Below, one piece after another: positions 1 to 64,000 of a stretch of DNA of 64,000 bases; position 1 is the first letter of the stretch; the number at the start of each line of letters is the position of its first letter. The notes beneath the pieces are model-generated. The model made no database searches. It saw only the letters and a program-made list of their open reading frames with translations, and was not told the origin of the DNA. Source of the stretch: Deltaproteobacteria bacterium. Its GTDB lineage: Bacteria > Myxococcota_A > UBA9042 > PHBI01. The position numbers were made by a program, and so were the translations under genes. The stretch is taken from contig SBGO01000356.1 in the NCBI GenBank assembly GCA_006226565.1, positions 748 through 64,747 on the forward strand, in the 5' to 3' direction.

Positions 1-188
1 CGCGGGTCGGCCAGCGGGCCGCCTGGAAAGAGCGGCTCGTCCCGTCCGAGGAGGAGGGCGCGGCGTCCGGCCAGCGACACCTGCTCGCCGGCGCGCGCGA
101 GGCCGCCGCTGTAGGCGAGGGTCAGCCCGGGACGCGGCCCGTCGCCGAGGTCGGCGTCGCCCGGGAGGTCGGTCAGCGTGCTGCTCAT
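1..188 (-). CDS. Partial CDS (first ~62 codons; gene continues leftwards out of window). N-terminus MSSTLTDLPGDADLG...LGRDEPLFPGG loosely resembles FHA-domain regulator N-termini
   Basis: ATG at ~186-188 on minus strand, strong GC3 bias, no stop before window edge (absent from ORF track for that reason). Confidence 0.4.
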   Translation of the reverse strand, partial: MSSTLTDLPGDADLGDGPRPGLTLAYSGGLARAGEQVSLAGRRALLLGRDEPLFPGGPLADP

Positions 189-460
189 CCCTCGGAGGGT
201 AGCAGGTCCGTTCGTCGCCGGGGAGCGGTGTCCAAGGTGTCCGCGACGGACACCCGCGGACGTCCGGCGGCGTCGTCCGTGCTGTCCACAGCGGCGGCGT
301 CGGGATGGTGCGGGCACCCGGGGCCGGCCTGTCGTGGGGCCATGGGGCGCTCGCCCAGCGGCGTGCCGGTTCTGGCCCGGCACCTGCAGAGGACAGGCTC
401 GTGGCCGCGGTTCGGTCGGTGGCCGCCCCGCCCAGCAGACCCGCAGCCCCGGAGGACCCC

Positions 461-811
461 ATGTTCCGAGCCTTCGCCCCACCCGCGCCGCAGCACCTCG
501 CGCTGGGCGCCGTCGCGTCGGCGCTCGTCGCGTTCTTCGTCCTCTTCCTGCTGGCCGGCGCCATCTACGTCGCGTGGGACTACGGGCGCGTCACGGCCGA
601 CGTGCGTGCGCCGATGACGGCGCCGCCCGCGGCGCAGGTCGAGCCCGTCGTGCGGTACTACGTGCCGGGCGTCTACGTCATCGGGGTGCGCGCCCCCGCC
701 GGAGCGCCGCAGAGCGCCGTCGTCGACCGTGGGGAGGGCGTGCGATACGCTCAGCCCTCGGTCGCCGAGGACGCCCAGCAGGGCCCCCCCGTCGAAACGC
801 AGGTTCGCTGA
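461..811 (+). CDS. Small membrane protein (one predicted TM helix: ALGAVASALVAFFVLFLLAGAIYVAW), hypothetical
   Basis: In-frame ATG within ORF 305..811; GGAGGA 4 nt upstream; strong GC3 bias. Confidence 0.45.
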   Translation: MFRAFAPPAPQHLALGAVASALVAFFVLFLLAGAIYVAWDYGRVTADVRAPMTAPPAAQVEPVVRYYVPGVYVIGVRAPAGAPQSAVVDRGEGVRYAQPSVAEDAQQGPPVETQVR

Positions 812-821
812 GGAACGTCGC

Positions 822-1811
822 ATGGTGAGCTTCCATCCCCAGTCTCGAACGCTTCGCCGGCCATCGCCGGCGTTCGCCGCGCTCGCGGCGCTCGCGATGG
901 TGGCCTGTGGCCGCTCGCCCGCGCCCAGCGAGCCGGTCCCCGCCGAGGTCGCGATGACGCCCGAGGCGGTCGCGGAGGTCGAGCAGGTCGCGCCGGTGGT
1001 GGCGTCCGCCGACGCGGCGGGCGCCGCGGACGACAACGTCTCGCCGACCCTCGCCGCCGAGGCGGAGCCGGATGCGCCCGCCGTTCACGGGATCCGGATC
1101 ACCGACGACGGCATCATCGGGCCCGGCTTCATGATCACCGGCGACGGCATCATCGCGCCCGGCGTGGAGATCACGAAGAAGCACCTCAAGATCGTCATCA
1201 CCGGGGACGGGCCGGAGCTCGAGGGGCTGCGCGACCGGCTCGAGGCGCTCGGGCCGCGCATCCGCGACGCGGTCAAGGGGCACATCCACGCCGACGGGGG
1301 CGGGCACCTCCGCATCGGCGCCGTCGCGCTCGGGCTCCACGAGGACGGCGGGCTCCGGATCGACATCGACGACAACGGCTCGGACTTCGACGTGCACGTG
1401 AACGTGGACCTCGACGACGTCGCCGAGGAGGTCGCGGCGCTCGACGGCGCGAAGCTGGCCAAGCTCGTGGCGCTGGCGCGGGCGCTCGGGGGCGACGACG
1501 AGGGCGGCGAGCCCGGGCACGCCGAGGGCGGCGAGCGCTTCAGCTGCGCGGCCGGCGAGTGCGAGGTGGAGTGCCCGAAGGGGAAGCCGTGTCGCGCGTC
1601 GTGCGCGGGCGGCGGCTGCCGGCAGACGTGCCACGAGGGGGCCACGTGCCGCCTGACGTGCGCCGGCGGCGACTGCAATCAGCGCTGCGAGGCCGGGGCG
1701 AGCTGCAAGCTCAGCTGCGCAGGCGGCGGGTGTCGGCGCGAGTGCGCCGAGACGGCGAAGTGCGAGATGAGCTGCCTCGGCGACGACTGCGCGACCGTCA
1801 CGCCGCGCTGA
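822..1811 (+). CDS. Cys-rich repeat lipoprotein (signal peptide + lipobox LAMVAC; C-terminal repeated C-x3-C units; N-terminal ITGDGIIxPG repeats)
   Basis: ATG MVSFHPQSRT... inside ORF 729..1811; GAGGAA upstream; signal peptide; GC3 bias. Confidence 0.7.
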   Translation: MVSFHPQSRTLRRPSPAFAALAALAMVACGRSPAPSEPVPAEVAMTPEAVAEVEQVAPVVASADAAGAADDNVSPTLAAEAEPDAPAVHGIRITDDGIIGPGFMITGDGIIAPGVEITKKHLKIVITGDGPELEGLRDRLEALGPRIRDAVKGHIHADGGGHLRIGAVALGLHEDGGLRIDIDDNGSDFDVHVNVDLDDVAEEVAALDGAKLAKLVALARALGGDDEGGEPGHAEGGERFSCAAGECEVECPKGKPCRASCAGGGCRQTCHEGATCRLTCAGGDCNQRCEAGASCKLSCAGGGCRRECAETAKCEMSCLGDDCATVTPR

Positions 1812-1835
1812 CGCTCCCCGAGAGGTTCGCGGGCG

Positions 1836-2870
1836 TCAGGCGTCGGCGACGCGGATGACGAGCTTGCCGAAGTTCTTGCCCTCGAGCTGCCCAATGAAGG
1901 CCTCGGGGGCGTTCTCGAGCCCGTCGACGACGTCCTCTCGGAAGGCGATCTCGCCGGCGGCGACCCAGGCGCCCATCTGCGCGAGGAACTCGCGGAAGCG
2001 GTGGCCGAAGTCGTCGAAGATGATGAAGCCCCGCATCGTGATGCGCTTCTTGAGGAGGGTGGACATCAGGAGCGCGCTCCGGTCGGGGCCGGGCGGGAGC
2101 GAGGTGGCGTTGTACATCGACACGAGGCCGCAGACGGGCACCCGGGCGCGGGCGTTGAGGAGCGGCAGGACGGCCTGGAAGACGGCGCCGCCGACGTTCT
2201 CGAAGTAGACGTCGACGCCGTCGGGGCAGGCGGCGGCGAGGCGGCCGCGGAGGTCGGGGGCGCGGTGGTCGAGGCAGGCGTCGAAGCCGAAGTGCTCGAC
2301 GGCGTAGCGGCACTTCTCCTCGCCGCCGGCGATGCCGATGGCGCGGCAGCCGAGGCGTTTGGCGACCTGCCCGACGACGGAGCCGACGGGGCCGGTGGCC
2401 GCGGCGACGACGACGGTCTCGCCAGGCCGGGGGGCGCCGATCTCGAGGAGCCCGGCCCAGGCGGTGAAGCCCGGCATCCCGAGGACGCCGAGGGCGAGGG
2501 AGGGGCGCGCCATGGCGGGGTCGAGCGGGACGAGGCCGGTGCCGTTGGAGACCGCGTAGTCCTGCCAGCCGGCGTAGGCGAGGACGAGGTCGCCGACGGC
2601 GAAGCGCGGGTGGTTCGAGGCCTCGACCCGGCTGACGGTCCCGCCGACCATGGGGGCGTCGAGGGCGACCGGCTCGGCGTAGGAGGGGGCGTCGCTCATC
2701 CGGCCGCGCATGTAGGGGTCGAGCGAGAGGTAGAGCGTCCGGAGCAGCACCTCGCCGTCGCCGGGCGTGGGCACGGCGACGCGCTCGAGGCGGAAGCTCT
2801 CGGGCGTGGGCGCGCCGACGGGGCGCGAGGCGAGGACGATGCGGCGGTTAATGGCGGGATCCTGGGACAT
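1836..2870 (-). CDS. NADP-dependent oxidoreductase, medium-chain dehydrogenase/reductase family (YncB/CurA/prostaglandin-reductase-like)
   Basis: Start MSQDPAINRRIVLASRP at 2870 inside ORF 1836..3014; Rossmann motif AATGPVGSVVGQ and family-typical N-terminal motifs. Confidence 0.85.
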   Translation of the reverse strand: MSQDPAINRRIVLASRPVGAPTPESFRLERVAVPTPGDGEVLLRTLYLSLDPYMRGRMSDAPSYAEPVALDAPMVGGTVSRVEASNHPRFAVGDLVLAYAGWQDYAVSNGTGLVPLDPAMARPSLALGVLGMPGFTAWAGLLEIGAPRPGETVVVAAATGPVGSVVGQVAKRLGCRAIGIAGGEEKCRYAVEHFGFDACLDHRAPDLRGRLAAACPDGVDVYFENVGGAVFQAVLPLLNARARVPVCGLVSMYNATSLPPGPDRSALLMSTLLKKRITMRGFIIFDDFGHRFREFLAQMGAWVAAGEIAFREDVVDGLENAPEAFIGQLEGKNFGKLVIRVADA

Positions 2871-2976
2871 CGGGGCCTCGGGGCGTCTGGACGCGGCGAG
2901 TCTCGCAGAGCCGGCGGTGGGCGTCGACCGCGGCGGGGTCGTGCTACGGTCGCGGGCGAGGGAAAAGGAGAGGGCG

Positions 2977-4284
2977 ATGTCGGGCGAGGGCGCCGGGGCG
3001 AGGGTGATGATCATCGGCGGGGGCGGCCGCAGCCACGCGCTCGGCGAGGCGCTGCGGGCGAGCCCGTCGGTGGCGCAGGTCGTTTTCGCGCCGGGGACGA
3101 CGGGGCTCGAGTGGCTCGGCTACGAGACGGTGCCGGTGGCGAGCCAGGATCTCCCGGGGCTCGTCGAGCAGGCGATGATGGAGGAGTACGATCTGTCGGT
3201 GGTCGGGCCGAACACGCCGCTCGTCGACGGGATCGTGGACCGATTCGAGGCGGAGGGGCTGCCGATCTTCGGGCCCATGCGGGCGGCGGCGCGGCTCGAG
3301 GGGTCGAAGGCGTTCGCGCGGCTCCTGATGGGGCGGCTCGGGGTGCCGACGCCGCGCTTCGCGGTCTGTGACACGGTCGACCGGGCGCATCACCTGGCGC
3401 AGACCCGGGCGTGGGCGCGGGTCTTCAAGGCCGACGGCATCGCGTACGACAAGGGCGTGCGGGTGACGATGCGGGCGGACGAGGCCGAGCAGGCGCTGCA
3501 CGACGTGATGTACGACAACGTCTACGGGCTGGAGTCGGACCGCATCGTGGTGGAGGAGCGCATCGACGGGGTCGAGGTGACGGTCTTCACGCTGTGCGAC
3601 GGGCGGCACCTGGAGGTGCTGGGGCACGTGCTGAACTACCCGCGGCTCCGCGACGGGGACGCGGGGCCGCCGTCGCGGGGGATGGGGCAGGTGTGCCCGG
3701 CGCCGATGGTGGACGACGCGATGGTGGCGGACATCGTGCGGCGGGCGCTGCAGCCGGTGGTGGACGACCTGGCCGAGGACGGGACCCCGCTGCGCGGGGC
3801 GCTGTTCGTGGACCTGATGCTGTCGCATGGGGCGCCGTACGTCATCGACTACAACGTGCGGTTCGGGGACCCGGCGACGCAGACGATGCTGAGCGCGTAC
3901 TCGGGGGACTTCTATCGGGTGTTGCAGGCGTGTCGGACGGGGGAGGGGCTGGCGGAGGCGGTGGCGGCGCTGACGCGGGACCCGCGGCCGCGGGTGTCGG
4001 TGGTGGCGGTGTGCGAGGGGTATCCGCAGAAGATGGTGCGGGGGGCGCGCGTGACGCTCGACCGGGCGCTCTTCGACGAGGACCCGGACCTGCGGCTCTA
4101 TCTCGACGGCGTGCGCTGGGTCGAGGACGACGGGCTCTACACGACGGGCGGGCGGACGGTGACGGTGGTGGCGGCGGCGGACACGGTGTCGGAGGCGGCG
4201 GCGCGGGCGTATGCGGCGCTCGATCGCGGGGTGCGCTTCGACGGGATGCACGTCCGGCGGGACATCGGGCGCGGATACGAGTGA
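2977..4284 (+). CDS. purD: Phosphoribosylamine--glycine ligase (PurD)-like ATP-grasp enzyme, divergent
   Basis: Start MSGEGAGARVMIIGGGGRSHALGEAL... with GGAAAAGGAGAGG RBS; N-terminal GxGGREHAL-like motif and ATP-grasp core; ~435 aa as for PurD. Confidence 0.7.
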   Translation: MSGEGAGARVMIIGGGGRSHALGEALRASPSVAQVVFAPGTTGLEWLGYETVPVASQDLPGLVEQAMMEEYDLSVVGPNTPLVDGIVDRFEAEGLPIFGPMRAAARLEGSKAFARLLMGRLGVPTPRFAVCDTVDRAHHLAQTRAWARVFKADGIAYDKGVRVTMRADEAEQALHDVMYDNVYGLESDRIVVEERIDGVEVTVFTLCDGRHLEVLGHVLNYPRLRDGDAGPPSRGMGQVCPAPMVDDAMVADIVRRALQPVVDDLAEDGTPLRGALFVDLMLSHGAPYVIDYNVRFGDPATQTMLSAYSGDFYRVLQACRTGEGLAEAVAALTRDPRPRVSVVAVCEGYPQKMVRGARVTLDRALFDEDPDLRLYLDGVRWVEDDGLYTTGGRTVTVVAAADTVSEAAARAYAALDRGVRFDGMHVRRDIGRGYE

Positions 4285-4392
4285 GGCGCGGTCGGAAAAA
4301 TGTGGGAACTTTCTCGGGCGCAGCGCGTAGACCGTGAGCGCGCTTCGCGAGACGACGTGGCGCGCGGGACGAACACGAGGAGAGCAAGGAAG

Positions 4393-5004
4393 ATGCTGGC
4401 TCGACGGGTGATGATCGGGATGGTGCTCGGGGCGATGGCGGTGATCGGGACGGCGGCGCCGGCCTTCGCGGACGACTGTGCGGGGTCGTCACTGAAGATG
4501 GTGCGGTCCGAGGACGCGGCGTATCGGGTGGACATCCGGACGGTGGCGCGCGAGGGCTGGGAGGCGCGCTTCGTGCCGGTGCACGAGCCGGACGGGGCGT
4601 ACACGCGGCTGGCCGAGGTGCCGGGGCACGCGCACCTGATCGTGGCGGTGCCGGGGAAGTCGACGCGCTTCGTGGTGATCCGGGCGGGGGCCGAGCGCGA
4701 GACGACGTCGCGGGTGCTGGTCTACGAGGCGGTCTGGAACCCGCTGAAGAAGGGTCCCCCGGGGCCCGAGGTGAAGCTGGTGAAGGCGTTCGACCTGAAG
4801 GACCTGCTCACGGAGGCGGAGCTCGCGCAGGTGCGGGCGTCGATCTCGCACCTCCACTGGCTCTTCCCGCGGACCGACGGCAAGCCGCCGGTGCGCCTGA
4901 CCGGCGACGACCGGGTGGAGGTGCAGGTCATCGGCGGCCGCGCGGTGGAGCTGGCCCTCGACCACCTGGAGCTGGTGAAGACGCCGTCGGCCCCGAAGCC
5001 CTGA
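4393..5004 (+). CDS. Secreted hypothetical protein (signal peptide MLARRVMIGMVLGAMAVIGTAAPAFA)
   Basis: ATG at 4393 with AGGAGAGCAAGGAAG upstream, inside ORF 4300..5004. Confidence 0.6.
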   Translation: MLARRVMIGMVLGAMAVIGTAAPAFADDCAGSSLKMVRSEDAAYRVDIRTVAREGWEARFVPVHEPDGAYTRLAEVPGHAHLIVAVPGKSTRFVVIRAGAERETTSRVLVYEAVWNPLKKGPPGPEVKLVKAFDLKDLLTEAELAQVRASISHLHWLFPRTDGKPPVRLTGDDRVEVQVIGGRAVELALDHLELVKTPSAPKP

Positions 5005-5046
5005 GCGGCGGGCGGCGCCGACCGCCGCGGCCCGCGCGCGTGACGC

Positions 5047-5075
5047 TTGACACGCGCGCGGCCCCGGTGCAAGTT
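5047..5075 (+). promoter_or_regulatory. Putative sigma-70-type promoter for tRNA-Arg (TTGACA -35, ~17 nt spacer, weak -10 CAAGTT)
   Basis: Perfect -35 hexamer read in sequence upstream of tRNA; -10 is weak. Confidence 0.3.
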
Positions 5076-5089
5076 CCGCCCCACGCTGC

Positions 5090-5166
5090 GCGCGGTTAGC
5101 TCAGCTGGATAGAGCGTCGGCCTCCGGAGCCGAAGGCCACAGGTTCGAATCCTGTACCGCGCACCA
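5090..5166 (+). tRNA. tRNA-Arg (anticodon CCG), 77 nt including 3' CCA
   Basis: Cloverleaf folded by hand: acceptor GCGCGGT/ACCGCGC, D-stem GCTC/GAGC, anticodon stem TCGGC/GCCGA with loop CTCCGGA, T-stem ACAGG/CCTGT, T-loop TTCGAAT. Confidence 0.9.
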
Positions 5167-6493
5167 ACTCGAAGCCGCCTTGGACAACGGTCCCCGTGAC
5201 CCCGTCGAAGGCGGCTTTTTCCGTGTTGGGGGCCCCTGTCTCCAAATCGTCTCCAAAGGTCGTCTCGGAGCCGACGGCGGCGCGGGCCTGCGCGACCTGC
5301 TCCGGCGACTCGGCGACGGCGGCCTCGGCGAAGAAGCGGAGGCGGTTGATCTCCTCGCCCAGGTAGTCGTCGCTCAGGTGCGAGTACAGGTCGATCGTGG
5401 TCTGGATGTCCTTGTGCCGCAGGACGCGCTGGACGAAGGCCAGGGACGCGCCGCGCATGACGAGGATCGACGCCGTCGTGTGCCGGAGGTCGTGCCACCG
5501 GATCGGGCGGACGTTGGCCTTGGGCCAGAGGCGGTGCCCGTGGACCGGGCAGCGGCGGAGGCGGTTGTCGGCGTGGGTCTCGGCGTGCTTGCAGCCCTTC
5601 TTGCGGCAGACGTGCGTGTAGCTGTCGGCGAGGCCGGCGCGGCCGAGGGCGCGGCGGACGACGTCGCAGAGGTCGGCGTCGCGGCGGAACGGGGAGCCGT
5701 CGGGCTGGGCGAAGACGAGGGCGCCGGGCGAGGCGTCGAGGGCGGCGCGCAGGAAGGGGACCAGCTCGTCGGCGATGGGGACGACGCCGTGGTGGCCGTC
5801 CTTGGTGACGGCGCGGTCGTGTGAGCCGCGGATGTAGATGCGGCGGGCCTCGAAGTCGATGTCCCGGCGCTTGAGGGCGAACAGCTCGCCTTTCCGCATG
5901 CCGGTGTAGATGGCTGTCGCGGCGAGCCACCGGTGGTGCGGCTCCATGACGGCCAGGACGGGCGCGACCTCGTTCGGGCGCAGGTAGGTCGGTGGGCGCT
6001 TGGAGACGCGCCGCCGAGTGACCTTCGCGACCGGGCTCACGCCGTGTACGCGGCCGACCTTCGCGGCGGCGTTGAACGCCCGCGACAGGAAGTTCCGTAG
6101 GTGGTTCACCGTCTGCGGGCTCAGGCCCTCGCGGTCCTTGCCGCGCAGGTAGCGCTCGATGACGGCCGGGGTCAGCTCGCGCAGCGGGAGGTCCCAGAGC
6201 TTCGCCGACGCCAGGTGCTTCTGAATCGTCCTCCGGTTGCTCTCGTCCGCCGCGAGCGAGGCGGACACCTCGTCGAGCCACCACTCCATGAGGTCGCCGA
6301 CGGTGTCCTGCGTCTTCTGCGGCAGGGGCTCGAGCCCCTCGCGCTGCCGGTCGGCGTGGAGCTGCAGCTCGGCGGCCATCCGCTCGGCGTCCACCTTGCG
6401 CTTGGCGAGGCGGACCTCCTTCCACCGGCCGTCGGAGCCCTTGTACTTCCCGTACCAGCCGTCGCGGCCCTTCTTCTTGAACACGGTCGTCAT
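5096..6493 (-). CDS. int: Tyrosine-type site-specific integrase (phage integrase family); C-terminal codons run through attL/tRNA sequence
   Basis: Start MTTVFKKKGRDGWYGKY at 6493; C-terminal catalytic region ...WHDLRHT...IDLYSH...; ORF reads toward tRNA. Confidence 0.85.
   Translation of the reverse strand: MTTVFKKKGRDGWYGKYKGSDGRWKEVRLAKRKVDAERMAAELQLHADRQREGLEPLPQKTQDTVGDLMEWWLDEVSASLAADESNRRTIQKHLASAKLWDLPLRELTPAVIERYLRGKDREGLSPQTVNHLRNFLSRAFNAAAKVGRVHGVSPVAKVTRRRVSKRPPTYLRPNEVAPVLAVMEPHHRWLAATAIYTGMRKGELFALKRRDIDFEARRIYIRGSHDRAVTKDGHHGVVPIADELVPFLRAALDASPGALVFAQPDGSPFRRDADLCDVVRRALGRAGLADSYTHVCRKKGCKHAETHADNRLRRCPVHGHRLWPKANVRPIRWHDLRHTTASILVMRGASLAFVQRVLRHKDIQTTIDLYSHLSDDYLGEEINRLRFFAEAAVAESPEQVAQARAAVGSETTFGDDLETGAPNTEKAAFDGVTGTVVQGGFELVRGTGFEPVAFGSGGRRSIQLS
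5120..5166 (+). repeat. attL: 47-nt copy of tRNA-Arg 3' part (direct repeat with 40372..40418)
   Basis: Exact 47-nt identity read in sequence. Confidence 0.75.
5171..5224 (+). terminator. Terminator-like hairpin downstream of tRNA (AAGCCGCC...GGCGGCTT followed by TTTTCC)
   Basis: Inverted repeat plus T-run read in sequence; loop unusually long. Confidence 0.35.
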
Positions 6494-6726
6494 CGGTCGC
6501 CCCTGCGGAGCGGGATCACGGCTCCGGCGTCGCTCTCGCTCCCACCCCGAGCGTACTCGACGACCTCGGCCGGGTCGAACCTGAGGTGCCCTCCGAAACG
6601 CAGATGGGGCAGATCGCCGCGTGCAGCGCGCTCGTAGACCCAGCTCCGGCTCACGCGCAGGTACTCCGCGACCTCGGTGGCCGTCCACAGCCGGGCCGAG
6701 CTCACAGGCATCGTCTTGGTCGTCAT
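6490..6726 (-). CDS. AlpA/excisionase-family HTH DNA-binding protein
   Basis: Start MTTKTMPVSS... with GGGAGGAAG RBS; ATGA overlap with int; HTH TEVAEYLRVSRSWVYERAARGDLP. Confidence 0.7.
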   Translation of the reverse strand: MTTKTMPVSSARLWTATEVAEYLRVSRSWVYERAARGDLPHLRFGGHLRFDPAEVVEYARGGSESDAGAVIPLRRGDR

Positions 6727-6928
6727 CGTCTTCCTCCCTGGCTGGTATGATTGTCGTGCCGCCGCGATGTGGTTGGACCGCGTCGTTGCGGCGCCCAAAG
6801 TTGGTTCCTCGGGTGCTTGAACGGAGCGCTCTGCTCTCGTCCTAGATTTGGCCTCGAGCGCGACCACCGTGTCTGGTCCTGCTCGTACTCGCGCTCGTTA
6901 TTCGGTCCGGCGGCTCTGGTCTCTTCAG

Positions 6929-7190
6929 CTACCCTGCTACCCGCACTACTCCCGCAAGGGACGCAGGAATTCCTCCGTATGCTCGGCAGGTTGCACGCGG
7001 TGCTACCCCTGCTACCCCGCTGGCGCGGTCCACCCCCACCCGTCAAGGGGTCTTCTTCGTTCCGACAAGGTAGATAGGTAGGTGTTCTCTCAAGTAGGGG
7101 TAGTAGGGGTAGTAGATAGAGCGGCAGAGCCGTCGTGGTCGGGATCGTCGGCGCATACCCCTGCGGGTAGTCGCCCGGTAGCAGGGGGAG
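6929..7190. repeat. Iteron-rich non-coding region (tandem TGCTACCCC x2 near 7001-7018; inverted GTAGGGGTA x2 near 7094-7111; further CTACCC/GGTAG units) - putative replication origin of the island
   Basis: Direct and inverted 9-bp repeats read in a lower-GC gap immediately 3' of the DUF927/primase module. Confidence 0.4.
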
Positions 7191-7194
7191 CGCT

Positions 7195-9174
7195 CTAATC
7201 ATTGTCGTCGTCCGGCCATAGACGCCTGGCGTCCACGACCACGACGCTGCGGCGTCTGCCGTGGATGGAACGCTGGACGCTGAACTTGCCGAGGCGGTGT
7301 TGCAGAAGAACACCGCTGTCACGCCAGTCGCGCATGAGTCCTTCGTACGCGAAGCCCTCCAGCAGCACGCGCTCGTGCAATGCGCGGGTCGGAAACGCGA
7401 CCCAGCCCTCCTCCTTGTGGTGCCATGCGATGATGTCGCGTTGCTCTGCGTTTGCTGTCCTGCTCGAGGCGTCCGCGACCTTGTGCGGATTCTCGTCGAC
7501 CCAGCTCGCGACGAGCTCGAGCCCCCGCGCGGCACCGCCGGCATCGTCAATGTCGTTGACGATGCTCGGCCATAGCGCGGTCCATGGCTCAGGGATCGTC
7601 CACCGGCCGTCCGAGTCATCGGGGAGGCTCAGCGCGCGCTCGGCGAGCCGCAGCGTCAGCTCCAGCACCGCCCGGTACCGGACCATGCGTGTTTCCTGAG
7701 AGGACTTCACGTTGGCGAGCAGCGACGACAGGATCTCTTCATACATCTCGGCCAACTCTGCGTCGCCAATCGTCATCATGTGCTGGACGAGGAGCGGCCC
7801 GGCGTGTCCGAAATTCGACTGGAGCGCCACCTCGACCTCAGCGATCAGACCGCGCGCAACCGGCACGTCGAGGCCGTCGAAGGGCGAGCCTTCGACCTCC
7901 ATCGTGCGGGTGCGCTCCCCGCCACCCTCGCTGAAGCTGACCGCAGGGGCTTCGCCCGTAGAGATGCACGTCGTCTGCCACGCGCCGGTCTGCCGCACCT
8001 GAGCGTCCGCGGTGCCTCGACCTCGGCCTCGCCCGTTGCCGATCGTCGACAACAGCGCCGGGACTGTCGTCTTGCCACGGGCGTCCTTCGTGTCGTCGAC
8101 GAACAGGGGAAGGTGCCGACGGCGGCCGATGGTCAGCTCAAGGTAGGTGTATGTGCTCGACCACGAGGTGACGAGAGAGTCCGGGCCCATGAACGGCTGC
8201 CCCCAGATCGACGCTGCGTAGCGAAGCGTCGTCGTCTTGCCCACCGAGGTCGTGCCGTGGAAGTCGACCACGAAGCTCGACGCACGAACGCCCAGGCGGA
8301 AGAGCAGCGGCGCCGCGAACGAAACGAGCAGCGCGAGCGTGATCCGCGGGAGGTACTTGACCCGATCGATCGCGTCGCGCCAGCGCCGGAACTCGCCCTC
8401 GGCCCGAAGCCCTTCGACCCAGCCATCCTCCGAAGTCGACTTCAGGCGGACCCAGCCTGCCGATGCCCATGTCGCGGGGTTCTTGTCATCGGGCTCGACG
8501 ATCGCACGCGGGCTGATGACCTTGTTTCCCCAGATGAAAGTCTCCCGATCAGCCCAGCCCATCGCGGTGGCTCCGCGAGCTGCGGGTAGCTCCGAAAGGT
8601 TGGCCTCCTCGTATGCACCGAGGAACTTGACGAGCCCGGCGGCGTTGTCGGTGCGAACCGGCAGCCCGTAGTCGGCGAGTTGCTTGATCAGTCGCGCATC
8701 GGCGAGGACGCTGCGGACCATGACCCGTTGCTGCCAGCCCGTCGCGCCACGCCACGCGAGCACCATGTGGTTGACGCCGGCATCGTCGACGACGCGGCCC
8801 AGCACCTGCACCGGGCACGACAGCACGGGGATCTCCTCGAACTCATAGCCCGCGGAAGGGTCGCCGTCTGTCGACTTCGATTTCGCCTCCCACCGAGCCA
8901 CGCCCCGGTCGCTGACTGCGTATCCCCTTGGCACGACGAGCTTGGGGGCCGGTGCGTCGGGGCATCCGCGTCCGACTCGGACGAGCGACCCATCCCCTAG
9001 ACCACCATCGCCCAAGGCCCCCGAGTACAGCTCGCGACGCGGCACGTTCTTCGCGTTCACGGTGCGATTTGCCATGGCGGCCGGCTTGACCCGGACAGCG
9101 TCCACGTCCGGCGTTGTCCGTTCCGTGTACGTGCCGTCCACAAAGCGATCGGCGTCGTCCCTACTGCTACTCAT
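7195..9174 (-). CDS. DUF927-like P-loop NTPase (phage/plasmid primase-associated helicase-like replication protein)
   Basis: Start MSSSRDDADRF at 9174 (8-nt overlap with upstream primase); Walker A GTTSVGKTT; architecture as in P4/PICI pri-rep modules. Confidence 0.7.
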   Translation of the reverse strand: MSSSRDDADRFVDGTYTERTTPDVDAVRVKPAAMANRTVNAKNVPRRELYSGALGDGGLGDGSLVRVGRGCPDAPAPKLVVPRGYAVSDRGVARWEAKSKSTDGDPSAGYEFEEIPVLSCPVQVLGRVVDDAGVNHMVLAWRGATGWQQRVMVRSVLADARLIKQLADYGLPVRTDNAAGLVKFLGAYEEANLSELPAARGATAMGWADRETFIWGNKVISPRAIVEPDDKNPATWASAGWVRLKSTSEDGWVEGLRAEGEFRRWRDAIDRVKYLPRITLALLVSFAAPLLFRLGVRASSFVVDFHGTTSVGKTTTLRYAASIWGQPFMGPDSLVTSWSSTYTYLELTIGRRRHLPLFVDDTKDARGKTTVPALLSTIGNGRGRGRGTADAQVRQTGAWQTTCISTGEAPAVSFSEGGGERTRTMEVEGSPFDGLDVPVARGLIAEVEVALQSNFGHAGPLLVQHMMTIGDAELAEMYEEILSSLLANVKSSQETRMVRYRAVLELTLRLAERALSLPDDSDGRWTIPEPWTALWPSIVNDIDDAGGAARGLELVASWVDENPHKVADASSRTANAEQRDIIAWHHKEEGWVAFPTRALHERVLLEGFAYEGLMRDWRDSGVLLQHRLGKFSVQRSIHGRRRSVVVVDARRLWPDDDND

Positions 9175-10264
9175 GACCCACCCCCGGTCGGGAGCGGTAC
9201 ACGTCGCAGCGCCGCCCAATCGTGTCGTAAATGCCTTTGAAGTAGCGCTCTCCCGCAGGATCGTTATCGGTGCGCACGACCACGCGCGAACCGCTCGGGA
9301 CGCGTGCGGCGATTTCGGGCGTCCACGAGCCGGCCACGATCCCGAAGACCGCCCACTCCGGCTGCGCGGCCCAGCAGAGGAAATCGATCTCGCCCTCCGC
9401 GATGGCGACATCGAGAGGCGCGGCGTCGTACTGCAAGACGATCCTCGCGCCCTCGTTCGCCATGACGGCCCCCTTCACGGTTGAGCCCCGAGGCGTCGGG
9501 CACTTCAGCCCGTGCGGCGGCGCGGCGTCGAGGCGGCACCAGCGTGCGCGCAGCGTCACCGGGCGCGGACCGCCTCCGTTCCGCGCGTCGTACACGTAGC
9601 CGGGCATGTACAACGGCACCATCAGGCGCCATCCGGTCCGGTGCCACGCGCGACCGGCGTGTTGAGCCCACGGGGGACGCAGGCCACGACGAAGGTCAAC
9701 GAGCGGTGCCCACGGCGGGAGCACCCGCGCCTCGTCCATCACCGTCAACTCGGCGAGCATTGCGTCGCTCACACCACGGCTGCGCAAGTAGGCGAGTACC
9801 TCGGTGTCGTCCCGGAGGGGCTGTCCGACCTGCCAGAGCGCGTCTACCTCAACGAGGGAGAGGCCACAGGGGGAGTCCGGATCGCGCGGTGCCGTCTCCC
9901 GCGGCTTCGCCCCTTGCACCTGCTTCGAGGCCGTCCACGGCGAATCCTGAAACGCCCTGCGACTCAACCCCATGAGATCGGCCGTGCGGCGTACGACCTG
10001 CTTGAAGTCGCGTCGGACATCCAGCCCATCCACGACGGCGACGAGGTCGAACGCGTCCCCACGGGCGTCGCAGCGGAAGCAGTACCATGTTCCTTCGTTC
10101 AAGCTGAACGTCGGTCGTCCGCCCTCCTTGCACTTCATGGGGCAGTAACCGCGCCAGTTCTCGCCGCGAGTGTTCACGAGCCGGACGCCGAGCGCCACGG
10201 CGAGCTCTCGGCAGTCGCAGTGTTCGCGCACCCGTCGCGCGTCGATGTCCGGACGGTCATTCAT
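9167..10264 (-). CDS. DNA primase, CHC2 zinc finger + toprim domain
   Basis: CHC2 motif YCPMKCKEGGRPTFSLNEGTWYCFRCDARGD; toprim VVVRTDNDPAGE. Confidence 0.8.
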   Translation of the reverse strand: MNDRPDIDARRVREHCDCRELAVALGVRLVNTRGENWRGYCPMKCKEGGRPTFSLNEGTWYCFRCDARGDAFDLVAVVDGLDVRRDFKQVVRRTADLMGLSRRAFQDSPWTASKQVQGAKPRETAPRDPDSPCGLSLVEVDALWQVGQPLRDDTEVLAYLRSRGVSDAMLAELTVMDEARVLPPWAPLVDLRRGLRPPWAQHAGRAWHRTGWRLMVPLYMPGYVYDARNGGGPRPVTLRARWCRLDAAPPHGLKCPTPRGSTVKGAVMANEGARIVLQYDAAPLDVAIAEGEIDFLCWAAQPEWAVFGIVAGSWTPEIAARVPSGSRVVVRTDNDPAGERYFKGIYDTIGRRCDVYRSRPGVGHE

Positions 10265-10273
10265 GAGGCACCG

Positions 10274-10468
10274 CTACTCGTCGCCGTGGGTGTAGGCCGC
10301 GCGGCGATGCGACTTCAGCCACTCCTGGACCTCGGTCGGGTCGAACCGCACGGCCCGCGGGCCGAGGTAGACGCAGGGGATGCGTCGACTCCGGACCCAC
10401 GAGTAGAGCGTCGTCACGCTCACACCCAGCCTCTTCGCCATCTCATCGTACCCGAGCAAGTCGTTCAT
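10274..10468 (-). CDS. AlpA-like HTH transcriptional regulator/excisionase family (64 aa)
   Basis: MAKRLGVSVTTLYSWVRSRRIPCVYLG HTH. Confidence 0.7.
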   Translation of the reverse strand: MNDLLGYDEMAKRLGVSVTTLYSWVRSRRIPCVYLGPRAVRFDPTEVQEWLKSHRRAAYTHGDE

Positions 10469-10802
10469 CGTTGAACCTCCTACAGCTCACGAGAACTAGC
10501 TGTACAAGCCGCCGACCGCTGGGTCACCGGGCGCTAAGTAGGCACTTGCCCTGAGGACCTAGCACCCACCAAGCAAGACCCCGCGCGCAAGACGGCGCTC
10601 AGAACGATGCACTGCGGCCTTGGCGATAGCGCGGGGCGGAGCGGTGGGGGGGCTTCGGCTCATGACGAGGGCGCCGAGGCCCCCGAGGCCGTTCGTGCAC
10701 AGGGACCCCTTGTGCGGGCTGCGTCTCGACCCGTCCCACCAATCACACCCTTGCGATACGCGTTCAAGCTCGACATCCTCGGTTCAGACCGAGGAGGAAC
10801 TC

Positions 10803-11861
10803 GTGGACAAGACCGGCGCAGACGACGCCCGCAGGCGTCTCGACGGGGCACAAGCGAGGCTAGATGCCGCTACCCGCCGGCGCTTGGCGCTCGAACTGTT
10901 CAACCACAGCACCGGAATCGGTGTGAAGGCAGAGGAGCTGGCAGCACGGGAATTCCCACTGACGCCGTGTCGGTCGTGGGACATACAGCATGCTTTCAGG
11001 TTCGCTGAGAGCGCCCGCAGCCGATTCATCGCCAGTGTGAAGGAATTCGAAGCCTCCAAGCGTCAGCTCGGCCGACTCGCGGGTGTCAAGCAATTGCTGG
11101 CCGATGTCGTGATGGACACCGAACCCGCGAGGGCCCACAGCGACGCCTGGACGACGGGGTGGCCGACGCTCAAGATCCACCACGCAGTCAAGCGGCTCCA
11201 ACATGAGTTGGCGAGGGTCGACTCCGAGGTCGTCGAAGCGGTGGCGTCACTGAACTGGCTCAACCATCGCGGCAACGTCGCGCGGCCGTTTGAGCCGGAT
11301 GTGGTGTTCCGCCGAGAGCTCGTGCGATGGCTCCTCGTCGTCCGCAGGGGACAGGCGATCGGGAGGGTCGACGCCTCGAAGCTGTGGAATACGCCCCCCC
11401 CGGCGGGCTTGGAGTCCGTCCCAACCTGGGCGGTCGCCGCGGAGACGAGCGTCGAGGACTTGGCGCGCCCCCACTGGCCTAGCCTGGCAACCGTCGATAG
11501 CGCTGGAGATATTCACCCGGAGTCGTTCAAGGCGATGCAGTACGAGGCTTTGAGGCGGCGCGTCGTCACCGAACAGCGACCTGGTGCATGGTTGACGCAG
11601 GAGGACGTGGCGTTGCTCCTCATCGCCGCGGACGTCGAGAAGGCGAGGCTGAGCGATGTATGCGAGGCTGTGCGACGCGAGTGGCGGGCCATCAAGGCGC
11701 GTGCATTCGAGGCCGAACAGACACCTGAGCGCATCAAGCCGCTGCTTCGCATCCAGCCCCGTCTGGAGCGCGGGCTGGCCAAGGAAAGTCGGAACCCGGT
11801 TCCTGATTCGCGCAATGGGACGGTGGGCATCGCAGCGGACACGTGTGCTGCCGAAGATTAG
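10803..11861 (+). CDS. Hypothetical protein (352 aa), first gene of a two-gene helicase module
   Basis: GTG start with GAGGAGGAA 5 nt upstream inside ORF 10620..11861; stop abuts ATG of next gene; lower GC3 than flanks. Confidence 0.5.
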   Translation: MDKTGADDARRRLDGAQARLDAATRRRLALELFNHSTGIGVKAEELAAREFPLTPCRSWDIQHAFRFAESARSRFIASVKEFEASKRQLGRLAGVKQLLADVVMDTEPARAHSDAWTTGWPTLKIHHAVKRLQHELARVDSEVVEAVASLNWLNHRGNVARPFEPDVVFRRELVRWLLVVRRGQAIGRVDASKLWNTPPPAGLESVPTWAVAAETSVEDLARPHWPSLATVDSAGDIHPESFKAMQYEALRRRVVTEQRPGAWLTQEDVALLLIAADVEKARLSDVCEAVRREWRAIKARAFEAEQTPERIKPLLRIQPRLERGLAKESRNPVPDSRNGTVGIAADTCAAED

Positions 11862-14507
11862 ATGCTGAGCGATTTCCAATACGACCCCGTCGAAGCCGCA
11901 AAACCCCTGCGCCCGTATCAGGTGGAAGCCGTCGCAGCGCTGTCCGCCGCGCTGGCGAACGACACGACGAGGCCGCAGCTCCTGCAGCTCGCGACGGGGG
12001 GCGGCAAGACCCGCGTGGCGAACGACATCGTGGCACGATGGATCCGCGAGCACGGTGGTCCCGTCCTGTGGATCACGAAGGATTGGCGGCTCCTGTACCA
12101 GGCTGCACGAGATGCCTCACGACGCCATCCTGGGCACATTCTGTACCGCATCGGGGGACGCCGGACCGCCTTGGGGGCACTTTCCGAGGTACCCCGCTGG
12201 TGGACTCCGACACGCAGCACCATCCTCTACTCGACATTCCAGACCGTGCTCCGCCGACTTGATGACGGGGTTCTGGACGGCGTGGCGCTTCTTGTCTGGG
12301 ACGAGTCGCATTGGGGCGAGAACGCGAAGGCAGGGAAGATTCTCACGCAGTGTGCGCGTCAGCGGCGCCCTGTTCTTGGCCTCACGGCAACAGCCCGATG
12401 GGATACGCGATACCACGTCGTCTATTCACGAAGCTTCTTTGACCTTGTCCGCGAAGGCTACCTCGCGCAGCCGGAGACGTGGCGGGTGCGGACGGGGCTA
12501 CGCTGGTCGCCCCGACTCTCGCCCGGTGACAGCGACTTTTCCAATGTATCCTTGCGGGTTCTCGCTGAATCAGCAGAGCGAAACGACGCGATCATCAGGA
12601 CGTACGCCGAGAACGCCGACGAGTTCCGGCGGACGATCGTCTTCGCCTGCAACATCGAGCACGCCAACGAACTCGCAGAACGGTTCTCCAGGGATGGCTT
12701 TGCGGCCCACGCCATCCACACGGAAAACGACGACGCAAAGAACAACGCAGCACTGGAGGGTTTCCGCAGAGGGCGAATCCACATCCTCGTCAACGTCGAG
12801 ATGTTGACGCACGGGGTCGACGTGCCAGATGCCAACACGATCTTCCTGTGCCGCCCGACCCGGAGCGACATCCTGTTCGCGCAGATGGTCGGGCGCGGAG
12901 CGCGCAGAGCCGAAGGCAAGACTCACTTCAACATCGTCGAGTTCACGGACAACCTCTCGAAGTACGGCGAGATCCTGCGGACAACCTCATTCTTCTTCGA
13001 TGGGGCCGGTTCAACATCCGCGGTGCCGCGTTTGCGTTCGCGCTCAGCGCCGCGCGTCTCGCAGCACGCGTTTGATCCGCGCGGCGCACCTCGCTGGATA
13101 CCAGACGACGACTCGTTGCCCGAGAGCTGCCGTGGCCTGTGGTACCGCGAAGGCCAGACCTTCGGGCTGGAGCTCGAACTGACCGAGAGCAGTGCGGCGA
13201 TTCCCAGGCCGCACACGGAGCGCTGGAGCGCCGTTGCCACTGCCCTGCTGGAGGCGCTTCGGCGCGCGATCGGCAGCGAGCTGGTCGCAGCCGCCGCGAC
13301 GCCTTGGTACGCGGGCGGTGGCTCCGGTGGCAAGGACTTCTCGGTCTGGAACGTCGAGTGGGACAGCTCTGCCGGGTGGGAGGTGACGAGCCGAATTCTG
13401 TCCGGCGAAGACGGGTTCATCGAGGTCGATGCTGCCTGCGCAGCGCTCGAAGAAGCGGCAGCGATCCACGGTGTACGCGTCAATTATCGGACTGGGACGC
13501 ACCTTCATCTCGGCTGGCGCCGTGACGACATCGGCGCCCTTCGGAATGCGATCAGGCTTGTGGGCTTGTTCGAGCCGGCGCTCGGAACGCTTGTGGCGCC
13601 GTCAAGGCTCGCGCGCTTTGCGGGCGGTGTCTACGACATCAGCACACCGAATCAGTACTGCCAGCCCGTCTCGAAGGCGGTGTCCGAGCACACGCTGCAG
13701 ACGTGCCATTCGGTCACAGAGCTGCTGCACGGGCTTTCGGACTATGGGCTACGATTCGCGACGTTCAACATCAAGCCTCTAGGGACGCACGGCACCGTCG
13801 AGGTGAGACTCCACAGCGGAACCATCGAGGCTCGCAAGGCGCTGGTATGGGTGAGCTTGTGGCAACAGCTCCTATGGGCGGCCGAGAACAAGACTGGAAT
13901 GCCAGAGTTGGAGTACAGGCAGGTCATAGTCCCCGACGCCGACATCATCGAGCTCGCGCGGGAGTGGCTCCCGGCCGCCATCCAGCCCCTGCAAGCGGCG
14001 TTCCTCGCGCGCGTCGCGCGGCGGCGGGCCGAGGTCGTTGACATGTGGCGGGCGCGTCCAGAGCTGGAGCCGTGGACGGGTTTCGCCGATTGCTGGCTCG
14101 AACTGGCCGTAGACGCGCACGGAGCCGAACCAGGAACGCTAGCCCCCCCGTTTCTCGATGCCGTATTCGACCTGCAGGTTCGGAGCGCCAATCATGGCAC
14201 ATGGCATGATGTCGCAGAGATGCTCGCCATGCTTGTTGTAGATGGCCTACTGGTTGAACCAGCGTTTCTTGAGGCTCCGCCGAACGGCCGTGCTGTCGTG
14301 ACTGCGCGAACGTCCGAGGGCATTGTCCCCGTGCTTCATGTGTGGGACCACCCAGTAGGAATGAAGTTCTGGGTGTACGCCACGCCACCGGGGGAAGATC
14401 TCGGACGGGGGCGTGCCGTCTACACCGAGGTCCGCGCTGCGGACCCATCGTGGTGGAGCCAACTGCTTCGGCTACTCAGCACCACACTCACGGAGGGCCC
14501 GGCGTAG
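11862..14507 (+). CDS. SF2 helicase (ResIII/DEAH-type: TGGGKT, DESH, helicase-C QMVGRGAR) fused to ~450-aa C-terminal domain of unknown function
   Basis: Helicase motifs I, II, VI read in translation; 881 aa. Confidence 0.8.
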   Translation: MLSDFQYDPVEAAKPLRPYQVEAVAALSAALANDTTRPQLLQLATGGGKTRVANDIVARWIREHGGPVLWITKDWRLLYQAARDASRRHPGHILYRIGGRRTALGALSEVPRWWTPTRSTILYSTFQTVLRRLDDGVLDGVALLVWDESHWGENAKAGKILTQCARQRRPVLGLTATARWDTRYHVVYSRSFFDLVREGYLAQPETWRVRTGLRWSPRLSPGDSDFSNVSLRVLAESAERNDAIIRTYAENADEFRRTIVFACNIEHANELAERFSRDGFAAHAIHTENDDAKNNAALEGFRRGRIHILVNVEMLTHGVDVPDANTIFLCRPTRSDILFAQMVGRGARRAEGKTHFNIVEFTDNLSKYGEILRTTSFFFDGAGSTSAVPRLRSRSAPRVSQHAFDPRGAPRWIPDDDSLPESCRGLWYREGQTFGLELELTESSAAIPRPHTERWSAVATALLEALRRAIGSELVAAAATPWYAGGGSGGKDFSVWNVEWDSSAGWEVTSRILSGEDGFIEVDAACAALEEAAAIHGVRVNYRTGTHLHLGWRRDDIGALRNAIRLVGLFEPALGTLVAPSRLARFAGGVYDISTPNQYCQPVSKAVSEHTLQTCHSVTELLHGLSDYGLRFATFNIKPLGTHGTVEVRLHSGTIEARKALVWVSLWQQLLWAAENKTGMPELEYRQVIVPDADIIELAREWLPAAIQPLQAAFLARVARRRAEVVDMWRARPELEPWTGFADCWLELAVDAHGAEPGTLAPPFLDAVFDLQVRSANHGTWHDVAEMLAMLVVDGLLVEPAFLEAPPNGRAVVTARTSEGIVPVLHVWDHPVGMKFWVYATPPGEDLGRGRAVYTEVRAADPSWWSQLLRLLSTTLTEGPA

Positions 14508-14606
14508 TCCATCTCTGGATCGCGATGCGGCGCGCAGTCATCGATCCCGAACACTGCGCGTGGAGCGAAGCCATGTTGAGCGGCAGAAGCGGCCCCACGA
14601 CGGGGG

Positions 14607-16205
14607 TCAAACTCGGGCTTCGCCACCTATTGTCGCAACGATGCGGCCCGCGAGAGCCTCGAACACGCTCGCGCTGGCGGGCGCGAATGATGCGTTCCCG
14701 CTGCCGGTTGGTCTGGTGATGACGCGCCCTGTCAAGCCATCGACTCCAATGACCTTCCGGCCGCTGCCGCCGAGTCGAATCTCGCTCGTGCCGTGGACGT
14801 AAGCCTTCCCAATCTGACGCCCCGAGCTCTCATCGTACACGGGGCTACCGGTGTCCACGCCGAAGGTCAGGTGGATTGCCCGATTTTCGACGAGCTGTTC
14901 GCCACGCGCAGACAGCTCGATACTGTCACCCCGAGCAACGAGTAGATCGCCGCGCACCAGTCCGTCGACCATGGCGTCGGCAGCTCGAGCAGACATCCCG
15001 AAAGCGGTCGAGGCAAGCTCGCGAATCTCGGCGCGGGAACGGCCGGTCGCGATCGCCGCATATGACGCCAACTGTTGCAGGGCTCCGACGAGGAACGGGC
15101 GCGCGTCCGCCGTCCCAGGGGGCAATCCCCCGGAGATCTGTGCCACGAGCTTCGCGTATTCCACCGTCCGATCGAAGAGGCCGCCGACGCACACCACACG
15201 GCGTAGCCCGCTGCGACGTCCAGCGCGCCCCGCACGCTGTAGGAACGAGGAAACCCCCGATGGTGCGTCGAAGAGCACGCAGGTATCCACATCCCCGATG
15301 TCGATTCCCACTTCGAGCGTCGTCGTCGCGACGACGAGCCCGACCCGTGCCTTCCGCAGGCGCTCCTCGACGGCCCGTCGTCCGCTGCTGGACAGCGATG
15401 CGTGATGAGCCATGCAATTCTCGCGAAGAAATCCTGTCGAGAGCCAGCCGCAGAGATCCTCGACGCGCCGCTTGCTTCTTGCGAAGCCGATCAACTTTCG
15501 GCTGCCAAGCTCGCGGAGGAAGTCGACAAACGCCTCTCCTCCCTCGCGTCCGGCCCGAACCCAATCGTAGTACGAGACATCCAGTCCCTGCTGGTCCCCA
15601 TCCTCGATGATGATTGGATCTCGCAAGAGCCGCGAGCGCGATGGCAAAGTGAGGTCAGGGATCGTCGCTGAGATACCTATCCTCCGCGCCTTCACCCCCG
15701 ACATGTCGAGGCGCGCTAGCAGCCCCGCGGTCTGAGTACCTCTCGGCCCCTTGAGGAAATCGTGTATTTCGTCGATGAGCACTTCGGTGATGTCGCTGAG
15801 TTCACCAGGACGGCGGCATAGGGTGATATCGAGCCCTTCGGGAGTGCGGATCAGGACGTCGGTCACTTCGTTGTCCCGCACGGTGTTCTTGTCAGACGTG
15901 GCGACGTCGAGCCGCAGCCCCAGTGCTTCGAGGACGGGCGCCATGCGTCGGTGAAGGTCGGACGCGAGGGCGCGCGTCGGAGAGAGTACCAGCGCGCGCG
16001 TCTTCCCCCCTTCGCGTGGCCGATCTAGCAATGCCTCGACCACTGGCAGGAAGGCAGCTTCAGTCTTGCCGCTCCCTGTCGATGCCGTGATCAAACCATC
16101 ACGGTCTGTCCGAAGGCGCTCCAGCGCTTTCTCCTGCACTGGTCGCATCTTTCCACCGAAGCGGCCGAAGAATGCACGCTGTATCCGCTCATGGTTCGCA
16201 GTCAC
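14607..16205 (-). CDS. DExH-box (Lhr/BrxHI-like) helicase
   Basis: Motif I ASTGSGKTEAA, II VLIDEIHDF, III SAT, VI QRAGRAGR; GTG at 16205 gives GTGA overlap with upstream gene; alternative ATG at 16148 has GGTGGA RBS. Confidence 0.75.
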   Translation of the reverse strand: MTANHERIQRAFFGRFGGKMRPVQEKALERLRTDRDGLITASTGSGKTEAAFLPVVEALLDRPREGGKTRALVLSPTRALASDLHRRMAPVLEALGLRLDVATSDKNTVRDNEVTDVLIRTPEGLDITLCRRPGELSDITEVLIDEIHDFLKGPRGTQTAGLLARLDMSGVKARRIGISATIPDLTLPSRSRLLRDPIIIEDGDQQGLDVSYYDWVRAGREGGEAFVDFLRELGSRKLIGFARSKRRVEDLCGWLSTGFLRENCMAHHASLSSSGRRAVEERLRKARVGLVVATTTLEVGIDIGDVDTCVLFDAPSGVSSFLQRAGRAGRRSGLRRVVCVGGLFDRTVEYAKLVAQISGGLPPGTADARPFLVGALQQLASYAAIATGRSRAEIRELASTAFGMSARAADAMVDGLVRGDLLVARGDSIELSARGEQLVENRAIHLTFGVDTGSPVYDESSGRQIGKAYVHGTSEIRLGGSGRKVIGVDGLTGRVITRPTGSGNASFAPASASVFEALAGRIVATIGGEARV

Positions 16206-17413
16206 CGCTTGCGGCCGCCGTGGTACCTTCGGTGATCCATCGCGGCAATCGCGTGCCGGACTATCTCGCGCGTCCCGTCGTTGACATGCTGCGACTTGAC
16301 TTCCTTGACGATCTCCTGGGCAGGAAACGCTACCTTGGTCCCATGTGCAGACTTGTACAAGTCGTGGATTTGACCGACGAGGGCTTCGATGCCGTGGTGA
16401 TCGAACGGGGTGAGCTGGAGCGGTGTGGCGCACACGTCTCGACTAATCGACCGTGCCAAGCCATAGGCGTGCGTGAAAGCCATGACAACGTGGATCCGTG
16501 ATGGGCTCTGCCCAAGATACCGCGGAGAGTAGGAATCGCGGTAGTGCTTGAGGCCACTCGTGTCCATGTTGCTCGCTGCCAGCGCCAAGCCGACCATGAC
16601 GTCCCAGGCCCGTCCAGCCCGATACGACGTACTCGCCCATTCGGTCCGCTCGGCCTCGTCGAGGATCATGACCAATCCTGGGACGCCGGCGTGTGCGAGT
16701 TCATGCGCCAGCCAGTTGATCTTATTCACCGCGTGGTTTGCCGCAGTCATCGCGTTGGGAACGTCTACATGCAAGTGGGCGGCAAGATCTGGTAAGTACT
16801 GAAAACCGAACCTCGCCCAGGTCACCGGAATGTCTCGCTGAAGACGGTCAAACCGCTTCATGATCGCATTCGGTCCGGGGAACTCACGGTAGACACTCTC
16901 GAGAAGGTCATTCTCGGCGGTGAAGTGAAAGCCGCCCCGGCGAAGCGCTCGCAGGAGAATTCCGAGCGCGTCTGAGCCCGCCAGCCTTCGGCCGTCAATG
17001 CGCACGGCGAATGCGCGAGGAAGGGCCATGACCAAGGATCTCGGGTGCTCGGCCGAATTGCTGGACGACCCCATCTCCAGTCGTATGACCGCGTAACCCT
17101 CTTCTTCGGCGCGCAGTGCCAATAGCTCGCACAGATGCGACTTGCCGCTACCGTACTGGCCGACAAGCACCTGGGTGGAGCCGCCGGGACTCCTGCGAAA
17201 GCCGTTGAGAAGTTGGGCGAGTTCAGCATCGCGACCGTATGTGGCGTGTCGGACAACGGCCCGATTCACCACGCCGGCACGCATGGCTTCGAGTGCGGCC
17301 CTCGCCTCGAAGCGACTCGCGAAATCTTCGGTCCTCTTGATGGAGTTCGCGAGCCTGGTTCTCTCCATCAGAAAAGAACGTAGGAGTTCCGCCATCTCAC
17401 GCCGGCCACTCAT
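16202..17413 (-). CDS. P-loop NTPase, BrxD-like (DUF2791-like) paralog B
   Basis: Walker A GQYGSGKSHL, Walker B LVMILDEAE; GGAGGCGAGAAGG RBS. Confidence 0.75.
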   Translation of the reverse strand: MSGRREMAELLRSFLMERTRLANSIKRTEDFASRFEARAALEAMRAGVVNRAVVRHATYGRDAELAQLLNGFRRSPGGSTQVLVGQYGSGKSHLCELLALRAEEEGYAVIRLEMGSSSNSAEHPRSLVMALPRAFAVRIDGRRLAGSDALGILLRALRRGGFHFTAENDLLESVYREFPGPNAIMKRFDRLQRDIPVTWARFGFQYLPDLAAHLHVDVPNAMTAANHAVNKINWLAHELAHAGVPGLVMILDEAERTEWASTSYRAGRAWDVMVGLALAASNMDTSGLKHYRDSYSPRYLGQSPSRIHVVMAFTHAYGLARSISRDVCATPLQLTPFDHHGIEALVGQIHDLYKSAHGTKVAFPAQEIVKEVKSQHVNDGTREIVRHAIAAMDHRRYHGGRKR

Positions 17414-17440
17414 GCCTTCTCGCCTCCGTCGTGGAGTTCG

Positions 17441-18682
17441 CTACCTCGCGTCCGTCACGAAGTTCGAGATTTCGGAGTCGCTAGGCGGACCGGCACTGCG
17501 CGCATGGTACAGGGCCTTGATGAACGTCTTGACGAACATCCGCCGAAAAGAAACATCGACGGTCTCGCGTAGCACGGCCCGTGCGACACGCTCAGCAATC
17601 CGAGCGCCGTCGCCGTCCGAAAGCTTCGGACTCAGACCGGCTGCATTGAACAGGGCAAGCAGCCGCTCGCCCAACGCGACGCAGAATCGCGTCTTGCTTC
17701 CGTCATCCTGGTAGCGATCGTCCAGAACGATCCGCGGCGCCGGAGGCAAGGTGGGGAAGCCTGTCGTCCGGACCCGCTGGTCGAGGGCCTGGTTGTCGGC
17801 GCTCAACATGCTCTTGAATTCGGTCCACCCCGGAATCGAATAGAGGAACATGACTCCGGGCCAGTCCGAGCCCTTGAGGGTCTCGTTGATGATCTGCACG
17901 AGGTTGTTCGAAGCGGTCTTTCGCTCCTTCGTGTTTGCGATGGACAGGGAGCGGTCCCCTTCGTCCATGATGAGAAGCAACCCCGGATAGCCGATCTGTC
18001 GGAGCCACACAGCGAGGGTGCGAATCGCCAGGGAACCACTGCGCACGTCGACCTTCTCGAGAACCCCCTTCCTCTTCAGCGCCGGGGCGATCATGCCCGA
18101 GTTGAGGTAGACCATGACCTCGTCGTATGTGGTGCTGTCACCCGACGCAACCGCGAGACCTGCGAGTTGGATGGCGATCCGCATGCTCGACAGTGGCAGG
18201 TCCCCCGCCTTTTGGAGCACCGACTGGGCGTACTGGACGCTATCACCGTCCCAGTCTGCAGGTGGTTCGACCCATGTCCGAATGATCTCTCCGATGCCGC
18301 GAGCGTTCGGGTGCCCTGGGCGCGGTGCCGTCAGCTGCTTGACGACGCTACTGTAGATGAGATCGAAGCGCGTAAGCGGGCAGGAGTCCTTGTTGAGCTC
18401 AATGAAAGCGCTTGCGAACCCGTGGCGGTGGGCTAGGCGCTCTACCGCCCGCAAATAGTGGGTCTTGCCACCACCGTAGTACGCTTCGACGAGCTTGAAG
18501 GTCCCCTGGTCCGTGTGGCGCAGAAGCCCATCCTCTCCGAAGTACTCCTCCTCGAACACGCGCAAATCGTCATCGATGCCAACCGAGATGAGGTTCGTCA
18601 CGCTGGGCGACGGTGCGACTCCGCCCACCAAGCTCTCGATCGCAGCGCGTGCATCATATCGATTGAGATCGGAAATGGTCAT
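17441..18682 (-). CDS. P-loop NTPase, BrxD-like (DUF2791-like) paralog A
   Basis: Walker A YYGGGKTHYL, Walker B LLLIMDEGD; AAGGAGA RBS; ATGA overlap with upstream gene. Confidence 0.75.
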   Translation of the reverse strand: MTISDLNRYDARAAIESLVGGVAPSPSVTNLISVGIDDDLRVFEEEYFGEDGLLRHTDQGTFKLVEAYYGGGKTHYLRAVERLAHRHGFASAFIELNKDSCPLTRFDLIYSSVVKQLTAPRPGHPNARGIGEIIRTWVEPPADWDGDSVQYAQSVLQKAGDLPLSSMRIAIQLAGLAVASGDSTTYDEVMVYLNSGMIAPALKRKGVLEKVDVRSGSLAIRTLAVWLRQIGYPGLLLIMDEGDRSLSIANTKERKTASNNLVQIINETLKGSDWPGVMFLYSIPGWTEFKSMLSADNQALDQRVRTTGFPTLPPAPRIVLDDRYQDDGSKTRFCVALGERLLALFNAAGLSPKLSDGDGARIAERVARAVLRETVDVSFRRMFVKTFIKALYHARSAGPPSDSEISNFVTDAR

Positions 18683-19494
18683 CGGTCGGTCTCCTTGCGT
18701 TTCGCGCTGAGATTGATCGCGGCGATTGGGCTGTGCTGCGACGGCTTCCGTGGATTGTCGTTCTTGGGAATGGAGACGTAGCGCGCTGGGTCTTTCGTGA
18801 CGTGTTGGGTCGCCCCCCTGAACGTCAGCTCCGGGTAGCCTTCGTCACGTCCATCGATAGCAAGACGCTGGATTCGCGCCAGGACATACCCGAACGCCTC
18901 GCGGGTGAGTTTGATCTTTGGAAATCCCGTGCCCGTGCCCAACTCCCGGCGTGCATCTTTTCCATAGATGCAGAACAGCCGCACCAGATTGACCGGGTGC
19001 TCCGTGGGCTCCGAGTATACTGCGTTCAGCCAATCGAGCCCGGCCGTGAGTCCCTTTGCTGCGTCCTGGACAAGCAGGAGAGCGTTCTCGATTCCCCTAA
19101 TAATCTCGAGCGCCGCTTCCGCCAGCTCTTCGGCACGCGTCGCTTCGATCTTCGCGACCGAGATGGTATCCAAGACCGTCAGATTCCATCGGCTCTCCCG
19201 CTCTTCATGCATCTCAACGCAGCCGAATGTTATCCGTGGCGGCCTGTACTCGAAGAAGCACTGTTCCCGCTCGGCGATCTGGCGCAGGTTCTTTCCTAGG
19301 TCCCGCCGCAGGTCCTCGGCCCGCTGCGAAGCGTCCGAGATCCAGCCATTCACGACTCCATCTGGAATGCCGAGAGCTTCTTGGACCCTGCGCGCGGCGC
19401 CCTCGAATCCAGAGACGTCACCCCGCTCCTTGAGAGCTTCCAAGGCAGACGCAACTTCATCGGTCTTGCGCGAGAAATCGACGGAAACGCGCAT
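18679..19494 (-). CDS. Hypothetical protein (271 aa), first gene of the BrxD-like/helicase module
   Basis: Start MRVSVDFSRKTDEV inside ORF 18679..19665; coupled to next gene. Confidence 0.55.
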   Translation of the reverse strand: MRVSVDFSRKTDEVASALEALKERGDVSGFEGAARRVQEALGIPDGVVNGWISDASQRAEDLRRDLGKNLRQIAEREQCFFEYRPPRITFGCVEMHEERESRWNLTVLDTISVAKIEATRAEELAEAALEIIRGIENALLLVQDAAKGLTAGLDWLNAVYSEPTEHPVNLVRLFCIYGKDARRELGTGTGFPKIKLTREAFGYVLARIQRLAIDGRDEGYPELTFRGATQHVTKDPARYVSIPKNDNPRKPSQHSPIAAINLSAKRKETDR

Positions 19495-20035
19495 CTTCGG
19501 ACCTAGCCCCCCTCGGCCTTTGGTGCTCAATCTGATCCTCGTTGTACTCTGGTTCTGTCGGGTTCCGTCCGTGAAGGCGGTACCCTCGCGGACGTTGGCA
19601 TCTTGGTGCTGACGCGCTCGGCGCTCGCAGCTGCGAGGCGACCACGAGACGCGCTCGCGTGTCAACGACCCGGAGTCTCCGAAATGTTACCAACAAGCGG
19701 ATGGCTGGTCGCTTTCGACCTCCAATCTGGTCGGATCGGGACCAGGCCAGCGGGAGCGAGTGTTGGGGCTGCATCCAGCGGGACCCGACGTTCTCGGACC
19801 AAGGGGGTCACGGTGCTGGCTGCAGCGACCTAGAGCCAAGCATCGCGATCGCGGAGCGAAGACGTTGAACCGTGGCGGGGGTGTCGGAGCGTCAGTACGT
19901 CGGAGACTCGGATTATGGGAACGACATCGAAGCCGTGCGGGAATGAGTTCCGCGAGCGTGCCGTGCTACGCTGATTGAAGACTCGGCTCCGCAAGCTCCA
20001 TGCCGACACAGCTGCCAGTAGCTGTCCTGGCTCGG

Positions 20036-20806
20036 TCATGACATTGCCGACACGGCCTTCAGCGTGACGGCGAGCTCGTACTCGAGCAACATGACATCGG
20101 CGACCTGAGACACCGCGTAGCGGATCCGGTCCGTGATGTGACCGGCGACGATGACTCCCCGGACCGGCTTGCCAACGGCCAGATGGTGGACGACCCAGCC
20201 CTTGTAGCGAAGCACCTGGCCGACGACCGCGTCCGGCCCCTTGCTGACCTTCAGCTCGATCACAACCAGCCCCTCGTTCGCGTCCTGGGCCAGGATGTCG
20301 ATGCGACCAACGGGCGTGGTGTACTCGACTCCGGCGTTCCCGTCTTCGTCGGCGTATAGGGACAGCCCCGGCTCGATGAGCTCCAAGTGGTCCGCTAGGT
20401 AGTCTCGGAGGTGGGCCTCAGCCGCAAAGATGCCCGACTCCGAAGGCACCGGCTCGGGCGCGTCAATGCGCCGGACCAGGTTGCGGCCATCTTCTTGCTC
20501 GACGATCTCCCAATCGCCGTGCTTCGCGGAATCGAAGAGCTCGAGTTCGCCCCGGGTCGGCCGGAACAGGAAGTCGTACTGGAGGTTCGCCTTCCGGGGC
20601 TTCTTGTTCTCCGGGTAGTGGACCCGCGAAGCGTGGTTCACCGTGCAAACGATGATCTGACAGGAGATGGTGTTCCGGTTGGTATCCGGCCAGCGCTCGA
20701 GGATCCAGTTTCGTACGGCGACGTTTGTCGTGGACGGTCCCAACTCGTCCACGGCGCGGCGGATCATCTGCCAGACGTAGGGGCGGTCTTCCGCGTTGGC
20801 GGTCAT
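20036..20806 (-). CDS. PD-(D/E)xK nuclease, NucS/DUF91-like C-terminal fold (GRIDILAQD...VVIELKVSKG)
   Basis: Nuclease motif in translation; AGGAGAG RBS. Confidence 0.65.
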   Translation of the reverse strand: MTANAEDRPYVWQMIRRAVDELGPSTTNVAVRNWILERWPDTNRNTISCQIIVCTVNHASRVHYPENKKPRKANLQYDFLFRPTRGELELFDSAKHGDWEIVEQEDGRNLVRRIDAPEPVPSESGIFAAEAHLRDYLADHLELIEPGLSLYADEDGNAGVEYTTPVGRIDILAQDANEGLVVIELKVSKGPDAVVGQVLRYKGWVVHHLAVGKPVRGVIVAGHITDRIRYAVSQVADVMLLEYELAVTLKAVSAMS

Positions 20807-20871
20807 AGGGAACTCTCCTGGGAACTCGTCGCCTCACCGGGATAGGCATCTCATCCTTCGCAAGGAGATGG

Positions 20872-21321
20872 TCAGTCGTCCTTCCATGCGAGGCGCTTCG
20901 GCTCCTCCTCGCCCCTCATCACGCGAACGAGGAAGTCGTAGTCGTCCTCCGTGACCTCGATGATGCCGCCCTTGCAGTAGATGTAGTTCGACGGTGTCGT
21001 CTTCATTTCGCTCGGGAAGCACGACAGCGACCACAGAGTGTCGGCCACCGGGCGGGCGAAGCCGGACTCGGTGAAGGCCACATTGCAGCGGTGCTCATAG
21101 ACCTTGCCGCCCGAGAAGATGGGCGTGTCGTCCACGAAGGTCTCGCCAGCAACCGTGCCGATGCCGTCGAGCTGCTGCACCCGCGAGAGGTACGCGAGGA
21201 ACGGGTCGCCGACGGAGAGCTCCTTCAAGAGCTTTCGGGCGCCTGTGCGGACGCCGATGGTGCGGTGCGCCTTCACGTCCCCGTACGTCTCGGGGCGGAA
21301 CATCATCAGCCAGTATTTCAT
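20872..21321 (-). CDS. EVE (PUA-like) domain protein
   Basis: Start MKYWLMMFRPETY with GGAGGG RBS; EVE-typical N-terminal motif; ~149 aa. Confidence 0.65.
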   Translation of the reverse strand: MKYWLMMFRPETYGDVKAHRTIGVRTGARKLLKELSVGDPFLAYLSRVQQLDGIGTVAGETFVDDTPIFSGGKVYEHRCNVAFTESGFARPVADTLWSLSCFPSEMKTTPSNYIYCKGGIIEVTEDDYDFLVRVMRGEEEPKRLAWKDD

Positions 21322-21443
21322 GTCGTCCCTCCGTCGAATTGGCGCCTCAGCAACGCCATGCACAGTGAGTCAGCCTAGACGGCGTTGTGCTTCGCCTCTG
21401 GAGCTGCAGGATGCCGGGTCCCGAGTCTCTCGCCGTACGCACA

Positions 21444-22187
21444 TCAGAGACCGCCTCGTTCAAGTTCTACGAAGTCGGTGTCCAGGCCCTGTCGATGCAC
21501 TCGGAACTGCGACATGCCGCGGATGTGGCTTGAGTTCACGTCGACCTCAAAGGGGAACATGGCAGGATGCCCGGTCAGCTGGTCAATGGGGACCGACGCA
21601 TCCTCGGCGTCCACGAGAAGCGCCTCGAGGAGCAGGGTGCCGACTGCTGGCCCGACCTTCCTTCGCCATGGCGCAGCCTCATACATCCCGCGAATGGCCG
21701 TGTCCCGGAGGACGCCCCACTGGACCATCGAGCGGACGATCCGCTGCCCGGCACGTACAAGTGTCGAGCGGCCACCCCACGCGCCAACGAGGCGCCGCGT
21801 CAGGTGCGCGAGTGTGAAGCTTCCTTGGAGGGTCAGGAGACGCCCGATCGCTGCGGCGGCGTCCGTGAACACCGGGTAGGTACCGACCATCATCGCCCAA
21901 TGGATGGCGATGCGCGCGTCCGGCTCGCTCCCCGCGAGCTGAGCTATCGCCCTCACACGGAGCGGCGCTGCCGGTTCGGGGACTTCACCCCAGATGTGAT
22001 TCAAGACGGTGACCGTCTTGCCTCGAGCACTGTTGGACTTGTCTCCGCTCACGACGCCGTCGAGCAGATTCCAGAGGTAGGCGCGCATGTCGTCGTTCGG
22101 TGCGCCCGCAGCGGCTTGAGCTGCGGCAGCATCAAGCCAATCGAGATCGATTCGTCGATCGAAGCCGATGTTCGCCCGTCGGTTCAT
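21444..22187 (-). CDS. Hypothetical protein, positional equivalent of BrxA in type-3 BREX (247 aa)
   Basis: ATGA overlap with pglZ stop; assignment by position/size only. Confidence 0.5.
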   Translation of the reverse strand: MNRRANIGFDRRIDLDWLDAAAAQAAAGAPNDDMRAYLWNLLDGVVSGDKSNSARGKTVTVLNHIWGEVPEPAAPLRVRAIAQLAGSEPDARIAIHWAMMVGTYPVFTDAAAAIGRLLTLQGSFTLAHLTRRLVGAWGGRSTLVRAGQRIVRSMVQWGVLRDTAIRGMYEAAPWRRKVGPAVGTLLLEALLVDAEDASVPIDQLTGHPAMFPFEVDVNSSHIRGMSQFRVHRQGLDTDFVELERGGL

Positions 22188-24214
22188 CGGGACTCCGTGA
22201 TGCGCACAAACGGGACCATGACCTCTTCTAGCGCGATGCCGCCGTGGCTCACAGATTCCTTGCCCTCCGGCATGAAGCAGGCACCGTACGGCGCGATCAG
22301 CGGGAAGTAGTCATGAGGAAGGCCGATCTGCGGCCACTCGACAGCGTCGGGGTACATGGGCGCGGTGTTGTCGCGGAAGTGCTTGTCGCGGAAGATGTGC
22401 GCGCGCTCACCGCGCTGCTGCGCTGTGGCTCCGACATCGGGCTTCCCGAAGCCTCGTCCGAAAACGTTGCCGTGGTCCGCCGTGATGAACACAGCAAACC
22501 CGCGTTGAATCAGTCCATCCACAAGGCCGGCGAGCTGCCCGGTTCGAGCCCACACTTCCACGAGACCGTGCAGCCCAGGCGTCCCAAGCCCGACTTGGTG
22601 CATGTTCTGGTCGATGAGGCCAATCACCGCGCCGATGACGCGGACAGCGTAGTCGTCGGCAGCGCGCAAGATGTCCGCCTCGATGGGCTCGAACGACTCC
22701 TTCTTCCCCTGAGGCTTCAGATACTGGATGGCCCGCTCCGGTAGACCTCGGTCCTGCCAGAAGTTGAACCAGTGCTGAAGCTCTCGGTGCGTGCCCTCGA
22801 TACTGGTTGCGAACTCCATGGGAACGCGTCCAGAGAAGATAGCTTGACGACCGATCTGCGTCAGAGTCGGGATCCAACTGAAGATCGCGTGCTCGTCGAC
22901 GTGGTGGCGTTCGAGAGTAGGCCGCAGGATGCGCCACTGGTCGATCGCCATTCCGTCGATGACGAGGAGCGCCACACGCTCTGTGCCGGCCTGTCCGAGG
23001 TGGTGCGCGAGGTAGTGCGGCACCTGATGTCCGAGCACCGGATGCGGTAGGTAGGGAAGCGTGGACATCGGCCCGAAGCGCCGCAGGAGCCATGTGGAGA
23101 ACGCCGCCTGCACACGGTCGACAAACGCGACCGCGTCTGCTTCGCTCTGGGGATCTCGGTCCGGGAAGGTCTGCCATCGCAGGCGCACCCAGGTGCCCCA
23201 TCGAAGGCTATAGTCCTGCCAATCCTGGTGCGTCGCGCAGTCGGCGTCAGGGAGCGTCGAGTCGAGCTCGCCGAGCAGGTGGATGAACCGGCCGTCGGCG
23301 CTCGACGCGGGTGACCCCGCAATGCCGACACCAAACCAGCGGTCGTCGTCGATCGGGCGTACGGCGGCCGTTGGTTCGAGCAGCCCCTCGACGAAGAGGT
23401 TGTCCATGTAGACGCGAACGTCGTCGTGGTCGAACGGCAGATTCATGGGCCCCGAGATGCTCGGGCCCGCCGGCTCGCGTCCAACCTCCACCTCCAAACC
23501 CTGGCCTTGGAGGAAGCGCGGCCACCGCTCACCCAAGAACGCCAGGAACGCCTCGCGATCCGGCACGATCCGTTCGAGTGGCCACGACCGCCACTTCTCG
23601 TCTCGAGTGAGAATCTCGATGAAGCGCGCGTCGAGGCCATCTGGAAGGGTCTGCGATCGATAGTGGCGACGAAGCAGAACACGAAGAAGGTCAGCCGGTT
23701 GCTTGATCAGCTCGGGAGCAATCTCGAAGACATGGCGCAGTATGAAGTCTCGGGTGCTATTGGTTCCGAGGTTGTCAGGGTCGGCCTTGTCTAGCGCGCG
23801 GGCGAGCGCATCGAAATGCTGCGGGTCCAGCTCCGCTACAGCGTTGGGTGCCAGCGCCGGGAAGATGTGAACGAGGCTGAACGACAATACGCGTCCGTTC
23901 TCCTGAGCCTCTTCGAGCAGGTCGTGCGGGATATGCTTCGGATCACCATGGTCAGTGCGAATCACCACGACAAGGTGCGTGGCTTCACCTCGGTCCCAGT
24001 GCTGCCGGAAGCGGCTCTCGTAGGCGTAGCGGAAGGCGATCGGGTCCCCGAAGGTGATGAGCTCGAACCCGCGGGCAGCCAAGCGCTCGACAACGCCGGG
24101 CTCAGTGAGTAGCTCATCGGGGTCGCTCACCACAGTGAGCCTGCCAGCCTTGGCGCTGGCCTCGCTGAAGTGCTGCAGGATTGGACCGCGCCAGCCGTCG
24201 CGTCGCTGCGTCAC
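22184..24214 (-). CDS. pglZ: PglZ-domain protein (alkaline-phosphatase superfamily; ITADHGN motif)
   Basis: PglZ motifs; GTGA overlap with upstream helicase gene. Confidence 0.85.
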   Translation of the reverse strand: MTQRRDGWRGPILQHFSEASAKAGRLTVVSDPDELLTEPGVVERLAARGFELITFGDPIAFRYAYESRFRQHWDRGEATHLVVVIRTDHGDPKHIPHDLLEEAQENGRVLSFSLVHIFPALAPNAVAELDPQHFDALARALDKADPDNLGTNSTRDFILRHVFEIAPELIKQPADLLRVLLRRHYRSQTLPDGLDARFIEILTRDEKWRSWPLERIVPDREAFLAFLGERWPRFLQGQGLEVEVGREPAGPSISGPMNLPFDHDDVRVYMDNLFVEGLLEPTAAVRPIDDDRWFGVGIAGSPASSADGRFIHLLGELDSTLPDADCATHQDWQDYSLRWGTWVRLRWQTFPDRDPQSEADAVAFVDRVQAAFSTWLLRRFGPMSTLPYLPHPVLGHQVPHYLAHHLGQAGTERVALLVIDGMAIDQWRILRPTLERHHVDEHAIFSWIPTLTQIGRQAIFSGRVPMEFATSIEGTHRELQHWFNFWQDRGLPERAIQYLKPQGKKESFEPIEADILRAADDYAVRVIGAVIGLIDQNMHQVGLGTPGLHGLVEVWARTGQLAGLVDGLIQRGFAVFITADHGNVFGRGFGKPDVGATAQQRGERAHIFRDKHFRDNTAPMYPDAVEWPQIGLPHDYFPLIAPYGACFMPEGKESVSHGGIALEEVMVPFVRITESR

Positions 24215-27042
24215 GCCGCACCTCCGGTTCGTGCGACCGCGACGAGGAGCATGGGGCTCAGCTCGGGAAGGCCGTGTTCACGGGCCTCGCGGTCGCGCCG
24301 CCAGGCGGCCTCTTCGTCTGCGAGTTGTGCCAGCCGGTGATTGCGGACCTGCGGCAGCCCGAGTCGCTCGATCGCGCGCCGCCGAGCGGAGAAGGCGACG
24401 TTCATCTTCCGCGATTCTTTCGCCAGGCGCTCGCGGTGCCGCTGCAGAAGCTCGTGGAATGCAGCCTTCCCGTGCTGCTCCGCAGCAGTTCGGGACTGCT
24501 CGAACGCCTGCTCCGCTGCTCCGTCCGTCGTCGCAGCCGTTGGCAGCACCTCGATCCCTTCGACTAGCTCGACCAAGCGGTCCCACACCACGCGCGCCGT
24601 GGGGCCGAGCGTCTGTCCTTCCGGCGTGACGAAGATCGGTAGAACGCGCTGCTCCCGGCCGTCGAAAGTCGAGAGAGACACGCGCCACAAGGACCAGAAG
24701 CCGGCGACCTTGTCCGATACACCAGGGATCACGAGCTGCGCGACTCGCATTCCGGGCGCATACGGCGGAACCCGCGTGGTGAGGCCACGAACGCGCGGAT
24801 CCTCGATGGTGAGGAGCGTCTTGCTGGGATCAGCGGATGCCGAACGACTGAACGACGCTCCGGCAGTCCTCCCCCCGTCGGGCCACGAGATGTCGTAGAC
24901 TCCTGGCGAGTCGCTTCTGATGGAGGCTCCACGGGCGGCCTGCGAGCGCAACCACGCGAGGGTCATCCGTTCGGTCCAGAACGGCATCCGGTGCCCAGCG
25001 ACCTTCTTGGCTGCCGATGGGTCCAGCTCCTCGGTGGCGGCCAGCACCGACGAGCCTTCGCGAGCCGATCGTGCTCGCGCTCGAATGGACTCGGCCAGCG
25101 CTTCCGCTCGCGCCTCGGCTTCCTCGGGCGAAAGCACTGCACCGAAATAGAGCTGCTCGAAGTCGACACCACCCTCCTCGGAGTCCAGCACGTCGGAGAG
25201 CTTGTCTACCCCGAACTCCTCGAGGATGCGCTGGAGCTTCTCCTCGAGAACCTCACGCACCCGCAGCTCGACCGTGTCCTCAAGGGCGAAGTTGAGCGCC
25301 CGTACGATGTGCTTCTGCCCGATGCGGTCGACGCGCCCGATTCGCTGCTCCAGCTTCATCGGATTCCACGGTAGGTCGTAGTTCACGATGACGTGGCAGA
25401 ACTGTAGGTTGAGGCCCTCGCCGCCGGCGTCGGTCGAGATGAGCACCTGCGCGTCTCCGGCGAAGGCGTGCTGCACCGACTTGCGAGCCTCGAGGTCCAT
25501 CGAGCCGTTGAGGCAAGCCACTGTGTAGCCACGTTGCTCCAGAAACTCGGCGAGCATCGCCTGCGTCGGAACGAACTCCGTGAAAACGAGCACCTTGAGC
25601 GACGGGTCGTTTTCTTCGCGTTGCAGCTTCTGTATCCACGCGAGAAGCGTCTCGGCCTTGCCGTCTGGAGCCCGCGCCTCGCATCGCCGGGCGGCTGAGA
25701 GGAGGAGCTCGACCTCGGCGCGTTCACTCTTCAACCCCTTCAGCCTGCTCTGAAGGAGCGATTCCATCTGCTCTTGCCCGTCGAGCTCGACCCAGTCGTC
25801 GCCCACCTCCTCGCCGAAGAGCGAGAGCTGCCCGGATGGAAGCTCGAGCACCTCGAGCCGCCGCTCGAGCGCCGTTCGAATCGCGGCCGTGCTCGATGTC
25901 ACCAACCGCTGCATCAGGATCATCAAGAACCCGATCGCGTTACGTTTCTCGCGCACCGCCTGGTTGTAGCCTTCGCGCACATACTCTGTGACGGCATCGT
26001 ACAGCGCCCGCTGCTCATGGCGCGATGCGTCCCACTCCACCGAGACGATCTGGGTGAAGCGGGGCAGGAAGAGGGGCTTGCCGTCAGCGTCGATGGCGCG
26101 CCGCTTCTCGGTCCGGATGACATACGGCGCTACGTTCTCGCGGGTGACTGACTCGTCGTCGGGAAGCGCATCTGCGTCGAGGAACGCCACCAGCCGACGG
26201 AATGCGTCGGTCTTGCCTTGGTGCGGAGTCGCTGAGAGCAGGAGCAAGTACGGCGCTGCCTGGGCGAGCGCGTCACCGAGCCGATAGCGGGCGACCTGCT
26301 CCGTGCTGCCCCCAAGCCGATGGGCCTCGTCGATGATCACCAGGTCCCAGCCGGCGGACACAACGTCTTCGAAGCGCTCGCGGTTGTAACGAGCTGTCTG
26401 CTCTCGCGACCAACCGCGGCGGGCATCCATCGGTTTGATCGAATCGAGCGGACAGACGACCTGATCGTGCAGTCGCCAGAGGTTCTCCTTCTCGTCGACA
26501 CCAGACAGCTGCCGCCAAGCCTGGAAGTTGCCAGGCTGCACGAGCCGGAAATCCTCGCTGAAGTGGGTCTCCATCTCGCTGACCCACTGGCTCGTGAGTC
26601 CCGCAGGCGCCACGACGAGGATACGGCGTGCCAAGCCTCGAACCTTGAGCTCCCGCAGGATGAGACCCGCCTCGATCGTCTTGCCGAGGCCGACCTCGTC
26701 GGCGAGCAGGTACCGGACGCGATCTCCCGACATCGCCCGCTGGAGCGCGTAGAGCTGGTGCGGAAGTGGGATGACCGAACCTTCGAGCGGCGCCACCAGT
26801 GCGTCATGCTCGAGTGCGTCGAGGATACGCGCAGCCGCGGCAACGTAGCTGAGCTGATTCAGCGATGGCGGATCCGCATCCGCGAGCGGCTTGATGCGAC
26901 TTCGGTGCAAGCGCACGACGGAATCGCGTCGGGCGAGCCACACGTGCGCCGTCTCCGTACCCCACACGGAGTCCACCGTGATGACGCGGCACGGCTCGTC
27001 GTGGTCGATGCTGAAGCACCAGTCGCCCCCAGCCACGCCCAT
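24211..27042 (-). CDS. brxHII: SNF2-family helicase (BrxHII-like)
   Basis: SNF2_N motifs GLGKTIEA, VIIDEAHRLGG, LLLSATPHQGK; helicase-C DLPWNPMKLEQRIGRVDRIGQ. Confidence 0.85.
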   Translation of the reverse strand: MGVAGGDWCFSIDHDEPCRVITVDSVWGTETAHVWLARRDSVVRLHRSRIKPLADADPPSLNQLSYVAAAARILDALEHDALVAPLEGSVIPLPHQLYALQRAMSGDRVRYLLADEVGLGKTIEAGLILRELKVRGLARRILVVAPAGLTSQWVSEMETHFSEDFRLVQPGNFQAWRQLSGVDEKENLWRLHDQVVCPLDSIKPMDARRGWSREQTARYNRERFEDVVSAGWDLVIIDEAHRLGGSTEQVARYRLGDALAQAAPYLLLLSATPHQGKTDAFRRLVAFLDADALPDDESVTRENVAPYVIRTEKRRAIDADGKPLFLPRFTQIVSVEWDASRHEQRALYDAVTEYVREGYNQAVREKRNAIGFLMILMQRLVTSSTAAIRTALERRLEVLELPSGQLSLFGEEVGDDWVELDGQEQMESLLQSRLKGLKSERAEVELLLSAARRCEARAPDGKAETLLAWIQKLQREENDPSLKVLVFTEFVPTQAMLAEFLEQRGYTVACLNGSMDLEARKSVQHAFAGDAQVLISTDAGGEGLNLQFCHVIVNYDLPWNPMKLEQRIGRVDRIGQKHIVRALNFALEDTVELRVREVLEEKLQRILEEFGVDKLSDVLDSEEGGVDFEQLYFGAVLSPEEAEARAEALAESIRARARSAREGSSVLAATEELDPSAAKKVAGHRMPFWTERMTLAWLRSQAARGASIRSDSPGVYDISWPDGGRTAGASFSRSASADPSKTLLTIEDPRVRGLTTRVPPYAPGMRVAQLVIPGVSDKVAGFWSLWRVSLSTFDGREQRVLPIFVTPEGQTLGPTARVVWDRLVELVEGIEVLPTAATTDGAAEQAFEQSRTAAEQHGKAAFHELLQRHRERLAKESRKMNVAFSARRRAIERLGLPQVRNHRLAQLADEEAAWRRDREAREHGLPELSPMLLVAVARTGGAA

Positions 27043-27050
27043 CGTTCACC

Positions 27051-29828
27051 TCACTCGTCCCCGAGGCGCGTTAGTGCAACATCATAGTAGAGCAACAGTT
27101 GCTCATCCTCGTCCAATAGGCGTTGCGGCAATCGACTGGAGATCGTCTTGATGAGCTTGTAGTCACCTCGTTTCATTGCCGCCGAGAACCCGAGGCGAAT
27201 CGCCTCGCTCCTCACCTCTTTGAGCCGCTTGCTCCCCTGCCGATAGGCATCGAATTCACGCAATAACTGCCGGTTCCGAACCTTCTCGATATCCGCTTGA
27301 TTCTCCGGGTTTGGCACGTACCACCGATTCGTCGCGACGCCCTGCAGCCGAGAATCACTCGTCAACACTGCCCCGGTTGCGTCCACTTCACACTGCTCGA
27401 CCAGAGGACGGAGCGCGGAAGACTGGCGCAAATAGCCGGCGATCTGCGCCGCGATCTTCTCGGTGCTGTCGTGGCAGAGGAAGTTCTCTCTCAATAGCTC
27501 AGACAACTCCAGCGGCCGTTCGTACTTTTGCCACTGGCGAATCTCCCGTATGAAGTCGGGCGAAATCTCCTGATACGTCTGCGGTTTGCGCTGCAGCCGA
27601 TCTCGCAGCCATCGGATGGCACTGGCTTCATCGACTATGAATAGTGATTCTTGTCCGCCATACGAGACCTTCATTCTCGCGCGATCGTACTCAAGAACCT
27701 GAGCGGAAAGGAAGTACATCGAGCCGCGACTGGGGTACCGCTGCGCGAGCCGCTGGAGGAATTCGGCACTTGAGAGGTCGACCGGCACGCCAGCACTTAG
27801 TGATGCCGCTACCCAGCGATCGAATAGAATCGGTGCGGTTCGCTCTTGCACGTCGACCAACTCCCCCCCAATCATTTGGACGACAGGCAGTCGTGCCAGA
27901 TGCTCGTTGATGAAGTCCCACACCGCTTCCGGTCGTTGCGCCGCGCTTCGCACCAGCCCGGCGGTCGCCAGAGAGGGCTTGTAGCACGAGATGACCAGGT
28001 CCTGCTTGACCGCGGTGGCCGTTGTTACGGCGCGGTAGCCCTTGTGCTCCTTCTCCAACGCGGCGACGCTGGCGACGATGAATCCTGCACGTTGAATGGC
28101 AACCTGAATCGCGTTCCATACTTTCGCCTTTGTGTTTGAGAACTCAACCGTCATCCAGGCACCGGGCTTGAGTACTCGGAAACACTCCCGAAAGGACTGC
28201 TCCATCAGGTGTTGATAGGACATGAGCGTCTTGCTGCGAGCTCGGTTCTCGACAGCTTCGAGTTCGTGTGCCGTGCTGCATTGCAGCCACGATTCCCAGA
28301 GGACATTCAGCTCGGAATACTGAATGTTCGCCCCGAAAGGCGGATCTGTGAAGATGTAGTCGACTGAGTTAGCGGGGACCGGCACATCCGTCGCCGAGCC
28401 CGTTGTCACAAAGGAGCTGTGGCTGGGCGCCGTGTGCGGCACAGAGGAGATGCGAAGTCGGAATCGTTCTATGAGATTTGTCTCGATGCTCAGCGAACTC
28501 ACATAGAGCGTTCCCTGGAGGGTCTGCCCGATAACGCCGCCGCGTCTCTGGAAGTAATTCGAGGTCAGGAGTCGGTTCAGCCTCGTGCCCCAAGCGTGCG
28601 TGGAGGTGAACCACATGCCCAGCGCGGGAACTACATCAAGTTGCGCCCAAATGAGCTCCCTCAGTTTGGACAGCACGTGGAGATTTCGCCGGGTGTAGAA
28701 GTGATGGACGTGGGTCAAACCCATGGGGTCGTTTCGCCGTGTTTCCCCTCCCTCTGGCATTCGAGCCACTGGATACCACGAGCGAAGTCGCAGGCTCTCG
28801 ACTCGCCGCAGCGTATCAAGATCCCGTGCGTCAGGCATCTTCTCCAGTCGGCCTGGAATGCCATCCACGACGTAGTTGATGAGAACAGGGACTTGCTTTG
28901 CCTGCCGAACTGTCTCGCCGATCCCATCGTCTACGACAGTCTCGAAGACTCGTTCCAGATGTGCCTTGGTTACCGAGACTCCGCACTTGCTGCACGCGAA
29001 CTCGTCCTTCACGCCACCCGCTTCTGCATCCACCGCCACATCCCAAAAGACGATCTCGTGTGCGCATTCCGGGCACGAGAAGACATCGCTCCACAGCACG
29101 TACTGCACCGTTCCATCGCGTCCATCTGTGTGCTTGGTCTGGTACATCCATGAGAATTCTGCCTCCGCCTGGTTCAGAATCCGAGTCGCGCACTCTTCGA
29201 ACTGTAGCCTGTCAGTTGGTGTGGTGAACTTGTGTGCTATGAACGTGGCCGCAGGAGCAAGGTCCCCGAGAATTGCTTTGCGTTCACCCCACTCGATGGG
29301 ACCAAGGCCACTCTCCCGAAACTCGCTCTCAACTTGGAGCTTGAAGTCCGCATCGACCCCTCCGCAGGCCGATGCGGCTACTCCGGTCATGCCGGTTCCT
29401 GCGAACGGATCGAAAACCACGTCGCCAGGAGATGAGTAGTGGAGAAGGAACCTCATGATCGCCTTGTGAGGTACCTTGGTGTGGTAGGAATGAGCGTTGT
29501 AGATTGGGTCGTTCTTGCCCTCTTTCACGTCGGCAACTAGGGGGGCGACGTGTTTAGGGGCAGCCTTGGTGTAGATCGTCGCCGAGGGAAGGAATGGGTT
29601 GGGGCACGCGGTGAAGTACGGCGGATCCGATAGCTGGAGAATTGCTACATCAGTTGCGACTGGGAACCCGGGGGTCTTACGGAACTCCGGGTCCTGGAGC
29701 TTCTCTCGGAGCTGGTTGAGGAAGTGCGCTCGACGCGCGTCATCGTTCTCAAAGGTCATCCCGAGGCACTCGACGGGGCCGTCGTACGCTTGAGGTTTCG
29801 CAAAGCCAAGATCCTGCTGATTACTCAT
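27051..29828 (-). CDS. pglXI: N6-adenine DNA methyltransferase, PglXI-like (beta-class order: DPPY then DPFAGTGMTG; second DPPF motif downstream)
   Basis: MTase motifs IV and I read in translation; 925 aa; lower GC3. Confidence 0.8.
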   Translation of the reverse strand: MSNQQDLGFAKPQAYDGPVECLGMTFENDDARRAHFLNQLREKLQDPEFRKTPGFPVATDVAILQLSDPPYFTACPNPFLPSATIYTKAAPKHVAPLVADVKEGKNDPIYNAHSYHTKVPHKAIMRFLLHYSSPGDVVFDPFAGTGMTGVAASACGGVDADFKLQVESEFRESGLGPIEWGERKAILGDLAPAATFIAHKFTTPTDRLQFEECATRILNQAEAEFSWMYQTKHTDGRDGTVQYVLWSDVFSCPECAHEIVFWDVAVDAEAGGVKDEFACSKCGVSVTKAHLERVFETVVDDGIGETVRQAKQVPVLINYVVDGIPGRLEKMPDARDLDTLRRVESLRLRSWYPVARMPEGGETRRNDPMGLTHVHHFYTRRNLHVLSKLRELIWAQLDVVPALGMWFTSTHAWGTRLNRLLTSNYFQRRGGVIGQTLQGTLYVSSLSIETNLIERFRLRISSVPHTAPSHSSFVTTGSATDVPVPANSVDYIFTDPPFGANIQYSELNVLWESWLQCSTAHELEAVENRARSKTLMSYQHLMEQSFRECFRVLKPGAWMTVEFSNTKAKVWNAIQVAIQRAGFIVASVAALEKEHKGYRAVTTATAVKQDLVISCYKPSLATAGLVRSAAQRPEAVWDFINEHLARLPVVQMIGGELVDVQERTAPILFDRWVAASLSAGVPVDLSSAEFLQRLAQRYPSRGSMYFLSAQVLEYDRARMKVSYGGQESLFIVDEASAIRWLRDRLQRKPQTYQEISPDFIREIRQWQKYERPLELSELLRENFLCHDSTEKIAAQIAGYLRQSSALRPLVEQCEVDATGAVLTSDSRLQGVATNRWYVPNPENQADIEKVRNRQLLREFDAYRQGSKRLKEVRSEAIRLGFSAAMKRGDYKLIKTISSRLPQRLLDEDEQLLLYYDVALTRLGDE

Positions 29829-30138
29829 CCCAGATTCGCTCCTAGGTGCTGCACGAGGCGGCGGTCCTTTCAGCCTACTCGACGCGATAGCGGGCGAGCA
29901 CTTCGACCGTCTTGAGGGACGCCGTCACGTGCTCTGATATCGTCCGCCCGACAGGCGAACCGTGCGGTGACGTGCGTAGCCATTCTTGTCAGCGTTGTCG
30001 TAGTACATGAGAAGCTTCTCGTCTTCTTGGGTGCACATTGTCGGGGAGCTTCTCGGCGCCCTTGACGAACGTACCGTCGTCACGTTCCTGCCAGCATGCC
30101 TTTGAAGCCCGCCCGCGCCAGTAGTTCCGGCTGACTAC

Positions 30139-32067
30139 TCATCCCGACTTCTCCCGTAGGTGCGGCGCGAGGCGGTAGTTCGACTCATCGTGATCGATCA
30201 GGACTTGAAGCAGAAGGTAGTCGATCGCCCTGACTAGAGTCTCGAGGTCGAGACCCGTCTGTGACTCAAGGGCCGAGAGGGTAGCATTAGGGGTATTGGC
30301 GACCGCATTCAGCACAGCGGCCTGCTGCTGGGTCAGATGCACTCCTACCCGCGACTTCCATGCACTATCGACGTCGAGTGCGCCTTCCGACCAGTCTAGT
30401 GTTAGTGTGAAGGTGTTCGCGTCCTTGTCGCTCTCAAATACTGGTGACCGTCGCTTGGCCTGCTGGCAGGCGCGGTGGACGGCCCGGATTCCAGAACCCG
30501 ATATCTCGGCAAAGCCGAGCAAACGCAGCGCGCGTGCGATCAGCGGGTTGCGCGATTGGGTCTTGCCTCCGTCGAGCAGCCTATCGGTGGCTACAAGCGA
30601 GTAGCCCATGTTCGAGACGACCATCTTCGTCGCGTGAATCTCGATGTGACCGGCAGCCCTCGTGTCCTGATAGTCTTGGTGCACGGTCTGGTTCACGAAG
30701 ATCTCGCGAAGCGTGAGGTAGTCGAGCGAACCTTCGGTCTTGCGAAGGTCCTCAGGCACCACCTCGCGCATTCCGGTCTGCTCCGCGAAGAATCTCACGG
30801 CACGCTTGAGCGCCTCGAGGATGTTCGCGGATTCGACGATATCTCGCCTCGACGGCCGCATCGTATCGGGGTCAATGACGCGCAGGTCGAGCACGTCCCG
30901 CTGAAGCTCGGATCGAACCGTCGACGGGCGGCCGAAGAGTAGCCTGAGCTGGCGCCGCTCGTCGGGCTCGACGTGACGCCGTCCGTCAAGAAGACGATTG
31001 CCTATCGTCGCATGGGCGTCGGTTGTCCCCGGCTCGAGGAGTCCAGCGAACCACTTGACAGTCGTTGGCTCGAAGGCTTGCCAGTCTACGAGTCCGTCAT
31101 GGCGGCGCCCGCTCTCTTCGATGTGCTCTCGGATGGTCGCCCATTCGCTGGCGAGGTGTCGGCCGTCGATGAGGATGACTGTGTCGGGTACCCGCCGAGC
31201 CCCCGCGAGGAGTTGCCGCGTCGACTCCGCTATGCCGTCGCTCCGGCGCTGCTCACTTCCGTCGAGCGTGCAATAGCGGACCCTCGGTCCGTCAACTGCA
31301 TCAAGGAAGAGCAGCGCGAAGTTCTGCCTGTCTTGATCAATCCCCCAGATCAGCCAGGGGGGAAGCTGAAGGCAACTCTTGTTGACCGCGATGTACGGCG
31401 TGCCGGTCTCCCCGACTCCGCCCGTCTGGTGTTCGACCTTGATGGATTCGGGTGCTGGGTCCGACGACTCACCCATTAGGAGCAGACGACGGACCACGAG
31501 AGCCTCGCGAGTCCACTGCTGGTCTTCGACCACGAAGAGCGGCTTCGAAAGGACTGCTTCGACGCCATCGAGCGCTTCAACGAGGAGCGTCGCAGGGGCC
31601 CTTGTGGCCTCGATCGCGGCGGCCTTGGCCTCATCGAGGTTCCGAAGCTCGTGCCCCAGATCGTTGCGAAGTTCGAGCAGCGAGACCAGCGCGCTATCCG
31701 TCTTGCCTCGCAACGTCTCCTTGTTCCGTTTCGTCACCTTGAAGCCCTGGGCGAGCAAGGGCGCGACGGGATGGTCCCCCTTGGCGCCTGCCACTTCTTG
31801 CACAATCGTCAGGAAGTGGCCGAAGGAGAGGTTGCCGCTTACCTCACTGAGCTTGGCCTCCGTCTCGTCGGCTCGCGACGCAAAGGAAGCCATAGCCACG
31901 GCCGCCAGGTATCGGGTGAGGACCTCGGCGGCCTTGAGACAAGCGTTGACGCGTTCGGCGGCTGTCCGCGCACGCAGGACTCGGCCGCACGCGATCGCTA
32001 CTGGCGTCGGGTAGATGAGGCTGCCACGGCGCAGCGGCCACTGTTCGGCTCCGGACTCTGTCATCAT
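30139..32067 (-). CDS. HATPase_c_4/RecG-C-terminal-like protein (NPLIARALRLLGFAEISGSGIRAV) with C-terminal wHTH and N-terminal region carrying HEPN-like RNDLGHE motif
   Basis: Start MMTESGAEQW overlapping brxC stop (TGATG); domain motifs in translation. Confidence 0.65.
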   Translation of the reverse strand: MMTESGAEQWPLRRGSLIYPTPVAIACGRVLRARTAAERVNACLKAAEVLTRYLAAVAMASFASRADETEAKLSEVSGNLSFGHFLTIVQEVAGAKGDHPVAPLLAQGFKVTKRNKETLRGKTDSALVSLLELRNDLGHELRNLDEAKAAAIEATRAPATLLVEALDGVEAVLSKPLFVVEDQQWTREALVVRRLLLMGESSDPAPESIKVEHQTGGVGETGTPYIAVNKSCLQLPPWLIWGIDQDRQNFALLFLDAVDGPRVRYCTLDGSEQRRSDGIAESTRQLLAGARRVPDTVILIDGRHLASEWATIREHIEESGRRHDGLVDWQAFEPTTVKWFAGLLEPGTTDAHATIGNRLLDGRRHVEPDERRQLRLLFGRPSTVRSELQRDVLDLRVIDPDTMRPSRRDIVESANILEALKRAVRFFAEQTGMREVVPEDLRKTEGSLDYLTLREIFVNQTVHQDYQDTRAAGHIEIHATKMVVSNMGYSLVATDRLLDGGKTQSRNPLIARALRLLGFAEISGSGIRAVHRACQQAKRRSPVFESDKDANTFTLTLDWSEGALDVDSAWKSRVGVHLTQQQAAVLNAVANTPNATLSALESQTGLDLETLVRAIDYLLLQVLIDHDESNYRLAPHLREKSG

Positions 32068-35000
32068 CAGCGCTCCACGACGACGCGCACGCGGTTGGCG
32101 TCCTTGCCCTTGGTCAGGTCGGCGACGAAGGCAGCGAAGCGCTCTCTTAGTTCGTCGACCGTACAAGGGACGCCACCGTCCGTGAGCGCGGAGCGGAGCC
32201 GCGCTTCGGTCAACACGACCTTCTCGAGCCCGCTCAGGATCTCCTGAATGGCCTTCACGAAGGCAGGGCTCACCGGGTCGGGCAGGCTGTTGCTCTTGAG
32301 GAAAGCCTCGACGGCGTCACGACCTTCACCGGCGCCGACGAGATTGATGTTGCCGGACACCGTCGGGTCCTGGAGGTTTGCGAGCAGCGTATTCGTCCAA
32401 TTCTGCACCAGGTCGTCGAGCTCGGCGTCGAGCTGACCGATCCGGTCCCCCGCCTTCGTTCCCCCACGCATCGGATCGGCAGGCTCCTCGACGGGGCGGA
32501 ACGTGCAGTGCGGACAGATGGGATCGGCGTCGAGGTCTTGCTTCGTGAGGGCGAAACACGTCTTCAAGCCGAAGAGCGCGTTCTGGAGGTCGCGCAGCTG
32601 CTGGGTTGGCATCATCTCAACGGTCGAGAGTAGCTGGAGTTGCTTGAGACGAGGATCCTGCCCGAGACGTGCTTTGCGCTGGTCGTCGGTCGCTCCTAGG
32701 CGCGCCTGCGCGTGGCTCTTGAGGTAGGCGTCCTGGTAGGCCGTCTTGAGCTCAGCCAGCGCCTGCCCGAGGGCACGCTGGAAACTCGAATCGGCGCGGT
32801 GCTTCGGGCTCGTGATCTTGGCCATCAGCTCGCCGCGTCGCTCCCGCATCTGGTCCACCCAGGGGTGGCCAGCCTCGAGCACGGCCTCTGCCTTACCCAG
32901 GTAGGATGTCGTTGGCCCGACTTGCTGTACGAGCTCTCCCAGCTCCTCGACCTCGCGCACCTGCGCGAGCCCATGCCGCTGTGCTTGGATGGCGGCAACG
33001 TCGTGCGGGAAGCTCTTCAGCTTTCCGGCCGTGTTGAACGCCTGGAGCGACTCCAGGAAGCGCTTCAGATCGCCGAGGCGCTGCCGCCACTCGGTCTGCT
33101 CCTGCTCCGAGAGGATGGGCTTGCCCCACAGCACCATGTCGGCGACGTGGGCGTGGGCGAGCACCGTCTTGTTGACCAGCTCGGCGACCTTGCCCTGGAG
33201 CTGGGTCACCGCGTCGTCGCGCTTGGCCGGGTTGACGATCAGCCCCTTGGGCACGCCGAGCAGGTCGAAGAGCTCCTGCAGCGCACCGAGCGGTAGGTCG
33301 CGCGGGCGCTCGATGTGCTTGAACTGCGCGACGTCGTTCACCGAGAGCTTCGCGAACTGGTCGATGGCCCCAGCGTCGATCTTCTTCCCAGTGATGCTCA
33401 TGACCACGTCGCCGCTGTGGACGAGCCCGGCCAGGACCACGGCGAGGAACTCCGGCTCGAGCCGGAAGCGGCTCCAGTAGTCGACCCCGGCCTGCTCCTG
33501 AACCAGCTCGGAGCGGTTGAGCACCTGGCCTTCGCCCTTGGCGCCGAGCTGCTCGATGATGTGCTTCGCGTAGCGAGACTCGCGCGGTCGAAGCTGGTCG
33601 CCGTCGAGCATCTCGAGCGCGTCGAGAACAGCGGCGCCGAGCTTGCTCTTCACGCTCCCGGCGATCCACCGCAGGGCATCCTGCGCCGCCTGCCCGCGGT
33701 TCGCTCGGGTGATGGGCGTGTCGAAGATCGGATAGCCGGGCGCGGTGTCGGTGAAGTGGGTGGACAACGACACCGCCGCCGCGACGTCGACGTAGTCCCG
33801 AACGCCGCCGCGCGATGGGGCGCGAGCGAAGAGTGTCTGGAGCGCCTCGCCCAGGCTTCGGGCCTTGCCCTGGTACGTGACCTCGTAGACGGTGGTCAGC
33901 TTCTCCTGCAGCCAGCGGGTCATGGTCCGCAGGTGCTCGAGCGCCTTGTCGTCGTAGACCTTCTTGTTGCTGCCTGACGCGGTGGCCGACAGCTCGCGCG
34001 CCCCGGCGTAGAGCTTGAGCGCGCGGTCGAACTCCTCGTCCCGGTGCGTCAGCCGGAAGAAGACCTCGTCGGGCTTGCGCTCGTCCTTGAAGTACGGCGC
34101 TTCGAACGGCTGGATGAAGTAGATGTAGAAGTCGCGGGGCGGCTGGGCGGTGGAGCGCTCGTTGGGGGCGCCGAAGAAGAGATAGCCACTGCGGCCCGCC
34201 TTGCGCTCGCGCCACTCCAGCTCGTGCTCCCAGATGCGGTAGCCGGAGACGTAGGGCGGCGCCTCTGGGTCTTCGAGCACGACGCGGCGCAGACCGTCGA
34301 AGTAGTAGCGATCGAGTTGGGAGTCGCTCAGCGACTCCGCGCGCTTCTCGATGAGCGAGTCGAAGTCGATGTCCTTCTTGAGGTCGAGGTAGTACTGGCC
34401 GTTCTCGCGATTGTAGGAAAGGAACTGCCCGCTGACCGTCTTCACGATCTCGCGGAGCACGGTCTCGACGACGGTCTTGAGGAACTCTGCGTCGCGTTCC
34501 GGTAGCGGCAGGAGCACGCATAGGTCGTCGCGGAGCTCCTCGGCGGTCGCGCCAATGGGGGCGAAGATGTCGCTGGTCGTCAGCCGGTGTACCGAGAGCG
34601 CATGGATGATGCGTAGCGCGGCTGGGCGGTACTGCGGCCGCGTGAACGCCTGCTGGATGCGCGCTTCGACGACATCGGCTTTCTCGATGACATCGCGGAT
34701 CTCCGGGACCGAGCGGAACGACGGGTTGTCCTTCAGGCTCAGCCAGTACGAGTCGTAGGCGATGAGGCCAGGCTCGTTGGCGGGTACGGCCTCCGTGAGC
34801 ATCCGGCGGATGGCCGCGCTCAACGTCTTGAGCACCTCGCGCTTCTCTGCGACGTACACCCGCTCGAAGGTGTCGAGGTAGGCCGGGTGCACCGGGAAGA
34901 GGCGGACGAATTCGTCCATCCGCTCGTTCATCGACCCGTAGAGCGGCGCGAACTGGGTCAGATGCTCGCGCACCAGCGCCTGCTGTCTCGCGTCCTTCTT

Positions 35001-35777
35001 GAGAAGCCGCTCGGCGACGACGTGAGCCACATCCTCGCGAGCGATGCGCATCTGCTCGAAGCGGTCCCTGACGCGTCGGAGGCTGTCCGCAGCGAACTGG
35101 AAGCGCGGGTTGTCGAAGAGGCTCTCCTGGACGCCTGCGATGAAGCGGAAGCGCGAGCCTTTGGCGAACTCTCCGACCGCTCGCAGGAAGTTCAGGTTGC
35201 GCATCAGCTCCTGCTCTCGGTTGGAGCGGAGGTAGTCGAGCAGCTCGTCGAGGACGAAGAGGAGCCCCTTGTCGGGGAACTTCGCCGTGAACGCCGCCAT
35301 CATGGAAGCGAACACGTCCTTGTGGTTCCTGACCTGGTCCTCGGGTGGAACGTCGAAGCGCACGCCATGTTCCGACAGGTGGTCCTGGAGCGTCTCCATG
35401 ACGAACTGGCGAAGCGGCATCGCCGAGTTGATTTCCGCGCGGATGACGAAGAAGCGCCCGGCGACGAGCGATGCCTTGTCCGCCACCTTGGGGTTTGTGA
35501 GCGCGTTCGCGAGGTCGGCGTGCTCCGCGATGGCGGAGATGACCGCCATGAGGTGCGACTTGCCGGTGCCGTAGTTGCCGACGACGAGAAGGCCCTTGTT
35601 GTCGGCCGGGGTCTCGAACTGAAGTTGCGGGAGCACGAGGTCTGCGAGCTGCTCGCCCATCCGGTCGGAGATGACGAAGGTCTCGACGAGACGACGAGCG
35701 CTTGCCGCGCGGTCGGCTTCGCGGAGCTGAACGACGGTCTCGATGGGGTCGAACTGAATGAGGTCCGCGTACTTCAT
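32067..35777 (-). CDS. brxC: BREX BrxC/PglY large P-loop ATPase
   Basis: N-terminal BrxC-like region with GNYGTGKSHLMAVISAI Walker A; 1236 aa; ATGA overlap with brxF. Confidence 0.85.
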   Translation of the reverse strand: MKYADLIQFDPIETVVQLREADRAASARRLVETFVISDRMGEQLADLVLPQLQFETPADNKGLLVVGNYGTGKSHLMAVISAIAEHADLANALTNPKVADKASLVAGRFFVIRAEINSAMPLRQFVMETLQDHLSEHGVRFDVPPEDQVRNHKDVFASMMAAFTAKFPDKGLLFVLDELLDYLRSNREQELMRNLNFLRAVGEFAKGSRFRFIAGVQESLFDNPRFQFAADSLRRVRDRFEQMRIAREDVAHVVAERLLKKDARQQALVREHLTQFAPLYGSMNERMDEFVRLFPVHPAYLDTFERVYVAEKREVLKTLSAAIRRMLTEAVPANEPGLIAYDSYWLSLKDNPSFRSVPEIRDVIEKADVVEARIQQAFTRPQYRPAALRIIHALSVHRLTTSDIFAPIGATAEELRDDLCVLLPLPERDAEFLKTVVETVLREIVKTVSGQFLSYNRENGQYYLDLKKDIDFDSLIEKRAESLSDSQLDRYYFDGLRRVVLEDPEAPPYVSGYRIWEHELEWRERKAGRSGYLFFGAPNERSTAQPPRDFYIYFIQPFEAPYFKDERKPDEVFFRLTHRDEEFDRALKLYAGARELSATASGSNKKVYDDKALEHLRTMTRWLQEKLTTVYEVTYQGKARSLGEALQTLFARAPSRGGVRDYVDVAAAVSLSTHFTDTAPGYPIFDTPITRANRGQAAQDALRWIAGSVKSKLGAAVLDALEMLDGDQLRPRESRYAKHIIEQLGAKGEGQVLNRSELVQEQAGVDYWSRFRLEPEFLAVVLAGLVHSGDVVMSITGKKIDAGAIDQFAKLSVNDVAQFKHIERPRDLPLGALQELFDLLGVPKGLIVNPAKRDDAVTQLQGKVAELVNKTVLAHAHVADMVLWGKPILSEQEQTEWRQRLGDLKRFLESLQAFNTAGKLKSFPHDVAAIQAQRHGLAQVREVEELGELVQQVGPTTSYLGKAEAVLEAGHPWVDQMRERRGELMAKITSPKHRADSSFQRALGQALAELKTAYQDAYLKSHAQARLGATDDQRKARLGQDPRLKQLQLLSTVEMMPTQQLRDLQNALFGLKTCFALTKQDLDADPICPHCTFRPVEEPADPMRGGTKAGDRIGQLDAELDDLVQNWTNTLLANLQDPTVSGNINLVGAGEGRDAVEAFLKSNSLPDPVSPAFVKAIQEILSGLEKVVLTEARLRSALTDGGVPCTVDELRERFAAFVADLTKGKDANRVRVVVER

Positions 35778-36286
35778 GCCGAGTGCTCCTGGGTCGCCGT
35801 CGTCCCGCTGTTGCCGGGGGGGCCGCTGGAAACGACGAGCGCCTGAGGTTGGTCGTAGCGTCGGAATTCGGGATGGTCGGGAGCCGCGTACGTCAGCAAC
35901 GAGCCCATGTATGCACCGCGCCACGCTGTCACGATGGTGCGGTTGCGCGAGAGGCTCTGAAGGAGGCGTAGCGGATCCTGCTTCAGGTCGGGGTGAAAGA
36001 GCATCTCGATGTTGTCGAGGAGGACGGTGTCGCCGGCCTGTTCCTGGACGATGTCATCGACGAGCCTCGCGACCCGAAGCGCACGCTGCTTCACTGTGAG
36101 CTCGAGCAACCGCTCCGAGAGCGCGAGGTTGATATTCACGAGCGGCCAGCTGTTCGCGCTGTGCAAGTCGCGGAACGCGCTGGTCTTTCCAGAGCGTGGT
36201 GGACCGGCGACGATGACGAGCCGATGGTAGAGCTGACTCGCCTTCTCGACTTGCTCAGCGACTAGGTGTGAAAGCGGCGGCGCCAT
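35774..36286 (-). CDS. brxF: Small P-loop ATPase, BrxF-like
   Basis: Start MAPPLSHLV with AGGAGG RBS; Walker A AGPPRSGKTS. Confidence 0.65.
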   Translation of the reverse strand: MAPPLSHLVAEQVEKASQLYHRLVIVAGPPRSGKTSAFRDLHSANSWPLVNINLALSERLLELTVKQRALRVARLVDDIVQEQAGDTVLLDNIEMLFHPDLKQDPLRLLQSLSRNRTIVTAWRGAYMGSLLTYAAPDHPEFRRYDQPQALVVSSGPPGNSGTTATQEHSA

Positions 36287-36561
36287 GCAGCCTCCTGGTG
36301 TGCCCTGACAGAGGGCGAGATCGCTGCTGGGCGGGGATACGGCGCGGGTTCGCGCCATCGCCGCGACACGTCGTCCGGCTGTCGCATGGGCTCAGGTGGT
36401 GTCCTCACATCTCGCTGTCCACAATCCATCGCAGGCCGTTCTCCGACGCTGGCGACCGTTAGTCTCTATCAATCTGTACCGGCTCACTGTCAACCGAGCC
36501 CGTGAACTGTTCCGGGTCCTTCGAAGACTCTGAGCGTTGGCATGGCTCTGACCATGCGAAC

Positions 36562-37757
36562 CTATTCGGCCGCCGATACGATGAAGGACACGGTTGACGG
36601 TGGTCGCGCGGGTGCCGTGGCGCGGTCGTTCACAAGCTCGGGGGCGGGGCCGACTGCGCGCGGGTGAGCGGCCGCCCAAGGATCGGGAAGCGGCACGTCG
36701 AGCATGGAATCGGGCCAGCGTCGAGTACAGTCGAGCTGCTGGGCAGTGGCGTCCTTCTCGACCCGATAGAGCTTGCCGATGAGCTGGATGGGCCAGGCAG
36801 CGCGCGGCTCGGTGTCCTTGAGCTGGAAGAACTTCCTTCGGGCGTGCGCCCAGCACCCGACCTCTGACGCCGAGGCGACCTTGCCGTTGAAGAGCTGGTC
36901 GAAGGTGTTGCTGGCGTCGGCCTGGACGTAGCCGGTCCGGCCGGCGAAGAAGCCCCATGGCCCGTCCTCGCCGGTCCCGGTCTTCGCGTACTCGAAGACG
37001 GTCCAGCGGCGGTCGCCGACGTAGCACCACATCGTGCCGCGACGAATGCCCTCGGGATGGTCGCGGTCGAGGACCTTCAAGCCGCTCGCGTCAGTCTGGA
37101 CGAGGTGTGCCGCATGGACGCGCTCGGTGATGCGGCGGACGAGCGGCTCGACGAGGTCGGCGACCGCGGCGACCTGGTCGCTGAGCGTGGACACTGGGAT
37201 GTTGACGCCACGGCGCGCGTAGATGCCTTGCAGGCGGTGCAGCGGCAGGTGGTCCATGTACTTTGAGCACAGGAGTCCGGGCTCGGCGAAGCCGCCTGGG
37301 ACGACCTTGTCGGGGCCGGCCGCGGTCGTGACCCCGTCCTTGCAGTGCGGGCAGGCGTACTTGGCGACGATGTGCCGCTTGACGATGAACTGAGCGGGCA
37401 CGAGGTCGAGCGTCTCGCTGACGTCTCGTCGCCGATGTGCTGGAGCGCGCCGTGACAGGCCGTGCATGTGCGCCCGCCGGCGTCGACGTCGTAGCGATGC
37501 TCGTCGCGCGACAGGTGCTCGGGGAGCTTGCGCCGCTTGGGCTTCCACTTCGGCGGGCCCTCGTCGGTCGGCACGACGCTGCCGGTGTCGTCCTCGTCGA
37601 CCGGCACGTCTTCGTCGATAGGCTCGCTGCTCTCGTCGCCGCCGGCCTGAGCCAACATCAGCGAGAGCTGGGCGCTGTCGACCTTCTCGCTACGTCGACC
37701 GGCGTTCGCGCGCCGCTCGATGAGGAAGCGCAGCTCCAGCTCCGTCTCGCGGCCCAT
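36562..37757 (-). pseudogene. IS66-family transposase (TnpC) remnant, frameshifted near 37440-37550 and 3'-truncated
   Basis: N-terminal zinc-finger part in ORF 37077..37757; DDE part (LPLHRLQ, MWCYVG, GCWAHARRKF) in ORF 36562..37548 in another frame. Confidence 0.7.
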
Positions 37758-38089
37758 GGACCGGTGGCGAGCGAGAGCGCGGTCTCGACGACCACTTCGT
37801 CGCGCCCCTCCGAGAGCGCTCCGACGAGCCAGCCCCGCAGCTCGTCCAAGCCCTTCTGCTCTTGGGCGGCGCGGTCAGTCACACCCAGGGTAGAACATCA
37901 TCGTCTCTGCGCGTCAAGAGCTTGGTGGATGCGGGATCCAACGCGGTCTGCGGTGCGTGCCGTGGATGGCGATGCCCTCCACCACCAGGGGCAGCTCCGC
38001 CCAGTCCTCATCGGCCTTCAGCTCCGCCGCAGTCATCATCCACCTCCGGTTCCTACGGACGTGGAAACGTCTCGTACGGCGTTGCGCCG

Positions 38090-39130
38090 TCACACGGGGC
38101 GCGGCGATGACATACGTCGAAGGCGCTCCACCGAAGGGCCAGAGAATTGGTCATTCTCGTACCAAAGGACTCCAAACCCCCGATCGTCGAGCAGGTAGTC
38201 GACCAGCCACTGCAGAGATGGCTTCGCGGAGAGCACGACCCACAACGATGCAGAAACATCGTAAAGGTACCGGTATTCGTGCAGTTGACTCACAGCATGG
38301 CGGATCTGCGCCAACTCATTCTTTTCGTGAATGCTCTTCACCTCGAAGAACGCAATCCCGTCGCCGAGCATGCAGAATGTGTCGACGAGACGGTCTTCAG
38401 CCGGCGCGTGGCCAAGACCATGCAGATAATCCTTGAGGCGCTTCACAGTTTCTTCGTGAATCTCATTCCCGCGTTCACGCAACGCCCTGGCGGCGACCGA
38501 CACGATGTAGGGGTCGTCGTCGTCTTGCTCCTTCTGCCCGGTCGAACGGTTGTGCCCAAGACGCAAGGGTCGAAGCACGAGTCGTTTCGACCGATTGGCT
38601 GGTCTGTCGCCAGGCGCGTCCGCTCCATCGCGACTTGGCTCGTCTGCTCCGTCTTCTTCCAGACGGACGGCACCGTCGGGGAGATGGGGACCCGCCCCGC
38701 TCGGAACCCGGTGAGGATCACGAACGCGACCTTCGTCAATCAGCTTCTGGAATCGAAGTCGCCAGCGGCGAGCATTCTTCCCGCCGACGTTTCTGAGGGC
38801 AACAACGACCTTATCTTCGAGACCTTCATACTCGAAGAGGCGATGGGTGTGTTTGATGAAGTTTGCCCAGTCTCTGCGCTCGAAGAGCTCGACGAGAAGC
38901 TCCTGAGGATCCACACCTAGTTCGCTAGCCCAGGCTTCTCCGTAGTGCTTGATGCTCGAGAGAATCGTAACGATTTCACCATTTGCGCGGAGTCGCGCCA
39001 CAGCATCCGAAAGCTGGAGCCTGACTCCTGATGGTGGTATCGACGAACGACTCGCAAGCGCAAGCGCCTTCTTGAGGTGGTTCTCCTCAAGCAACTCCAA
39101 CACTCTCACTCGGATTTCGTCGCCTGTCAT
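38090..39130 (-). CDS. Hypothetical protein with C-terminal PD-(D/E)xK-like nuclease motif (MLGDGIAFFEVKS)
   Basis: Start MTGDEIRVRVLELL inside ORF 38090..39232. Confidence 0.6.
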   Translation of the reverse strand: MTGDEIRVRVLELLEENHLKKALALASRSSIPPSGVRLQLSDAVARLRANGEIVTILSSIKHYGEAWASELGVDPQELLVELFERRDWANFIKHTHRLFEYEGLEDKVVVALRNVGGKNARRWRLRFQKLIDEGRVRDPHRVPSGAGPHLPDGAVRLEEDGADEPSRDGADAPGDRPANRSKRLVLRPLRLGHNRSTGQKEQDDDDPYIVSVAARALRERGNEIHEETVKRLKDYLHGLGHAPAEDRLVDTFCMLGDGIAFFEVKSIHEKNELAQIRHAVSQLHEYRYLYDVSASLWVVLSAKPSLQWLVDYLLDDRGFGVLWYENDQFSGPSVERLRRMSSPRPV

Positions 39131-39481
39131 AGCGGCCCCACAGCGTCTTGACGGCCAGACTAGAGAACGCCACGGGAAGTAGCAACCATGTCCATCGCGT
39201 GCAAGATGGAACGGGCTGGCGAAGCCCCGCAAGTAGTTACACCTGCTACCTTTCCGCCCGGTGGTGCCATGACGAACGGCGGTGACGGCGTTCGCGCGGT
39301 GCCGGGGGCCACGACAACGCCCTGGCAGAGACCACCGCCGGCTTCTACGAGGCTGAACTCATCCGCAAGAGGAGCCCCAGGGAGAGCGTCGAGGCCGTCG
39401 AGTCGGCGACCATCGACTGGGTCCACTGGTTCAACTGCACAGGCTGATGGAGCCTCTCGGGTATGTTCCCCCGGCTGAGTG

Positions 39482-39682
39482 CTACTTGCTGTCCCCGGTG
39501 TCAAACTCGTCGAACCTGAGGTACTTCGCGGCGTCGGCCGCGAGGAGCAGGATCTCGGCGACCTCTTCGTCGGTCATCTCATCCGGGGGCGCGTCGGTCG
39601 CGGGCCCGCGGCCGCAGACTCGGCAGACGCCGTCCGTGGTCGTGGTCAGGCGATCGAGTCTCTTGCGGTCAGCGCTTCGCAT
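39482..39682 (-). CDS. Hypothetical small protein (66 aa, contains CRVCGRG)
   Basis: ATG MRSADRKRLDR with GGAGGA 4 nt upstream; overlaps end of preceding small gene. Confidence 0.4.
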   Translation of the reverse strand: MRSADRKRLDRLTTTTDGVCRVCGRGPATDAPPDEMTDEEVAEILLLAADAAKYLRFDEFDTGDSK

Positions 39683-39971
39683 GGGGTCCTCCAGCGGTTG
39701 TCGTATCTCGGCTCTCGAGTGCGGCCTCCAGGGCGTCGAGGCGGTCGGCGATCTCGGCGATGTCATGTGCGCGCAAGGCGACGGAGGCGAGTTGGCCGAC
39801 GCAGTTCGCGATCTTGTGGCTCAGCTTGCCGGCCAGCACGTAGCGCGCCATGCGGTGCAGCGACACAGCGACGAGCTTCGGATCGTCCAGGCGGATGCCT
39901 CGCAACTGGCCGGCCGAGAGCACGCGCTCGTCGAGGGGGGGAGGGGGCTCGGGTTTCTCGCGTTGATTCAT
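39669..39971 (-). CDS. Hypothetical small protein (100 aa)
   Basis: GGAGGA upstream; GC3 bias. Confidence 0.4.
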   Translation of the reverse strand: MNQREKPEPPPPLDERVLSAGQLRGIRLDDPKLVAVSLHRMARYVLAGKLSHKIANCVGQLASVALRAHDIAEIADRLDALEAALESRDTTTAGGPHAKR

Positions 39972-40014
39972 GGGCTTGTCATCCTCCGGGCGGCCGGTTT
40001 TCGACCGACTACAG

Positions 40015-40246
40015 TCACCGAGAGCTCCGTGCGACGTACGCGTCGAGGTCGCCTCCGCGGACGCGGATGCTGTTGCTGACGCGCACGCTCGGGAGGTCGC
40101 CGTCCTTCACGAGGCGGTAGACCGTCGCCCGGGAGACCTTGAGCCGATTTGCGACCTCGGCGACGGTCAGGAGGCTCCGTGCTCGGTCATGGACGACGCG
40201 GAGGCCCGACGCATGGGCCGCTCCTGCCCGCCGGCGTGTCTCCAAA
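40015..40246 (-). CDS. xis: Excisionase-family HTH DNA-binding protein (LLTVAEVANRLKVSRATVYRLVKDGDLPSVRV...DLDAYV); start uncertain (TTG/GTG)
   Basis: Strong match to excisionase-family HTH pattern; ORF-track N-terminus is just translated att/tRNA repeat. Confidence 0.55.
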
Positions 40247-40371
40247 TGGTCTCCAAAACCGTTCCCACGAGTCGGGAGATCTGGGACGGACTGGGATCTG
40301 CGGCCTCGCTCAACCTGTTGATTTCGCACGATCTGGGACAGGCTGGGACGGGCTGGTGATGGCGTTGAAGC

Positions 40372-40418
40372 GCCTCCGGAGCCGAAGGCCACAGGTTCGA
40401 ATCCTGTACCGCGCACCA
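40372..40418 (+). repeat. attR: 47-nt tRNA-Arg 3' fragment (direct repeat of 5120..5166)
   Basis: Exact identity read in sequence. Confidence 0.75.
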
Positions 40419-40419
40419 A

Positions 40420-40460
40420 GAAGCCGGCCCGACCAAGCGTCGAGCCGGCTTCTTCCGTTT
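40420..40460 (+). terminator. Hairpin GAAGCCGGC-15 nt-GCCGGCTTC followed by TTCCGTTT (likely original tRNA terminator)
   Basis: Perfect 9-bp inverted repeat immediately after attR. Confidence 0.4.
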
Positions 40461-40501
40461 GGGGCCGCTCGGAGCCAGCGGTTCTGCAATCGCCTGCGGA
40501 G

Positions 40502-41104
40502 CTACCTCGGCAGGCCCGCGGGAAGGTGTAGGGCCGCGAGCACCTCGGTCACGATGGCGTCCGGGGGCAGCTGGCCGTCGACCGGGAGGAAGCGCCCGGC
40601 CACGGAAAGAGGCGCGCGGCTCTGGTACTCGGCGAGGAGGCGGGTATCGGCGCGTTCGTCCAGCGTTTCGCGGTCGGCCGACGAGATTCCCCGCTGGGCG
40701 AGGCGCGCACGTCGAACGGGCAGCGGAACGTCGAGGAACACGGTCAGGTCCGCCGGGTGAAGGTGACGCCCGACGGCATCGAGCTCGAGCACCGTGCCGC
40801 GGAAGGCCGCGTACGCCTGCGTAGACAAGAAGTATCGGTCCACCACGACCGACCGGCCGGCGCTCACGAGGCTGGCGACTTGTGTCGAGGCGTCGAACAC
40901 CGTGGAGAGGTAGAAGAGCTGCGCCGCCTCCTGGTTGCCGGCGAAGCTCGCGATGAGGTCGTCGCGATAGGCGCGTACGGCGGGCGAGGGCGTGGTCAGG
41001 AAGACGGCGTCGAGCTGGTCGGCCACGAGCTGGGCGCAGGTGCTCTTGCCCGAGCCGTCGAGACCCTCAAATACGACGAAGACAGGGGGATGAGTTCCGT
41101 TCAT
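40502..41104 (-). CDS. tmk: Thymidylate (dTMP) kinase-family protein
   Basis: Start MNGTHPPVFVVFEGLDGSGKST (P-loop), DRYFLSTQAY motif; ATGA overlap with upstream radical SAM gene. Confidence 0.8.
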   Translation of the reverse strand: MNGTHPPVFVVFEGLDGSGKSTCAQLVADQLDAVFLTTPSPAVRAYRDDLIASFAGNQEAAQLFYLSTVFDASTQVASLVSAGRSVVVDRYFLSTQAYAAFRGTVLELDAVGRHLHPADLTVFLDVPLPVRRARLAQRGISSADRETLDERADTRLLAEYQSRAPLSVAGRFLPVDGQLPPDAIVTEVLAALHLPAGLPR

Positions 41105-42444
41105 GCGACCTCCTTTTCGGGGTCCGGTTGGAAGCGAGAGATGGAAGGCTCGAGCCCCTCGGCGAGCCGTTTGAGGTCGCCGAGAGAGGCCGGATGGCGC
41201 CCTTCCGTGACCTTGAGCGCCTCCGAGAGCTGCGCCATCGCGCGCCACGCGGCGTAGTCGAAGGTCTTGGAGGACACGACCATCGGCATGTCGCCGCCGG
41301 AGTCGCGGAGCCCCCAGCGGCTGCGGTCGCGGTCCACCGCGGTCCCGCGGAGCAGCAAGAGTGGGAAGGCCTTGATGACGGGAACCCGCCGCTCGAGGCA
41401 CCAGCTCACGCTCGCCTCGAAGGACGCCAGGGTCTGCTCCGGGAGCCCGAAGATGAGGGAGACCTCGTGGGGCAGGTCGTGCCGTCGAACCTCCGACAAC
41501 GCGCGGTCGACCCCGGGCAGATTGTTGTTGCGGTGGATAGCGCGGCTCTCCGTCAGGTGAATCGTCTGCAGGCCGAGCTCGAGGCGGACATTCAAGCGCG
41601 CCGCGGCGTCGAGGAACGGTGGAGTGATTGCCTCCGCTCGGCACTGCAGCGACAGGCGTCCCGCGAACCCGCGCGCACCGAACCGCTCGAGGACGGCCGT
41701 GGCGTGCGGGGCCATGTTGAAGATGGGGTCGAGGACGGCGATGTCGTCGACCCCGTGGTCGCAGAAGAGGTCGATCTCGGCCTCGATGCGCGAAAGGGCG
41801 AGCTCACGGCTGCGGAGGCGCGCTCCGGCCTCCTTGTGCTGACAGAAGGAGCATCGGAAGGGGCATCCACGCTGGGTCTCCCAGCGGACGAACTTCTGGC
41901 CCGTGAGCGGGATGAGCCCCGTGAGCCACGGAGAGGACAGGCACTCGAGGTCTACGTCGGCGCGGGAGGTCGTGTCCCGCGACCCAGCCCAGTGAACCCC
42001 CGCGATTCGCTGCCGGTCGGGCGACCGGACAATCGCTCGTAGCGCCTCCTCACCGTACCCGCGCACGAAGGCGTCGGCCTCCGGGTAGAGGGCCTCGAGG
42101 CCGGGGCCAGCGTAGGACACCTGCGGCCCGCCGAGGATGATGCGACCACCGAAGCCGCGCCGCCGGAGCTCGGCGAGCGTTCCGCGCAGCAGAGATTCGT
42201 TCCAGACGTAGGCCCCGAAGGCGACGTCGATGTCCGCAGCGCGAAGCGCTCCGGCTTCCGCTTGGATGAGGTCGGCGAGCACGTCAGGGCGACCGCCACG
42301 TCCGTTCACCGGAGCCACCACGCTCCGCACGTCGATGTCGGGCTCCGCGGCGAGCGTCGCGACGATGGAGGCGTGTCCGAGGGGCACGCGCGGGTCCTTG
42401 TCGCGGCTCCAGTTCATCGCCACGACGACGACTCGACGCGTCAT
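41101..42444 (-). CDS. B12-binding-domain radical SAM protein (class B; CPFRCSFCQ cluster)
   Basis: Start MTRRVVVVAMNW at 42444; CxxxCxxC motif and N-terminal B12-binding-like region. Confidence 0.8.
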   Translation of the reverse strand: MTRRVVVVAMNWSRDKDPRVPLGHASIVATLAAEPDIDVRSVVAPVNGRGGRPDVLADLIQAEAGALRAADIDVAFGAYVWNESLLRGTLAELRRRGFGGRIILGGPQVSYAGPGLEALYPEADAFVRGYGEEALRAIVRSPDRQRIAGVHWAGSRDTTSRADVDLECLSSPWLTGLIPLTGQKFVRWETQRGCPFRCSFCQHKEAGARLRSRELALSRIEAEIDLFCDHGVDDIAVLDPIFNMAPHATAVLERFGARGFAGRLSLQCRAEAITPPFLDAAARLNVRLELGLQTIHLTESRAIHRNNNLPGVDRALSEVRRHDLPHEVSLIFGLPEQTLASFEASVSWCLERRVPVIKAFPLLLLRGTAVDRDRSRWGLRDSGGDMPMVVSSKTFDYAAWRAMAQLSEALKVTEGRHPASLGDLKRLAEGLEPSISRFQPDPEKEVA

Positions 42445-42712
42445 CGACCACCTCCGCGAGGCCCGCAGGCCGTCGCGCGCCTGCGAGGTTCCACGTTCGA
42501 GCTGACCGTCGTGCCCTGCTCCATGCTCCACCTCCGCGTGTGTGGAGGAGACGGCGGCGGCCGCGCCAAGCGGACAGTGTTTCGTCCGGCGCGCATCAAA
42601 CTGGCTGGTCGGTGCGCCGATGGGACGAAGCTGGCCTACGAGCTGGCTCGACGGCTTGTGGGCCTCGGGGCCCCGGTGTAGCGTCGCATCGGACGGAGAC
42701 ACGAGGCCGCAG

Positions 42713-43435
42713 GTGAACCGGACAGCCCGAGACGAGGTGTTGCGCATCCTCCAGTCGCAGCTCGCCTGGTTGGAGGCCAGCTGCAGGAAGCGGATGGGCG
42801 CCGACCGCTGGGCGGACGTCTACCAGAGCGTGCTCGTCGGCTTCCTCGAGCGCCTGGAGCGCGGCTGGTTCGAGCAGGCTCCGACGGTCAGTCGCGAGGC
42901 CCAGGTCCGCAACCTCTTGAACAACCTTCTCCGCAACAAGGGCGACTGGCGCCGGCAGGAGGCGGCGAAGGACGAGCTCGACGAAGGGCGGCACGCCGTC
43001 GACGCCGAGAGCCCCGAGCAAGTCGCGACGCGGAGGGACGCCTGGCGCCGGCTCCAGTCGCTGCCGGACGAGGTACGAAAGCACACGAACGCGACACGAG
43101 CCATCTGCGTGTTGACCCACTACACGCCAGAGGCCGTGACGACGAAGGACCTCGAATCTGCAGCGGCGCACACGGCGGGCGGTGCGCGCATGCCGACGCG
43201 GCCCGTGACGGAGGCCCGTGAGCTCCTCGATGAGGCCCTCCCTCGGTACGACGAGGGCCTACCGGATGCGGACTGGAAGCGCGTCGTCGCGGAGATCCTC
43301 CGCGGGACCGGCCCGATGGGGAGCACCGCCGCGGACGAGCTCGCGAAGTTCGTGGACTCCTACTCGCGCACCCTCCGGCGCGGGCTCAAGGACCTCGCCG
43401 AGACCCTCTCCGCGGACCCGGAGGACTGGTCATGA
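42713..43435 (+). CDS. Sigma-70/ECF-like protein (tentative), first gene of 4-gene operon
   Basis: Region-2-like ADVYQSVLVGFLERLERG...RNLLNNLLRNKGDWRR; GTG start inferred. Confidence 0.45.
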   Translation: MNRTARDEVLRILQSQLAWLEASCRKRMGADRWADVYQSVLVGFLERLERGWFEQAPTVSREAQVRNLLNNLLRNKGDWRRQEAAKDELDEGRHAVDAESPEQVATRRDAWRRLQSLPDEVRKHTNATRAICVLTHYTPEAVTTKDLESAAAHTAGGARMPTRPVTEARELLDEALPRYDEGLPDADWKRVVAEILRGTGPMGSTAADELAKFVDSYSRTLRRGLKDLAETLSADPEDWS

Positions 43436-44001
43436 GCGGTCGTGGTGAGCTGCGATTCGTGCCCATGTTCTCCGATCCGCGACGAGGCAGCGCAGGGCTC
43501 ATCTACCACACTGTGAAGCACTTCCTGTCGGACGAGGAGCGCTGGCACGAGCTCCAGCCCCGCGACGCCGCTCGTCCGGAGCCGACGATAGAGCGCCTCG
43601 TCGCGGCTGGAGCGCGCCGCGCGTCGCTCGCGCTGAAGGACCCCGAAGAGGCACGAGAAGATTGGTGGAAGGCGCCGTTTCGTGGCGCCTTGGAGCACGC
43701 GCACGAGCATGGGTACAAGCCCCGCTACCTGCGTCTGGCTCGACGGGCCGGTGACCCCGCGTCCAGTGCGTCCAAGTGGCGGCGCGAGGCGCAGGGGAAG
43801 CTCCTCGCGGAAGTCGATGGCTACAAGGTCTGCCTCGGCCGTGACCATCTCGTGCTGAGCGCCTATCGCAGCTACGTCACCCCAGAGGGCTCTCACGAGC
43901 CGCTCAGGGAAAATCCCTTCGCGAACAGTCCGGTTCTGAAGCGAATCGCGTCTTCACTGCTGGATGGAGCGTCGCGCTCCAACACGGAAGGTGCCCCATG
44001 A
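43432..44001 (+). CDS. Hypothetical protein (189 aa)
   Basis: ATGA overlap with neighbours; GC3 bias. Confidence 0.55.
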   Translation: MSGRGELRFVPMFSDPRRGSAGLIYHTVKHFLSDEERWHELQPRDAARPEPTIERLVAAGARRASLALKDPEEAREDWWKAPFRGALEHAHEHGYKPRYLRLARRAGDPASSASKWRREAQGKLLAEVDGYKVCLGRDHLVLSAYRSYVTPEGSHEPLRENPFANSPVLKRIASSLLDGASRSNTEGAP

Positions 44002-45029
44002 CCGCTGACATCGTCGAGCGAGCCCGGCTTCTCGGACAGGAGCTCGCCGACGCGGCCGGAGACCTGGAGAGGACGGGTTCCGCGCGAGCCGCCGTCGTCC
44101 TGTTGGATCGTCGCCGACGCTGCGCGCGCTACCCGGCCGAGATCCTCGAGGCCGCCGGGCTCACGGAGGCGGTCCTGCTCGCGAGCGAGCTCTCGCCAGC
44201 GAGCCTCGCGGAGATGGGGCGCCTGGCCGCGGAGTCCCTCGACCTGTCTGGGCTCGTCAATCGCTTCGCGCGCGTCGCGGACGGCGCGCTCGACACCCCG
44301 ACCGATTGCGGGCTGGACTTGTTGCTCGTGGCGGAGCTCGCAGACGATCTCCCGCTTCGAGCGCGAACGGAATGCTACACGACCGTCAGCGATTCCCTGT
44401 CGTGGGTCGACTCACATCCCCATCGCTTCCTGACCCTCCCGGAGCTGGCGTCCGACCGGTGTGACCTCGAGCTCGCCGACCAGGGCGGCGAGCTCGTCGT
44501 TCGCGTGCTCGATGCATTCTCGAACGTCGCCGCCTCCGCCATCGAGGTTCGAGAGATCGAAGACCTGGCCGCACGCGACGGCGTCTCGAACGGGGCGCAG
44601 GCGATGTTCGACGCGTTGGTCTCGCGTCCAAGGACGCGCCCCGCGCTGGCCAAGTGGGCCGATTTCCTGCGGGACCGCTGCGCCGATCTCGCGGGGTGGC
44701 TCGGGAGCCTCGCCGACGCCCCGGAGCCGGCCCTCGCCGACGACGGCGCCGAGGGGCCACTCCTGCCGCCCGCCGTCCTCTACTCGGGCGCCGAATTCGA
44801 GGTGCTCCTCGCATACGATGCGGGCAGGCTCCGTATCGAGCTGCACGGGGAACGGGTCGCCCTGCCATACCGCGTCAGGCTCGATGACGCGCAGCTGGCC
44901 AGGCTGCCGTTGACCGAGGACGTCCCGGGGCTGCGAGCGGCGTGGGAGCTTCCGGCCACGCCGCCCGCGGGCTGGACGCACCTGTGGCTCGAGTCGGACG
45001 ACGGCGTGACCGACATCGCGATGCCTTGA
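43998..45029 (+). CDS. Hypothetical protein (343 aa)
   Basis: ATGA overlap; GC3 bias. Confidence 0.55.
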   Translation: MTADIVERARLLGQELADAAGDLERTGSARAAVVLLDRRRRCARYPAEILEAAGLTEAVLLASELSPASLAEMGRLAAESLDLSGLVNRFARVADGALDTPTDCGLDLLLVAELADDLPLRARTECYTTVSDSLSWVDSHPHRFLTLPELASDRCDLELADQGGELVVRVLDAFSNVAASAIEVREIEDLAARDGVSNGAQAMFDALVSRPRTRPALAKWADFLRDRCADLAGWLGSLADAPEPALADDGAEGPLLPPAVLYSGAEFEVLLAYDAGRLRIELHGERVALPYRVRLDDAQLARLPLTEDVPGLRAAWELPATPPAGWTHLWLESDDGVTDIAMP

Positions 45030-45030
45030 G

Positions 45031-46689
45031 ATGGCCAGCCTCGCCCACATTGCCTCGTTGTGGCGCTACGCGCCCGGCAGCTATCGGCGGAGTCTTCCGG
45101 ATTCGCCGGCCGCGCGGGCGCGAGCGGCGGTGCAGGCCCCCTTGCTCGACACCCGCGCCGCCGTGGGCGCGGCCTGGTTCCCGGCCGTCTACGAGGGCGA
45201 CGAGAGCGGGCGACTTCCGGGCTTCCTGGTCAGGGTGCGCGCCGGGCTCGACCTGCCTGGGCAGACGGTGACGGAGCCAAGCTGGAGCAGCATCCTCGCT
45301 TGGGTCGCGGGGCTCGCAGGAGTCGGTCCCGAGACGTTCCCGTCCGGGTTGAGGCTGGTCCTCGACCCGCCACCGCCGACCCCCATCAGGGGGCCATCGC
45401 TCGAGCTCGCCGGTGCGGCCGCCGTCATCTCGCTCTTGACGGGGCGAATGCCCGCAGAGGCGCCGATTGCTTCGGCGAAGCTCAGTCCGGACGGGGGCGA
45501 CGCCATCGCCGCGATTCACAACGCGGAGCTCAAGCGCGAGATCATCCGACGAGAGGCGCCGTCGTGCGCTGCGCCCCTCGTGGCCGGGCGCGACGGACGT
45601 GCCGCCGCCTGGTTGGCCGGCCTCTTCGGCGCGGACTGGCGGGATGCGCTGATTCGAGCGTGCGAGCGGACCCCCGAGTCCCTCGTGCGCGAGGCCTGGC
45701 GGGCGCACAACGCTCGCAACCACGGGCCGGCGGTTCGGCTGGCGACGGCCGCGCTCGACACGACCCGCGGGGTGCATCGCGCGCTCGCGCTGTGGATCGT
45801 GGGCGCGGATGACCTCCATCGTGGTCAGGCCGGTCAGGGGCTGCAGCGACTCGTCGAGGCGCGCGAGCTCCTCGCGGTGCCCTCGGACGAGGAGGTCGCC
45901 GAGCATGACGTGCTCCTCGAGGAGCACCTCGCGGCGCACCTCGGAATCGGGCTCCTCGACAACCTCCGGATACGCTCGGCGATCGACGTTCTCGGGGCCG
46001 CCCTCGAGCGGCTGGCAGACTCGCAGGTCCGCCACGGACGGCGCTGGCGGAGCGTCGGGACGCAGGTCGCAGGCAGCCTGTGTCGCGCCCTCCGCGTTGC
46101 GGGTGAATTCGAGCGCGCCGCGACGACGCTCGAAGCGTGGAGCCTGGGCCGGGCCGCGCTTCCCGAGGAGCGCGCCCGGTCACTCCAGGGCCTGGCGGCC
46201 ATCCAGCTCGCGTCCGGGCGCCGCGAAAGGGCCGTCGAGACGCTCGAAGCTGCCCGGCGGGCGCTGCCGGACGCCATGCCGGACGAGCGGCTGTCGACCG
46301 CCGGCTACATTCGCCTCACCCGCATCCGGGCCGGCGTCGACGCGGTCGAGCCCTGCGAGGGCCTTCCGCCGGCGCCCGACTGGCGGCATCCGCTGAAGAC
46401 GCTCGAGACGCTCGAGCGGCTGGCCCGCTCCGACGCCGAGCTCGTCTCGCAGTGGTTCGAGCGCCACGTCGTCGCGTCACGGTCCGAGGTGACGCCGCCG
46501 GTCCTCATGCTCTTCCTCCGCCTGCTGGCAGCCCATGCCGGCGCTCCGGCCCTCGGCGCGACGACGCGTGAGCTCATCCGGGGCCTGCGAGCCGTGCCCG
46601 GCGGAGAGCTCGACGGCGCCCCGAACGACGCGCTCAGCGCGCTCGAGGGCGGAATCGGCGCTCCCTGGCTCGCCCTCTGTCCGTACTGA
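45031..46689 (+). CDS. Hypothetical protein (552 aa) with possible Lon-like GPS..AG serine-peptidase-type motif and helical repeat C-terminus
   Basis: Starts 2 nt after previous stop; motif IRGPSLELAGAAAVISLLTG. Confidence 0.55.
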   Translation: MASLAHIASLWRYAPGSYRRSLPDSPAARARAAVQAPLLDTRAAVGAAWFPAVYEGDESGRLPGFLVRVRAGLDLPGQTVTEPSWSSILAWVAGLAGVGPETFPSGLRLVLDPPPPTPIRGPSLELAGAAAVISLLTGRMPAEAPIASAKLSPDGGDAIAAIHNAELKREIIRREAPSCAAPLVAGRDGRAAAWLAGLFGADWRDALIRACERTPESLVREAWRAHNARNHGPAVRLATAALDTTRGVHRALALWIVGADDLHRGQAGQGLQRLVEARELLAVPSDEEVAEHDVLLEEHLAAHLGIGLLDNLRIRSAIDVLGAALERLADSQVRHGRRWRSVGTQVAGSLCRALRVAGEFERAATTLEAWSLGRAALPEERARSLQGLAAIQLASGRRERAVETLEAARRALPDAMPDERLSTAGYIRLTRIRAGVDAVEPCEGLPPAPDWRHPLKTLETLERLARSDAELVSQWFERHVVASRSEVTPPVLMLFLRLLAAHAGAPALGATTRELIRGLRAVPGGELDGAPNDALSALEGGIGAPWLALCPY

Positions 46690-46729
46690 TCGGGCACCCG
46701 CGTCTGCCTCCACAGCAAGGAGGCGTCAC

Positions 46730-46972
46730 GTGAAGTTCACCAAGCACGGCACCCGAGTCTCCCGCGCCCTGATCGACGTGATCGCGGCCGCGGTAGCTGA
46801 TGGCGCCACGCCCGAGGACCTCCGCGAAGCGGTGGCGATGGCGGTGGCCCTGGTCGTTCGCGACGAGGACGAGCTCGACCGCGTCATGATGATGGTCGAC
46901 GAGCTCCGCACGCTTCACCTGGCCCTCCGAACGGGCGGCTTCCCGGTCTGGGTCAGACGCGGCGAGGCGTAG
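46730..46972 (+). CDS. Small hypothetical protein (80 aa)
   Basis: GTG with AAGGAGG 6 nt upstream. Confidence 0.5.
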   Translation: MKFTKHGTRVSRALIDVIAAAVADGATPEDLREAVAMAVALVVRDEDELDRVMMMVDELRTLHLALRTGGFPVWVRRGEA

Positions 46973-47143
46973 GGCGGAGCGCGGCGCCGCCGTTGTGGGC
47001 GTCCGCGCGTACCTATGTCAGAGCAATTGCAGCATTCGGGGTGTAGGATGGGCTCCCGCCTCTCCTGAGGGGGCACCGGATTCGCGGGTAGTCTGGTGGG
47101 GTTCTTCGTGGTTGCGCTGCACAGCGCGTAGAGGTTCGAGCTC

Positions 47144-50044
47144 ATGGTTCGCCGCCACCCCGGGTCCGTACTTCCCTGTTCGCTCCTCTTCTGGATGGCT
47201 GTCGTCACTTCGGCCGGCGCTTTGCTCGGCGCGTGCGGCGCAGACACCGCGGCCGTGAACGACGTGAGCTGGAGCGACGACGTCGTGCCCGACACCGGCG
47301 TGTGCGCGACGTGCGACGCCGTCGACGCCGGGGATGCCGGCGCCGATGCCGACGCCCCCGTGGTCGGGGACGACGCCGACGTGCCCGTACAGACCGCCGA
47401 CACCGCGGTCGCGGAGGACGCTGGCGAGACGGACGCGACCGCGAGCGGTGACGACGCCGACGTCGCGATGGACGCTGGCGAGGCGGACACGACCCTCGAG
47501 GACACGGACAGCGACAGCCTCGACGCCGACGCCGGCCTCCCGGAGGACGCCGATGCGCTGCCCGAGGACACGAGCCCCGCCGACACCACGACGGGCCCCG
47601 CCGACACCACGACGAGTCCCGCCGACACCACGACGGCCGACACCACGCAAGACACGACGCCGGCCTGTCAGGACGAGTGCGCCGTCGACGCGACCGAGTG
47701 CGTCGACGGTCAGCTCCGCACCTGTGGCGACTTCGACGGCGACCCCTGCCGGGAGTGGTCCCCCCTCGCGGCCTGCCCAACCGGCCTCGTCTGCGACCCC
47801 GACACCGACACCTGCCGTGAGCCCTGCGGCGACTTCTGCGATCCGTTCTCCGTCATCCTGCTCCCCGACACGCAGAACTACACGAATCTCCAGCCGAACA
47901 ACGCGAGCAACACCTACCGGAAGCAGACGAAGTGGGTCGTCGACCACCGCGACTCCCACGCCATCCAGTTCGTCATCCACCTCGGCGACATCACCAACAA
48001 CAACACCCCCGAGCAGTGGGAGGTCGCCGACGCCGCCCACGCCCTCCTCGACGCCGCCGGCGTCCCCTACAGCGTCACGACCGGCAACCACGACTACGAC
48101 CGCGGCGACGGGCTCGACCGCGGCAGCAGCCTCTTCAACGACTACTTCGGCCCGAGCCGCTTCGCCGGCCGCCCCTGGTACGGCGGCTCGATCGGCTCGA
48201 GCAACGTCAACAACTACGCGTTCTTCGAGGTCGGCCCCATGAAGTTCATGGTCCTGAGCATCGAGTACGCGCCCCGCAAGCAGACCCTCTGCTGGGCCGA
48301 GGAGATGATCGCCGCCCACCCCGACCACCGCGTCATCATCGCCACCCACTGCTACATCGGCCGCAGCGGCGCCTACATCACCAGCTGCCCCACCGACGAC
48401 TACAACACCGTCGGCGCCGACGGCGCGACCATCTGGGAGGAGCTCGCCTCCCGCCACAGCAACGTCTTCCTCGTCGTCGCCGGCCACACCGGCGCCTCCA
48501 AGCACAAGACCACGACCGGCAACACCGGCAACACCGTCCACGAGCTCGTCGTCGACTACCAGTTCGAGGGGCCGTGCGCCGCCTCGACCGCCGCCGCCTG
48601 CACCAACAACTGCCGCGCCGGCGGCCACACCGGCAACGGCTGGATGCGCGAGCTCGTCTTCGACCCGCGCACCAACCGCGTCGCCGGCCACACCTTCACC
48701 GTCGAGGACGGCAACACCAGCCTCTTCCCCGGCGGACACCCGACCTTCTTCTGTAGCCCCCTCTTCGCCCCCCCCGACCCCGACGCCTCCGGCGGGAACT
48801 ACTACCCCTCCGACCCCACCGCCTCCGCCCACGAGTTCAGCTTCGCCTACGACATGGCCGCCGCGCCCCAGGGCCTCTCCGACGACCTCGGCGACCACGC
48901 CTTCCTCGACCAGGTCATCAACGGCGTCGGCGCCGGCAACCAGCTCCGCCCCCGCGTCGCCATGGACGGCACCGGCCGCTTCGTCGCCGTCTGGGAGGAC
49001 GACTCCTCCTCCGCCGACGGCGCCGGGAACCACGACATCCGCGCCCGCGGCTTCGCGCCCGGAGGGTGCGTCGACGACCCCGACTTCACCGTCAACCCCG
49101 ACACCGACGGGCAGCAGCAGACGCCGTCCGTCGCCATGGACGCCGCCGGCAACTACGTCGTCACCTGGGCCGACGACAAGGACGGCAACGGCGCCTTCCA
49201 GATCTACGCCCGCGGCTTCTACGACGACGGCACCCAGCGGTTCCCGCGCTTCACCGTCAACAGCGCCGCGACCGGTCAGCAGCTCCACCCCGTCGTCGGG
49301 ATGGCCCCGGACGGCCGCTTCGTCGTCGCCTGGGAGGACGACCCGGAGCGAGACGGCACCTACCAGGTGCTCATGCGCGGCTTCAACGCCGACGGCACCG
49401 AGCGCTTCTCGGACCGGAACGCGCGCAGCACCACCGACGGGGACGCGCGGCGCCCCGCCGTCGCCCTCGACGACGCCGGCAACTTCGTCGTCGCGTGGGA
49501 GGACGACACGGACGGCAACGGGGGCTACCAGATCCACGCCCGCGGGTTCTCGGCCAACGGCGCCCAGCGCTTCGCGCGGCTCACCGTCAACAGCGTTGCC
49601 AAGGGGCAGCAGCGCGAGCCGACCCTCGGCCTGGCCGGCAACGGCGACTTCGTCGTCGCCTGGGAGGACGACCCCGAGAGCGACGGCCACAGCGTCATCC
49701 TGGCCCGCGCCTTCCACGCCAACGGGAGCGAGAAGGTCGCCGACTTCACCGTCTCCGCCGCCACCGGCGTCCAGGTCGACCCGGAGGTCTCCGTCGCGCC
49801 GAGCGGCGCCTTCGTCCTGACCTGGGCGGCCGACTTCGACGACAACGGCGTCTTCCAGATCCACGCCCGGGGCTACGCCGCGTCCGGCGCCCAGCTGCTC
49901 CCGCGGTGGACCGTGAACCGCGACGCCTCCGGCGCACAGGACCGACCGCACGTCGCGCTCAACGACGACGGGACGATGGTCTTCGTCTGGGAGGACGACA
50001 TCGACGGCAACGGCTACACCCAGATCCTCGGGCGCGGCCTATAG
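47144..50044 (+). CDS. Lipoprotein calcineurin-like metallophosphoesterase (GDITNN...GNHDYD) with acidic low-complexity linker and seven C-terminal ~55-aa tandem repeats
   Basis: Signal/lipobox LLGACG; metallophosphoesterase motifs; repeats (VAWEDD...G.YQI.ARGF...G..RF..NS...G.Q..P). Confidence 0.85.
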   Translation: MVRRHPGSVLPCSLLFWMAVVTSAGALLGACGADTAAVNDVSWSDDVVPDTGVCATCDAVDAGDAGADADAPVVGDDADVPVQTADTAVAEDAGETDATASGDDADVAMDAGEADTTLEDTDSDSLDADAGLPEDADALPEDTSPADTTTGPADTTTSPADTTTADTTQDTTPACQDECAVDATECVDGQLRTCGDFDGDPCREWSPLAACPTGLVCDPDTDTCREPCGDFCDPFSVILLPDTQNYTNLQPNNASNTYRKQTKWVVDHRDSHAIQFVIHLGDITNNNTPEQWEVADAAHALLDAAGVPYSVTTGNHDYDRGDGLDRGSSLFNDYFGPSRFAGRPWYGGSIGSSNVNNYAFFEVGPMKFMVLSIEYAPRKQTLCWAEEMIAAHPDHRVIIATHCYIGRSGAYITSCPTDDYNTVGADGATIWEELASRHSNVFLVVAGHTGASKHKTTTGNTGNTVHELVVDYQFEGPCAASTAAACTNNCRAGGHTGNGWMRELVFDPRTNRVAGHTFTVEDGNTSLFPGGHPTFFCSPLFAPPDPDASGGNYYPSDPTASAHEFSFAYDMAAAPQGLSDDLGDHAFLDQVINGVGAGNQLRPRVAMDGTGRFVAVWEDDSSSADGAGNHDIRARGFAPGGCVDDPDFTVNPDTDGQQQTPSVAMDAAGNYVVTWADDKDGNGAFQIYARGFYDDGTQRFPRFTVNSAATGQQLHPVVGMAPDGRFVVAWEDDPERDGTYQVLMRGFNADGTERFSDRNARSTTDGDARRPAVALDDAGNFVVAWEDDTDGNGGYQIHARGFSANGAQRFARLTVNSVAKGQQREPTLGLAGNGDFVVAWEDDPESDGHSVILARAFHANGSEKVADFTVSAATGVQVDPEVSVAPSGAFVLTWAADFDDNGVFQIHARGYAASGAQLLPRWTVNRDASGAQDRPHVALNDDGTMVFVWEDDIDGNGYTQILGRGL

Positions 50045-50068
50045 CCACGGCTCCGGTCGACGGCCGGC

Positions 50069-51352
50069 CTACCAGGACGAGCTGGCCCCGCCGCCGCCCG
50101 AGGAGCCGCCGCCGCCGGACCACGAGCTCGAGCTCGAGCTGCTGCTCGACCAGGACGAGGACGACGACGACGAGTACGAGCTCGACGAGGAGCGGTAGCT
50201 CGACCCCGACGAGCTCCCGCCGCTGCTCGGCGCGCCGGCGCCCGCCACCAGGCCGGCCCAGAAGCCGGTGGTCGCGAGCGCCACGAGCGCATAGCCGTAG
50301 ACCTCCTCGGGGAGGGTGATGAGGTTGCCCGTGGCGTGGGCGACGGCCGGGTCCGGCGCGCCCGCGCCCTGGAACAACGCGTAGACCAGCGCGCCGACCC
50401 CGGCGGCCGAGGGGATGAGCCAGAACCAGCGCCCGATGGGCATGTGCTGCCACAGGGCGACGCCGATGAGGCCGATCAGGACCCAGCACATCCACGCGAC
50501 GAACCACGCGAACGGCGCCCCCATCCCGGGGTGGGCGAGGATCATCACCAGCACCGGCGCGACCACGAAGAGCGCCAGGGTCTCGAAGATGGTGCGGAGG
50601 CGCTGGGCGCTCGCGCGGACCGCCGCTTCTTCGACCCCGGGCAGGTCGGGTACGACCGCCGCGAACCCCTTCTTCTTCTTCTTCTTCTTCTGCTGCTTCG
50701 CCTGCCGCTTGGCGTGGGCGGCGCGGCGGGAGGCGGCGTCGAGGCGCGCCAACCACGTCGCGCCGCCGGCCAGGGCGACGAGCATCATCCCCAGGTAGAA
50801 CCACGGGCTCCGCGAGAGCGGCGCCCCGATGGGGGCGGCCGGGGTGATGTCGTCGGTCGCCGCCCAGACGGCGTCGATGAGCTGGATCGAGGCGTCGGCG
50901 TAGCGCGCCTCGCGCAGCAGCGGCCGCAGGTCGACGAGCATGTCGAGCGCCATGCCGTCGGAGATGTGGCCTTCGAGCCCGTAGCCCACCTCGAGGCGGT
51001 TGGCGCGGTCGTCGATGGCGAGGACGAAGAGCGCGCCGTCGTTGCGCTCCTTCGAGCCGCCGCCCCAGGCGCGGAAGACGCGGTTGGTCCAGTCGTCGAT
51101 GGGGGCGTCGGTGGAGTCGACGATCACGACCGCGAGCTGCACGCCGGTGGCCTCGCGGTAGGCGACCAGGCGGGCGGCGACGCGCTCCTCCTCGGCGGGG
51201 GTGAGGACGCCCGCGAGATCGGTCACCGGCGTCGTGATGGTGACGTTGTGAACGGCGTGGGCGCCAGGCGTCGCGGCGAGCCAGGCGACGCCGAAGACGA
51301 GCAGCGCCACGACCGGATGGGCGAGGGCGCGTCGGGTGCGGGGCGCGGTCAC
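50069..51352 (-). CDS. TPM-domain (TLP18.3/Psb32/MOLO-1) membrane protein with poly-Lys segment and Ser/Gly-rich C-terminal tail
   Basis: TPM motif VTDLAGVLTPAEEERVAARL...; GTG start with GAGGGAGG RBS; TM segments. Confidence 0.75.
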   Translation of the reverse strand: MTAPRTRRALAHPVVALLVFGVAWLAATPGAHAVHNVTITTPVTDLAGVLTPAEEERVAARLVAYREATGVQLAVVIVDSTDAPIDDWTNRVFRAWGGGSKERNDGALFVLAIDDRANRLEVGYGLEGHISDGMALDMLVDLRPLLREARYADASIQLIDAVWAATDDITPAAPIGAPLSRSPWFYLGMMLVALAGGATWLARLDAASRRAAHAKRQAKQQKKKKKKKGFAAVVPDLPGVEEAAVRASAQRLRTIFETLALFVVAPVLVMILAHPGMGAPFAWFVAWMCWVLIGLIGVALWQHMPIGRWFWLIPSAAGVGALVYALFQGAGAPDPAVAHATGNLITLPEEVYGYALVALATTGFWAGLVAGAGAPSSGGSSSGSSYRSSSSSYSSSSSSSWSSSSSSSSSWSGGGGSSGGGGASSSW

Positions 51353-51936
51353 CAGCCACCTCCCTCGTTCGAGAGCGGCACCTGCGGCGGCAGGCCGCGG
51401 AGCGTCGCCCAGAGCGCGCCCGGGAAGCCGTCGACGCGCTGGTTGTAGGCGGTGGCCGCGGCGTCGTAGTCGCGGCGCGCGATGCGCACGCGGTTCTCGG
51501 CGCCGGCGAGCTCGGCGGCGGCCTGCTCGCCGGCGGCGGCGTCGAAGGTCGCTCGGGTCGCGCGCTGGCGGTCCATCACGTTGACGACCTGGGCGCGCTG
51601 CTGCAGGACGGCGTGGTGGGCGTCGGCGACGGCGCCGCAGTCGACGAAGGCGAAGAGGCCGACGAGGGCGACCGCGGTGAGCGTGCCCCAGGTCCACAGC
51701 TGGCGTCGGCGACGGCGGGCGGCGCCGGCGGCGAGGGCCGCCGTGCGCCGGCGGCGGAGCTCGGCGATCGCCGGGCCGACGTATTGCTCGGGGATGTCGA
51801 GGTCGCGCGCGACCTCGTGGAGCTCCTCCACGCTGAGGCGCTCGGAGTCGACGGCCTGCAGCTCGGCGGCGACGCCGATGATGTCGTCGACGTCCTCGTA
51901 GTCGATGTCGCGCCTCGGGCGCAGCGCGGGGCTCAT
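51349..51936 (-). CDS. lemA: LemA-family protein
   Basis: LemA motifs ...AQVVNVMDRQRATRATFDA...NQRV..FP; operon with TPM genes. Confidence 0.8.
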   Translation of the reverse strand: MSPALRPRRDIDYEDVDDIIGVAAELQAVDSERLSVEELHEVARDLDIPEQYVGPAIAELRRRRTAALAAGAARRRRRQLWTWGTLTAVALVGLFAFVDCGAVADAHHAVLQQRAQVVNVMDRQRATRATFDAAAGEQAAAELAGAENRVRIARRDYDAAATAYNQRVDGFPGALWATLRGLPPQVPLSNEGGGW

Positions 51937-52397
51937 CGGTGATCTCCGGAGGGCGGCGCGCCTTGGGTCACGCGGTTGGGGAGCTCGTCGCCGTGGACGT
52001 CCTCGCCCGGGGCCGCCTCACAGAGCAGCGCGCCGACCTCGGTCAGCGCCTCCTCGAGGCCGGCGGCCGGGTCGCCGCCCGCGAACCCGCGCGCCACGGC
52101 GTCGGTCACGCCCTTCCAGAAGCCGGGCGCGCCGGCCCCGTGCACCCCGGGGCCGGCGAAGACGGCCGCCTTGCGGTCCTCGAGCGCGACGTACAGGAGG
52201 ACGCCCGTGCCCTCCGCGGTGCGCTCGAGCCCGAGGGCGGTGAAGAGCTCGGCCGCGCGGGCGAGCGGCCCGTCGCCCGGGTAGCGCTCCTCGACGTGGA
52301 CGGCGATTTCACCGCGGTGCCCGCGCTCGGCCGCGCCGATGGCCGCGACGACCCGGCGCTCCACGGCGCGGCTCAACAGTCGACGGGATTGCCACAT
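51933..52397 (-). CDS. TPM-domain-like small protein
   Basis: Typical third member of LemA/TPM clusters; ATGA overlap. Confidence 0.55.
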   Translation of the reverse strand: MWQSRRLLSRAVERRVVAAIGAAERGHRGEIAVHVEERYPGDGPLARAAELFTALGLERTAEGTGVLLYVALEDRKAAVFAGPGVHGAGAPGFWKGVTDAVARGFAGGDPAAGLEEALTEVGALLCEAAPGEDVHGDELPNRVTQGAPPSGDHR

Positions 52398-52719
52398 GGC
52401 GCGACGATCTCACGTTCGTCCGCGCCCAACAACCCGCCCCACTGCGGCGCGGTGTCACGGCGGTCCAGGGCTCGCGGGAGGTCCGCGTCGCGCCCTGTCC
52501 GCGGTGCGTGCTCGTCCCGGCAGCGCGATCCATGGTGCGCCGCATTGCGCAAAAGGTCGTTTTCTCATGGCTTATTGTCGGGCACGGGCGCGCCGGCGTG
52601 TTGCGCATGCGGCATGGGCGCTGCTAGTCTTCAGGCGCGGGCACACAGCTGAACTCTCTCCTTGCCATGTCGACCTGGAGCGGCGACGGCCGGTACCGCG
52701 TCATGGCCGGGAGCTGCCC

Positions 52720-55700
52720 ATGAAGCCAGCGCACGTCACCGTCGTCACGAGCCTCTTGCTCGTCGCCGCGGTGAACGGGCCGGCCCACGCCGCGAACGAC
52801 GCGCTGTGCGGGGCGACCCTCACCGAGAGCCTCACGCTCACCGCGGACATCGACTGCACCGGCTACACCGGGACGGCCCTCACCATCGGGGCGGACGGGG
52901 TCGTCATCGACGGCAACGGCCACCGCCTGCTCGCCCCGGACGCCGCCTACGCCATCTTCTCCAGCGCCTTCGACGACCTGACCGTCCGCAACCTCGACGT
53001 GGCCGGCTGGTGCGGCGGCGTAGGCGTCTACTTCGTCAACGGCACCGGGCTGACCCTCGAGAACGTCCACGCCGATGGCCGCACGACCGGCTTCTCCATC
53101 AGCGGCGCCACGGACGTCACCCTGCGCCACCTCACGGCCGACAGCGCGAAGACCTACGGGCTCGCGCTGACGAGCGTCACCCTCCCGCTGCAGATCGAGG
53201 ACGTCCGCCTCACGAACGCCGGGACCGGGCTCTATCTCGCCACGATCACCGGCCCCCTCACCCTCGACGCGATCGCCTTCCCCGACCTCCGGGGCGACGA
53301 CACCAGCATCAACCTCGCCGCCAACGTCCACGACGTCACCTTCGACGGGCTCGTCCTCGACGGGGCGGCCTACGGCGTCACGGCCAGCTCCGTCACCAAC
53401 AGCGGCCTCGTCTTCCGGGACGTCGACGTCTCCGGCACCAGCGGCGCCGGCTACGGGCTCTACCTCGGCGGCAGCCAGCAACGCCTCGAGCGCGTCACCG
53501 CCGACCGGCGCGCCTACGGGGTCTACACCACCGGGGTCAGCGACCTCGCGCTCGACGACGTCCGGGCGGCCGGCGCCACCAACGACGGCATCTACCTCGC
53601 GAACACGGTCGCCCCGCTCACGCTCCGCAAGATCTCGGTCCCGAACTGCGACTACGGGCTCTACATCAGCGGCTACGAAGCGCCGATCGGCTCCCCGCTC
53701 GTCATCGACAGCTACGTGCCGGCGACCGAACTCGGCGTCCTCGCCGATACCTCCGGCTGTGACGCGCCGCTCCTCCTCATCAACGTGCAGCACGCCTCGG
53801 TCGGCGACCCTCCGACCGCCCCGCCGCTCCGCCTCGACGGCGCCACGTACGGCATCCACGCCTACAGCACGACCAACGCGGACCTCACCTTCCGCCACCT
53901 CGACCTGAGCGGCCGGGACGGCACCGGCACCGGCCTCTACCTCGCCGGCAGCCAGCTCACCGTCGAGGACGTCGCCACCGACCGGCGCAGCATCGGCTAC
54001 GACATCCGCCTGGCGGCCGACGTCACCCTGCGCGACGTCCGCGCCGACAACTGCGCCACCACCGGGCTGTCGCTCACCACCATCACCCCGCCGCTCGTCC
54101 TCGAGCAGCTCGCGCTCGCGAACAACTCCCGCGGCCTCCTCATCAACGGCCTCGCCTCACCGGTCGGCGCCCCGCTGGACCTCGGTCCGTGGGTCGACGG
54201 CGTCGGCGGGGCGATCGCGGCCATCGGCGGTGCCGACGTCTCGGTCGCGCTCAGCAACGTCCAGAACGTGCTGGTCCACGACCTCGTCCTCGACGGCCGC
54301 AGCAACGGCCTCGACGCCTACGTCGCGTCGAACACCGGGATCCGCGTCGTCGATGTCGACGTCTCCGGGTACCACGCGGGCCGGGGCGTGATTCTGGCGG
54401 GCTCGGGGCACGAGCTCACGCGCGTGACCGCCGACAACCGCGCCAACGGCATCTACCTCGTCACGGCCAGCGACGTCGCCATCACCGACCTCACCGCGCG
54501 CCGCTGCGCCGAGGCGCTGAAGTTCCTCGCCTACACCACCGCCCAGACGCCGCCGACCCTGTCGGGGCTGACCCTCACCGACAACTCCACGGCGCTCACC
54601 TACGACACCGTCAACGCCCCGTGGACCCTCGACGGCGCCGCCGCCGGGCTGAACGTGAGCGGGTCCCGGACCGGCCTGGCGATCACGAAGTCGAGTCAGC
54701 TCACCTTTCAGAACGCGAGCTTCCCCGCCGAGGGTGTCACCGGCATCAGCGTGGGCGCCACCAACTCGGCGCTCACCTTCGACACCGTCGACGTCAGCGG
54801 CCACGGCGCCGGCAGCGGCATGCTCATCGCGAGCGGCGCGGACTTCACGCTGACCGACGTGACCGCCAACCACCGCTCCATCGGCGTCCGCGCCACCGGC
54901 ACGAGCAACCTCGTCGTCACCAACCTCGTCGCTCGCCACAACGCGAGCTACGGGCTGCTCCTCGAGCAGTCGAGCGCGGCTTCGGGCCACATCGCCCCGA
55001 CCCTGTCCGGCCTCGATCTCCGCGACAATGACGTCGCCCTCTACCTCGGCGGGTGGTCGCTCCCGATCACCCTCGACGGCGCGACCAGCCTCGGCCTCGA
55101 CACCACCGGAAGCGCCACCGGCGTCGCCCTCGCCGGCGCCTCCGACGTGACCCTCGCCCACCTCACCCTCGACAACGTCGCCTTCGGGGTCGACGTGCGC
55201 ACCAGGAGCGACCGCCTCACGATCGCCCACGTCGACGTCTCGGCGCACGGCCGCGGCACCGGCCTCCGGCTCGGCGTCAGCACCAGCGGCACGAGCCGCG
55301 CCGGCGTCGATCTGGTCCTCACGGACGTGACCGCCAACCGCCGCCTCACCGGCGTCGCGACCATCGGCGCCGACAACCTCCTCATCGACGGCCTCACCGC
55401 GACCGGCAACAAGACGGCGGGGCTGTCCATCACCGACAGCACCGCGGACGCCGGGCTCGTGCTCCGCGATCTCACCCTCTCCGACAACGGCACCGGCCTG
55501 AGCCTCACCACCGTCAGCGGCACCGCCGTCAACCCGGTCGTCATCGATCCCTTCGACGGCACGAGCGGCGCCATCACCGACCTCTCCGGTTGCGACACCG
55601 GGATCTACGTCGTCGGGTCGAGCGGGCTGACCTTCACCGGCCTCGCGATCGACGGCGTCGACTACGGCATCAACGCCGCCGGCGGGGCCACCGACCTGAC

Positions 55701-58700
55701 GTTCTCGGGCGTCGACGTGTCGGGCGCCGTCGGGCTCGGCGACGGCATCCACCTCAACGGCGGCACCCACACCCTCGTCGACGTCACCGCGAACCGCCGC
55801 GCCAACGGCGTCTACGCGACCGCGGTCACCGACCTCGCGATCACCCACCTCTCGGCCGATCTCTGTGGCATCGGCCTCGCCATCTCCAGCGTCACGCTCC
55901 CGCTGACCCTCTCGGACGTCTCCGCCACGCGCTGCACGACCGGCGTCTCCTTGAGGACGTTCGCCGGGCCCTTCAACGTCGGACCGACCGCCATCACCAG
56001 CCTCGCCGGCAGCGACACCGGCCTCTACCTCTACGGGACCAGCGACCTCCGCGTCCACGACCTCGACCTCGCGGGCCAGAACCGCAGCTTCGCCGTCAAC
56101 GCCGCCACCACGGTCGCCACGACCCTCGAGCACCTCGACGTCTCCGGCACCGGCCAGGGCGTCGGCATCAACCTGACCGGCGCCGACCACGTCGTCCGCG
56201 ACGTCGACGCCCATCAGCGCGCGACCGGCGTGGCCGCCAACGCCGTCACCAACGTCACGCTCGACACGATCCGCGCCCGCGGCGCCCGCTCGTACGGGAT
56301 CTCACTCACCAGCGCGACCCTCCCGGCGACGCTCGCCGCGCTCACCCTCGAGGACGACGCCACCGGCCTCTACCTCACGGGCGGCGCGGGCGGACCCCTG
56401 ACGCTCGGTCCCACCCACGTCGCGAGCCTGGCCGGCACCGGCACTGCCATCTACGACTCGTCCAGCGCGTTCATCGTCGACGACGCCGGGCTCGGCCTCG
56501 TCGCCGCCGGCGCCAGCCACTACACGACGCCGGTGCGCACCTCCGGGTCGCCGGGCCCCGACCCGGACTGCGGCGCGCCGCTCGACGGGGTGACGCCCCC
56601 CCTCGGCGCCGCCCTCACGCTGAACGCCGCCACGAAGACGTACACGCTCGTGGCGGACCTCGACTGCAGCCTCACCATCGATCCCGCCCTGGACGTGGTG
56701 GCCGACGACGTGGTCGTCGACGGCGCCGGCTTCGCGGTCTTCGCCCCCTTCGCCACCGCCGCCGTGCGCGTCTTCGGGCGCGCCAACGTCACCGTTCGGG
56801 ACCTCGACGTCTCCGCGAGCTACGGCGCGGGGGTCGGGGTGCTGGTCGACGGTGGTACGAATGTCAACCTGGTTGACGTCATCGCCAACGACCGCTACCG
56901 CGGCGTGGATGCCAAGAACCTGAGCGAGCTGACGGTGACCGGGCTCGTGGCCGACCGCTCGAGCTTTGCCGGCCTCGACCTCACCAACGTGAGCCTGCCC
57001 CTGACCCTGGGCGGCCTCTCGCTGACCCGTGGCGCCGGGAGCGGGCTCCGGTTCACCGGCTTCGACGGCGATCCGCTCGTCACGGGCGCGCGCTTCGTCG
57101 TGGACGCCGCCGCCGTCACCGACCTCACCGGCAACGACGTCGCGATCGGGCTCGCCGGCACGGTCACCGCGCTCACCCTCACCGGCGCGGCCGGCGCGCC
57201 GCTCGTCCTCGACGGCGCCGAGCATGGCGTCCTCGGCGCCAGCGCGACCCTCGACCACGTCGACCTGCGCTATCTCGACGTCTCCGGTCCGCGCATCGGA
57301 AAGGGCGTCGAGATCGGCGGCGCGGCGGTCACCGTCGCCGACCTCACCGCGCGGGACCGGTCGACCGGGATCGAGACCGGCCCCTCGGCGAGCGACCTCA
57401 CGCTCTCGGACCTGACCGTCAGCGGCGCCTGGAGCCGCGCGGTCTACCTCAACCACGTCACGCCCCCGGTCGCGCTGACCGGCCTCACCCTCACCGACTC
57501 CAACGTCGCCCTCGACGTCAACGACCTCGTCGGCGTCCCGGGCACGCCCACGGTCATCGACACCGCCAGCCTCGCCGACGTCGGCGGCAGCCTCGTCGGC
57601 GTCAAGCTCACCGCCGCCTCGGACGTCACCGTCGCGGGCTACCCGCCGGCCGACCGGCTGCTCCTCACCAACGTGGACGGCGGCGTGGTCGCCACCAGCG
57701 CCCTCAACCACGACCTCGTCTTCACCGGGCTCGACGTGTCGGGCCGCTCGGGTGACGCCAAAGGGCTCTGGGCCTACGGCGACGACATCACGGTGGACGA
57801 CGTCATCGCCGATCGCCGGGCCACCGGGATCCACGTCCAGACGGGCGCCAACCCGACCGTCACCGGTCTGCAGGTGTCCGACGCGAGCGCCGAGGCCCTC
57901 AGCCTCGGGACCCTGACCGGGACCTTCACCCTCTCCGGTCTCGCGCTGACGAACAGCACCATCGGCCTCAAGATCGACGCGTTGAGCCCGACGACGCGGC
58001 TCGTCATCGACGGCACCACGGTGACGAGCTTCGCCGGCAACGCCACGTGCATCTCCGTCTCCGCCTCGTCGAACCTCGGCTTCGCCGACCTCACGCTGCC
58101 CTGCGACGACTACGGGGTCAGCGCGTACAGCGCCACGAACAGCGACCTCCGCTTCGAGCGCCTCGACGCCTCCGGCAGTCGCCACGAGGGCTACGGCATC
58201 CGGACCTGGGGCGCGGACACGGTGCTCGTCGACGTGATCGCCAACGACCGCGCCTACGGCGTCGACATCACCTCGGCGCCGGGCCTCGTCATCGACGGCC
58301 TCGTCATCGACGGCGCCACCAACGGGACGACGAGCGGCGTCGGGCTCAGCATCACGACCGTCCCGGCACCGCTGACCCTGACCGGGCTCTCGCTCACGAA
58401 CAACGGCACCGATCTCAAGCTCAACGGCGTGTCCGGGACCGACGTCGCGCCCCTCGTCCTGGGCCCGACCCAGATCACCGCCATCGGCGGCGACAGCGGC
58501 ACGAACGTCGCGCTCACGAACGTGCAGTACGTCACCGTGAGCGGCCTCACCCTCGACGGCTGGACCTACGCGGTGGACGGTCGCAGCGCGTCCAACGCCC
58601 ACGTCGTCATCGCCGGCTGCGACCTCTCGGGGATGGTCGTGCAGGGCCTCGGCGCCCACCTCTACGGGCAGGACATCGCCGTCACGGGCTGCGTCTCCAA

Positions 58701-61700
58701 CGATCGCGCCTACGGCGTCGACTTCCAGAGCGTCGACGGCTTCACCCTCACCGACTTCAGCGCGGCCCGGAACACCACGGGCGTTTACGTCTACCTCTAT
58801 CCAGCGACGCAGGCCGCGCCGACCTTTGCCGGCCTGCACCTGCACGACAACGCCACCGCGCTCCAGCTCGCCGGCTTCACCCACCCCTACGTCTTCGATG
58901 GCGATCCGGGCCTCGCCTCGCCCCTCGGCCTCGACCTCGCGGGCAACCAGAACGACATCGTCGTCTCCAGCGGCTCGTCGGGGCTCACCTTCAAGAACCT
59001 GGCCCTCCACGGGTGGGGGGCCGGCTTCAAGTCGGACAACGCCCTCAACTCGGACCTGACGCTCGACACCGTGGACCTCTCCGGCTCGCGCCTCGGCGAC
59101 GGGGCGTATTTGAAGGGCTCGAACCTCACCGTCTCCAACGTCACGGTCGACGGCCGCCGCTACGCCCTCGACGTGTACAGCGTGAGCGGGTTCGACCTCA
59201 GCGACGTCAGCCTGACGAACAGCTACGTGGGCCTGTTCCTCCACGGCTTCGGGGCGCCGCTGGTCGCGCCGACCCTGAGCGGCCTGACGCTGTCCGGGCT
59301 GAGCTACGCCATCGCGATGCGGGACACCCCCGGCCCGCTCGTCCTGGACGGCCAGGCCCAGGGCATCACCATCGCCGACAGCAATATCGGCCTGTGGTGC
59401 TACCCCCCCGTGTCGAACGTCACCTTCCAGCACTTCGACCTGAGGGGCGCGCGCAACGAGGCCATCACGTTCTACAACGGCGCCGTGTCGGGGTGTGTCA
59501 TCGACGACGTCGACGCCTCCGGGCCGATGCGCGGCAAGGGCGTCTCCCTGTCCGGTCCGGGCCACACCGTCACGAACGTCACCGCGAACGACCGCGACTA
59601 CGGTGTCTGGGGCTCCGCCGGGCTCACCGGGCTGACCCTGTCCGCGGTCGAGGCGCGCCGCGCCAACACAGCCGGCGTCTACCTCTCCGGCGCGACCGCC
59701 CCGACCCTGAGCGGGCTCGACGTCGCCGGCAGCACCATCGGGCTCCAGCTCGCCAGCGTCACCGGCCCCGAGACCGTCGACGCGTCGGTGCTCTCCGCGA
59801 CCGGCGCCCGGACGGCGCTCCTGGTGGCCGGCTCCCAGGACCTCACGTTCTCGGACCTCGTGCTGCCGAACAACGTCGCCGTGAGCGCTGGGGACCGCTA
59901 CAACCGCGACCTCACCTTCGAGCGCCTCGACGTGACCGGCTCGTGCCTCGGCTACGGGCTCGCGATCGGCGGCGAGGGGGCCCTGGTCGATCACGTCGTC
60001 GCCGGCCGCCGGGACAAGGCGATCTGGGCCTACGTGGGCGACGACCTCGTCATCCGAAACAGCGTCATGGGCGCCAGCGCCACCGGCCTCGACGCGAGCA
60101 GCGCCTCGCTCCGCCTCGACAGCGAGGTCGCCGACGTGGCGACGAACACGACGGCCTACCTCCGACTCCTGCAATCGACCACCAGCGTGAACCTCGATCT
60201 TGGCGAGACGGTCCGGGTCAGCCTGCCGGGGGGCGACGAGGACGTCACGGTCATCGCGAAGTCCAGCTACTACATCACCGTGAGCCCCGCGCTCACCCAG
60301 GTCCCCCCTGCCGGGACGCCGGTCCGCGCGCTCGACGCCGGCGGCGACCGGGTCCTCGTCGAGAGCTCCGACATCTGCGCCAACACGACCGGGCTCCTGG
60401 CCGCCGCGCAGCAGACGCACGCCGTCGGCAACTACTGGCGCTCGTCGACCGGCCCCACCCACGCGAGCAACCCGGGCGGCACCGGCGACCTCGTCAACGC
60501 GACCAACACCGCCTTCGTCCCCTTCGTCCTGGTCCCGAGCGACAAGGACAACGACTACTGCAACCAGGCCCCGGTGGCCGACGCCGGGGCGCCGCAGACG
60601 GTGTGCGAGGGGGACGTCGTGACGCTCGACGCGAGCGCCTCCTCCGACCCCGACGTCGAGCCGCTGACCTACGCCTGGACGCAGCTCGCGGGCACCGCCG
60701 CGACGCTGACGAACGCGGACACGGCGACGCCGACCTTCGTCGCGCCGACGCCGGCGTCCCCGCCCGAGACGCTCACCTTCGAGGTGACCGTGGCCGATGA
60801 CGTGCTCGAGCGCGCCGCCACCGTCGAGGTGGCCGTCGAACTCGGGAACCCGCTGCCCACCGCGGTCGCGGGGACGGACCAGACGGTGGACGAGGGCGCC
60901 CCGGTCACGCTCTCGGCGGCGGGCAGCTTCGACCCCGACGGGACGGCGCTGACCTACGTCTGGGTACAGACCGCCGGGCCGTCGGCGACCCTGACCGGCG
61001 CCGACACGGCGAGCCCGTCGTTCACCGCGCCGGCGGTCGGCCCCGGCGGCGGCCCGCTCAGCGCGACCCTGACCTTCGTGCTGACCGTCACCGACCAGCT
61101 GCCGGCGGGCTACTGCGGGGGCCCCAAGAGCGCCGCCGACAGCGTCGATGTGGTTGTCAACAACATTGACAATGCGCCGAGCGCGGCCGCCGGCGCCGAT
61201 CAGACCGTCGACGAGGGGACGCTCGTGACGCTCGACGCGAGCGGCAGCAGCGACCCGGACGGCGACACGCTGAGCTACGCGTGGGTCCAGACCGGAGGCA
61301 CGTCGGTCACGCTGAGCGGCGCGAGCACGGCCGCGCCGACGTTCACCGCCCCCGAGCAGCCCGATCTCGGGAGCGAGGTGCTGACCTTCTCGGTCACCGT
61401 GAGCGACGGCTTCGGCGGGGTGGCCAGCGACAGCGTCAGCGTCACGGTCGAGGACGTCTGCCCGGACACCGACGGGGACGGGGTCGTCGACTGCCTCGAG
61501 ACCTGCGACACCGATCCGCTCAAGCTCGAGCCCGGCCTGTGCGGCTGCGGCGTGCCCGACGACGACAGCGACGGGGACGGCACGCCGGACTGTGTCGACG
61601 GCTGCCCGGCGGACCCGAACAAGACCGACCCCGGGGTGTGCGGCTGTGGCGCGCTCGATACGGACAGCAACAACAACGGGACGCCGGATTGCGCCGAGGA

Positions 61701-62028
61701 CTGCGGCGGTCAGCCGGACGGCACCGTGGTCGCGGCCGGCGTCCCCTGCGGCAGCGGCGCGTGCGGGGACATCACGGCGGACATCACCTGCGAGGGCGGG
61801 GTGGCGGTGAGCGGGTGCGACGCGGCGATCGCGCAGATCCCCGACGACACCTGCCCGCCGGATGCGCCGGTGGTAGCGTACGCGATCGTGTACGACGCGG
61901 CGGGGGCGGCGGTGGGGACGATCCGCTGCAGCCACGAGCCGTCGACGGGCGCCATCGCCTGTGACGAGAGCGCGCCGGGGACGCTGACGGTGTACCCCGG
62001 CCTCTTCTGCCCAGGGGTGTCCCCGTGA
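52720..62028 (+). CDS. Giant secreted protein (3103 aa): signal peptide, >10 tandem right-handed beta-helix (NosD/pectate-lyase-like) modules, three C-terminal cadherin/PKD-like repeats and thrombospondin-type-3-like Ca-binding D-x-D-x-DG repeats
   Basis: Start MKPAHVTVVTSLLLVAAVNGPAHA; periodic DVSG...G.GL.L.G..H.L..V.A repeats; uninterrupted ORF. Confidence 0.85.
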   Translation: MKPAHVTVVTSLLLVAAVNGPAHAANDALCGATLTESLTLTADIDCTGYTGTALTIGADGVVIDGNGHRLLAPDAAYAIFSSAFDDLTVRNLDVAGWCGGVGVYFVNGTGLTLENVHADGRTTGFSISGATDVTLRHLTADSAKTYGLALTSVTLPLQIEDVRLTNAGTGLYLATITGPLTLDAIAFPDLRGDDTSINLAANVHDVTFDGLVLDGAAYGVTASSVTNSGLVFRDVDVSGTSGAGYGLYLGGSQQRLERVTADRRAYGVYTTGVSDLALDDVRAAGATNDGIYLANTVAPLTLRKISVPNCDYGLYISGYEAPIGSPLVIDSYVPATELGVLADTSGCDAPLLLINVQHASVGDPPTAPPLRLDGATYGIHAYSTTNADLTFRHLDLSGRDGTGTGLYLAGSQLTVEDVATDRRSIGYDIRLAADVTLRDVRADNCATTGLSLTTITPPLVLEQLALANNSRGLLINGLASPVGAPLDLGPWVDGVGGAIAAIGGADVSVALSNVQNVLVHDLVLDGRSNGLDAYVASNTGIRVVDVDVSGYHAGRGVILAGSGHELTRVTADNRANGIYLVTASDVAITDLTARRCAEALKFLAYTTAQTPPTLSGLTLTDNSTALTYDTVNAPWTLDGAAAGLNVSGSRTGLAITKSSQLTFQNASFPAEGVTGISVGATNSALTFDTVDVSGHGAGSGMLIASGADFTLTDVTANHRSIGVRATGTSNLVVTNLVARHNASYGLLLEQSSAASGHIAPTLSGLDLRDNDVALYLGGWSLPITLDGATSLGLDTTGSATGVALAGASDVTLAHLTLDNVAFGVDVRTRSDRLTIAHVDVSAHGRGTGLRLGVSTSGTSRAGVDLVLTDVTANRRLTGVATIGADNLLIDGLTATGNKTAGLSITDSTADAGLVLRDLTLSDNGTGLSLTTVSGTAVNPVVIDPFDGTSGAITDLSGCDTGIYVVGSSGLTFTGLAIDGVDYGINAAGGATDLTFSGVDVSGAVGLGDGIHLNGGTHTLVDVTANRRANGVYATAVTDLAITHLSADLCGIGLAISSVTLPLTLSDVSATRCTTGVSLRTFAGPFNVGPTAITSLAGSDTGLYLYGTSDLRVHDLDLAGQNRSFAVNAATTVATTLEHLDVSGTGQGVGINLTGADHVVRDVDAHQRATGVAANAVTNVTLDTIRARGARSYGISLTSATLPATLAALTLEDDATGLYLTGGAGGPLTLGPTHVASLAGTGTAIYDSSSAFIVDDAGLGLVAAGASHYTTPVRTSGSPGPDPDCGAPLDGVTPPLGAALTLNAATKTYTLVADLDCSLTIDPALDVVADDVVVDGAGFAVFAPFATAAVRVFGRANVTVRDLDVSASYGAGVGVLVDGGTNVNLVDVIANDRYRGVDAKNLSELTVTGLVADRSSFAGLDLTNVSLPLTLGGLSLTRGAGSGLRFTGFDGDPLVTGARFVVDAAAVTDLTGNDVAIGLAGTVTALTLTGAAGAPLVLDGAEHGVLGASATLDHVDLRYLDVSGPRIGKGVEIGGAAVTVADLTARDRSTGIETGPSASDLTLSDLTVSGAWSRAVYLNHVTPPVALTGLTLTDSNVALDVNDLVGVPGTPTVIDTASLADVGGSLVGVKLTAASDVTVAGYPPADRLLLTNVDGGVVATSALNHDLVFTGLDVSGRSGDAKGLWAYGDDITVDDVIADRRATGIHVQTGANPTVTGLQVSDASAEALSLGTLTGTFTLSGLALTNSTIGLKIDALSPTTRLVIDGTTVTSFAGNATCISVSASSNLGFADLTLPCDDYGVSAYSATNSDLRFERLDASGSRHEGYGIRTWGADTVLVDVIANDRAYGVDITSAPGLVIDGLVIDGATNGTTSGVGLSITTVPAPLTLTGLSLTNNGTDLKLNGVSGTDVAPLVLGPTQITAIGGDSGTNVALTNVQYVTVSGLTLDGWTYAVDGRSASNAHVVIAGCDLSGMVVQGLGAHLYGQDIAVTGCVSNDRAYGVDFQSVDGFTLTDFSAARNTTGVYVYLYPATQAAPTFAGLHLHDNATALQLAGFTHPYVFDGDPGLASPLGLDLAGNQNDIVVSSGSSGLTFKNLALHGWGAGFKSDNALNSDLTLDTVDLSGSRLGDGAYLKGSNLTVSNVTVDGRRYALDVYSVSGFDLSDVSLTNSYVGLFLHGFGAPLVAPTLSGLTLSGLSYAIAMRDTPGPLVLDGQAQGITIADSNIGLWCYPPVSNVTFQHFDLRGARNEAITFYNGAVSGCVIDDVDASGPMRGKGVSLSGPGHTVTNVTANDRDYGVWGSAGLTGLTLSAVEARRANTAGVYLSGATAPTLSGLDVAGSTIGLQLASVTGPETVDASVLSATGARTALLVAGSQDLTFSDLVLPNNVAVSAGDRYNRDLTFERLDVTGSCLGYGLAIGGEGALVDHVVAGRRDKAIWAYVGDDLVIRNSVMGASATGLDASSASLRLDSEVADVATNTTAYLRLLQSTTSVNLDLGETVRVSLPGGDEDVTVIAKSSYYITVSPALTQVPPAGTPVRALDAGGDRVLVESSDICANTTGLLAAAQQTHAVGNYWRSSTGPTHASNPGGTGDLVNATNTAFVPFVLVPSDKDNDYCNQAPVADAGAPQTVCEGDVVTLDASASSDPDVEPLTYAWTQLAGTAATLTNADTATPTFVAPTPASPPETLTFEVTVADDVLERAATVEVAVELGNPLPTAVAGTDQTVDEGAPVTLSAAGSFDPDGTALTYVWVQTAGPSATLTGADTASPSFTAPAVGPGGGPLSATLTFVLTVTDQLPAGYCGGPKSAADSVDVVVNNIDNAPSAAAGADQTVDEGTLVTLDASGSSDPDGDTLSYAWVQTGGTSVTLSGASTAAPTFTAPEQPDLGSEVLTFSVTVSDGFGGVASDSVSVTVEDVCPDTDGDGVVDCLETCDTDPLKLEPGLCGCGVPDDDSDGDGTPDCVDGCPADPNKTDPGVCGCGALDTDSNNNGTPDCAEDCGGQPDGTVVAAGVPCGSGACGDITADITCEGGVAVSGCDAAIAQIPDDTCPPDAPVVAYAIVYDAAGAAVGTIRCSHEPSTGAIACDESAPGTLTVYPGLFCPGVSP

Positions 62029-63293
62029 GCCGCTTCGTCGCGGTCGTGCTCGCGAGCCTGGCGCTGACGGGACTCGCGGCGTGCCAGCGCGACGCGTCGC
62101 GTCCGGTCGCGGCGTCGGCGCACCTCGCGGTGGCGGTGCAGCCGCTGTCGCTGGCGGGGATCGGGGACGCGGACTACACGCTTCAGGTCTACAACGGGGA
62201 CCCTGCGGGCGGGGGCGAGCTGGTGGCAGAGGCCGCGCACATCACGTCGGAGCGCTACGGAGACGGAGCGGGGTCGCTGAGCTACGTGATGCCGTGCGAC
62301 CCGTCGTCGGGCACGAGCTACGTGCGCCTGGTGCTCAACGGGCTGACCGACAGTGATGGCGCGCCGGTCGATCCCGGGACGTACCGGAACCCGACGCCGC
62401 TCCTGAAGCCGGTGACGTGCGTGGAGGGCGTGGACACGCCTGTCGAGCTCAACCTGACGGTGGCGCGCGACGCGACGCAGGGCTTCTTCGACGTCGCGGT
62501 GAGCATCACGGACAGCTTCTGCGCGGCGAAGTACGACTGCCTGGGGGGCGACGGCGACCCGCTGACGCTGCTCCACGACCCGCTGACGGGCGAGCGCAGC
62601 ACGACCATGGTCTTGGCGTTCGCTTGCGCGTCGGGCAGCGGGGACGCGACCTGGCTCCACATGACGGACGTGTACGTGGTGTGTGCCGATGGCGGTCAGA
62701 CCACGCCGTACTGGCTGTCGCCGGCGGGCACGCAGGGCAACCACGGGCCCGTGCCGCCGCTCTTCTTCCAGACGGCGCTCTACAACGGCGACGAGCAGCT
62801 GCCCGGCGGGGACAAGTGCTACTGGAACCTCGCGCTCGGCCTCGAGGCCGCTGCGCCCGCGAACTGCACCCTGGTGGTCGACGCGACGGTCAGTAGTGAT
62901 TCGTGGCTCGAGCGGGCAGGGCAGTCGCCTGCGGATACGGTCTACCCCTACATCCACTACGAGGTGCCCTTCACGAACGCCGAAGGGCTGCTCGCGTGCG
63001 ACCGCCACGCCCTGGACGCGCCCGACCTGCGCGTCTCGACGGCGTACACCGACTTCGTCGGCGGGACCTTCGCCTACGAGCGTGCGTGCGGGACCGAGCC
63101 GGGGGCCATCTCGGAGGCGCCACGGCTCGGCTGCGGCGGGGACCTCGTCGGCCTCGGGCCGACCGACTGCGTCTTCTCGCAGAGCCCGAGCGGCGTCTCG
63201 GTCGACTTCGGCGGCACCCGCAGCACCACCTACGGCCTCCCGCCCGGGCTGCGCCTCGGCGGCTGCTGCCTCAACCCCTGCTGCCAGCAGTGA
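62025..63293 (+). CDS. Hypothetical lipoprotein (lipobox LTGLAAC), translationally coupled (GTGA) to giant gene
   Basis: Signal peptide; overlap with upstream stop. Confidence 0.7.
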   Translation: MSRFVAVVLASLALTGLAACQRDASRPVAASAHLAVAVQPLSLAGIGDADYTLQVYNGDPAGGGELVAEAAHITSERYGDGAGSLSYVMPCDPSSGTSYVRLVLNGLTDSDGAPVDPGTYRNPTPLLKPVTCVEGVDTPVELNLTVARDATQGFFDVAVSITDSFCAAKYDCLGGDGDPLTLLHDPLTGERSTTMVLAFACASGSGDATWLHMTDVYVVCADGGQTTPYWLSPAGTQGNHGPVPPLFFQTALYNGDEQLPGGDKCYWNLALGLEAAAPANCTLVVDATVSSDSWLERAGQSPADTVYPYIHYEVPFTNAEGLLACDRHALDAPDLRVSTAYTDFVGGTFAYERACGTEPGAISEAPRLGCGGDLVGLGPTDCVFSQSPSGVSVDFGGTRSTTYGLPPGLRLGGCCLNPCCQQ

Positions 63294-63344
63294 GGGTTCG
63301 GCCCCGGGGGGCCGGGCGCCGGATTCTCCTGCCGGGGGCTTCGT

Positions 63345-64000
<656 letters not shown>

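Follow-up and report, generated by a model that had tools for sequence, protein, structure and literature searches.

Islands in the Islander collection carry an intact tDNA at one end and a displaced 3' fragment at the other, contain an integrase gene and span 2 to 200 kb; the filters explicitly permit an integrase ORF to overlap the tDNA fragment, and some integrases, such as those of Mx8 and SSV, extend across attP (PMC4383910). [quoted passage not shown] Integration also alters the site specificity of this integrase (reviewed in PMC6070905), and its C-terminal segment is dispensable for excision, according to the title of a paper on it. The related Mx9 is a complete temperate phage (Julien 2003). 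Among defence systems, BREX type 3 is defined by six components, BrxF, BrxC, PglXI/BrxXI, BrxHII, PglZ and BrxA (Rakesh & Krishnan 2026, PMC12839542).

The locus described here lies in a 64-kb stretch of DNA (the window) from a 66.6-kb metagenome-assembled contig. It agrees with the Islander islands and differs from them in no kind, the host being an uncultured high-GC 'Deltaproteobacteria' MAG. As in P4-like satellites and integrative islands, a conserved integration-replication backbone is combined with a variable defence payload at a tRNA-linked hotspot, although no helper-exploitation genes of the satellite kind were seen in the window. Both groups of elements are reported to harbour defence hotspots. 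In mycobacteriophage BPs, integration-dependent immunity is said to use an attP inside a gene, integration altering the C-terminus of a regulatory protein; BPs splits its repressor gene, whereas the element in the window splits its integrase gene. That attP can lie inside int was already known from Mx8. What is new here is an int ORF that runs through attL into the tRNA gene, together with an HTH gene at the far end that is the 3' end of int.

The tRNA-Arg(CCG) target and the limits of the island

The only tRNA gene called in the window is a complete tRNA-Arg(CCG) (ARAGORN; Rfam RF00005 agrees at 72 bits). A first-pass annotation had reported that its last 47 nt recur exactly some 35 kb downstream. 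Alignment agreed base for base (5120-5166 and 40372-40418) and extended the identity by one nucleotide (A), giving 48 of 48. The repeat begins at tRNA position 31 and therefore runs from the anticodon loop to CCA. For a 29-mer taken from it there were exactly two matches at up to three mismatches, and none in 100 shuffles, and the 48-nt pair is the sole long exact direct repeat within 4.5-47 kb. The 35.2-kb island between the copies (Table 1) is bordered on the left by the whole tRNA gene and on the right by a displaced 3' fragment that matches the end of this gene exactly and has the same orientation. The crossover point would fall within the identity block, plausibly at the anticodon loop.

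Composition changes at the same limits. GC3 is 0.956 in the left flank and 0.936 in the far right flank, 0.868 in the island backbone and 0.769 in the cargo, while windowed GC is 0.58-0.69 inside the island and 0.72-0.76 outside, as the annotation had led us to expect. The repeat, integrase, Xis-like genes, primase/helicase, compositional break and defence cargo together make up the signatures of a tRNA-integrated island. In our judgement, window positions 5167-40419 are probably an integrated, non-conjugative mobile island, which a tyrosine recombinase inserted site-specifically into the 3' part of tRNA-Arg(CCG). The original proposal of an integrative island is upheld in this form, with corrections to the integrase, the share of defence genes in the cargo and the extent of the defence region.

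Each repeat copy is followed, as had been noted, by a terminator-like hairpin, stable in both cases and with a U-rich tail. The hairpin beyond attR is presumably the original tRNA terminator. Its island-borne counterpart also lies within the coding region of the int tail, on the opposite strand. The hairpin behind the same tRNA in a sister MAG (L001) is a homologue of this counterpart, and the attR-side hairpin is a more distant one. Further inward, each arm carries two copies of the 9-mer GTCTCCAAA, and the P and P' elements are identical at 20 of 21 nt. The sequence TCTCCAAA occurs four times in the 64 kb, always at the island ends, against an expectation of 0.48. Analogous pairs are present in Mx8 and in two other loci (L061 and L008). 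From this arrangement, the paired 9-mers are likely arm-type binding sites.

Table 1. Features of the island and its borders (window coordinates)
Feature	Position	Strand	Evidence or remark
tRNA-Arg(CCG)	5090..5166	+	3' 47 nt supplied by attL core; ARAGORN, Rfam RF00005
int, integrated form, 465 aa	5096..6493	-	Phage_integrase 2.5e-22, Int_N
attL core	5120..5167	+	48-nt identity block, anticodon stem/loop to CCA plus A; exact identity with 40372-40419
P' arm terminator-like hairpin	5171..5218	+	island-borne, behind rebuilt tRNA; -29.6 kcal/mol, z -4.07
P' arm element	5238..5257	+	2 GTCTCCAAA copies, 11 bp apart; candidate arm-type recombinase-binding sites
xis-like HTH_17 gene	6490..6726	-	HTH_17 5e-13; PHROG excisionase
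DUF927 primase/helicase-type replication protein	7195..9174	-	DUF927 4.5e-34; phrog_8841 'DNA primase/helicase' 5e-78
CHC2 zinc-finger/Toprim primase	9167..10264	-	Zn_ribbon_DnaG 1.8e-6; Toprim_2 2e-3, below Pfam cut-off; PHROG DNA primase families
AlpA-like HTH_17 regulator	10274..10468	-	head of replication operon; HTH_17 2e-12, Phage_AlpA 3e-5
Protein without family, 352-413 aa by start choice	10620..11861	+	no Pfam, PADLOC or PHROG match
SF2 helicase fused to Amidoligase_2, 881 aa	11862..14507	+	Pfam
Four-gene operon	14607..19494	-	PADLOC
 BrxHI/SngC-like helicase	14607-16148	-	PADLOC SngC 3.5e-59, BrxHI 3.7e-57
 second BrxD/SngB-like ATPase	16202-17413	-	PADLOC
 BrxD-like ATPase	17441-18682	-	PADLOC BrxD matches in operon 9e-25 and 5e-11
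 271-aa protein, first in operon	18679-19494	-	no family
Cluster with 69-aa ORF	19830..21363	-	PADLOC candidate PDC-S02, 2e-21
 DUF7669 + NucS_C-type nuclease	20036-20806	-	Pfam
 EVE-domain protein	20872-21363	-	Pfam
BREX type 3 operon, complete	21444..36286	-	PADLOC + Pfam
 brxA	21444-22187	-	PADLOC BrxA 6e-59
 pglZ	22184-24214	-	PADLOC PglZ 4e-211
 brxHII	24211-27042	-	PADLOC model PDLC02500 (named BrxHI/BrxHII) 0
 pglXI	27051-29828	-	PADLOC PglXI 0
 embedded HATPase_c_4/MarR-like gene	30139-32067	-	Pfam
 brxC	32067-35777	-	PADLOC BrxC 0
 brxF	35774-36286	-	PADLOC BrxF 3e-55
IS66-family transposase pseudogene, frameshifted and 3'-truncated	36562..37757	-	Pfam
346-aa protein in lowest-GC segment	38090..39130	-	no Pfam, PADLOC or PHROG match
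Further ORF without assignment	39482-39971		
Detached 3' segment of attP-form int	40015..40371	-	linker + HTH_17 (~40024-40173), HTH_17 1.8e-16
P arm element	40238..40257	+	2 GTCTCCAAA copies, 11 bp apart; candidate arm-type recombinase-binding sites
attR core	40372..40419	+	displaced 3' tRNA fragment, not whole tRNA; exact identity with attL core
Hairpin, chromosomal (B') side of attR	40419..40453	+	-25.0 kcal/mol, z -4.38
Thymidylate-kinase-like + B12/radical-SAM pair	40502..42747	-	outside island, chromosomal side of attR; PADLOC candidate PDC-M51 B/A

The integrase gene and its attachment site

A tyrosine integrase gene does sit at the tRNA end, but it had been described as abutting the tRNA, and it in fact overlaps the tRNA and stops inside it. 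The ORF crosses the attL core without a stop until a TAA at 5096-5098, in the D-arm of the tRNA, and the integrated-form protein ends in seven tRNA-encoded residues, RRSIQLS. The predicted catalytic residues are all present (R197, K231, H334-x-x-R337, H360 and Y370). HTH_17 domains are found at both ends of the island, as first reported, in three places and not two; the one at the right end had been taken for a separate AlpA/excisionase gene. This reading did not hold, since the segment shares its frame with int through the core. In the reconstructed attP the frame stays open for a further 111 codons, giving an ORF of 576 aa that encodes Int with a C-terminal HTH_17. What had looked like an HTH gene at the right end is the 3' part of int, cut off from the rest, and attP lies inside int, as in Mx8 and Mx9.

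The design is conserved across the family. Homologues of this integrase number more than 230; among the best 120, most have tRNA-derived C-terminal peptides, the commonest ending being '...SIQLS*' (45 of the 120), and seven carry a C-terminal HTH_17 naturally (P0034, P0043, P0056, P0063, P0093, P0103 and P0107). One of these fusions, P0043, is encoded on a phage-like contig bearing a terminase. The product of the detached segment aligns with Mx9 Int and with all seven fusions. In locus L061, an independent 8.5-kb island at a tRNA-Arg(CCG) shows the same layout, with a repeat of 45 nt and an HTH_17 in frame at its far end.

The best phage match is Mx9 Int (AY247757; 32.7% identity over residues 28-389, 362 aa, E 7e-42), which shows the same order of parts: the catalytic domain, which contains a Cys-rich insert, is followed by the tRNA-derived peptide AWEARALPTEL and then by a C-terminal HTH_17-like segment. 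That segment (LLSVKDVAASLSVSTAKVYQLL...EDLDAYIARA) closely resembles window 40015-40173. Since the tRNA-derived peptides differ, the target tRNA of Mx9 probably differs as well; we take it to be tRNA-Gly. Mx8 Int has only marginal similarity to the window integrase (BLASTP E 5e-4), with a tRNA-like peptide, STGLEPVLLGS, at the equivalent place, flanked by repeats spaced 11 bp apart. The Mx8 excisionase gene uoi, also an HTH_17 gene, overlaps the int start just as the xis-like gene does in the window, where the xis stop overlaps the int ATG (ATGA).

On this basis, int in the excised circle would encode a 576-aa protein made up of the catalytic domain, a tRNA-derived core peptide, a linker and the HTH_17. 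Integration would split the gene, leaving a tRNA-proximal 465-aa Int and stranding the HTH_17 segment at attR, at a distance of 35 kb. If Mx8 is a guide, this exchange of C-termini may change integrase activity after integration and make the integrated form more stable, in which case excision would require the separate Xis-like gene. The paired 9-mers on both arms would be the likely arm-type sites. The role suggested for the tail is an extrapolation from Mx8, in which the C-terminal segment of Int, unlike that in the window, has no HTH_17 by Pfam.

Replication backbone and defence cargo

The backbone consists of the xis-int operon and an alpA-primase-DUF927 operon. Pfam and PHROG bore out the replication module of CHC2/Toprim primase and DUF927 protein that had been recognized earlier, and phage-type matches in these databases are confined to integration, excision, replication and the helicase-amidoligase gene.

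The predicted payload is anti-phage defence, presumably active. Nearly all of the cargo had been called defence-related; PADLOC defence models cover about two thirds of its length, and the remainder, which has no defence match, comprises the helicase-amidoligase gene, the unassigned genes and the IS66 pseudogene. The largest component is a BREX operon, for which gene starts were refined. All six type 3 components are present in it, each at E 3e-55 (BrxF) or lower in PADLOC, in what we take to be the type 3 gene order. The operon differs from the described type 3 system (Goldfarb 2015) in an added 642-aa HATPase_c_4/MarR-like gene, translationally coupled between brxC and pglXI. Its neighbours are the genes for the NucS-like nuclease and the EVE protein and, further along, the BrxD/BrxD/BrxHI-like four-gene operon, whereas the BrxD-BrxHI pair is described as type 2-specific (PMC12839542). 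Shango (SngABC) was considered for this second operon and rejected: the helicase and ATPases match SngC and SngB, but there is no TerB-domain SngA and there are two ATPases, not one. The 271-aa protein lacks TerB and every other Pfam domain, and no relative of it was found among solved structures.

The helicase-Amidoligase_2 family is widespread (870 hits). In one locus (L056) such a gene lies inside an int-AlpA element and is followed by a GGACT gene. The protein encoded upstream of it in the window has no conserved counterpart beside these homologues. The IS66 pseudogene, with LZ_Tnp_IS66 in one frame and zf-IS66 plus positions 12-192 of 284 of DDE_Tnp_IS66 in another, indicates some decay of the cargo.

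Alternative readings and genomic neighbourhood

The element could instead be a phage satellite of the P4 or PICI kind, one that excises, replicates by its own primase/helicase and is packaged by a helper myxophage, the defence genes forming an accessory hotspot. Such a backbone of int, xis, AlpA-like HTH, primase and primase/helicase without structural genes fits this, integrases of the same family occur in true phages (Mx9 and the terminase-bearing P0043 contig), and defence hotspots are a known feature of P4-like satellites. We nevertheless consider it unlikely: no capsid-remodelling, packaging or helper-sensing gene was recognized among the island ORFs, several of which are without assignment, IMG/VR yielded no relatives of the DUF927 protein, and 35 kb is large for a satellite of ~50-kb myxophages. 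A full prophage or an integrative conjugative element would share the phage-associated integrase, Xis-like genes and replication module, but is hardly credible, as scans of the island ORFs with coding signatures against Pfam and PHROG recovered neither phage genes for terminase, capsid, tail or lysis nor conjugation genes for a relaxase, coupling protein or type IV secretion.

That the island is in fact integrated and mobile can also be questioned. An empty attB, with the tRNA directly followed by the right flank, was not found in relatives by two genome scans and a metagenome scan, so the argument for present-day mobility, which we infer, is drawn from the intactness of the parts. A fixed remnant, with the repeats as the scar of an old insertion, would agree with no empty site or circle having been found, with the IS66 pseudogene and with the non-mobile defence loci near this tRNA, in L001 and beyond attR. 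It seems quite improbable to us, because the attR copy, a tRNA fragment under no constraint, is still identical at 48 of 48 positions, and because int, xis, both arm elements and the attP continuation are intact, which would be unexpected after long decay. As the window comes from a MAG contig, the assembler might also have threaded into the chromosome a free circle having 48 nt in common with the host tRNA gene. When run SRR8389942 is assembled at k=31, the contigs break exactly at both repeats, which leaves the original assembler as the source of the attL and attR joins, and the island comes out as a separate 35,264-nt contig ending 30 nt inside each repeat. This contig is uninformative, being exactly the length that a 48-nt repeat yields in a k=31 graph. 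Such an artefact is very improbable: ordinary reads should span a 48-nt repeat, the integrated-form ending RRSIQLS* is the commonest among the 120 best homologues, and L061 has the same integrated layout within a 1.67-Mb contig.

For the integrated island favoured here, the sister MAG L001, the only close relative found, gives the nearest view of the site. Left-flank synteny with the window stops about 70 nt past the tRNA, and a type I R-M system lies behind the same tRNA. The 68 nt past this tRNA resemble the island-side P' hairpin and not the attR-side hairpin, which means either that part of a related element survives in L001 or that the P' arm copies a host terminator. On the other side, the pair just outside attR in the window matches PDC-M51 B and A (4.5e-61 and 2e-140, PADLOC), with a GC3 of 0.844. 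With this pair, a candidate defence system in its own right, the region of defence genes reaches beyond the mobile element, and together with the R-M system in L001 the pair makes the tRNA-Arg site look like a defence hotspot. A PDC-M51-type pair is also conserved in two further loci (L017 and L018).

Boundaries and gene content of the island

A single tRNA gene, tRNA-Arg(CCG), was found in the window by ARAGORN and confirmed by Rfam as the only RNA family in the 64 kb. The first-pass annotation had described the last 47 nt of this tRNA as recurring exactly at the far end of an integrated island, and the two copies (5120-5166 and 40372-40418) are indeed identical; one further base extends the repeat to 48 nt. 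The repeated block begins at tRNA position 31 and comprises the anticodon loop, variable loop, T-arm, acceptor 3' strand and CCA. Searching the window with a 29-mer of the repeat at up to 3 mismatches gave these two matches and no others, compared to none in 100 shuffles. No third degenerate tRNA fragment was present beyond attR at up to 3 mismatches, and there is therefore no indication of tandem islands. Windowed GC is 0.58-0.69 within the island versus 0.72-0.76 beyond it, and the shift falls at the repeats. The lower GC3 and rarer codons claimed for the cargo were borne out, with a GC3 of 0.769 for the cargo, 0.868 for the island backbone, 0.956 for the left flank and 0.936 for the far right flank, and a codon adaptation to the flanks of about half. 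Folding also recovered the hairpin that had been noted after each tRNA copy (-29.6 and -25.0 kcal/mol at attL and attR, z -4.1 and -4.4, with U-rich tails); it was required here, as a simple terminator scan caught part of the attL hairpin and none of the attR hairpin. The reading of the element as a tRNA-integrated island held throughout these comparisons.

Coding frames were picked by GC3 and scanned with Pfam, PADLOC, PHROGs and NCBIfam (see the table). The replication module, a CHC2/Toprim primase with a DUF927 protein, is present as described and forms one operon with an AlpA-like HTH_17 gene. All six components of BREX type 3 were matched with E values from 6e-59 down to 0, so that the operon is complete; the same six proteins, BrxF, BrxC, PglXI, BrxHII, PglZ and BrxA, define the type (PMC12839542). 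The statement that nearly all of the cargo is related to defence was too strong, since defence models cover approximately two thirds of the cargo by length.

Features of the window and the matches that identify them
Feature	Position	Strand	Remarks
tRNA-Arg(CCG)	5090-5166	+	
attL core	5120-5167		last 47 nt of the tRNA and one base beyond
int	5096-6493	-	Phage_integrase 2.5e-22; catalytic R197, K231, H334-x-x-R337, H360, Y370
P' arm pair	5238-5257		
Cys/His-rich insert of Int	5519-5626	-	int residues ~290-325
Xis-like HTH_17 gene	6490-6726	-	stop overlaps int ATG
DUF927 protein	7195-9174	-	PHROG 'DNA primase/helicase', almost full length, 5e-78; replication operon
CHC2/Toprim primase	9167-10264	-	replication operon
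AlpA-like HTH_17	10274-10468	-	replication operon
413-aa gene, then SF2-helicase/Amidoligase_2 fusion	10620-14507	+	fusion at 11862-14507, 881 aa
Four-gene operon	14607-19494	-	271-aa protein, two BrxD-like ATPases, BrxHI/SngC-like helicase
DUF7669 + NucS_C nuclease, EVE-domain protein	19830-21363	-	nuclease is PADLOC candidate PDC-S02
BREX type 3 operon	21444-36286	-	brxF, brxC, pglXI, brxHII, pglZ, brxA
HATPase_c_4/MarR-like gene	30139-32067	-	642 aa; between brxC and pglXI
IS66-family transposase remnant	36562-37757	-	frameshifted, 3' end lost
346-aa gene	38090-39130	-	function unassigned
Far-end ORF	40015-40419	-	HTH_17 (1.8e-16)
P arm pair	40238-40257		
attR core	40372-40419		
PDC-M51 match	40502-42747	-	thymidylate-kinase-like (B, 4.5e-61), B12/radical-SAM (A, 2e-140)
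3229-aa protein	52339-62028	+	beta-helix, NosD and PKD repeats

Several cargo genes deserve separate mention. The HATPase_c_4/MarR-like gene has an ATG that overlaps the brxC stop and is translationally coupled to it; a relative (24% identity by tblastn) is embedded in the type I restriction-modification (R-M) locus of L001, the corresponding locus in a sister genome, and such genes may recur in R-M-like systems as a regulator or sensor. The four-gene operon adjoins BREX type 3, its two BrxD-like ATPases are 26% identical to each other, and its 271-aa leader protein is without known relatives. The pairing of BrxD with BrxHI is reported to be confined to type 2 BREX (PMC12839542). Assignment of this operon to Shango was rejected, as the required TerB protein is absent from it. 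The helicase-amidoligase protein belongs to a widespread family (870 hits) found both in mobile elements and among ordinary genes; in the mobile element of locus L056 the order is integrase, AlpA, DUF3631, helicase-amidoligase gene and GGACT cyclotransferase-like gene. A conserved two-gene defence system made of this gene and the upstream 413-aa gene was also considered and dropped, the partner not being kept in three other contexts. In the IS66 remnant, the leucine-zipper lies in one frame, and the zinc finger and a partial DDE domain lie in another.

The integrase gene and its attachment site

The tyrosine integrase reported beside the tRNA was confirmed, and its ORF even runs into tRNA-Arg(CCG). 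There is no stop after the catalytic domain; the frame reads across the hairpin and the attL core (...GGFELVRGTGFEPVAFGSGG) and ends with RRSIQLS* at a TAA formed opposite the D-arm sequence TTAGCTCAG. The far-end ORF begins within the attR core in the frame of int (LVRGTGFEPVAFGSGG...) and ends in HTH_17. When 40371, the core and 5167 are connected as they would be in an excised circle, a single 576-aa ORF results that runs from the catalytic domain through the core peptide and a 66-aa linker to HTH_17. In DNA of 65-70% GC, chance alone yields open frames this long in a few per cent of cases, and the split-int idea was therefore tested in relatives.

More than 230 Int homologues were found at 45-50% identity. 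Among the best 120 of these, 45 have the exact ...SIQLS* end and 12 read on beyond it; most of the remaining ones end in peptides from other tRNAs. Seven of the same 120 (P0034, P0043, P0056, P0063, P0093, P0103 and P0107) continue from the core into a C-terminal HTH_17, and these tails align well with the right-end segment of the window. P0043 lies on a phage-like contig with a terminase and is read as a free attP form. L061, an independent 8.5-kb island in tRNA-Arg(CCG) on a 1.67-Mb contig, has an Int 47% identical to that of the window, and has, as in the window, a direct repeat (45 nt) and an in-frame far-end HTH_17 ORF. The best phage match was the Mx9 Int (32.7%, E 7e-42), in which a tRNA-derived peptide is likewise followed by an HTH_17-like tail.

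The annotation of AlpA/excisionase HTH genes at both ends thus stands for the left end, with its Xis-like and AlpA-like HTH_17 genes, and fails for the right. Because of the shared frame, the relatives with an Int-HTH_17 fusion, the order in Mx9 and the layout of L061, the right-end 'AlpA gene' is, as judged from sequence, the detached 3' end of int. In Mx8, attP lies within int and integration makes a new int 3' end; the recombinant int is still active with altered site specificity (PMC6070905). The island finder Islander explicitly exempts integrases of this kind (PMC4383910). Mx8 Int has marginal similarity to the window Int, and its tail is without HTH_17 by Pfam, whereas the Mx8 excisionase Uoi is an HTH_17 protein positioned like the window Xis. 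The sequence of the element has the attP-in-int design of Mx8 and Mx9, and its features place it in an Mx9-like branch of that design. The principle has reportedly been known from Mx8 since 1996. The points worth keeping are that the right-end HTH is re-annotated as belonging to int, how large and regular the integrase family is, the paired arm elements, the hotspot character of the tRNA and, as side observations, the BrxD/BrxD/BrxHI-like operon and the helicase-amidoligase gene. Our comparison shows that attP-in-int is the norm among the more than 230 members of this integrase family, which also moves non-phage islands, and not a peculiarity of two laboratory phages. For gene callers and island finders, the far-end HTH is prone to be mislabelled as a separate AlpA/Xis gene and the int-tRNA overlap to be taken as an error.

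The catalytic Lys and the HxxR motif are separated by a Cys/His-rich insert (HVCRKKGCKHAE...RRCPVHGHRLWPK) that resembles a zinc ribbon set into the catalytic domain; the insert is conserved throughout the integrase family and is present in Mx9 Int too. The fusion form P0063 is encoded at 10001-11644 of L008, an 82.9-kb contig with no tRNA nearby, where it adjoins an 81-aa HTH_17 gene, a second integrase and a SIR2/STAND gene.

Arm elements and a possible integration-state switch

Four copies of the motif TCTCCAAA are present in the window, against 0.48 expected. They are arranged as two pairs, each with a spacing of 11 bp; the first lies 71 nt to the right of the attL core and the second 115 nt to the left of the attR core. 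The 21-nt arm elements differ at one base, and each holds the GTCTCCAAA pair. Related elements have versions of their own in both arms, TTTGCTGCA-N2-TTGCTGCA in L061 and CTTGTTACA pairs in L008, and Mx8 has an 11-bp-spaced pair with a third copy. The arm sequence varies between elements but is shared by both arms within any one element, and the arms are therefore taken as DNA sites, most simply as putative arm-type binding sites for the recombinase or Xis. Since they also lie within the int reading frame, a 7-residue peptide appears before the core and again approximately 45 residues after it, in five of eight attP-form proteins. No enrichment of ATCTGGGAC-like motifs was found near attR.

Our analyses establish attL, attR and the reconstructed attP/attB anatomy, an intact recombinase and a family-wide split-gene design. 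In the mechanism proposed from this anatomy, the circular form would express the long Int-HTH_17 protein and so promote attP x attB recombination; integration would truncate Int and part the HTH_17 domain from it, stabilising the island; excision would use the short Int with the Xis-like protein; and the excised circle would be replicated by the primase and DUF927 module. The retained activity and altered site specificity of the recombinant Mx8 int lend this some support. It is possible, though we hold this only tentatively, that placing attP between the catalytic domain and an Xis-like HTH_17 tail, so that integration severs the tail to the far end, acts as an integration-state switch in phages and phage-less defence islands alike. 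Equally tentative is the extension of this switch reading in which a stand-alone HTH product of 76 aa might be made and the 21-nt arms would also serve as coding sequence, with FGD[DH]LET encoded before and after the core; such a product, with a TTG start at 40245 and the arm-repeat GGAG just before it, is speculative. The integrases concerned form a large, mostly Myxococcota-associated family. If the switch is real, what is new beside Mx8 would be that the tail is an HTH_17 domain, that the arm elements are paired and that a BREX-carrying island uses the design.

Other accounts of the element were weighed. Prophage and integrative conjugative element were both rejected at the sequence level for want of structural or transfer genes: no genes for terminase, capsid, tail or lysis turned up among the scanned island ORFs, nor did any for a relaxase, a coupling protein or type IV secretion. 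Since the island is without transfer genes, its transfer would need a helper, either a phage or another mobile element. The former would suit a phage-satellite lifestyle, which we consider improbable. Scans of IMG/VR gave relatives of Int at 21-24% only and none of the DUF927 protein. A 35,264-nt Logan contig, corresponding to 5138-40401, was discarded as a circular form. It ends exactly 30 nt into each repeat, as a k=31 graph breaks at a 48-nt repeat, and is no information on circles.

The island has sharply defined ends, appears to be intact and serves as the carrier of a complete BREX type 3 system within an uncultured lineage of high GC. The Mx8 and Mx9 integrases are standard integration tools in myxobacteria, and natural integrase variants whose cores and arm sites are mapped could add to these tools.

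The tRNA-Arg(CCG) locus in relatives

Neither the two genome scans nor the single metagenome scan turned up an empty tRNA-Arg site. The left-flank 234-aa protein has no exact match on record; the genome scan with it gave no relatives, and that with purD gave two only, L001 and L002, the latter without tRNA-Arg. L001 is the only close relative retrieved; its purD is 91% identical and it keeps the order curA-purD-hyp-tRNA-Arg(CCG). Its likeness to the window ends approximately 70 nt past the tRNA, where lower-GC DNA with a type I R-M system follows (M, S and R genes and the embedded HATPase-like gene at 12100-21281, with no integrase). The stretch of 68 nt that follows the L001 tRNA matches the island-side hairpin of the window at approximately 90%, unlike the attR-side hairpin, which is a shortened version of the design shared by the other two. 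The L001 hairpin is either the kept stub of a related element or a host terminator that was copied in the island P' arm.

On the other side, a metagenome scan with the right-flank radical-SAM protein gave 40 loci, none of which adjoins tRNA-Arg; the radical-SAM and kinase pair alone is conserved. This pair, a match to the PADLOC candidate defence system PDC-M51 just beyond attR, is adjacent in metagenome loci L017 and L018 too. Its intermediate GC3 of 0.844 suggests an older acquisition. The R-M locus of L001 at the same tRNA and the PDC-M51 pair beyond attR suggest that this lineage has a defence hotspot at tRNA-Arg(CCG), the mobile island being only its latest layer. Farther into the native high-GC flank, and unrelated to the island, the 3229-aa product is probably a giant protein that is either secreted or displayed on the surface.

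Follow-up and report, generated by a model that had tools for sequence, protein, structure and literature searches.

A probable SaPI-type replication origin beside the DUF927 initiator gene of a 35-kb BREX island in tRNA-Arg

The island and its replication module

The stretch of DNA analysed here, a 64,000-nucleotide window to which all positions refer, contains a 35.3-kb island (5120-40419) inserted in a tRNA-Arg gene and bounded by att repeats that are identical at 48/48 bp. Its cargo includes a type 3 BREX system, helicases, NucS/EVE and an IS66-family transposase. The recombination and replication genes lie at the attL end, all on the minus strand, and the int, xis, rep, pri and alpA reading frames are uninterrupted. 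The features of this region and of the opposite boundary are as follows.

5096-6493, minus strand: tyrosine integrase (int), 465 aa; the ORF extends through attL into the tRNA gene
5120-5167, plus strand: attL, a direct repeat of 48 bp corresponding to the 3′ part of tRNA-Arg(CCG) (5090-5166)
5238-5257, plus strand: candidate integrase arm-type sites, two copies of GTCTCCAAA at 11-bp spacing, with a twin at 40238-40257
6490-6726, minus strand: xis-like HTH_17 protein, 78 aa, the first gene downstream of the array
6928-7190, no strand assigned: iteron array, the proposed oriV of the island, with about 12 CTACC(C/C) cores in two opposed sets
7195-9174, minus strand: rep, a DUF927/MCM-like initiator-helicase of 659 aa with a predicted C-terminal winged helix (Pfam DUF927, 4.5e-34)
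9167-10264, minus strand: pri, a DnaG-type primase (CHC2 zinc ribbon and Toprim), the end of which overlaps the start of rep by 8 nt
10274-10468, minus strand: AlpA-like HTH_17 regulator (alpA), at the head of the replication operon
40372-40419, plus strand: attR, the identical 48-bp repeat

In the chromosome flanking the island, PurD is 91% identical to a protein of a Deltaproteobacteria MAG and 65-74% identical to Myxococcota proteins; an actinobacterial host, as the GC content might suggest, was rejected on this ground. Only one other copy was found, the same island in one Logan assembly. Its 35,264-bp contig was considered as a possible excised circle and rejected: both ends stop 30 bp inside an att repeat, which we attribute to the repeat having broken the assembly graph (assembler k assumed to be 31).

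The GTCTCCAAA pairs sit inward of the att repeats, by 71 bp at attL and by 125 bp at attR, and are absent from the rest of the 64 kb. The motif TCTCCAAA has four copies only in the window, all of them within these arm-type sites, and is unrelated to the repeats of the array. The attachment region bears on the array itself, as attP arms typically carry short direct and inverted repeats near xis-int, and the array could on that ground be taken for the arm-type sites of integrase or excisionase. Such sites would lie at most a few hundred bp from the core and share one motif between both arms; the array, however, comes no closer than 1760 bp to the att core, CTACCC occurs in neither arm, and the arms are occupied by a different motif. 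Since the arm sites use GTCTCCAAA, the array is not part of attP, and we regard the chance that it serves as such as negligible.

Searched against the PDB with phmmer, Rep matches the SCCmec helicase Cch (5dgk, 6.9e-18) and 8tch (5.1e-17), and the profile of the Rep family matches 8tch over its full length (4.4e-56). The AF2 model of Rep (pLDDT 81.8, pTM 0.72) gave as its best Foldseek match 8tch, annotated ‘Initiation of replication protein... SaPIBov1’ (2e-26), and Cch 5dgk as second best (3e-26), with TMt of 0.66-0.67. Identity to SaPIbov1 Rep is about 17%; a protein search found no relative above 34% identity besides the same island. The family alignment shows no variation in the Walker A GKT or in the other motifs. 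Sequence and model thus agree in predicting a self-loading AAA+ helicase of the SaPIbov1 Rep/Cch type. The C-terminus (residues ~583-652) is modelled as strand-strand-helix-helix-strand-strand, with pLDDT mostly 75-93, and resembles the winged helix of TcpK on oriT DNA (Foldseek TMt 0.69-0.76, rmsd 2.1-3.6). The family profile also matches TcpK (2.6e-4) and aligns to the 8tch C-terminus, and relatives of Rep bear PF18662 (Cch HTH). A C-terminal winged-helix DNA-binding domain is therefore predicted for Rep as well.

The repeat array and its low-stability centre

The rep stop codon (7195-7197, minus strand) is followed after 8 nt by the first repeat copy (7177-7188), and the array spans 8-267 nt downstream of the stop, a placement immediately 3′ of the rep-like gene that an earlier note on this DNA had described correctly. 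From the rep-distal to the rep-proximal end its parts are listed here, with the labels of the repeat finder in brackets.

6928-6952, plus strand: rep-distal outer set, GCTACCCT, GCTACCCG and ACTACTCC at 8-9 bp spacing (D4, D8, I2)
7001-7018, plus strand: rep-distal inner pair, two copies of TGCTACCCC at 9-bp spacing, inverted relative to 7094-7111 (I3)
7020-7093, no strand assigned: central spacer, candidate DNA-unwinding element, with degenerate AGGTAGAT and AGGTAGGT at 7068-7082
7094-7119, minus strand: rep-proximal inner pair, two copies of CTACCCC at 9-bp spacing (plus strand: GTAGGGGTA GTAGGGGTA), then degenerate GTAGATAG (D12, I3)
7154-7188, no strand assigned: rep-proximal outer set, head-to-head TACCCC-TGC-GGGTAG at 7156-7170 plus GGTAGCAGGGGG at 7177-7188 (I5, I13, I21, D11)

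The array extends over 260 bp and holds about 12 copies of CTACC(C/C), of which seven are exact CTACCC and about five degenerate, in keeping with the 6-12 short copies of a penta- or hexanucleotide core expected of a SaPI/PICI-type origin. Forward cores lie at 6929, 6937, 6946, 7003 and 7012 and reverse cores at 7069, 7077, 7097, 7106, 7165 and 7177. Exact CTACCC outside the inner pairs is found at 6929, 6937 and, reversed, 7165; the variant copies are CTACTCC at 6946, GGTAG at 7069, 7077 and 7177, and TACCCC at 7156. Read in the orientation of rep, the exact CTACCC sites run >>><<<< with start-to-start spacings of 58, 9, 86, 9, 66 and 8. The inner pairs, 7097/7106 (minus) and 7003/7012 (plus), are inverted and 86 bp apart, and the arms of I3 (7003-7018 and 7097-7112; 16 nt) are 94% complementary.

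The earlier note had reported a 9-bp tandem near 7001-7018, which is indeed present as TGCTACCCC at 7001-7009 and 7010-7018, and its reverse complement in tandem near 7094-7111. A tandem does lie there (GTAGGGGTA at 7094-7102 and 7103-7111), but it does not match the reverse complement of TGCTACCCC exactly; what the two units have in common is the 7-bp core CTACCCC/GGGGTAG, set in a shifted register. Further CTACCC and GGTAG units, which the note also placed across 6929-7190, are among the copies located above, and the check that it proposed, a repeat finder, recovers the repeats as D12, D4 and D8 together with the inverted pairs I2, I3, I5, I13 and I15.

Counted on both strands, CTACC occurs 10 times in 270 bp at the array against 103 times in 64 kb. 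This ~21-fold excess is the highest local enrichment of any 5-mer in the window, the runner-up reaching 11-fold. Four of the eight exact CTACCCC copies in the window fall inside the array, and when one mismatch is allowed 11 of 203 matches lie within its 262 bp, where 0.8 are expected. A k-mer scan of the window found no second CTACCCC cluster elsewhere in the island. A 10-bp direct repeat, GGAGCGCTCT (6823 and 7187), brackets the region but was set aside as being at chance level for a 700-bp search.

The inner repeat pairs face one another across the duplex with the lowest stability in the entire 64 kb, whether this is sought over 30 bp (7067-7097), 50 bp (7071-7120) or 80 bp (7041-7120); the least-stable segment overlaps the iterons in part. 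GC content in the spacer is 58% overall and 50% in its right half (7040-7093), compared with 64-74% in island and chromosome. The lower GC originally ascribed to the region therefore holds at the centre and against the flanking chromosome (72-74%), but not against the island mean, from which the gap as a whole hardly departs (63.2% versus 64.4%). At least two iterons stand on each side of the meltable centre, which is AT-rich in relative terms only.

The gap (6727-7194) had been called non-coding, and this is borne out: it contains no ORF with a coding GC3 signature and no tRNA, and an Rfam scan returned zero matches even at E<=1. Neither sigma-70-like promoters nor intrinsic terminators were detected in a scan of 6400-7500. 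The minus-strand transcript of 6920-7194 folds with -120.9 kcal/mol (z = -2.75 versus shuffled sequence). Together with the long inverted pairs I2, I3 and I5, this fold could suggest a structured RNA, a cruciform or an ssDNA hairpin, terminator-like or of the single-strand-origin kind, in place of protein-binding iterons. The fold signal is, however, a by-product to be expected from two opposed repeat sets. Pairing does not explain the tandem direct copies at a spacing of one helical turn, nor the unbalanced sets seen in relatives (below), and the complementarity stops at the repeated core. With the Rfam scan also negative, we consider a structural element very improbable.

Arrays at other DUF927 loci

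Related loci were sought with a 7-sequence Rep alignment, which recovered neither a close relative nor any locus of the genome that the window comes from. The comparison covers 47 loci from several phyla that encode distant relatives (<=35% identity), with 7-14 kb analysed of each. In 37 of these 47 loci, partly non-independent and with several near-identical pairs, the densest hexamer cluster, at 6-12 copies per 300 bp, is situated 0-400 bp past the DUF927 stop, where chance would give about 3 loci. In the arrays, tandem sets of both orientations surround AT-rich spacers. Nineteen of the 37 share one plan, an inverted pair (8-9 bp), 91-123 bp, then a second pair (8-9 bp), and in 17 of those 19 the spacer is lower in GC than the locus. 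In 19/37 cases the array zone includes the least stable 50-mer found in that locus. Some sets are unbalanced, as in L002 and L005, which each have 7 copies in one orientation.

The full plan reads: outer tandem set, 41-66 bp, inner pair, low-stability centre of 86-123 bp, inner pair, 41-66 bp, outer set. It totals ~200-240 bp in the clearest cases, typically starts within ~100 nt of the rep stop, and was found in Bacillota, Myxococcota, Desulfobacterota-type MAGs and Actinomycetota as well as in the window. The core sequences differ between loci (>25 kinds) and track Rep relatedness, so that the layout is shared while the iterons are specific to the Rep. Covariation of the C-terminal domain with the iteron is suggestive only, since iteron-sharing pairs are also closer overall. 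Two replicons carry the same arrangement. A Geobacillus plasmid, a 6.5-kb unit with no other annotated rep, has an array after its DUF927 gene, and a 16.3-kb circular element of Streptomyces virginiae contains primase, DUF927, array and integrase. Plasmid pTAO100, with a small-ORF/toprim/DUF927 module, was also considered for comparison and is uninformative, because RepM is present too and its repeat cluster lies away from the DUF927 stop.

These loci bear on a point that the earlier note had itself raised against its origin proposal, namely that equivalent elements might place the ori elsewhere. The densest cluster instead occupies the same place in the 37 loci just described, and homologues studied by experiment also have their ori after rep (PMC9371898, PMC7581432, PMC6092414).

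The comparison also helps to weigh a regulatory role, in which the array would be an operator or promoter for the downstream xis-int genes, bound by an AlpA-like or Xis-like HTH_17 protein and controlling excision and not replication. The array precedes xis (6726) and shares its strand, nothing resembling a terminator was detected between rep and xis, the island encodes two HTH_17 proteins close by, and AlpA-type proteins activate PICI genes (PMC6092414). Among the relatives, however, the array follows the DUF927 stop regardless of the next gene, which may be an SF2 helicase, a serine recombinase, a LexA-like protein, ERCC4, TerS or of no recognised type; xis/int of the window type follow the array in 2 loci only. 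In the window the array is 8 nt from rep, yet its end stops 200 bp short of the xis start, and the promoter scan was negative. An operator is thus improbable as the primary role, although binding of Rep could have a secondary regulatory effect.

The island departs slightly from the family norm in spacing: the central spacing is 86 versus 91-123, and the flank gaps are 58 and 66 versus the usual 41-57. The rep-proximal inner pair begins 82 nt past the rep stop, the family mode being 84-104, and the outer sets are each oriented like their inner pair, whereas they are opposed in several relatives. The slight deviation in spacing could indicate that the array is an origin by descent but now dead, a relic replication module in a domesticated, immobile defence island. 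The large size of the island (35 kb) with its IS66-family transposase, a BREX cargo under host selection and the lack of a detected extrachromosomal form, with one other copy in a Logan assembly, would agree with this. On the other side, 7-bp repeats would be expected to vanish quickly under decay, yet four iteron cores are perfect; the module ORFs are all intact, the att repeats are identical and the arm-type sites form matched pairs. With att repeats, module ORFs and separate arm-type sites all preserved the element looks intact, and we think it unlikely, if a little less so than an operator, that the origin is dead.

Known origins and a proposed mechanism

The satellite phage P4 initiates replication with alpha, a primase-helicase with a C-terminal DNA-binding domain; its recognition sites are 8-bp repeats, TGTTCACC, arranged both as direct and as inverted copies. 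P4 also has an AlpA/Vis-type regulator; alpha is a fused protein of SF3 type, not DUF927. P4 requires a second repeat site, crr, several kb from its ori, whereas the island has a single CTACCCC cluster. Iteron plasmids such as pSC101, R6K, RK2 and P1 likewise place repeated initiator sites beside an AT-rich unwinding element and rep. Their iterons are direct repeats of 17-22 bp, and their winged-helix RepA-type initiators recruit host DnaA and DnaB. The island differs from these classical theta plasmids, with a repeat unit of 8-9 bp (5-7-bp core), opposed sets, and an initiator that is itself a predicted helicase.

The closest parallel is SaPIbov1. As summarised in PMC9371898 and PMC7581432 from Ubeda 2007/2012, SaPI origins consist of 6-12 penta- or hexanucleotide iterons directly downstream of rep, in two opposite sets with an AT-rich centre between them, to which Rep binds through its C-terminal winged helix (PMC9371898). 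Both elements combine a DUF927-type, self-loading helicase having a winged helix (predicted in the island), an ori position directly 3′ of rep with short opposed iterons and a meltable centre, a primase encoded separately upstream of rep, and an integrase acting at a specific att. The primase is of AEP type in SaPIbov1 (PMC7581432) and of DnaG type in the island. The island moreover is 35 kb long, carries BREX, is ordered rep-ori-xis-int at the att end, and resides in a high-GC host, probably a Myxococcota bacterium; its origin is a predicted one. Packaging genes were not found among the island ORFs scanned, several of which have no Pfam match, so the absence of such genes is unproven.

Gram-negative PICIs such as EcCICFT073 show the same layout with a functional pri-rep-ori (PMC6092414). 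As in the island, an AlpA-like HTH protein heads the replication operon, the element has its own int, and the ori, in which two iteron sets surround an AT-rich region, directly follows the initiator gene. In these PICIs, unlike in the island, pri and rep are fused, int is at the opposite end and the size is ~10-15 kb (PMC6092414); they are helper-phage induced and have packaging or interference genes, which were not found in the island. The SaPI/PICI-type origin proposed in the earlier note is upheld in all features definable from the sequence, but the island itself is not a PICI: it measures 35.3 kb, against 10-15 kb, and capsid-redirection, terS or interference genes were not found among the ORFs scanned.

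Cch (DUF927) is related to SaPIbov1 Rep (PMC7581432). In SCC elements, for which a canonical primase and origin had not previously been identified according to PMC7581432, Cch2 binds direct repeats, a putative ori, in the intergenic region that separates its gene from that of the recombinase (PMC7581432). The position matches that in the island, between initiator and recombination genes (rep and xis-int). Cch2 differs in belonging to another helicase family and in having only three AAGTG iterons, and SCC uses serine recombinases. In the mobilizable genomic islands MGIVchHai6 and MGIVflInd1 the DUF927 gene is dispensable for mobilization and its role was termed “elusive” (PMC7449626). Their synteny of small HTH_17 regulator, DUF927, xis and int is that of the island; a primase and an origin are not described in PMC7449626.

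Taken with the repeat anatomy, the adjacency to rep, the melting minimum and the layout conserved in distant relatives, these likenesses point to the array at 6928-7190 as, most probably, the cognate vegetative origin (oriV) of the tRNA-Arg island, rep-adjacent and of SaPI/PICI type. A mechanism can be modelled by homology on SaPIbov1 Rep/ori. Int and Xis would first excise the island. Rep would then bind the CTACC(C/C) iterons through its C-terminal winged helix, two Rep hexamers forming on the opposed half-sites 7094-7188 and 6928-7018, and the low-stability spacer (~7020-7093) would open between them. Rep would load itself as the replicative 3′-5′ helicase, the DnaG-type primase would prime, and the host polymerase would copy the circle; on this reading the island would still replicate. 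More tentatively, the spacing plan could be a fixed template on which two MCM-like Rep hexamers load head-to-head, and the island a replicative BREX carrier that on induction raises its copy number and thus defence dosage or transfer; we offer this as a possibility that we would not at present favour.

The array is a well-supported further example of the known SaPI-type origin design, and it provides a concrete pair of candidate origin and initiator for a 35-kb type 3 BREX island. This suggests that BREX-type defence islands can replicate after excision, with consequences for how stably they persist, for their dosage and for their transfer. The placement rule of SaPIs, with the ori directly after rep, is extended to DUF927 helicases of several phyla, and a possible function emerges for the DUF927 gene in the HTH-DUF927-xis operon of mobilizable genomic islands (PMC7449626). 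[quoted passage not shown] As a rule for annotation, looking for the densest hexamer cluster within 400 bp past the DUF927 stop locates an array in ~80% of loci.

A repeat array beside the DUF927 gene

The minus-strand genes at the attL end of the 35.3-kb island (5120-40419) are listed here in the order that runs towards the tRNA gene.

10468-10274, minus strand: AlpA-like HTH_17 gene
10264-9167, minus strand: DnaG-type primase with CHC2 zinc ribbon and Toprim domains
9174-7195, minus strand: DUF927 protein gene (rep), 659 aa
Gap of 467 bp between rep and the Xis-like gene, containing the array
6726-6490, minus strand: Xis-like HTH_17 gene
6493-5096, minus strand: tyrosine integrase

The array occupies 6928-7190 and had been put forward in an earlier note as a candidate origin in non-coding DNA; the gap indeed holds no ORF with a coding GC3 pattern. 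It gave no Rfam match and, in a promoter and terminator scan, no sigma-70-like promoter or intrinsic terminator. Direct reading of 6600-7500 and a repeat finder run on 6700-7400 both reproduced the repeats of that note: TGCTACCCC occurs twice in tandem (7001-7009 and 7010-7018), as does GTAGGGGTA (7094-7102 and 7103-7111). The second 9-mer is not the exact reverse complement of the first, as had been claimed; the two have a 7-bp core in common, in shifted register. The top inverted pair from the repeat finder has 16-nt arms (7003-7018 and 7097-7112) that are 94% complementary. Further CTACC(C) cores are found at 6929, 6937 and 6946 (degenerate) on the plus strand and at 7069, 7077, 7165 and 7177 on the minus strand, and TACCCC-TGC-GGGTAG is arranged head-to-head at 7156-7170.

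The clustering is far above chance. Counting both strands, CTACC occurs 10 times in 270 bp of array against 103 times in 64 kb; this enrichment of about 21-fold is the strongest local 5-mer cluster of the window (runner-up 11-fold). When the window was searched for the core elsewhere, four of its eight exact CTACCCC copies fell in the array, together with 11 of 203 one-mismatch matches (0.8 expected). A 10-bp perfect direct repeat, GGAGCGCTCT, with the palindrome AGCGCT inside, lies either side of the gap (6823-6832 and 7187-7196), which is no more than chance would give in a search of that region.

The array begins 8 nt past the rep stop codon, bearing out its description as immediately 3′ of a rep-like gene in the manner of SaPI/PICI-type origins. 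In the orientation of rep the exact CTACCC sites run >>><<<< with spacings of 58, 9, 86, 9, 66 and 8 bp. The inner sites thus form two inverted pairs, each spaced at 9 bp and separated by 86 bp, and an outer set flanks either pair. By nearest-neighbour free energy no duplex in the 64-kb window is less stable than the DNA between and around the inner pairs, with minima at 7067-7097, 7071-7120 and 7041-7120 for three window sizes. The low GC reported earlier holds for the array centre (7040-7093, 50%), whereas the gap as a whole (63.2%) is not below the island average (64.4%). One could also read the array as a structured RNA or a cruciform, the sole hint being a modest RNA fold z-score of −2.75. 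Two opposed repeat sets give such a score automatically and base pairing cannot account for the tandem direct copies; we regard this reading as exceedingly improbable.

The DUF927 protein and its relatives

By sequence, the DUF927 protein matches two known structures, 5dgk (SCCmec Cch, 6.9e-18) and 8tch (a ‘pathogenicity island protein’, 5.1e-17). A profile built from Rep and six relatives matched 8tch over its whole length (4.4e-56) and, at the C-terminus, the winged-helix protein TcpK. The AlphaFold2 model of Rep, based on 22 aligned sequences, has good confidence (mean pLDDT 81.8, pTM 0.72); its top structural matches are 8tch (2e-26) and Cch (3e-26), and its C-terminal domain can be overlaid on TcpK in complex with oriT DNA (TMt 0.69-0.76). 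The annotation of 8tch names it as the replication-initiation protein of SaPIbov1, with helicase activity, and Cch (DUF927) is related to SaPIbov1 Rep (PMC7581432). From these sequence and model comparisons, the protein next to the array is predicted to be a SaPI-type initiator-helicase. Close relatives of Rep are lacking: outside this island, which recurs in one Logan assembly, the best is 34% identical.

Species-representative genomes were scanned with a 7-sequence Rep alignment, yielding 62 loci from Myxococcota, Desulfobacterota-type MAGs, Bacillota, Planctomycetota and others; the 47 that have 600 bp or more of sequence downstream formed the tested set. The densest hexamer cluster of the 7-14-kb locus lies 0-400 bp past the DUF927 stop in 37 of the 47 (about 3 by chance), so equivalent elements agree with the earlier placement of the origin. 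These top clusters contain 6-12 copies per 300 bp and are alike in anatomy: the copies repeat in tandem every 8-12 bp, in sets of either orientation that surround AT-rich spacers. The core itself varies by locus (CTCCAC, GCCCCA, CGGGGA, GAGAAC, GTTACA and more), being common to close Reps and switched in some fairly close ones. An inverted arrangement of pair (8-9 bp), 91-123 bp, pair (8-9 bp) was found in 19 of the 37 loci, counting exact hexamers only, and in 17 of these 19 the spacer GC is below that of the locus. In the relatives most flank gaps measure 41-57 bp, and the inner pair nearest the stop typically starts 84-104 nt past it; the corresponding values in the window are 9-86-9 for the two pairs and their spacer, 58 and 66 for the flanks, and 82 for the start. 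In 19 of the 37, the post-stop array zone contains the least stable 50-mer of the locus.

The array, lying between rep and the Xis-like gene, might instead serve primarily as a xis-int operator. The gene after the array differs among loci (SF2 helicases, a serine recombinase, an ERCC4 nuclease, a small terminase, unknowns and, on the opposite strand, a LexA-like repressor), and a window-type xis or int follows in two loci only. It is therefore rep, and not xis-int, that the array accompanies, which makes the operator unlikely as its primary role; a secondary regulatory effect is possible.

A tblastn search of plasmids located DUF927 on small replicons. Geobacillus pSJEF4-2-2 carries an array of TGTCACAA copies directly past the DUF927 stop; a 6.5-kb unit with CHC2 primase and DUF927 is present twice, with no other annotated rep in the PLSDB gene tables, which are incomplete. 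Genes and iteron array recur in this 13,067-bp record at an offset of ~6.4-6.7 kb, and it looks like a head-to-tail dimer of the ~6.5-kb unit. A 16.3-kb circular record of Streptomyces virginiae, with the gene order prim-pol, DUF927, gap, integrase, terminase, has an array of GGGGAACA copies in the same position past DUF927. We note that its central spacer (7990-8070 of the record) is an alternating purine-pyrimidine tract (GTGCATGTGTGCGCGTGCATGTGCGTG...) and not AT-rich, which may be a different way to ease opening of a high-GC origin. The module of DUF927 and array does occur on circular extrachromosomal DNA; with the PLSDB gene tables incomplete, further replicons may be present there.

Relation to known origins and islands

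SaPI origins comprise 6-12 penta- or hexanucleotide iterons, half on either side of an AT-rich centre, with at least two per side in opposite directions (PMC9371898). Gram-negative PICIs have the same layout, and cloned pri-rep-ori is functional (PMC6092414). The array agrees with this definition point by point (rep adjacency, opposed sets, unstable centre) and, judged by sequence, would belong with the SaPI/PICI-type rep-adjacent iteron origins on every testable criterion. We consider it likely that Rep binds this array as its cognate origin. That it is a relic origin seems improbable: the ORFs are intact, and the presence of perfect iteron copies and att repeats likewise speaks against decay.

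The island differs from SaPI and PICI elements in host phylum and in its separate DnaG-type primase. It also has its genes in the order rep-ori-xis-int at the att end, measures 35 kb, carries type 3 BREX as cargo and apparently lacks packaging genes, and because of these differences should not be called a PICI. The islands MGIVchHai6 and MGIVflInd1 have the same HTH_17, DUF927, xis synteny, and the role of their DUF927 gene was described as ‘elusive’ (PMC7449626). The present finding supplies a directly testable candidate origin, and the spacing plan across phyla is a useful addition.

Island ends, cargo and host

Island GC is ~64% against 72-74% in the flanks, and its ends are a perfect 48-bp direct repeat (5120-5167 and 40372-40419) identical to the 3′ part of tRNA-Arg(CCG) (5090-5166). 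The integrase ORF is open down to 5096, running antisense through a hairpin and T-run just after the tRNA and then the att core, and overlaps the tRNA gene by 24 nt, so that excision would change its final 8 codons. The motif DLYSHL, with the catalytic Tyr, is ~85 residues from the C-terminal end. Two 11-bp-spaced pairs of GTCTCCAAA, at 5238-5257 and 40238-40257, sit 71 bp inside attL and 125 bp inside attR, and only four copies of TCTCCAAA exist in 64 kb; the pairs are probably integrase arm-type sites. The array itself is excluded from such a role: 1760 bp or more separate it from the att core, and neither arm contains CTACCC, GTCTCCAAA pairs being there instead. CTGGGA occurs four times at 40281-40348, adjoining attR.

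The only other Rep copy is on a 35,264-bp Logan contig (L001, SRR8389942) equivalent to 5138-40401 that stops 30 bp inside each att repeat. We attribute these ends to the att repeat breaking the assembly graph, which fits if the assembler k was 31, an assumption; the contig is no evidence of a circular form. The remaining island features are as follows.

10620-11861: 413-aa ORF, no Pfam match
11862-14507, plus strand: SF2 helicase fused to an amidoligase_2 domain
14607-16433: DEAD/Cas3-like helicase
16202-18682: two BrxD/SngB-like ATPases
20036-21363: NucS-C/DUF7669 gene and EVE-domain gene, just downstream of BREX
21444-36358, minus strand: complete type 3 BREX (BrxF, BrxC/PglY, 675-aa HATPase_c_4 protein, PglXI, BrxHI/HII, PglZ, BrxA)
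36562-37757: IS66-family transposase pieces near attR (DDE_Tnp_IS66, zf-IS66 and LZ_Tnp_IS66 in overlapping ORFs)

The helicase/ATPase cluster (11862-18682) may be a second defence module, and the IS66 pieces may be a frameshifted or decayed IS. The flanking purD product (2767-4284) shares 91% identity with a protein of a ‘Deltaproteobacteria bacterium HGW’ MAG and 65-74% with proteins of Myxococcota; on these identities the host is probably an uncultivated member of the Myxococcota and not the actinobacterium that GC content had suggested. The chromosomal flank also holds, at 52285-62028, a 3248-aa ORF of very high GC3 (0.95).

Follow-up and report, generated by a model that had tools for sequence, protein, structure and literature searches.

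The second of two abutting genes on a mobile island, gene B (positions 11862..14507, + strand, 881 aa), encodes a protein in which an SF2 DExH helicase is joined to a GS-like amidoligase. We find that it belongs to an uncharacterised but widespread family of such fusions, often located beside BREX operons, and that B and the gene upstream of it, gene A (10803..11861, + strand, 352 aa), are horizontally acquired cargo of a mobile defence island. All positions refer to the window, the whole stretch of 64,000 nucleotides that was analysed. The original prediction had described B as an SF2 helicase fused to a second module, which is indeed the case, the second module being enzymatic. It had also reported that the C-terminal half carries no recognisable motif; this has to be corrected, as residues 433-669 are an Amidoligase_2 (PF12224) domain, an assignment backed by fold search. 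We give roughly an even chance to the reading that B is a self-contained, DNA-motor-coupled ligase of the gamma-glutamyl type that would serve phage defence, perhaps as an accessory to BREX.

The helicase core of B (11904..12908, + strand) consists of a RecA1/ResIII lobe (residues 15-178) and a RecA2/Helicase_C lobe (residues 245-349), both of which match Pfam above the cut-offs (ResIII, E 9e-12; Helicase_C, E 7e-13). The predicted motifs TGGGKT (45-50), DESH (147-150) and QMVGRGAR (341-348) are all present, with key residues that are invariant in 34 family members; motif III is TAT (175-177), and the family shows no variation in motifs I, II (DESH), III and VI. With these four motifs and two alpha/beta lobes in the model, B is an SF2 DExH helicase. 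The closest folds to residues 1-370 are RadD (PDB 7r7j; E 3e-17, 26% identity), SauUSI, XPB, LlaBIII and HsdR, and the best NCBIfam matches are RadD and EcoAI. The score of B against the RadD equivalog NF053632 is 90.7 bits versus a cut-off of 720 and comes from the helicase core only, which places B outside RadD proper. A flexible linker (13002..13040, + strand; residues 381-393), with pLDDT <50 in the AlphaFold model, joins the helicase to the amidoligase. The AlphaFold models of B are confident (pLDDT 86.8 and 85.9), but the whole-chain pTM is only 0.49 although each half is confident, and the geometry between the domains is not confidently predicted.

The Amidoligase_2 domain (13158..13868, + strand) is identified by Pfam, PHROG, Foldseek and residue conservation. 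The PF12224 match has an E value of 4.8e-11 and a score of 43.4 bits versus a cut-off of 22, and spans profile positions 4-243 of 245; the PHROG match of the C-terminal half is annotated ‘amidoligase enzyme’. A Foldseek search with the model of residues 405-881 returned 123 matches in the PDB (E<=1e-3), among them YbdK (1tt4, 1r8g), GS and GmaS, and 53 matches in BFVD, nearly all to phage amidoligases; the model has the GS-like carboxylate-amine ligase fold of PF12224. In an alignment of 34 members at 35-64% identity, E437, E439, D501, R582 and R649 are invariant, E499, E507 and E647 reach 90% conservation or more, and H547 and H549, likewise at 90% or more in this alignment, are invariant in a 16-member alignment. 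These conserved E, D, H and R residues probably correspond to the metal and ATP ligands of GS, and the best explanation of the C-terminal half is that it is a putatively active, ATP-dependent GS-like carboxylate-amine ligase. The domain is followed by an alpha-helical extension (13869..14096, + strand; residues 670-745), which is helical in the models and conserved through W745 in the 34 members, and then by a clade-specific tail (14097..14507, + strand; residues 746-881), modelled as a small alpha/beta domain and common to the closest relatives. The tail was found by tblastn only in L001, L005 and L006, and tail-like motifs were seen by eye in P0019 and P0073; it had no match among the PHROGs.

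More than 100 full-length members of the fusion family, at 38-64% identity, occur in Myxococcota, Geobacter, Bdellovibrionota and Planctomycetota, with a patchy distribution, and precomputed PF12224 annotations are present on nearly all listed relatives of B; the family counts roughly 900 members in all. We found no literature on helicase-amidoligase fusions, and PADLOC has no model for them. No member was found among the sequenced phages, plasmids and IMG/VR viral contigs searched, with the exception of one weak match in a phage (27.9% identity, E 2e-6).

The island that carries A and B is 35.3 kb long and is inserted at a tRNA-Arg gene, with exact direct repeats of 48 bp at both borders. The tRNA-Arg(CCG) gene identified by ARAGORN (5090..5167, + strand) provides attL in its 3′ 48 bp (5120-5167), and an exact copy of this 3′ end forms attR (40372..40419, + strand) at the far border. 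By Pfam and ORF analysis, the integration and replication backbone of the element (5096..10468, - strand) comprises a tyrosine integrase (5096-6688), a DUF927 protein (7195-9411), a CHC2-zinc-finger/Toprim primase-like protein (9167-10264) and an HTH_17 excisionase-like gene (10274-10468). The tyrosine integrase beside the tRNA gene, the copies of the tRNA 3′ end at either border and the deviant composition identify the element as a tRNA-integrated genomic island. GC3 is 0.77 in A and 0.76 in B, compared to 0.93-0.97 in flanking host genes; this lower-GC stretch, together with the tRNA-Arg gene and the 48-bp direct repeat, bears out the earlier claim that the genes were acquired. The xis-like gene and gene A diverge from an intergenic region (10469..10802) that contains an inverted repeat with 12-nt arms (10648-10684). 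The promoter of the A-B operon is presumably located in this region; we infer it rather than show it, because a search of the region upstream of gene A for a sigma-70-like consensus found none.

Based on Pfam and PADLOC, the other cargo of the island includes a type 3 BREX, a Shango/BrxD-BrxHI-like operon and EVE/NucS-like genes. The operon convergent with B (14607..19665, - strand) encodes an SngC/BrxHI-like DEAD helicase (14607-16433), two tandem BrxD/SngB-like ATPases (16202-17413 and 17441-18682) and a 328-aa ORF with no assigned function (18679-19665). The type 3 BREX (21444..35924, - strand; PADLOC and Pfam) is complete according to PADLOC, with BrxC (32067-35924), PglXI (27051-29828), BrxHII (24211-27042), PglZ (22184-24214) and BrxA (21444-22187); it lies 7 kb from B, on the opposite strand and with other systems in between.

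Both genes of the pair are real, as had been claimed: B has hundreds of homologues, and A has a coding pattern of GC by codon position and four remote homologues. Gene A starts with GTG, 6 nt after GAGGAGG, and its stop abuts the ATG of B, as originally noted, in the junction GAT TAG ATG; given that the stop lies directly at the ATG, the two genes form one operon. This co-transcription is seen in this locus only. Gene A matched nothing in Pfam, PADLOC, NCBIfam or the PHROGs, and a word-seeded search of 5.8 billion proteins returned zero homologues. Searched exhaustively with HMMER, 1.84 billion representatives yielded no more than the four remote homologues, with E values down to 1e-13, which define a rare family of ∼320-360 aa without a known domain. 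At two of these four loci the downstream gene can be read; it encodes an LRR protein at one, an unknown protein at the other, and at neither a B-like helicase; at the remaining two, the contig ends after the A homologue. Likewise, no A-like gene was found in ∼75 loci with B relatives, and the genes upstream of these relatives are either mutually unrelated or absent. The association of A with B is therefore not conserved. The A-B pair is the first cargo operon beside the xis/rep module, and another element (L168) has an A homologue at the equivalent site. Gene A is best explained as a locus-specific upstream gene from a rare family linked to MGEs, and not as an obligate partner of B; perhaps it is a regulator. 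That B is translationally abutted to A in the window, outside the BREX operon, suggests that A matters here.

The relatives of B repeatedly occur beside BREX genes and GGACT (gamma-glutamyl-cyclotransferase) genes. Based on tblastn synteny, B directly follows brxA of a type 3 BREX in four loci of the closest clade (L005, L006, L019 and L046; 62-69% identity), at a spacing of 33-70 nt and on the same strand as PglXI-BrxHII-PglZ-BrxA, and the BREX-3 of the window is orthologous to that of the closest-clade loci (46-65% identity). Distant clades adjoin a different BREX type, which suggests repeated recruitment: in L027, PglZ-BrxD-BrxHI-B-GGACT lie on one strand, and in L045, B is convergent with BrxHI-BrxD-PglZ-PglX, the same convergent layout as in the window. 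As a raw count that includes the window, at most 7 of ∼75 loci are adjacent to BREX, and these are not all independent (L006 and L019 have identical BrxA; L005 and L019 come from one MAG). Where long flanks are available, most members lack a detectable BREX gene in their vicinity, and many distant members are surrounded by housekeeping genes, without a defence gene inside 4.5 kb. Near other members we noted type I RM, Septu PtuA, SoFic, DrmC, IetA and reverse-transcriptase genes. A GGACT partner is present in about ten related loci (L004, L027, L043/44/47, L053, L063, L064/66, P0024, P0073 and P0062, the last as a fusion); no GGACT-like gene was found in the window by tblastn or by Pfam analysis of the island ORFs.

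In the mechanism that we propose, B would combine two engines separated by the disordered linker, an N-terminal SF2 translocase/helicase akin to RadD, type I/ISP enzymes and SauUSI and an Amidoligase_2 ligase. The motor would engage DNA, presumably that of a phage during invasion or replication. With ATP, the ligase would generate an acyl-phosphate, the gamma-carboxyl of glutamate being the most probable site, and might then couple the activated glutamate to an amine of some target associated with the DNA; lysines of DNA-bound proteins, polyamines and amino-bearing bases are examples. The fold neighbours and the GGACT partner of relatives suggest this gamma-glutamyl chemistry by analogy; in those relatives, the GGACT-domain partner would cleave or recycle gamma-glutamyl-amine bonds. 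B would thus act in conflict with phages or MGEs, alone or as a BREX add-on.

Overlapping with this explanation is the possibility, which we consider real but doubtful, that B is a dedicated BREX accessory that works with PglZ, PglX and BrxC and has little function without BREX, for example in the covalent marking of a BREX component or of a phage target on unmethylated DNA. The position of B right after brxA, on the same strand, in the four closest-clade loci, the orthologous BREX-3 in the window's own island and the distant clades that adjoin PglZ-BrxD-BrxHI all point this way, but a nearby BREX gene is missing from most long-flanked members, B in the window is separated from BREX-3 by distance, strand and intervening systems, B falls outside the canonical BREX genes, with a PADLOC match to BrxHI that is marginal, and defence genes also cluster for reasons besides shared function. 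That B is a BREX-associated effector on DNA that amide-tags a DNA-bound phage or host factor, amino-bearing DNA or polyamines, with GGACT proteins as the erasers, seems improbable to us. If true, it would be the first immune mechanism to link ATP-dependent amide ligation with a DNA motor, and it would offer a chemical way into the question of how certain BREX systems halt phage replication without cutting DNA. It is unlikely that B is a metabolic effector of abortive infection, in which the helicase would only sense foreign DNA, no macromolecule would be tagged, and the ligase, with GGACT in relatives, would run a futile cycle from Glu and ATP through gamma-Glu-X to 5-oxoproline, or would instead make a toxic or signalling small molecule. 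In the gamma-glutamyl cycle, a ligase and a cyclotransferase together do constitute an ATP-wasting cycle, the fold neighbours of B are all small-molecule gamma-glutamyl ligases, and GGACT partners recur; however, the window version has no GGACT gene, any allosteric coupling of the two modules is hypothetical, and the reading as a whole is conjecture.

We likewise give little credence to the view that B has no immune role and is either a RadD-like repair helicase with a metabolic appendage or a protein that serves the element, in anti-defence or by modifying the DNA or proteins of the element itself. For the helicase half, the best match in both structure and NCBIfam is RadD, many relatives lie among housekeeping genes, and the placement of A-B by xis/rep, shared by the A homologue in L168, would fit a service to the element, but the RadD score is far under the cut-off, the family is patchy, island-borne and of atypical GC3, relatives lie within host BREX operons at their 3′ end, and in the viral, phage and plasmid sets the family is represented by nothing beyond the single weak phage match. 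The least credible reading, in our judgement, is that A and B form an obligate two-component system like Hachiman, with a small partner that senses or executes and a helicase that regulates. The abutting stop and ATG in one operon favour it, and at one locus (L171) there is a 4-nt overlap between the A homologue and the gene for a large LRR protein, such that the A family may be an adaptor for various large effectors. Nevertheless, the pair is confined to this window, B relatives have unrelated or missing upstream genes, none of the four remote A homologues precedes a B-like gene where downstream sequence is available, and gene A again shows no obvious nuclease motif, in agreement with the original prediction. 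The Hachiman-like logic proposed there fails because the A-B pair is not conserved as a unit, an outcome that the prediction itself had named as refuting it.

Compared to Hachiman (HamA nuclease plus HamB helicase), the locus likewise is part of a defence island and has a co-transcribed gene pair of which the second member encodes a large SF2 helicase, but differs in that the effector-like module of B is fused to the helicase itself; among the PADLOC models, neither HamA nor HamB matched A, and HamB is not among the 25 matches listed for B. With respect to BREX, the closest relatives of B sit after brxA of the type 3 system (brxF-brxC-pglXI-brxHII-pglZ-brxA) in the same orientation, and others follow or face brxHI of the type 2 system (pglZ-brxD-brxHI), whereas B in the window lies outside the BREX operon. 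We rejected B as a canonical BREX component and as an orthologue of BrxHI or BrxHII, its marginal BrxHI match (E 0.003) covering the helicase C-lobe only; the best PADLOC match of B is PbeA, on the helicase part only. RadD (YejH), HsdR, the type ISP enzyme LlaBIII, SauUSI and XPB have the DExH motif set in common with B, but B differs from RadD and the restriction-type translocases in having no nuclease or methylase domain and a ligase as its C-terminal half.

We know of no PF12224 protein with a known substrate. PF12224 corresponds to the GS-like ‘COOH-NH2 ligase’ of Iyer, Abhiman, Burroughs and Aravind (2009), for which pairing of an amidoligase with GGACT is reportedly a known theme. Such pairing occurs in prophages (PMC11318856). 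B has the same fold and the same acidic, His and Arg residues as other PF12224 proteins, including those of phages (phrog_2443, phrog_7469), and the GGACT/AIG2 pairing typical of the family is seen in B relatives but not in the window; B differs from other PF12224 proteins in its fused full SF2 helicase, its conserved helical extension of ∼75 aa and its clade-specific tail. YbdK/GCS2, GS and gamma-glutamylmethylamide synthetase activate a glutamate-type carboxylate with ATP and then add an amine. The catalytic domain of B has the same fold as these enzymes (Foldseek probability 1.0, E 6e-6 to 1e-4), at only 11-15% identity to GS, YbdK and GmaS, with modest TM-scores of 0.31-0.46 and with no match of the C-terminal half to the PDB at the sequence level. 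On a putative residue mapping, B carries motifs of the E-x-E, H-x-H and E-x-R types, as would be expected for ATP- and metal-dependent acyl-phosphate chemistry.

The C-terminal half of the helicase encoded by gene B (11862-14507, + strand, 881 amino acids), described in the original prediction as an uncharacterised domain, is largely a catalogued one: residues 433-669 match Amidoligase_2 (PF12224; E-value 4.8e-11, 43.4 bits against a cut-off of 22), a glutamine-synthetase-like amidoligase. The N-terminal half matches ResIII (residues 15-178) and Helicase_C (residues 245-349), both above the curated Pfam cut-offs, and B is a bona fide member of both the SF2 helicase superfamily and PF12224. The structure prediction and fold search that had been proposed for residues ~430-881 agree with this assignment. 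A separate model of residues 405-881 (pLDDT 85.9, pTM 0.72) yielded 123 matches in the PDB at E≤1e-3, among them YbdK/GCS2 (1tt4, 1r8g), many glutamine synthetases and gamma-glutamylmethylamide synthetase, as well as 53 matches among viral predicted structures, almost all of which are labelled ‘amidoligase enzyme’. Similarly, PHROGs agree on an amidoligase (phrog_2443 and phrog_7469). Comparison of the same half with the PDB by sequence, with either the single sequence or a profile, returned only noise. The model of the whole of B, based on 34 homologues, had a mean pLDDT of 86.8 and a pTM of 0.49, which means that both halves are confidently predicted but their mutual orientation is not; residues 381-393 and 748-761 are disordered.

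The helicase half is closest by fold to RadD (E-value 3e-17, 26% identity), SauUSI, XPB, LlaBIII and HsdR, and the closest NCBIfam models, RadD and the EcoAI-type R subunits, score far under their cut-offs; the motor is of the DNA-type SF2 class and is not a RadD orthologue. Conservation across the 34 aligned members extends over residues 1-745 of B. No variation occurs in helicase motifs I, II, III and VI or in E437, E439, D501, R582 and R649 of the ligase, and E499, E507, H547, H549 and E647 are at least 90% conserved. Since the key residues of both motor and ligase are conserved, both modules look catalytically competent, as judged from the alignment. The conserved ligase residues putatively correspond to the metal and ATP ligands of glutamine synthetase. 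The remaining residues, 746-881, form a small alpha/beta tail with no PHROG match, detected by tblastn only in the closest relatives of B (those at loci L001, L005 and L006); tail-like motifs are also visible by eye in two other relatives (P0019 and P0073). We considered the tail as a hidden gamma-glutamyl cyclotransferase (GGACT) domain, but the YGTL/YGSL motif typical of such domains is absent by eye, which makes this assignment unlikely.

The fusion of helicase and amidoligase is widespread. There are 939 matches to B in 5.8 billion proteins, and the best 120 of these 939 are nearly all full-length helicase-PF12224 fusions with 38-64% identity. Genome and metagenome scans place family members in Myxococcota, ‘Deltaproteobacteria’, Geobacter, Bdellovibrionota, Planctomycetota, some Pseudomonadales and Chloroflexi MAGs, with Pyxidicoccus and Corallococcus as cultured hosts. 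Most members outside the closest relatives carry, in place of the tail, an N-terminal extension of 90-230 amino acids, sometimes with a SAP domain, and occasional members are fused to GGACT (P0062), FGE-sulfatase (P0038) or AAA_16 (P0075). The family, with hundreds of members, is annotated only as ‘helicase’ or ‘hypothetical’. A phage or plasmid origin for the fusion was rejected: it is absent from 2.9 million IMG/VR contigs, where the matches were confined to generic phage helicases (26-30% identity to residues 16-371 of B), the PLSDB plasmids gave no match to B, and sequenced phages gave one weak amidoligase match only.

Gene A (10803-11861, + strand, 352 amino acids) starts with GTG, 6 nt after GAGGAGG, and its stop abuts the ATG of B as originally described (GAT-TAG-ATG at the junction). 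Upstream of A lies an intergenic inverted repeat (10648-10684) with 12-nt arms (GGGGGCTTCGGC / GCCGAGGCCCCC) and a 13-nt loop, which may serve as an operator or fold into an RNA hairpin; scans for promoters and terminators gave no signal exceeding the shuffled expectation. Codon-position GC is typical of coding sequence in both genes (GC1/2/3 of 0.68/0.53/0.77 for A and 0.67/0.50/0.76 for B), and both proteins occur verbatim in public data as the hypothetical proteins EP329_09850 and EP329_09855 of a ‘Deltaproteobacteria bacterium’ MAG.

This arrangement had been read as a Hachiman-like two-gene system, an explanation in which A and B act as two components and which the abutting genes favour. 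The A+B pair, however, is found in the window only. By tblastn, no A-like protein is encoded at any of the ~85 loci that have B relatives, and the genes upstream of B relatives are unrelated to A and to each other (Pfam assigned EF-Ts, HIT, HTH_3 or nothing to ten of them). Nor does A resemble the upstream genes at L001, L006 and L172, or the GGACT partner found beside some B relatives. Because A is missing from these loci and the upstream genes are unrelated, the pair is a one-off association, and B is independent of A. On the yardstick of the original prediction itself, whether the pair is kept together elsewhere, the two-gene model fails.

A itself belongs to a rare family. It has no match in Pfam, PADLOC, NCBIfam or PHROGs, a word-seeded search with it returned only A, and an exhaustive HMMER scan of 1.84 billion representatives recovered four remote homologues of 321-359 amino acids (E-values of 1e-13, 2e-12, 9e-9 and 1e-4); with so few homologues, and none followed by a B-like gene at the two loci where the downstream gene is readable, we rejected A as a conserved partner. 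The homologues have no Pfam match and share three conserved blocks with A, two of which are faintly suggestive of HTH motifs. At one locus (L168, 3799-4827) the homologue is divergent from an HTH_17/DnaB-like/integrase backbone, in the position that A occupies in the window, and the contig ends after it, as it does at L170; at L171 (638-3642) the homologue overlaps a leucine-rich-repeat protein (>643 amino acids) by 4 nt; and at L167 it lies between a Peptidase_S24/TnsA-N protein and an unknown protein that is not B-like. The family may provide mobile-element-linked leader genes for variable large cargo genes.

The claim that the genes were acquired is sound. Their GC3 is far under the 0.93-0.97 of flanking host genes, and they lie in a lower-GC stretch (~6 to 44 kb) between GC-rich window ends (72-76%); the host flank includes a single ORF of 3247 codons (52285-62028, +) with a GC3 of 0.95. 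The last 48 bp of a tRNA-Arg(CCG) gene (5090-5167), at 5120-5167 (attL), recur exactly at 40372-40419 (attR), and these repeats mark the limits of a 35.3-kb integrated element that carries the entire lower-GC region studied. From the tRNA end, the element encodes a tyrosine integrase, a DUF927 protein, a CHC2/Toprim primase-like protein and an HTH_17 excisionase-like gene, all on the - strand, followed by the divergent A-B operon. The longest integrase ORF (5096-6688, -) overlaps the tRNA gene by ~70 nt, and of its 530 residues only 235-366 belong to the catalytic domain; this ORF call may therefore be wrong in its 3′ end or its reading frame. Near attR, the element contains an IS66-family transposase (36562-37548, -), and the segment at 38-40 kb holds short ORFs with no Pfam matches.

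The inferred defence context also holds. Convergent with B is an operon (14607-19665, -) encoding an SngC/BrxHI-like DEAD helicase, two tandem paralogous BrxD/SngB-like ATPases and a 328-amino-acid ORF of no assigned family; this operon is either of a Shango-like kind or what remains of a type 2 BREX. Each of the two ATPases aligns with the N-terminal part of the BrxD profile, and thus they are two genes rather than a single frameshifted one. Next is a DUF7669 + NucS_C endonuclease-like protein (20036-20806, -) adjoining an EVE-domain protein (20872-21369, -), and these two genes, which lie between the BREX and BrxD-like operons, could form a modified-base-reading nuclease pair. A complete type 3 BREX system follows (21444-35924, -), from BrxA (21444-22187) through PglZ, BrxHII and PglXI to BrxC, with PADLOC E-values of 6e-59 to 0 and an extra HATPase_c_4 gene (30139-32166, 675 amino acids) between brxC and pglXI. 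A 194-amino-acid ORF upstream of brxC (35774-36358), with no Pfam or PHROG match, is a possible brxF.

BREX linkage recurs among relatives of B. In the closest clade (62-69% identity; L005, L006, L019 and L046), B follows brxA on the same strand after 33-70 nt and closes a PglXI-BrxHII-PglZ-BrxA operon whose orthologue is the type 3 BREX of the window (46-65% identity). BrxA is identical at L006 and L019, and a single MAG is the source of L005 and L019, leaving three or four independent observations in addition to the window. Two further loci join B to another type of BREX. At L045, B is convergent with BrxHI-BrxD-PglZ-PglX, and this geometry is that of the window, where B faces the BrxHI/SngC-like helicase. 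The most complete layout of BREX, ligase and cyclotransferase is found in a Polyangiaceae MAG (L027, 1370-13257), with PglZ, BrxD, BrxHI, B and a GGACT partner on one strand.

At L004, L027, L043/44/47 and L053, the gene immediately after B, which often overlaps it, encodes a GGACT partner of ~360-400 amino acids whose GGACT/AIG2 domain is C-terminal. Shorter GGACT genes occur at L063 and L064/66 and beside P0024 and P0073; the window has no GGACT partner gene. The N-terminal ~210 amino acids of the partner have no Pfam match (L004, 12667-13878; L043, 11068-12153) and show 69% identity between two loci, although each of the helicases there shares only ~50% identity with B, which points to an uncharacterised domain co-evolving with the system. 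The pairing of amidoligase and cyclotransferase fits a known theme of PF12224, as in its Pfam description. Prophage examples have been reported (PMC11318856).

Other neighbours of B relatives include type I RM, Septu PtuA+HNH, SoFic, DrmC, IetA, reverse transcriptase and toxin-antitoxin genes, and many distant relatives lie among housekeeping genes. Clustering, Pfam and PADLOC analysis of 139 neighbour ORFs from 27 loci, called by a crude longest-ORF/GC3 heuristic that may give some wrong calls or N-terminal extensions in GC-rich loci, found no family-wide conserved neighbour; the synteny seen was local, as with SoFic in a single clade of lake MAGs. In that clade (L012, L013, L015 and L017), a convergent gene lies directly downstream of B, with a gap of 7 nt in the first three. 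The pooled ORFs gave three SoFic (PADLOC) and three Fic/DOC (Pfam) matches, which we tentatively attribute to this convergent gene; the lake MAGs are closely related, and the synteny may thus reflect shared ancestry.

Our overall reading, to which we give an even chance, is that B is a DNA-motor-coupled gamma-glutamyl-type ligase acting in conflict with phages or other mobile DNA, alone or as an add-on to BREX. All fold neighbours of the ligase spend ATP on activating a glutamate-type carboxylate as an acyl-phosphate, which is then transferred to an amine, and GGACT enzymes cleave gamma-glutamyl-amines to 5-oxoproline. The architecture of B, its conserved residues, its genomic setting and its independence from A are observed, and its substrate, chemistry and phenotype are inferred. 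On the most economical model, the helicase, like repair and restriction DNA translocases, would be a DNA-tracking motor that carries the ligase to an amine on or near DNA, for instance in a lysine of a protein, in a polyamine or in a modified base; contact with DNA might instead turn the ligase on. A specific gamma-glutamyl-tagging step by B is rather unlikely.

Other explanations are less likely. B could be an obligate BREX accessory, as its place in the operons of the closest clade suggests; most family members with long flanks have no detectable BREX gene nearby. It could be a metabolic abortive-infection effector, a role consistent with the ligase and its cyclotransferase partners; the window has no such partner gene. 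A repair or MGE-maintenance function would suit both the RadD-like fold and the integrated element; the BREX linkage is more in keeping with defence. For the conflict-associated ligase, both its chemistry and its recurrent link to BREX are real, testable leads. The repeated position of B at the ends of BREX operons, of type 3 as well as type 2, offers a concrete way into BREX, whose mechanism of phage exclusion is, to our knowledge, still unresolved, and the pairing with gamma-glutamyl cyclotransferases points to gamma-glutamyl-amine chemistry that is directly assayable. As for the window, it is B that merits cloning, either by itself or together with the BREX cassette, in preference to A+B.

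Defence-island helicases are usually fused to or paired with nucleases, NADases or proteases, and we know of no characterised anti-phage system in which an ATP-dependent amide ligase is the second module. PADLOC 2.0 has no model covering the ligase half of B. A full-text literature check covering amidoligases in connection with helicases, phage defence, BREX and immunity turned up no account of such a fusion; Iyer et al. 2009 may already list a helicase + PF12224 architecture. Compared with RadD, HamB and the canonical BREX proteins, B is none of these. It is not categorically new; it is a defence-island helicase with a fused effector, and the predicted chemistry of that effector is new to immunity.
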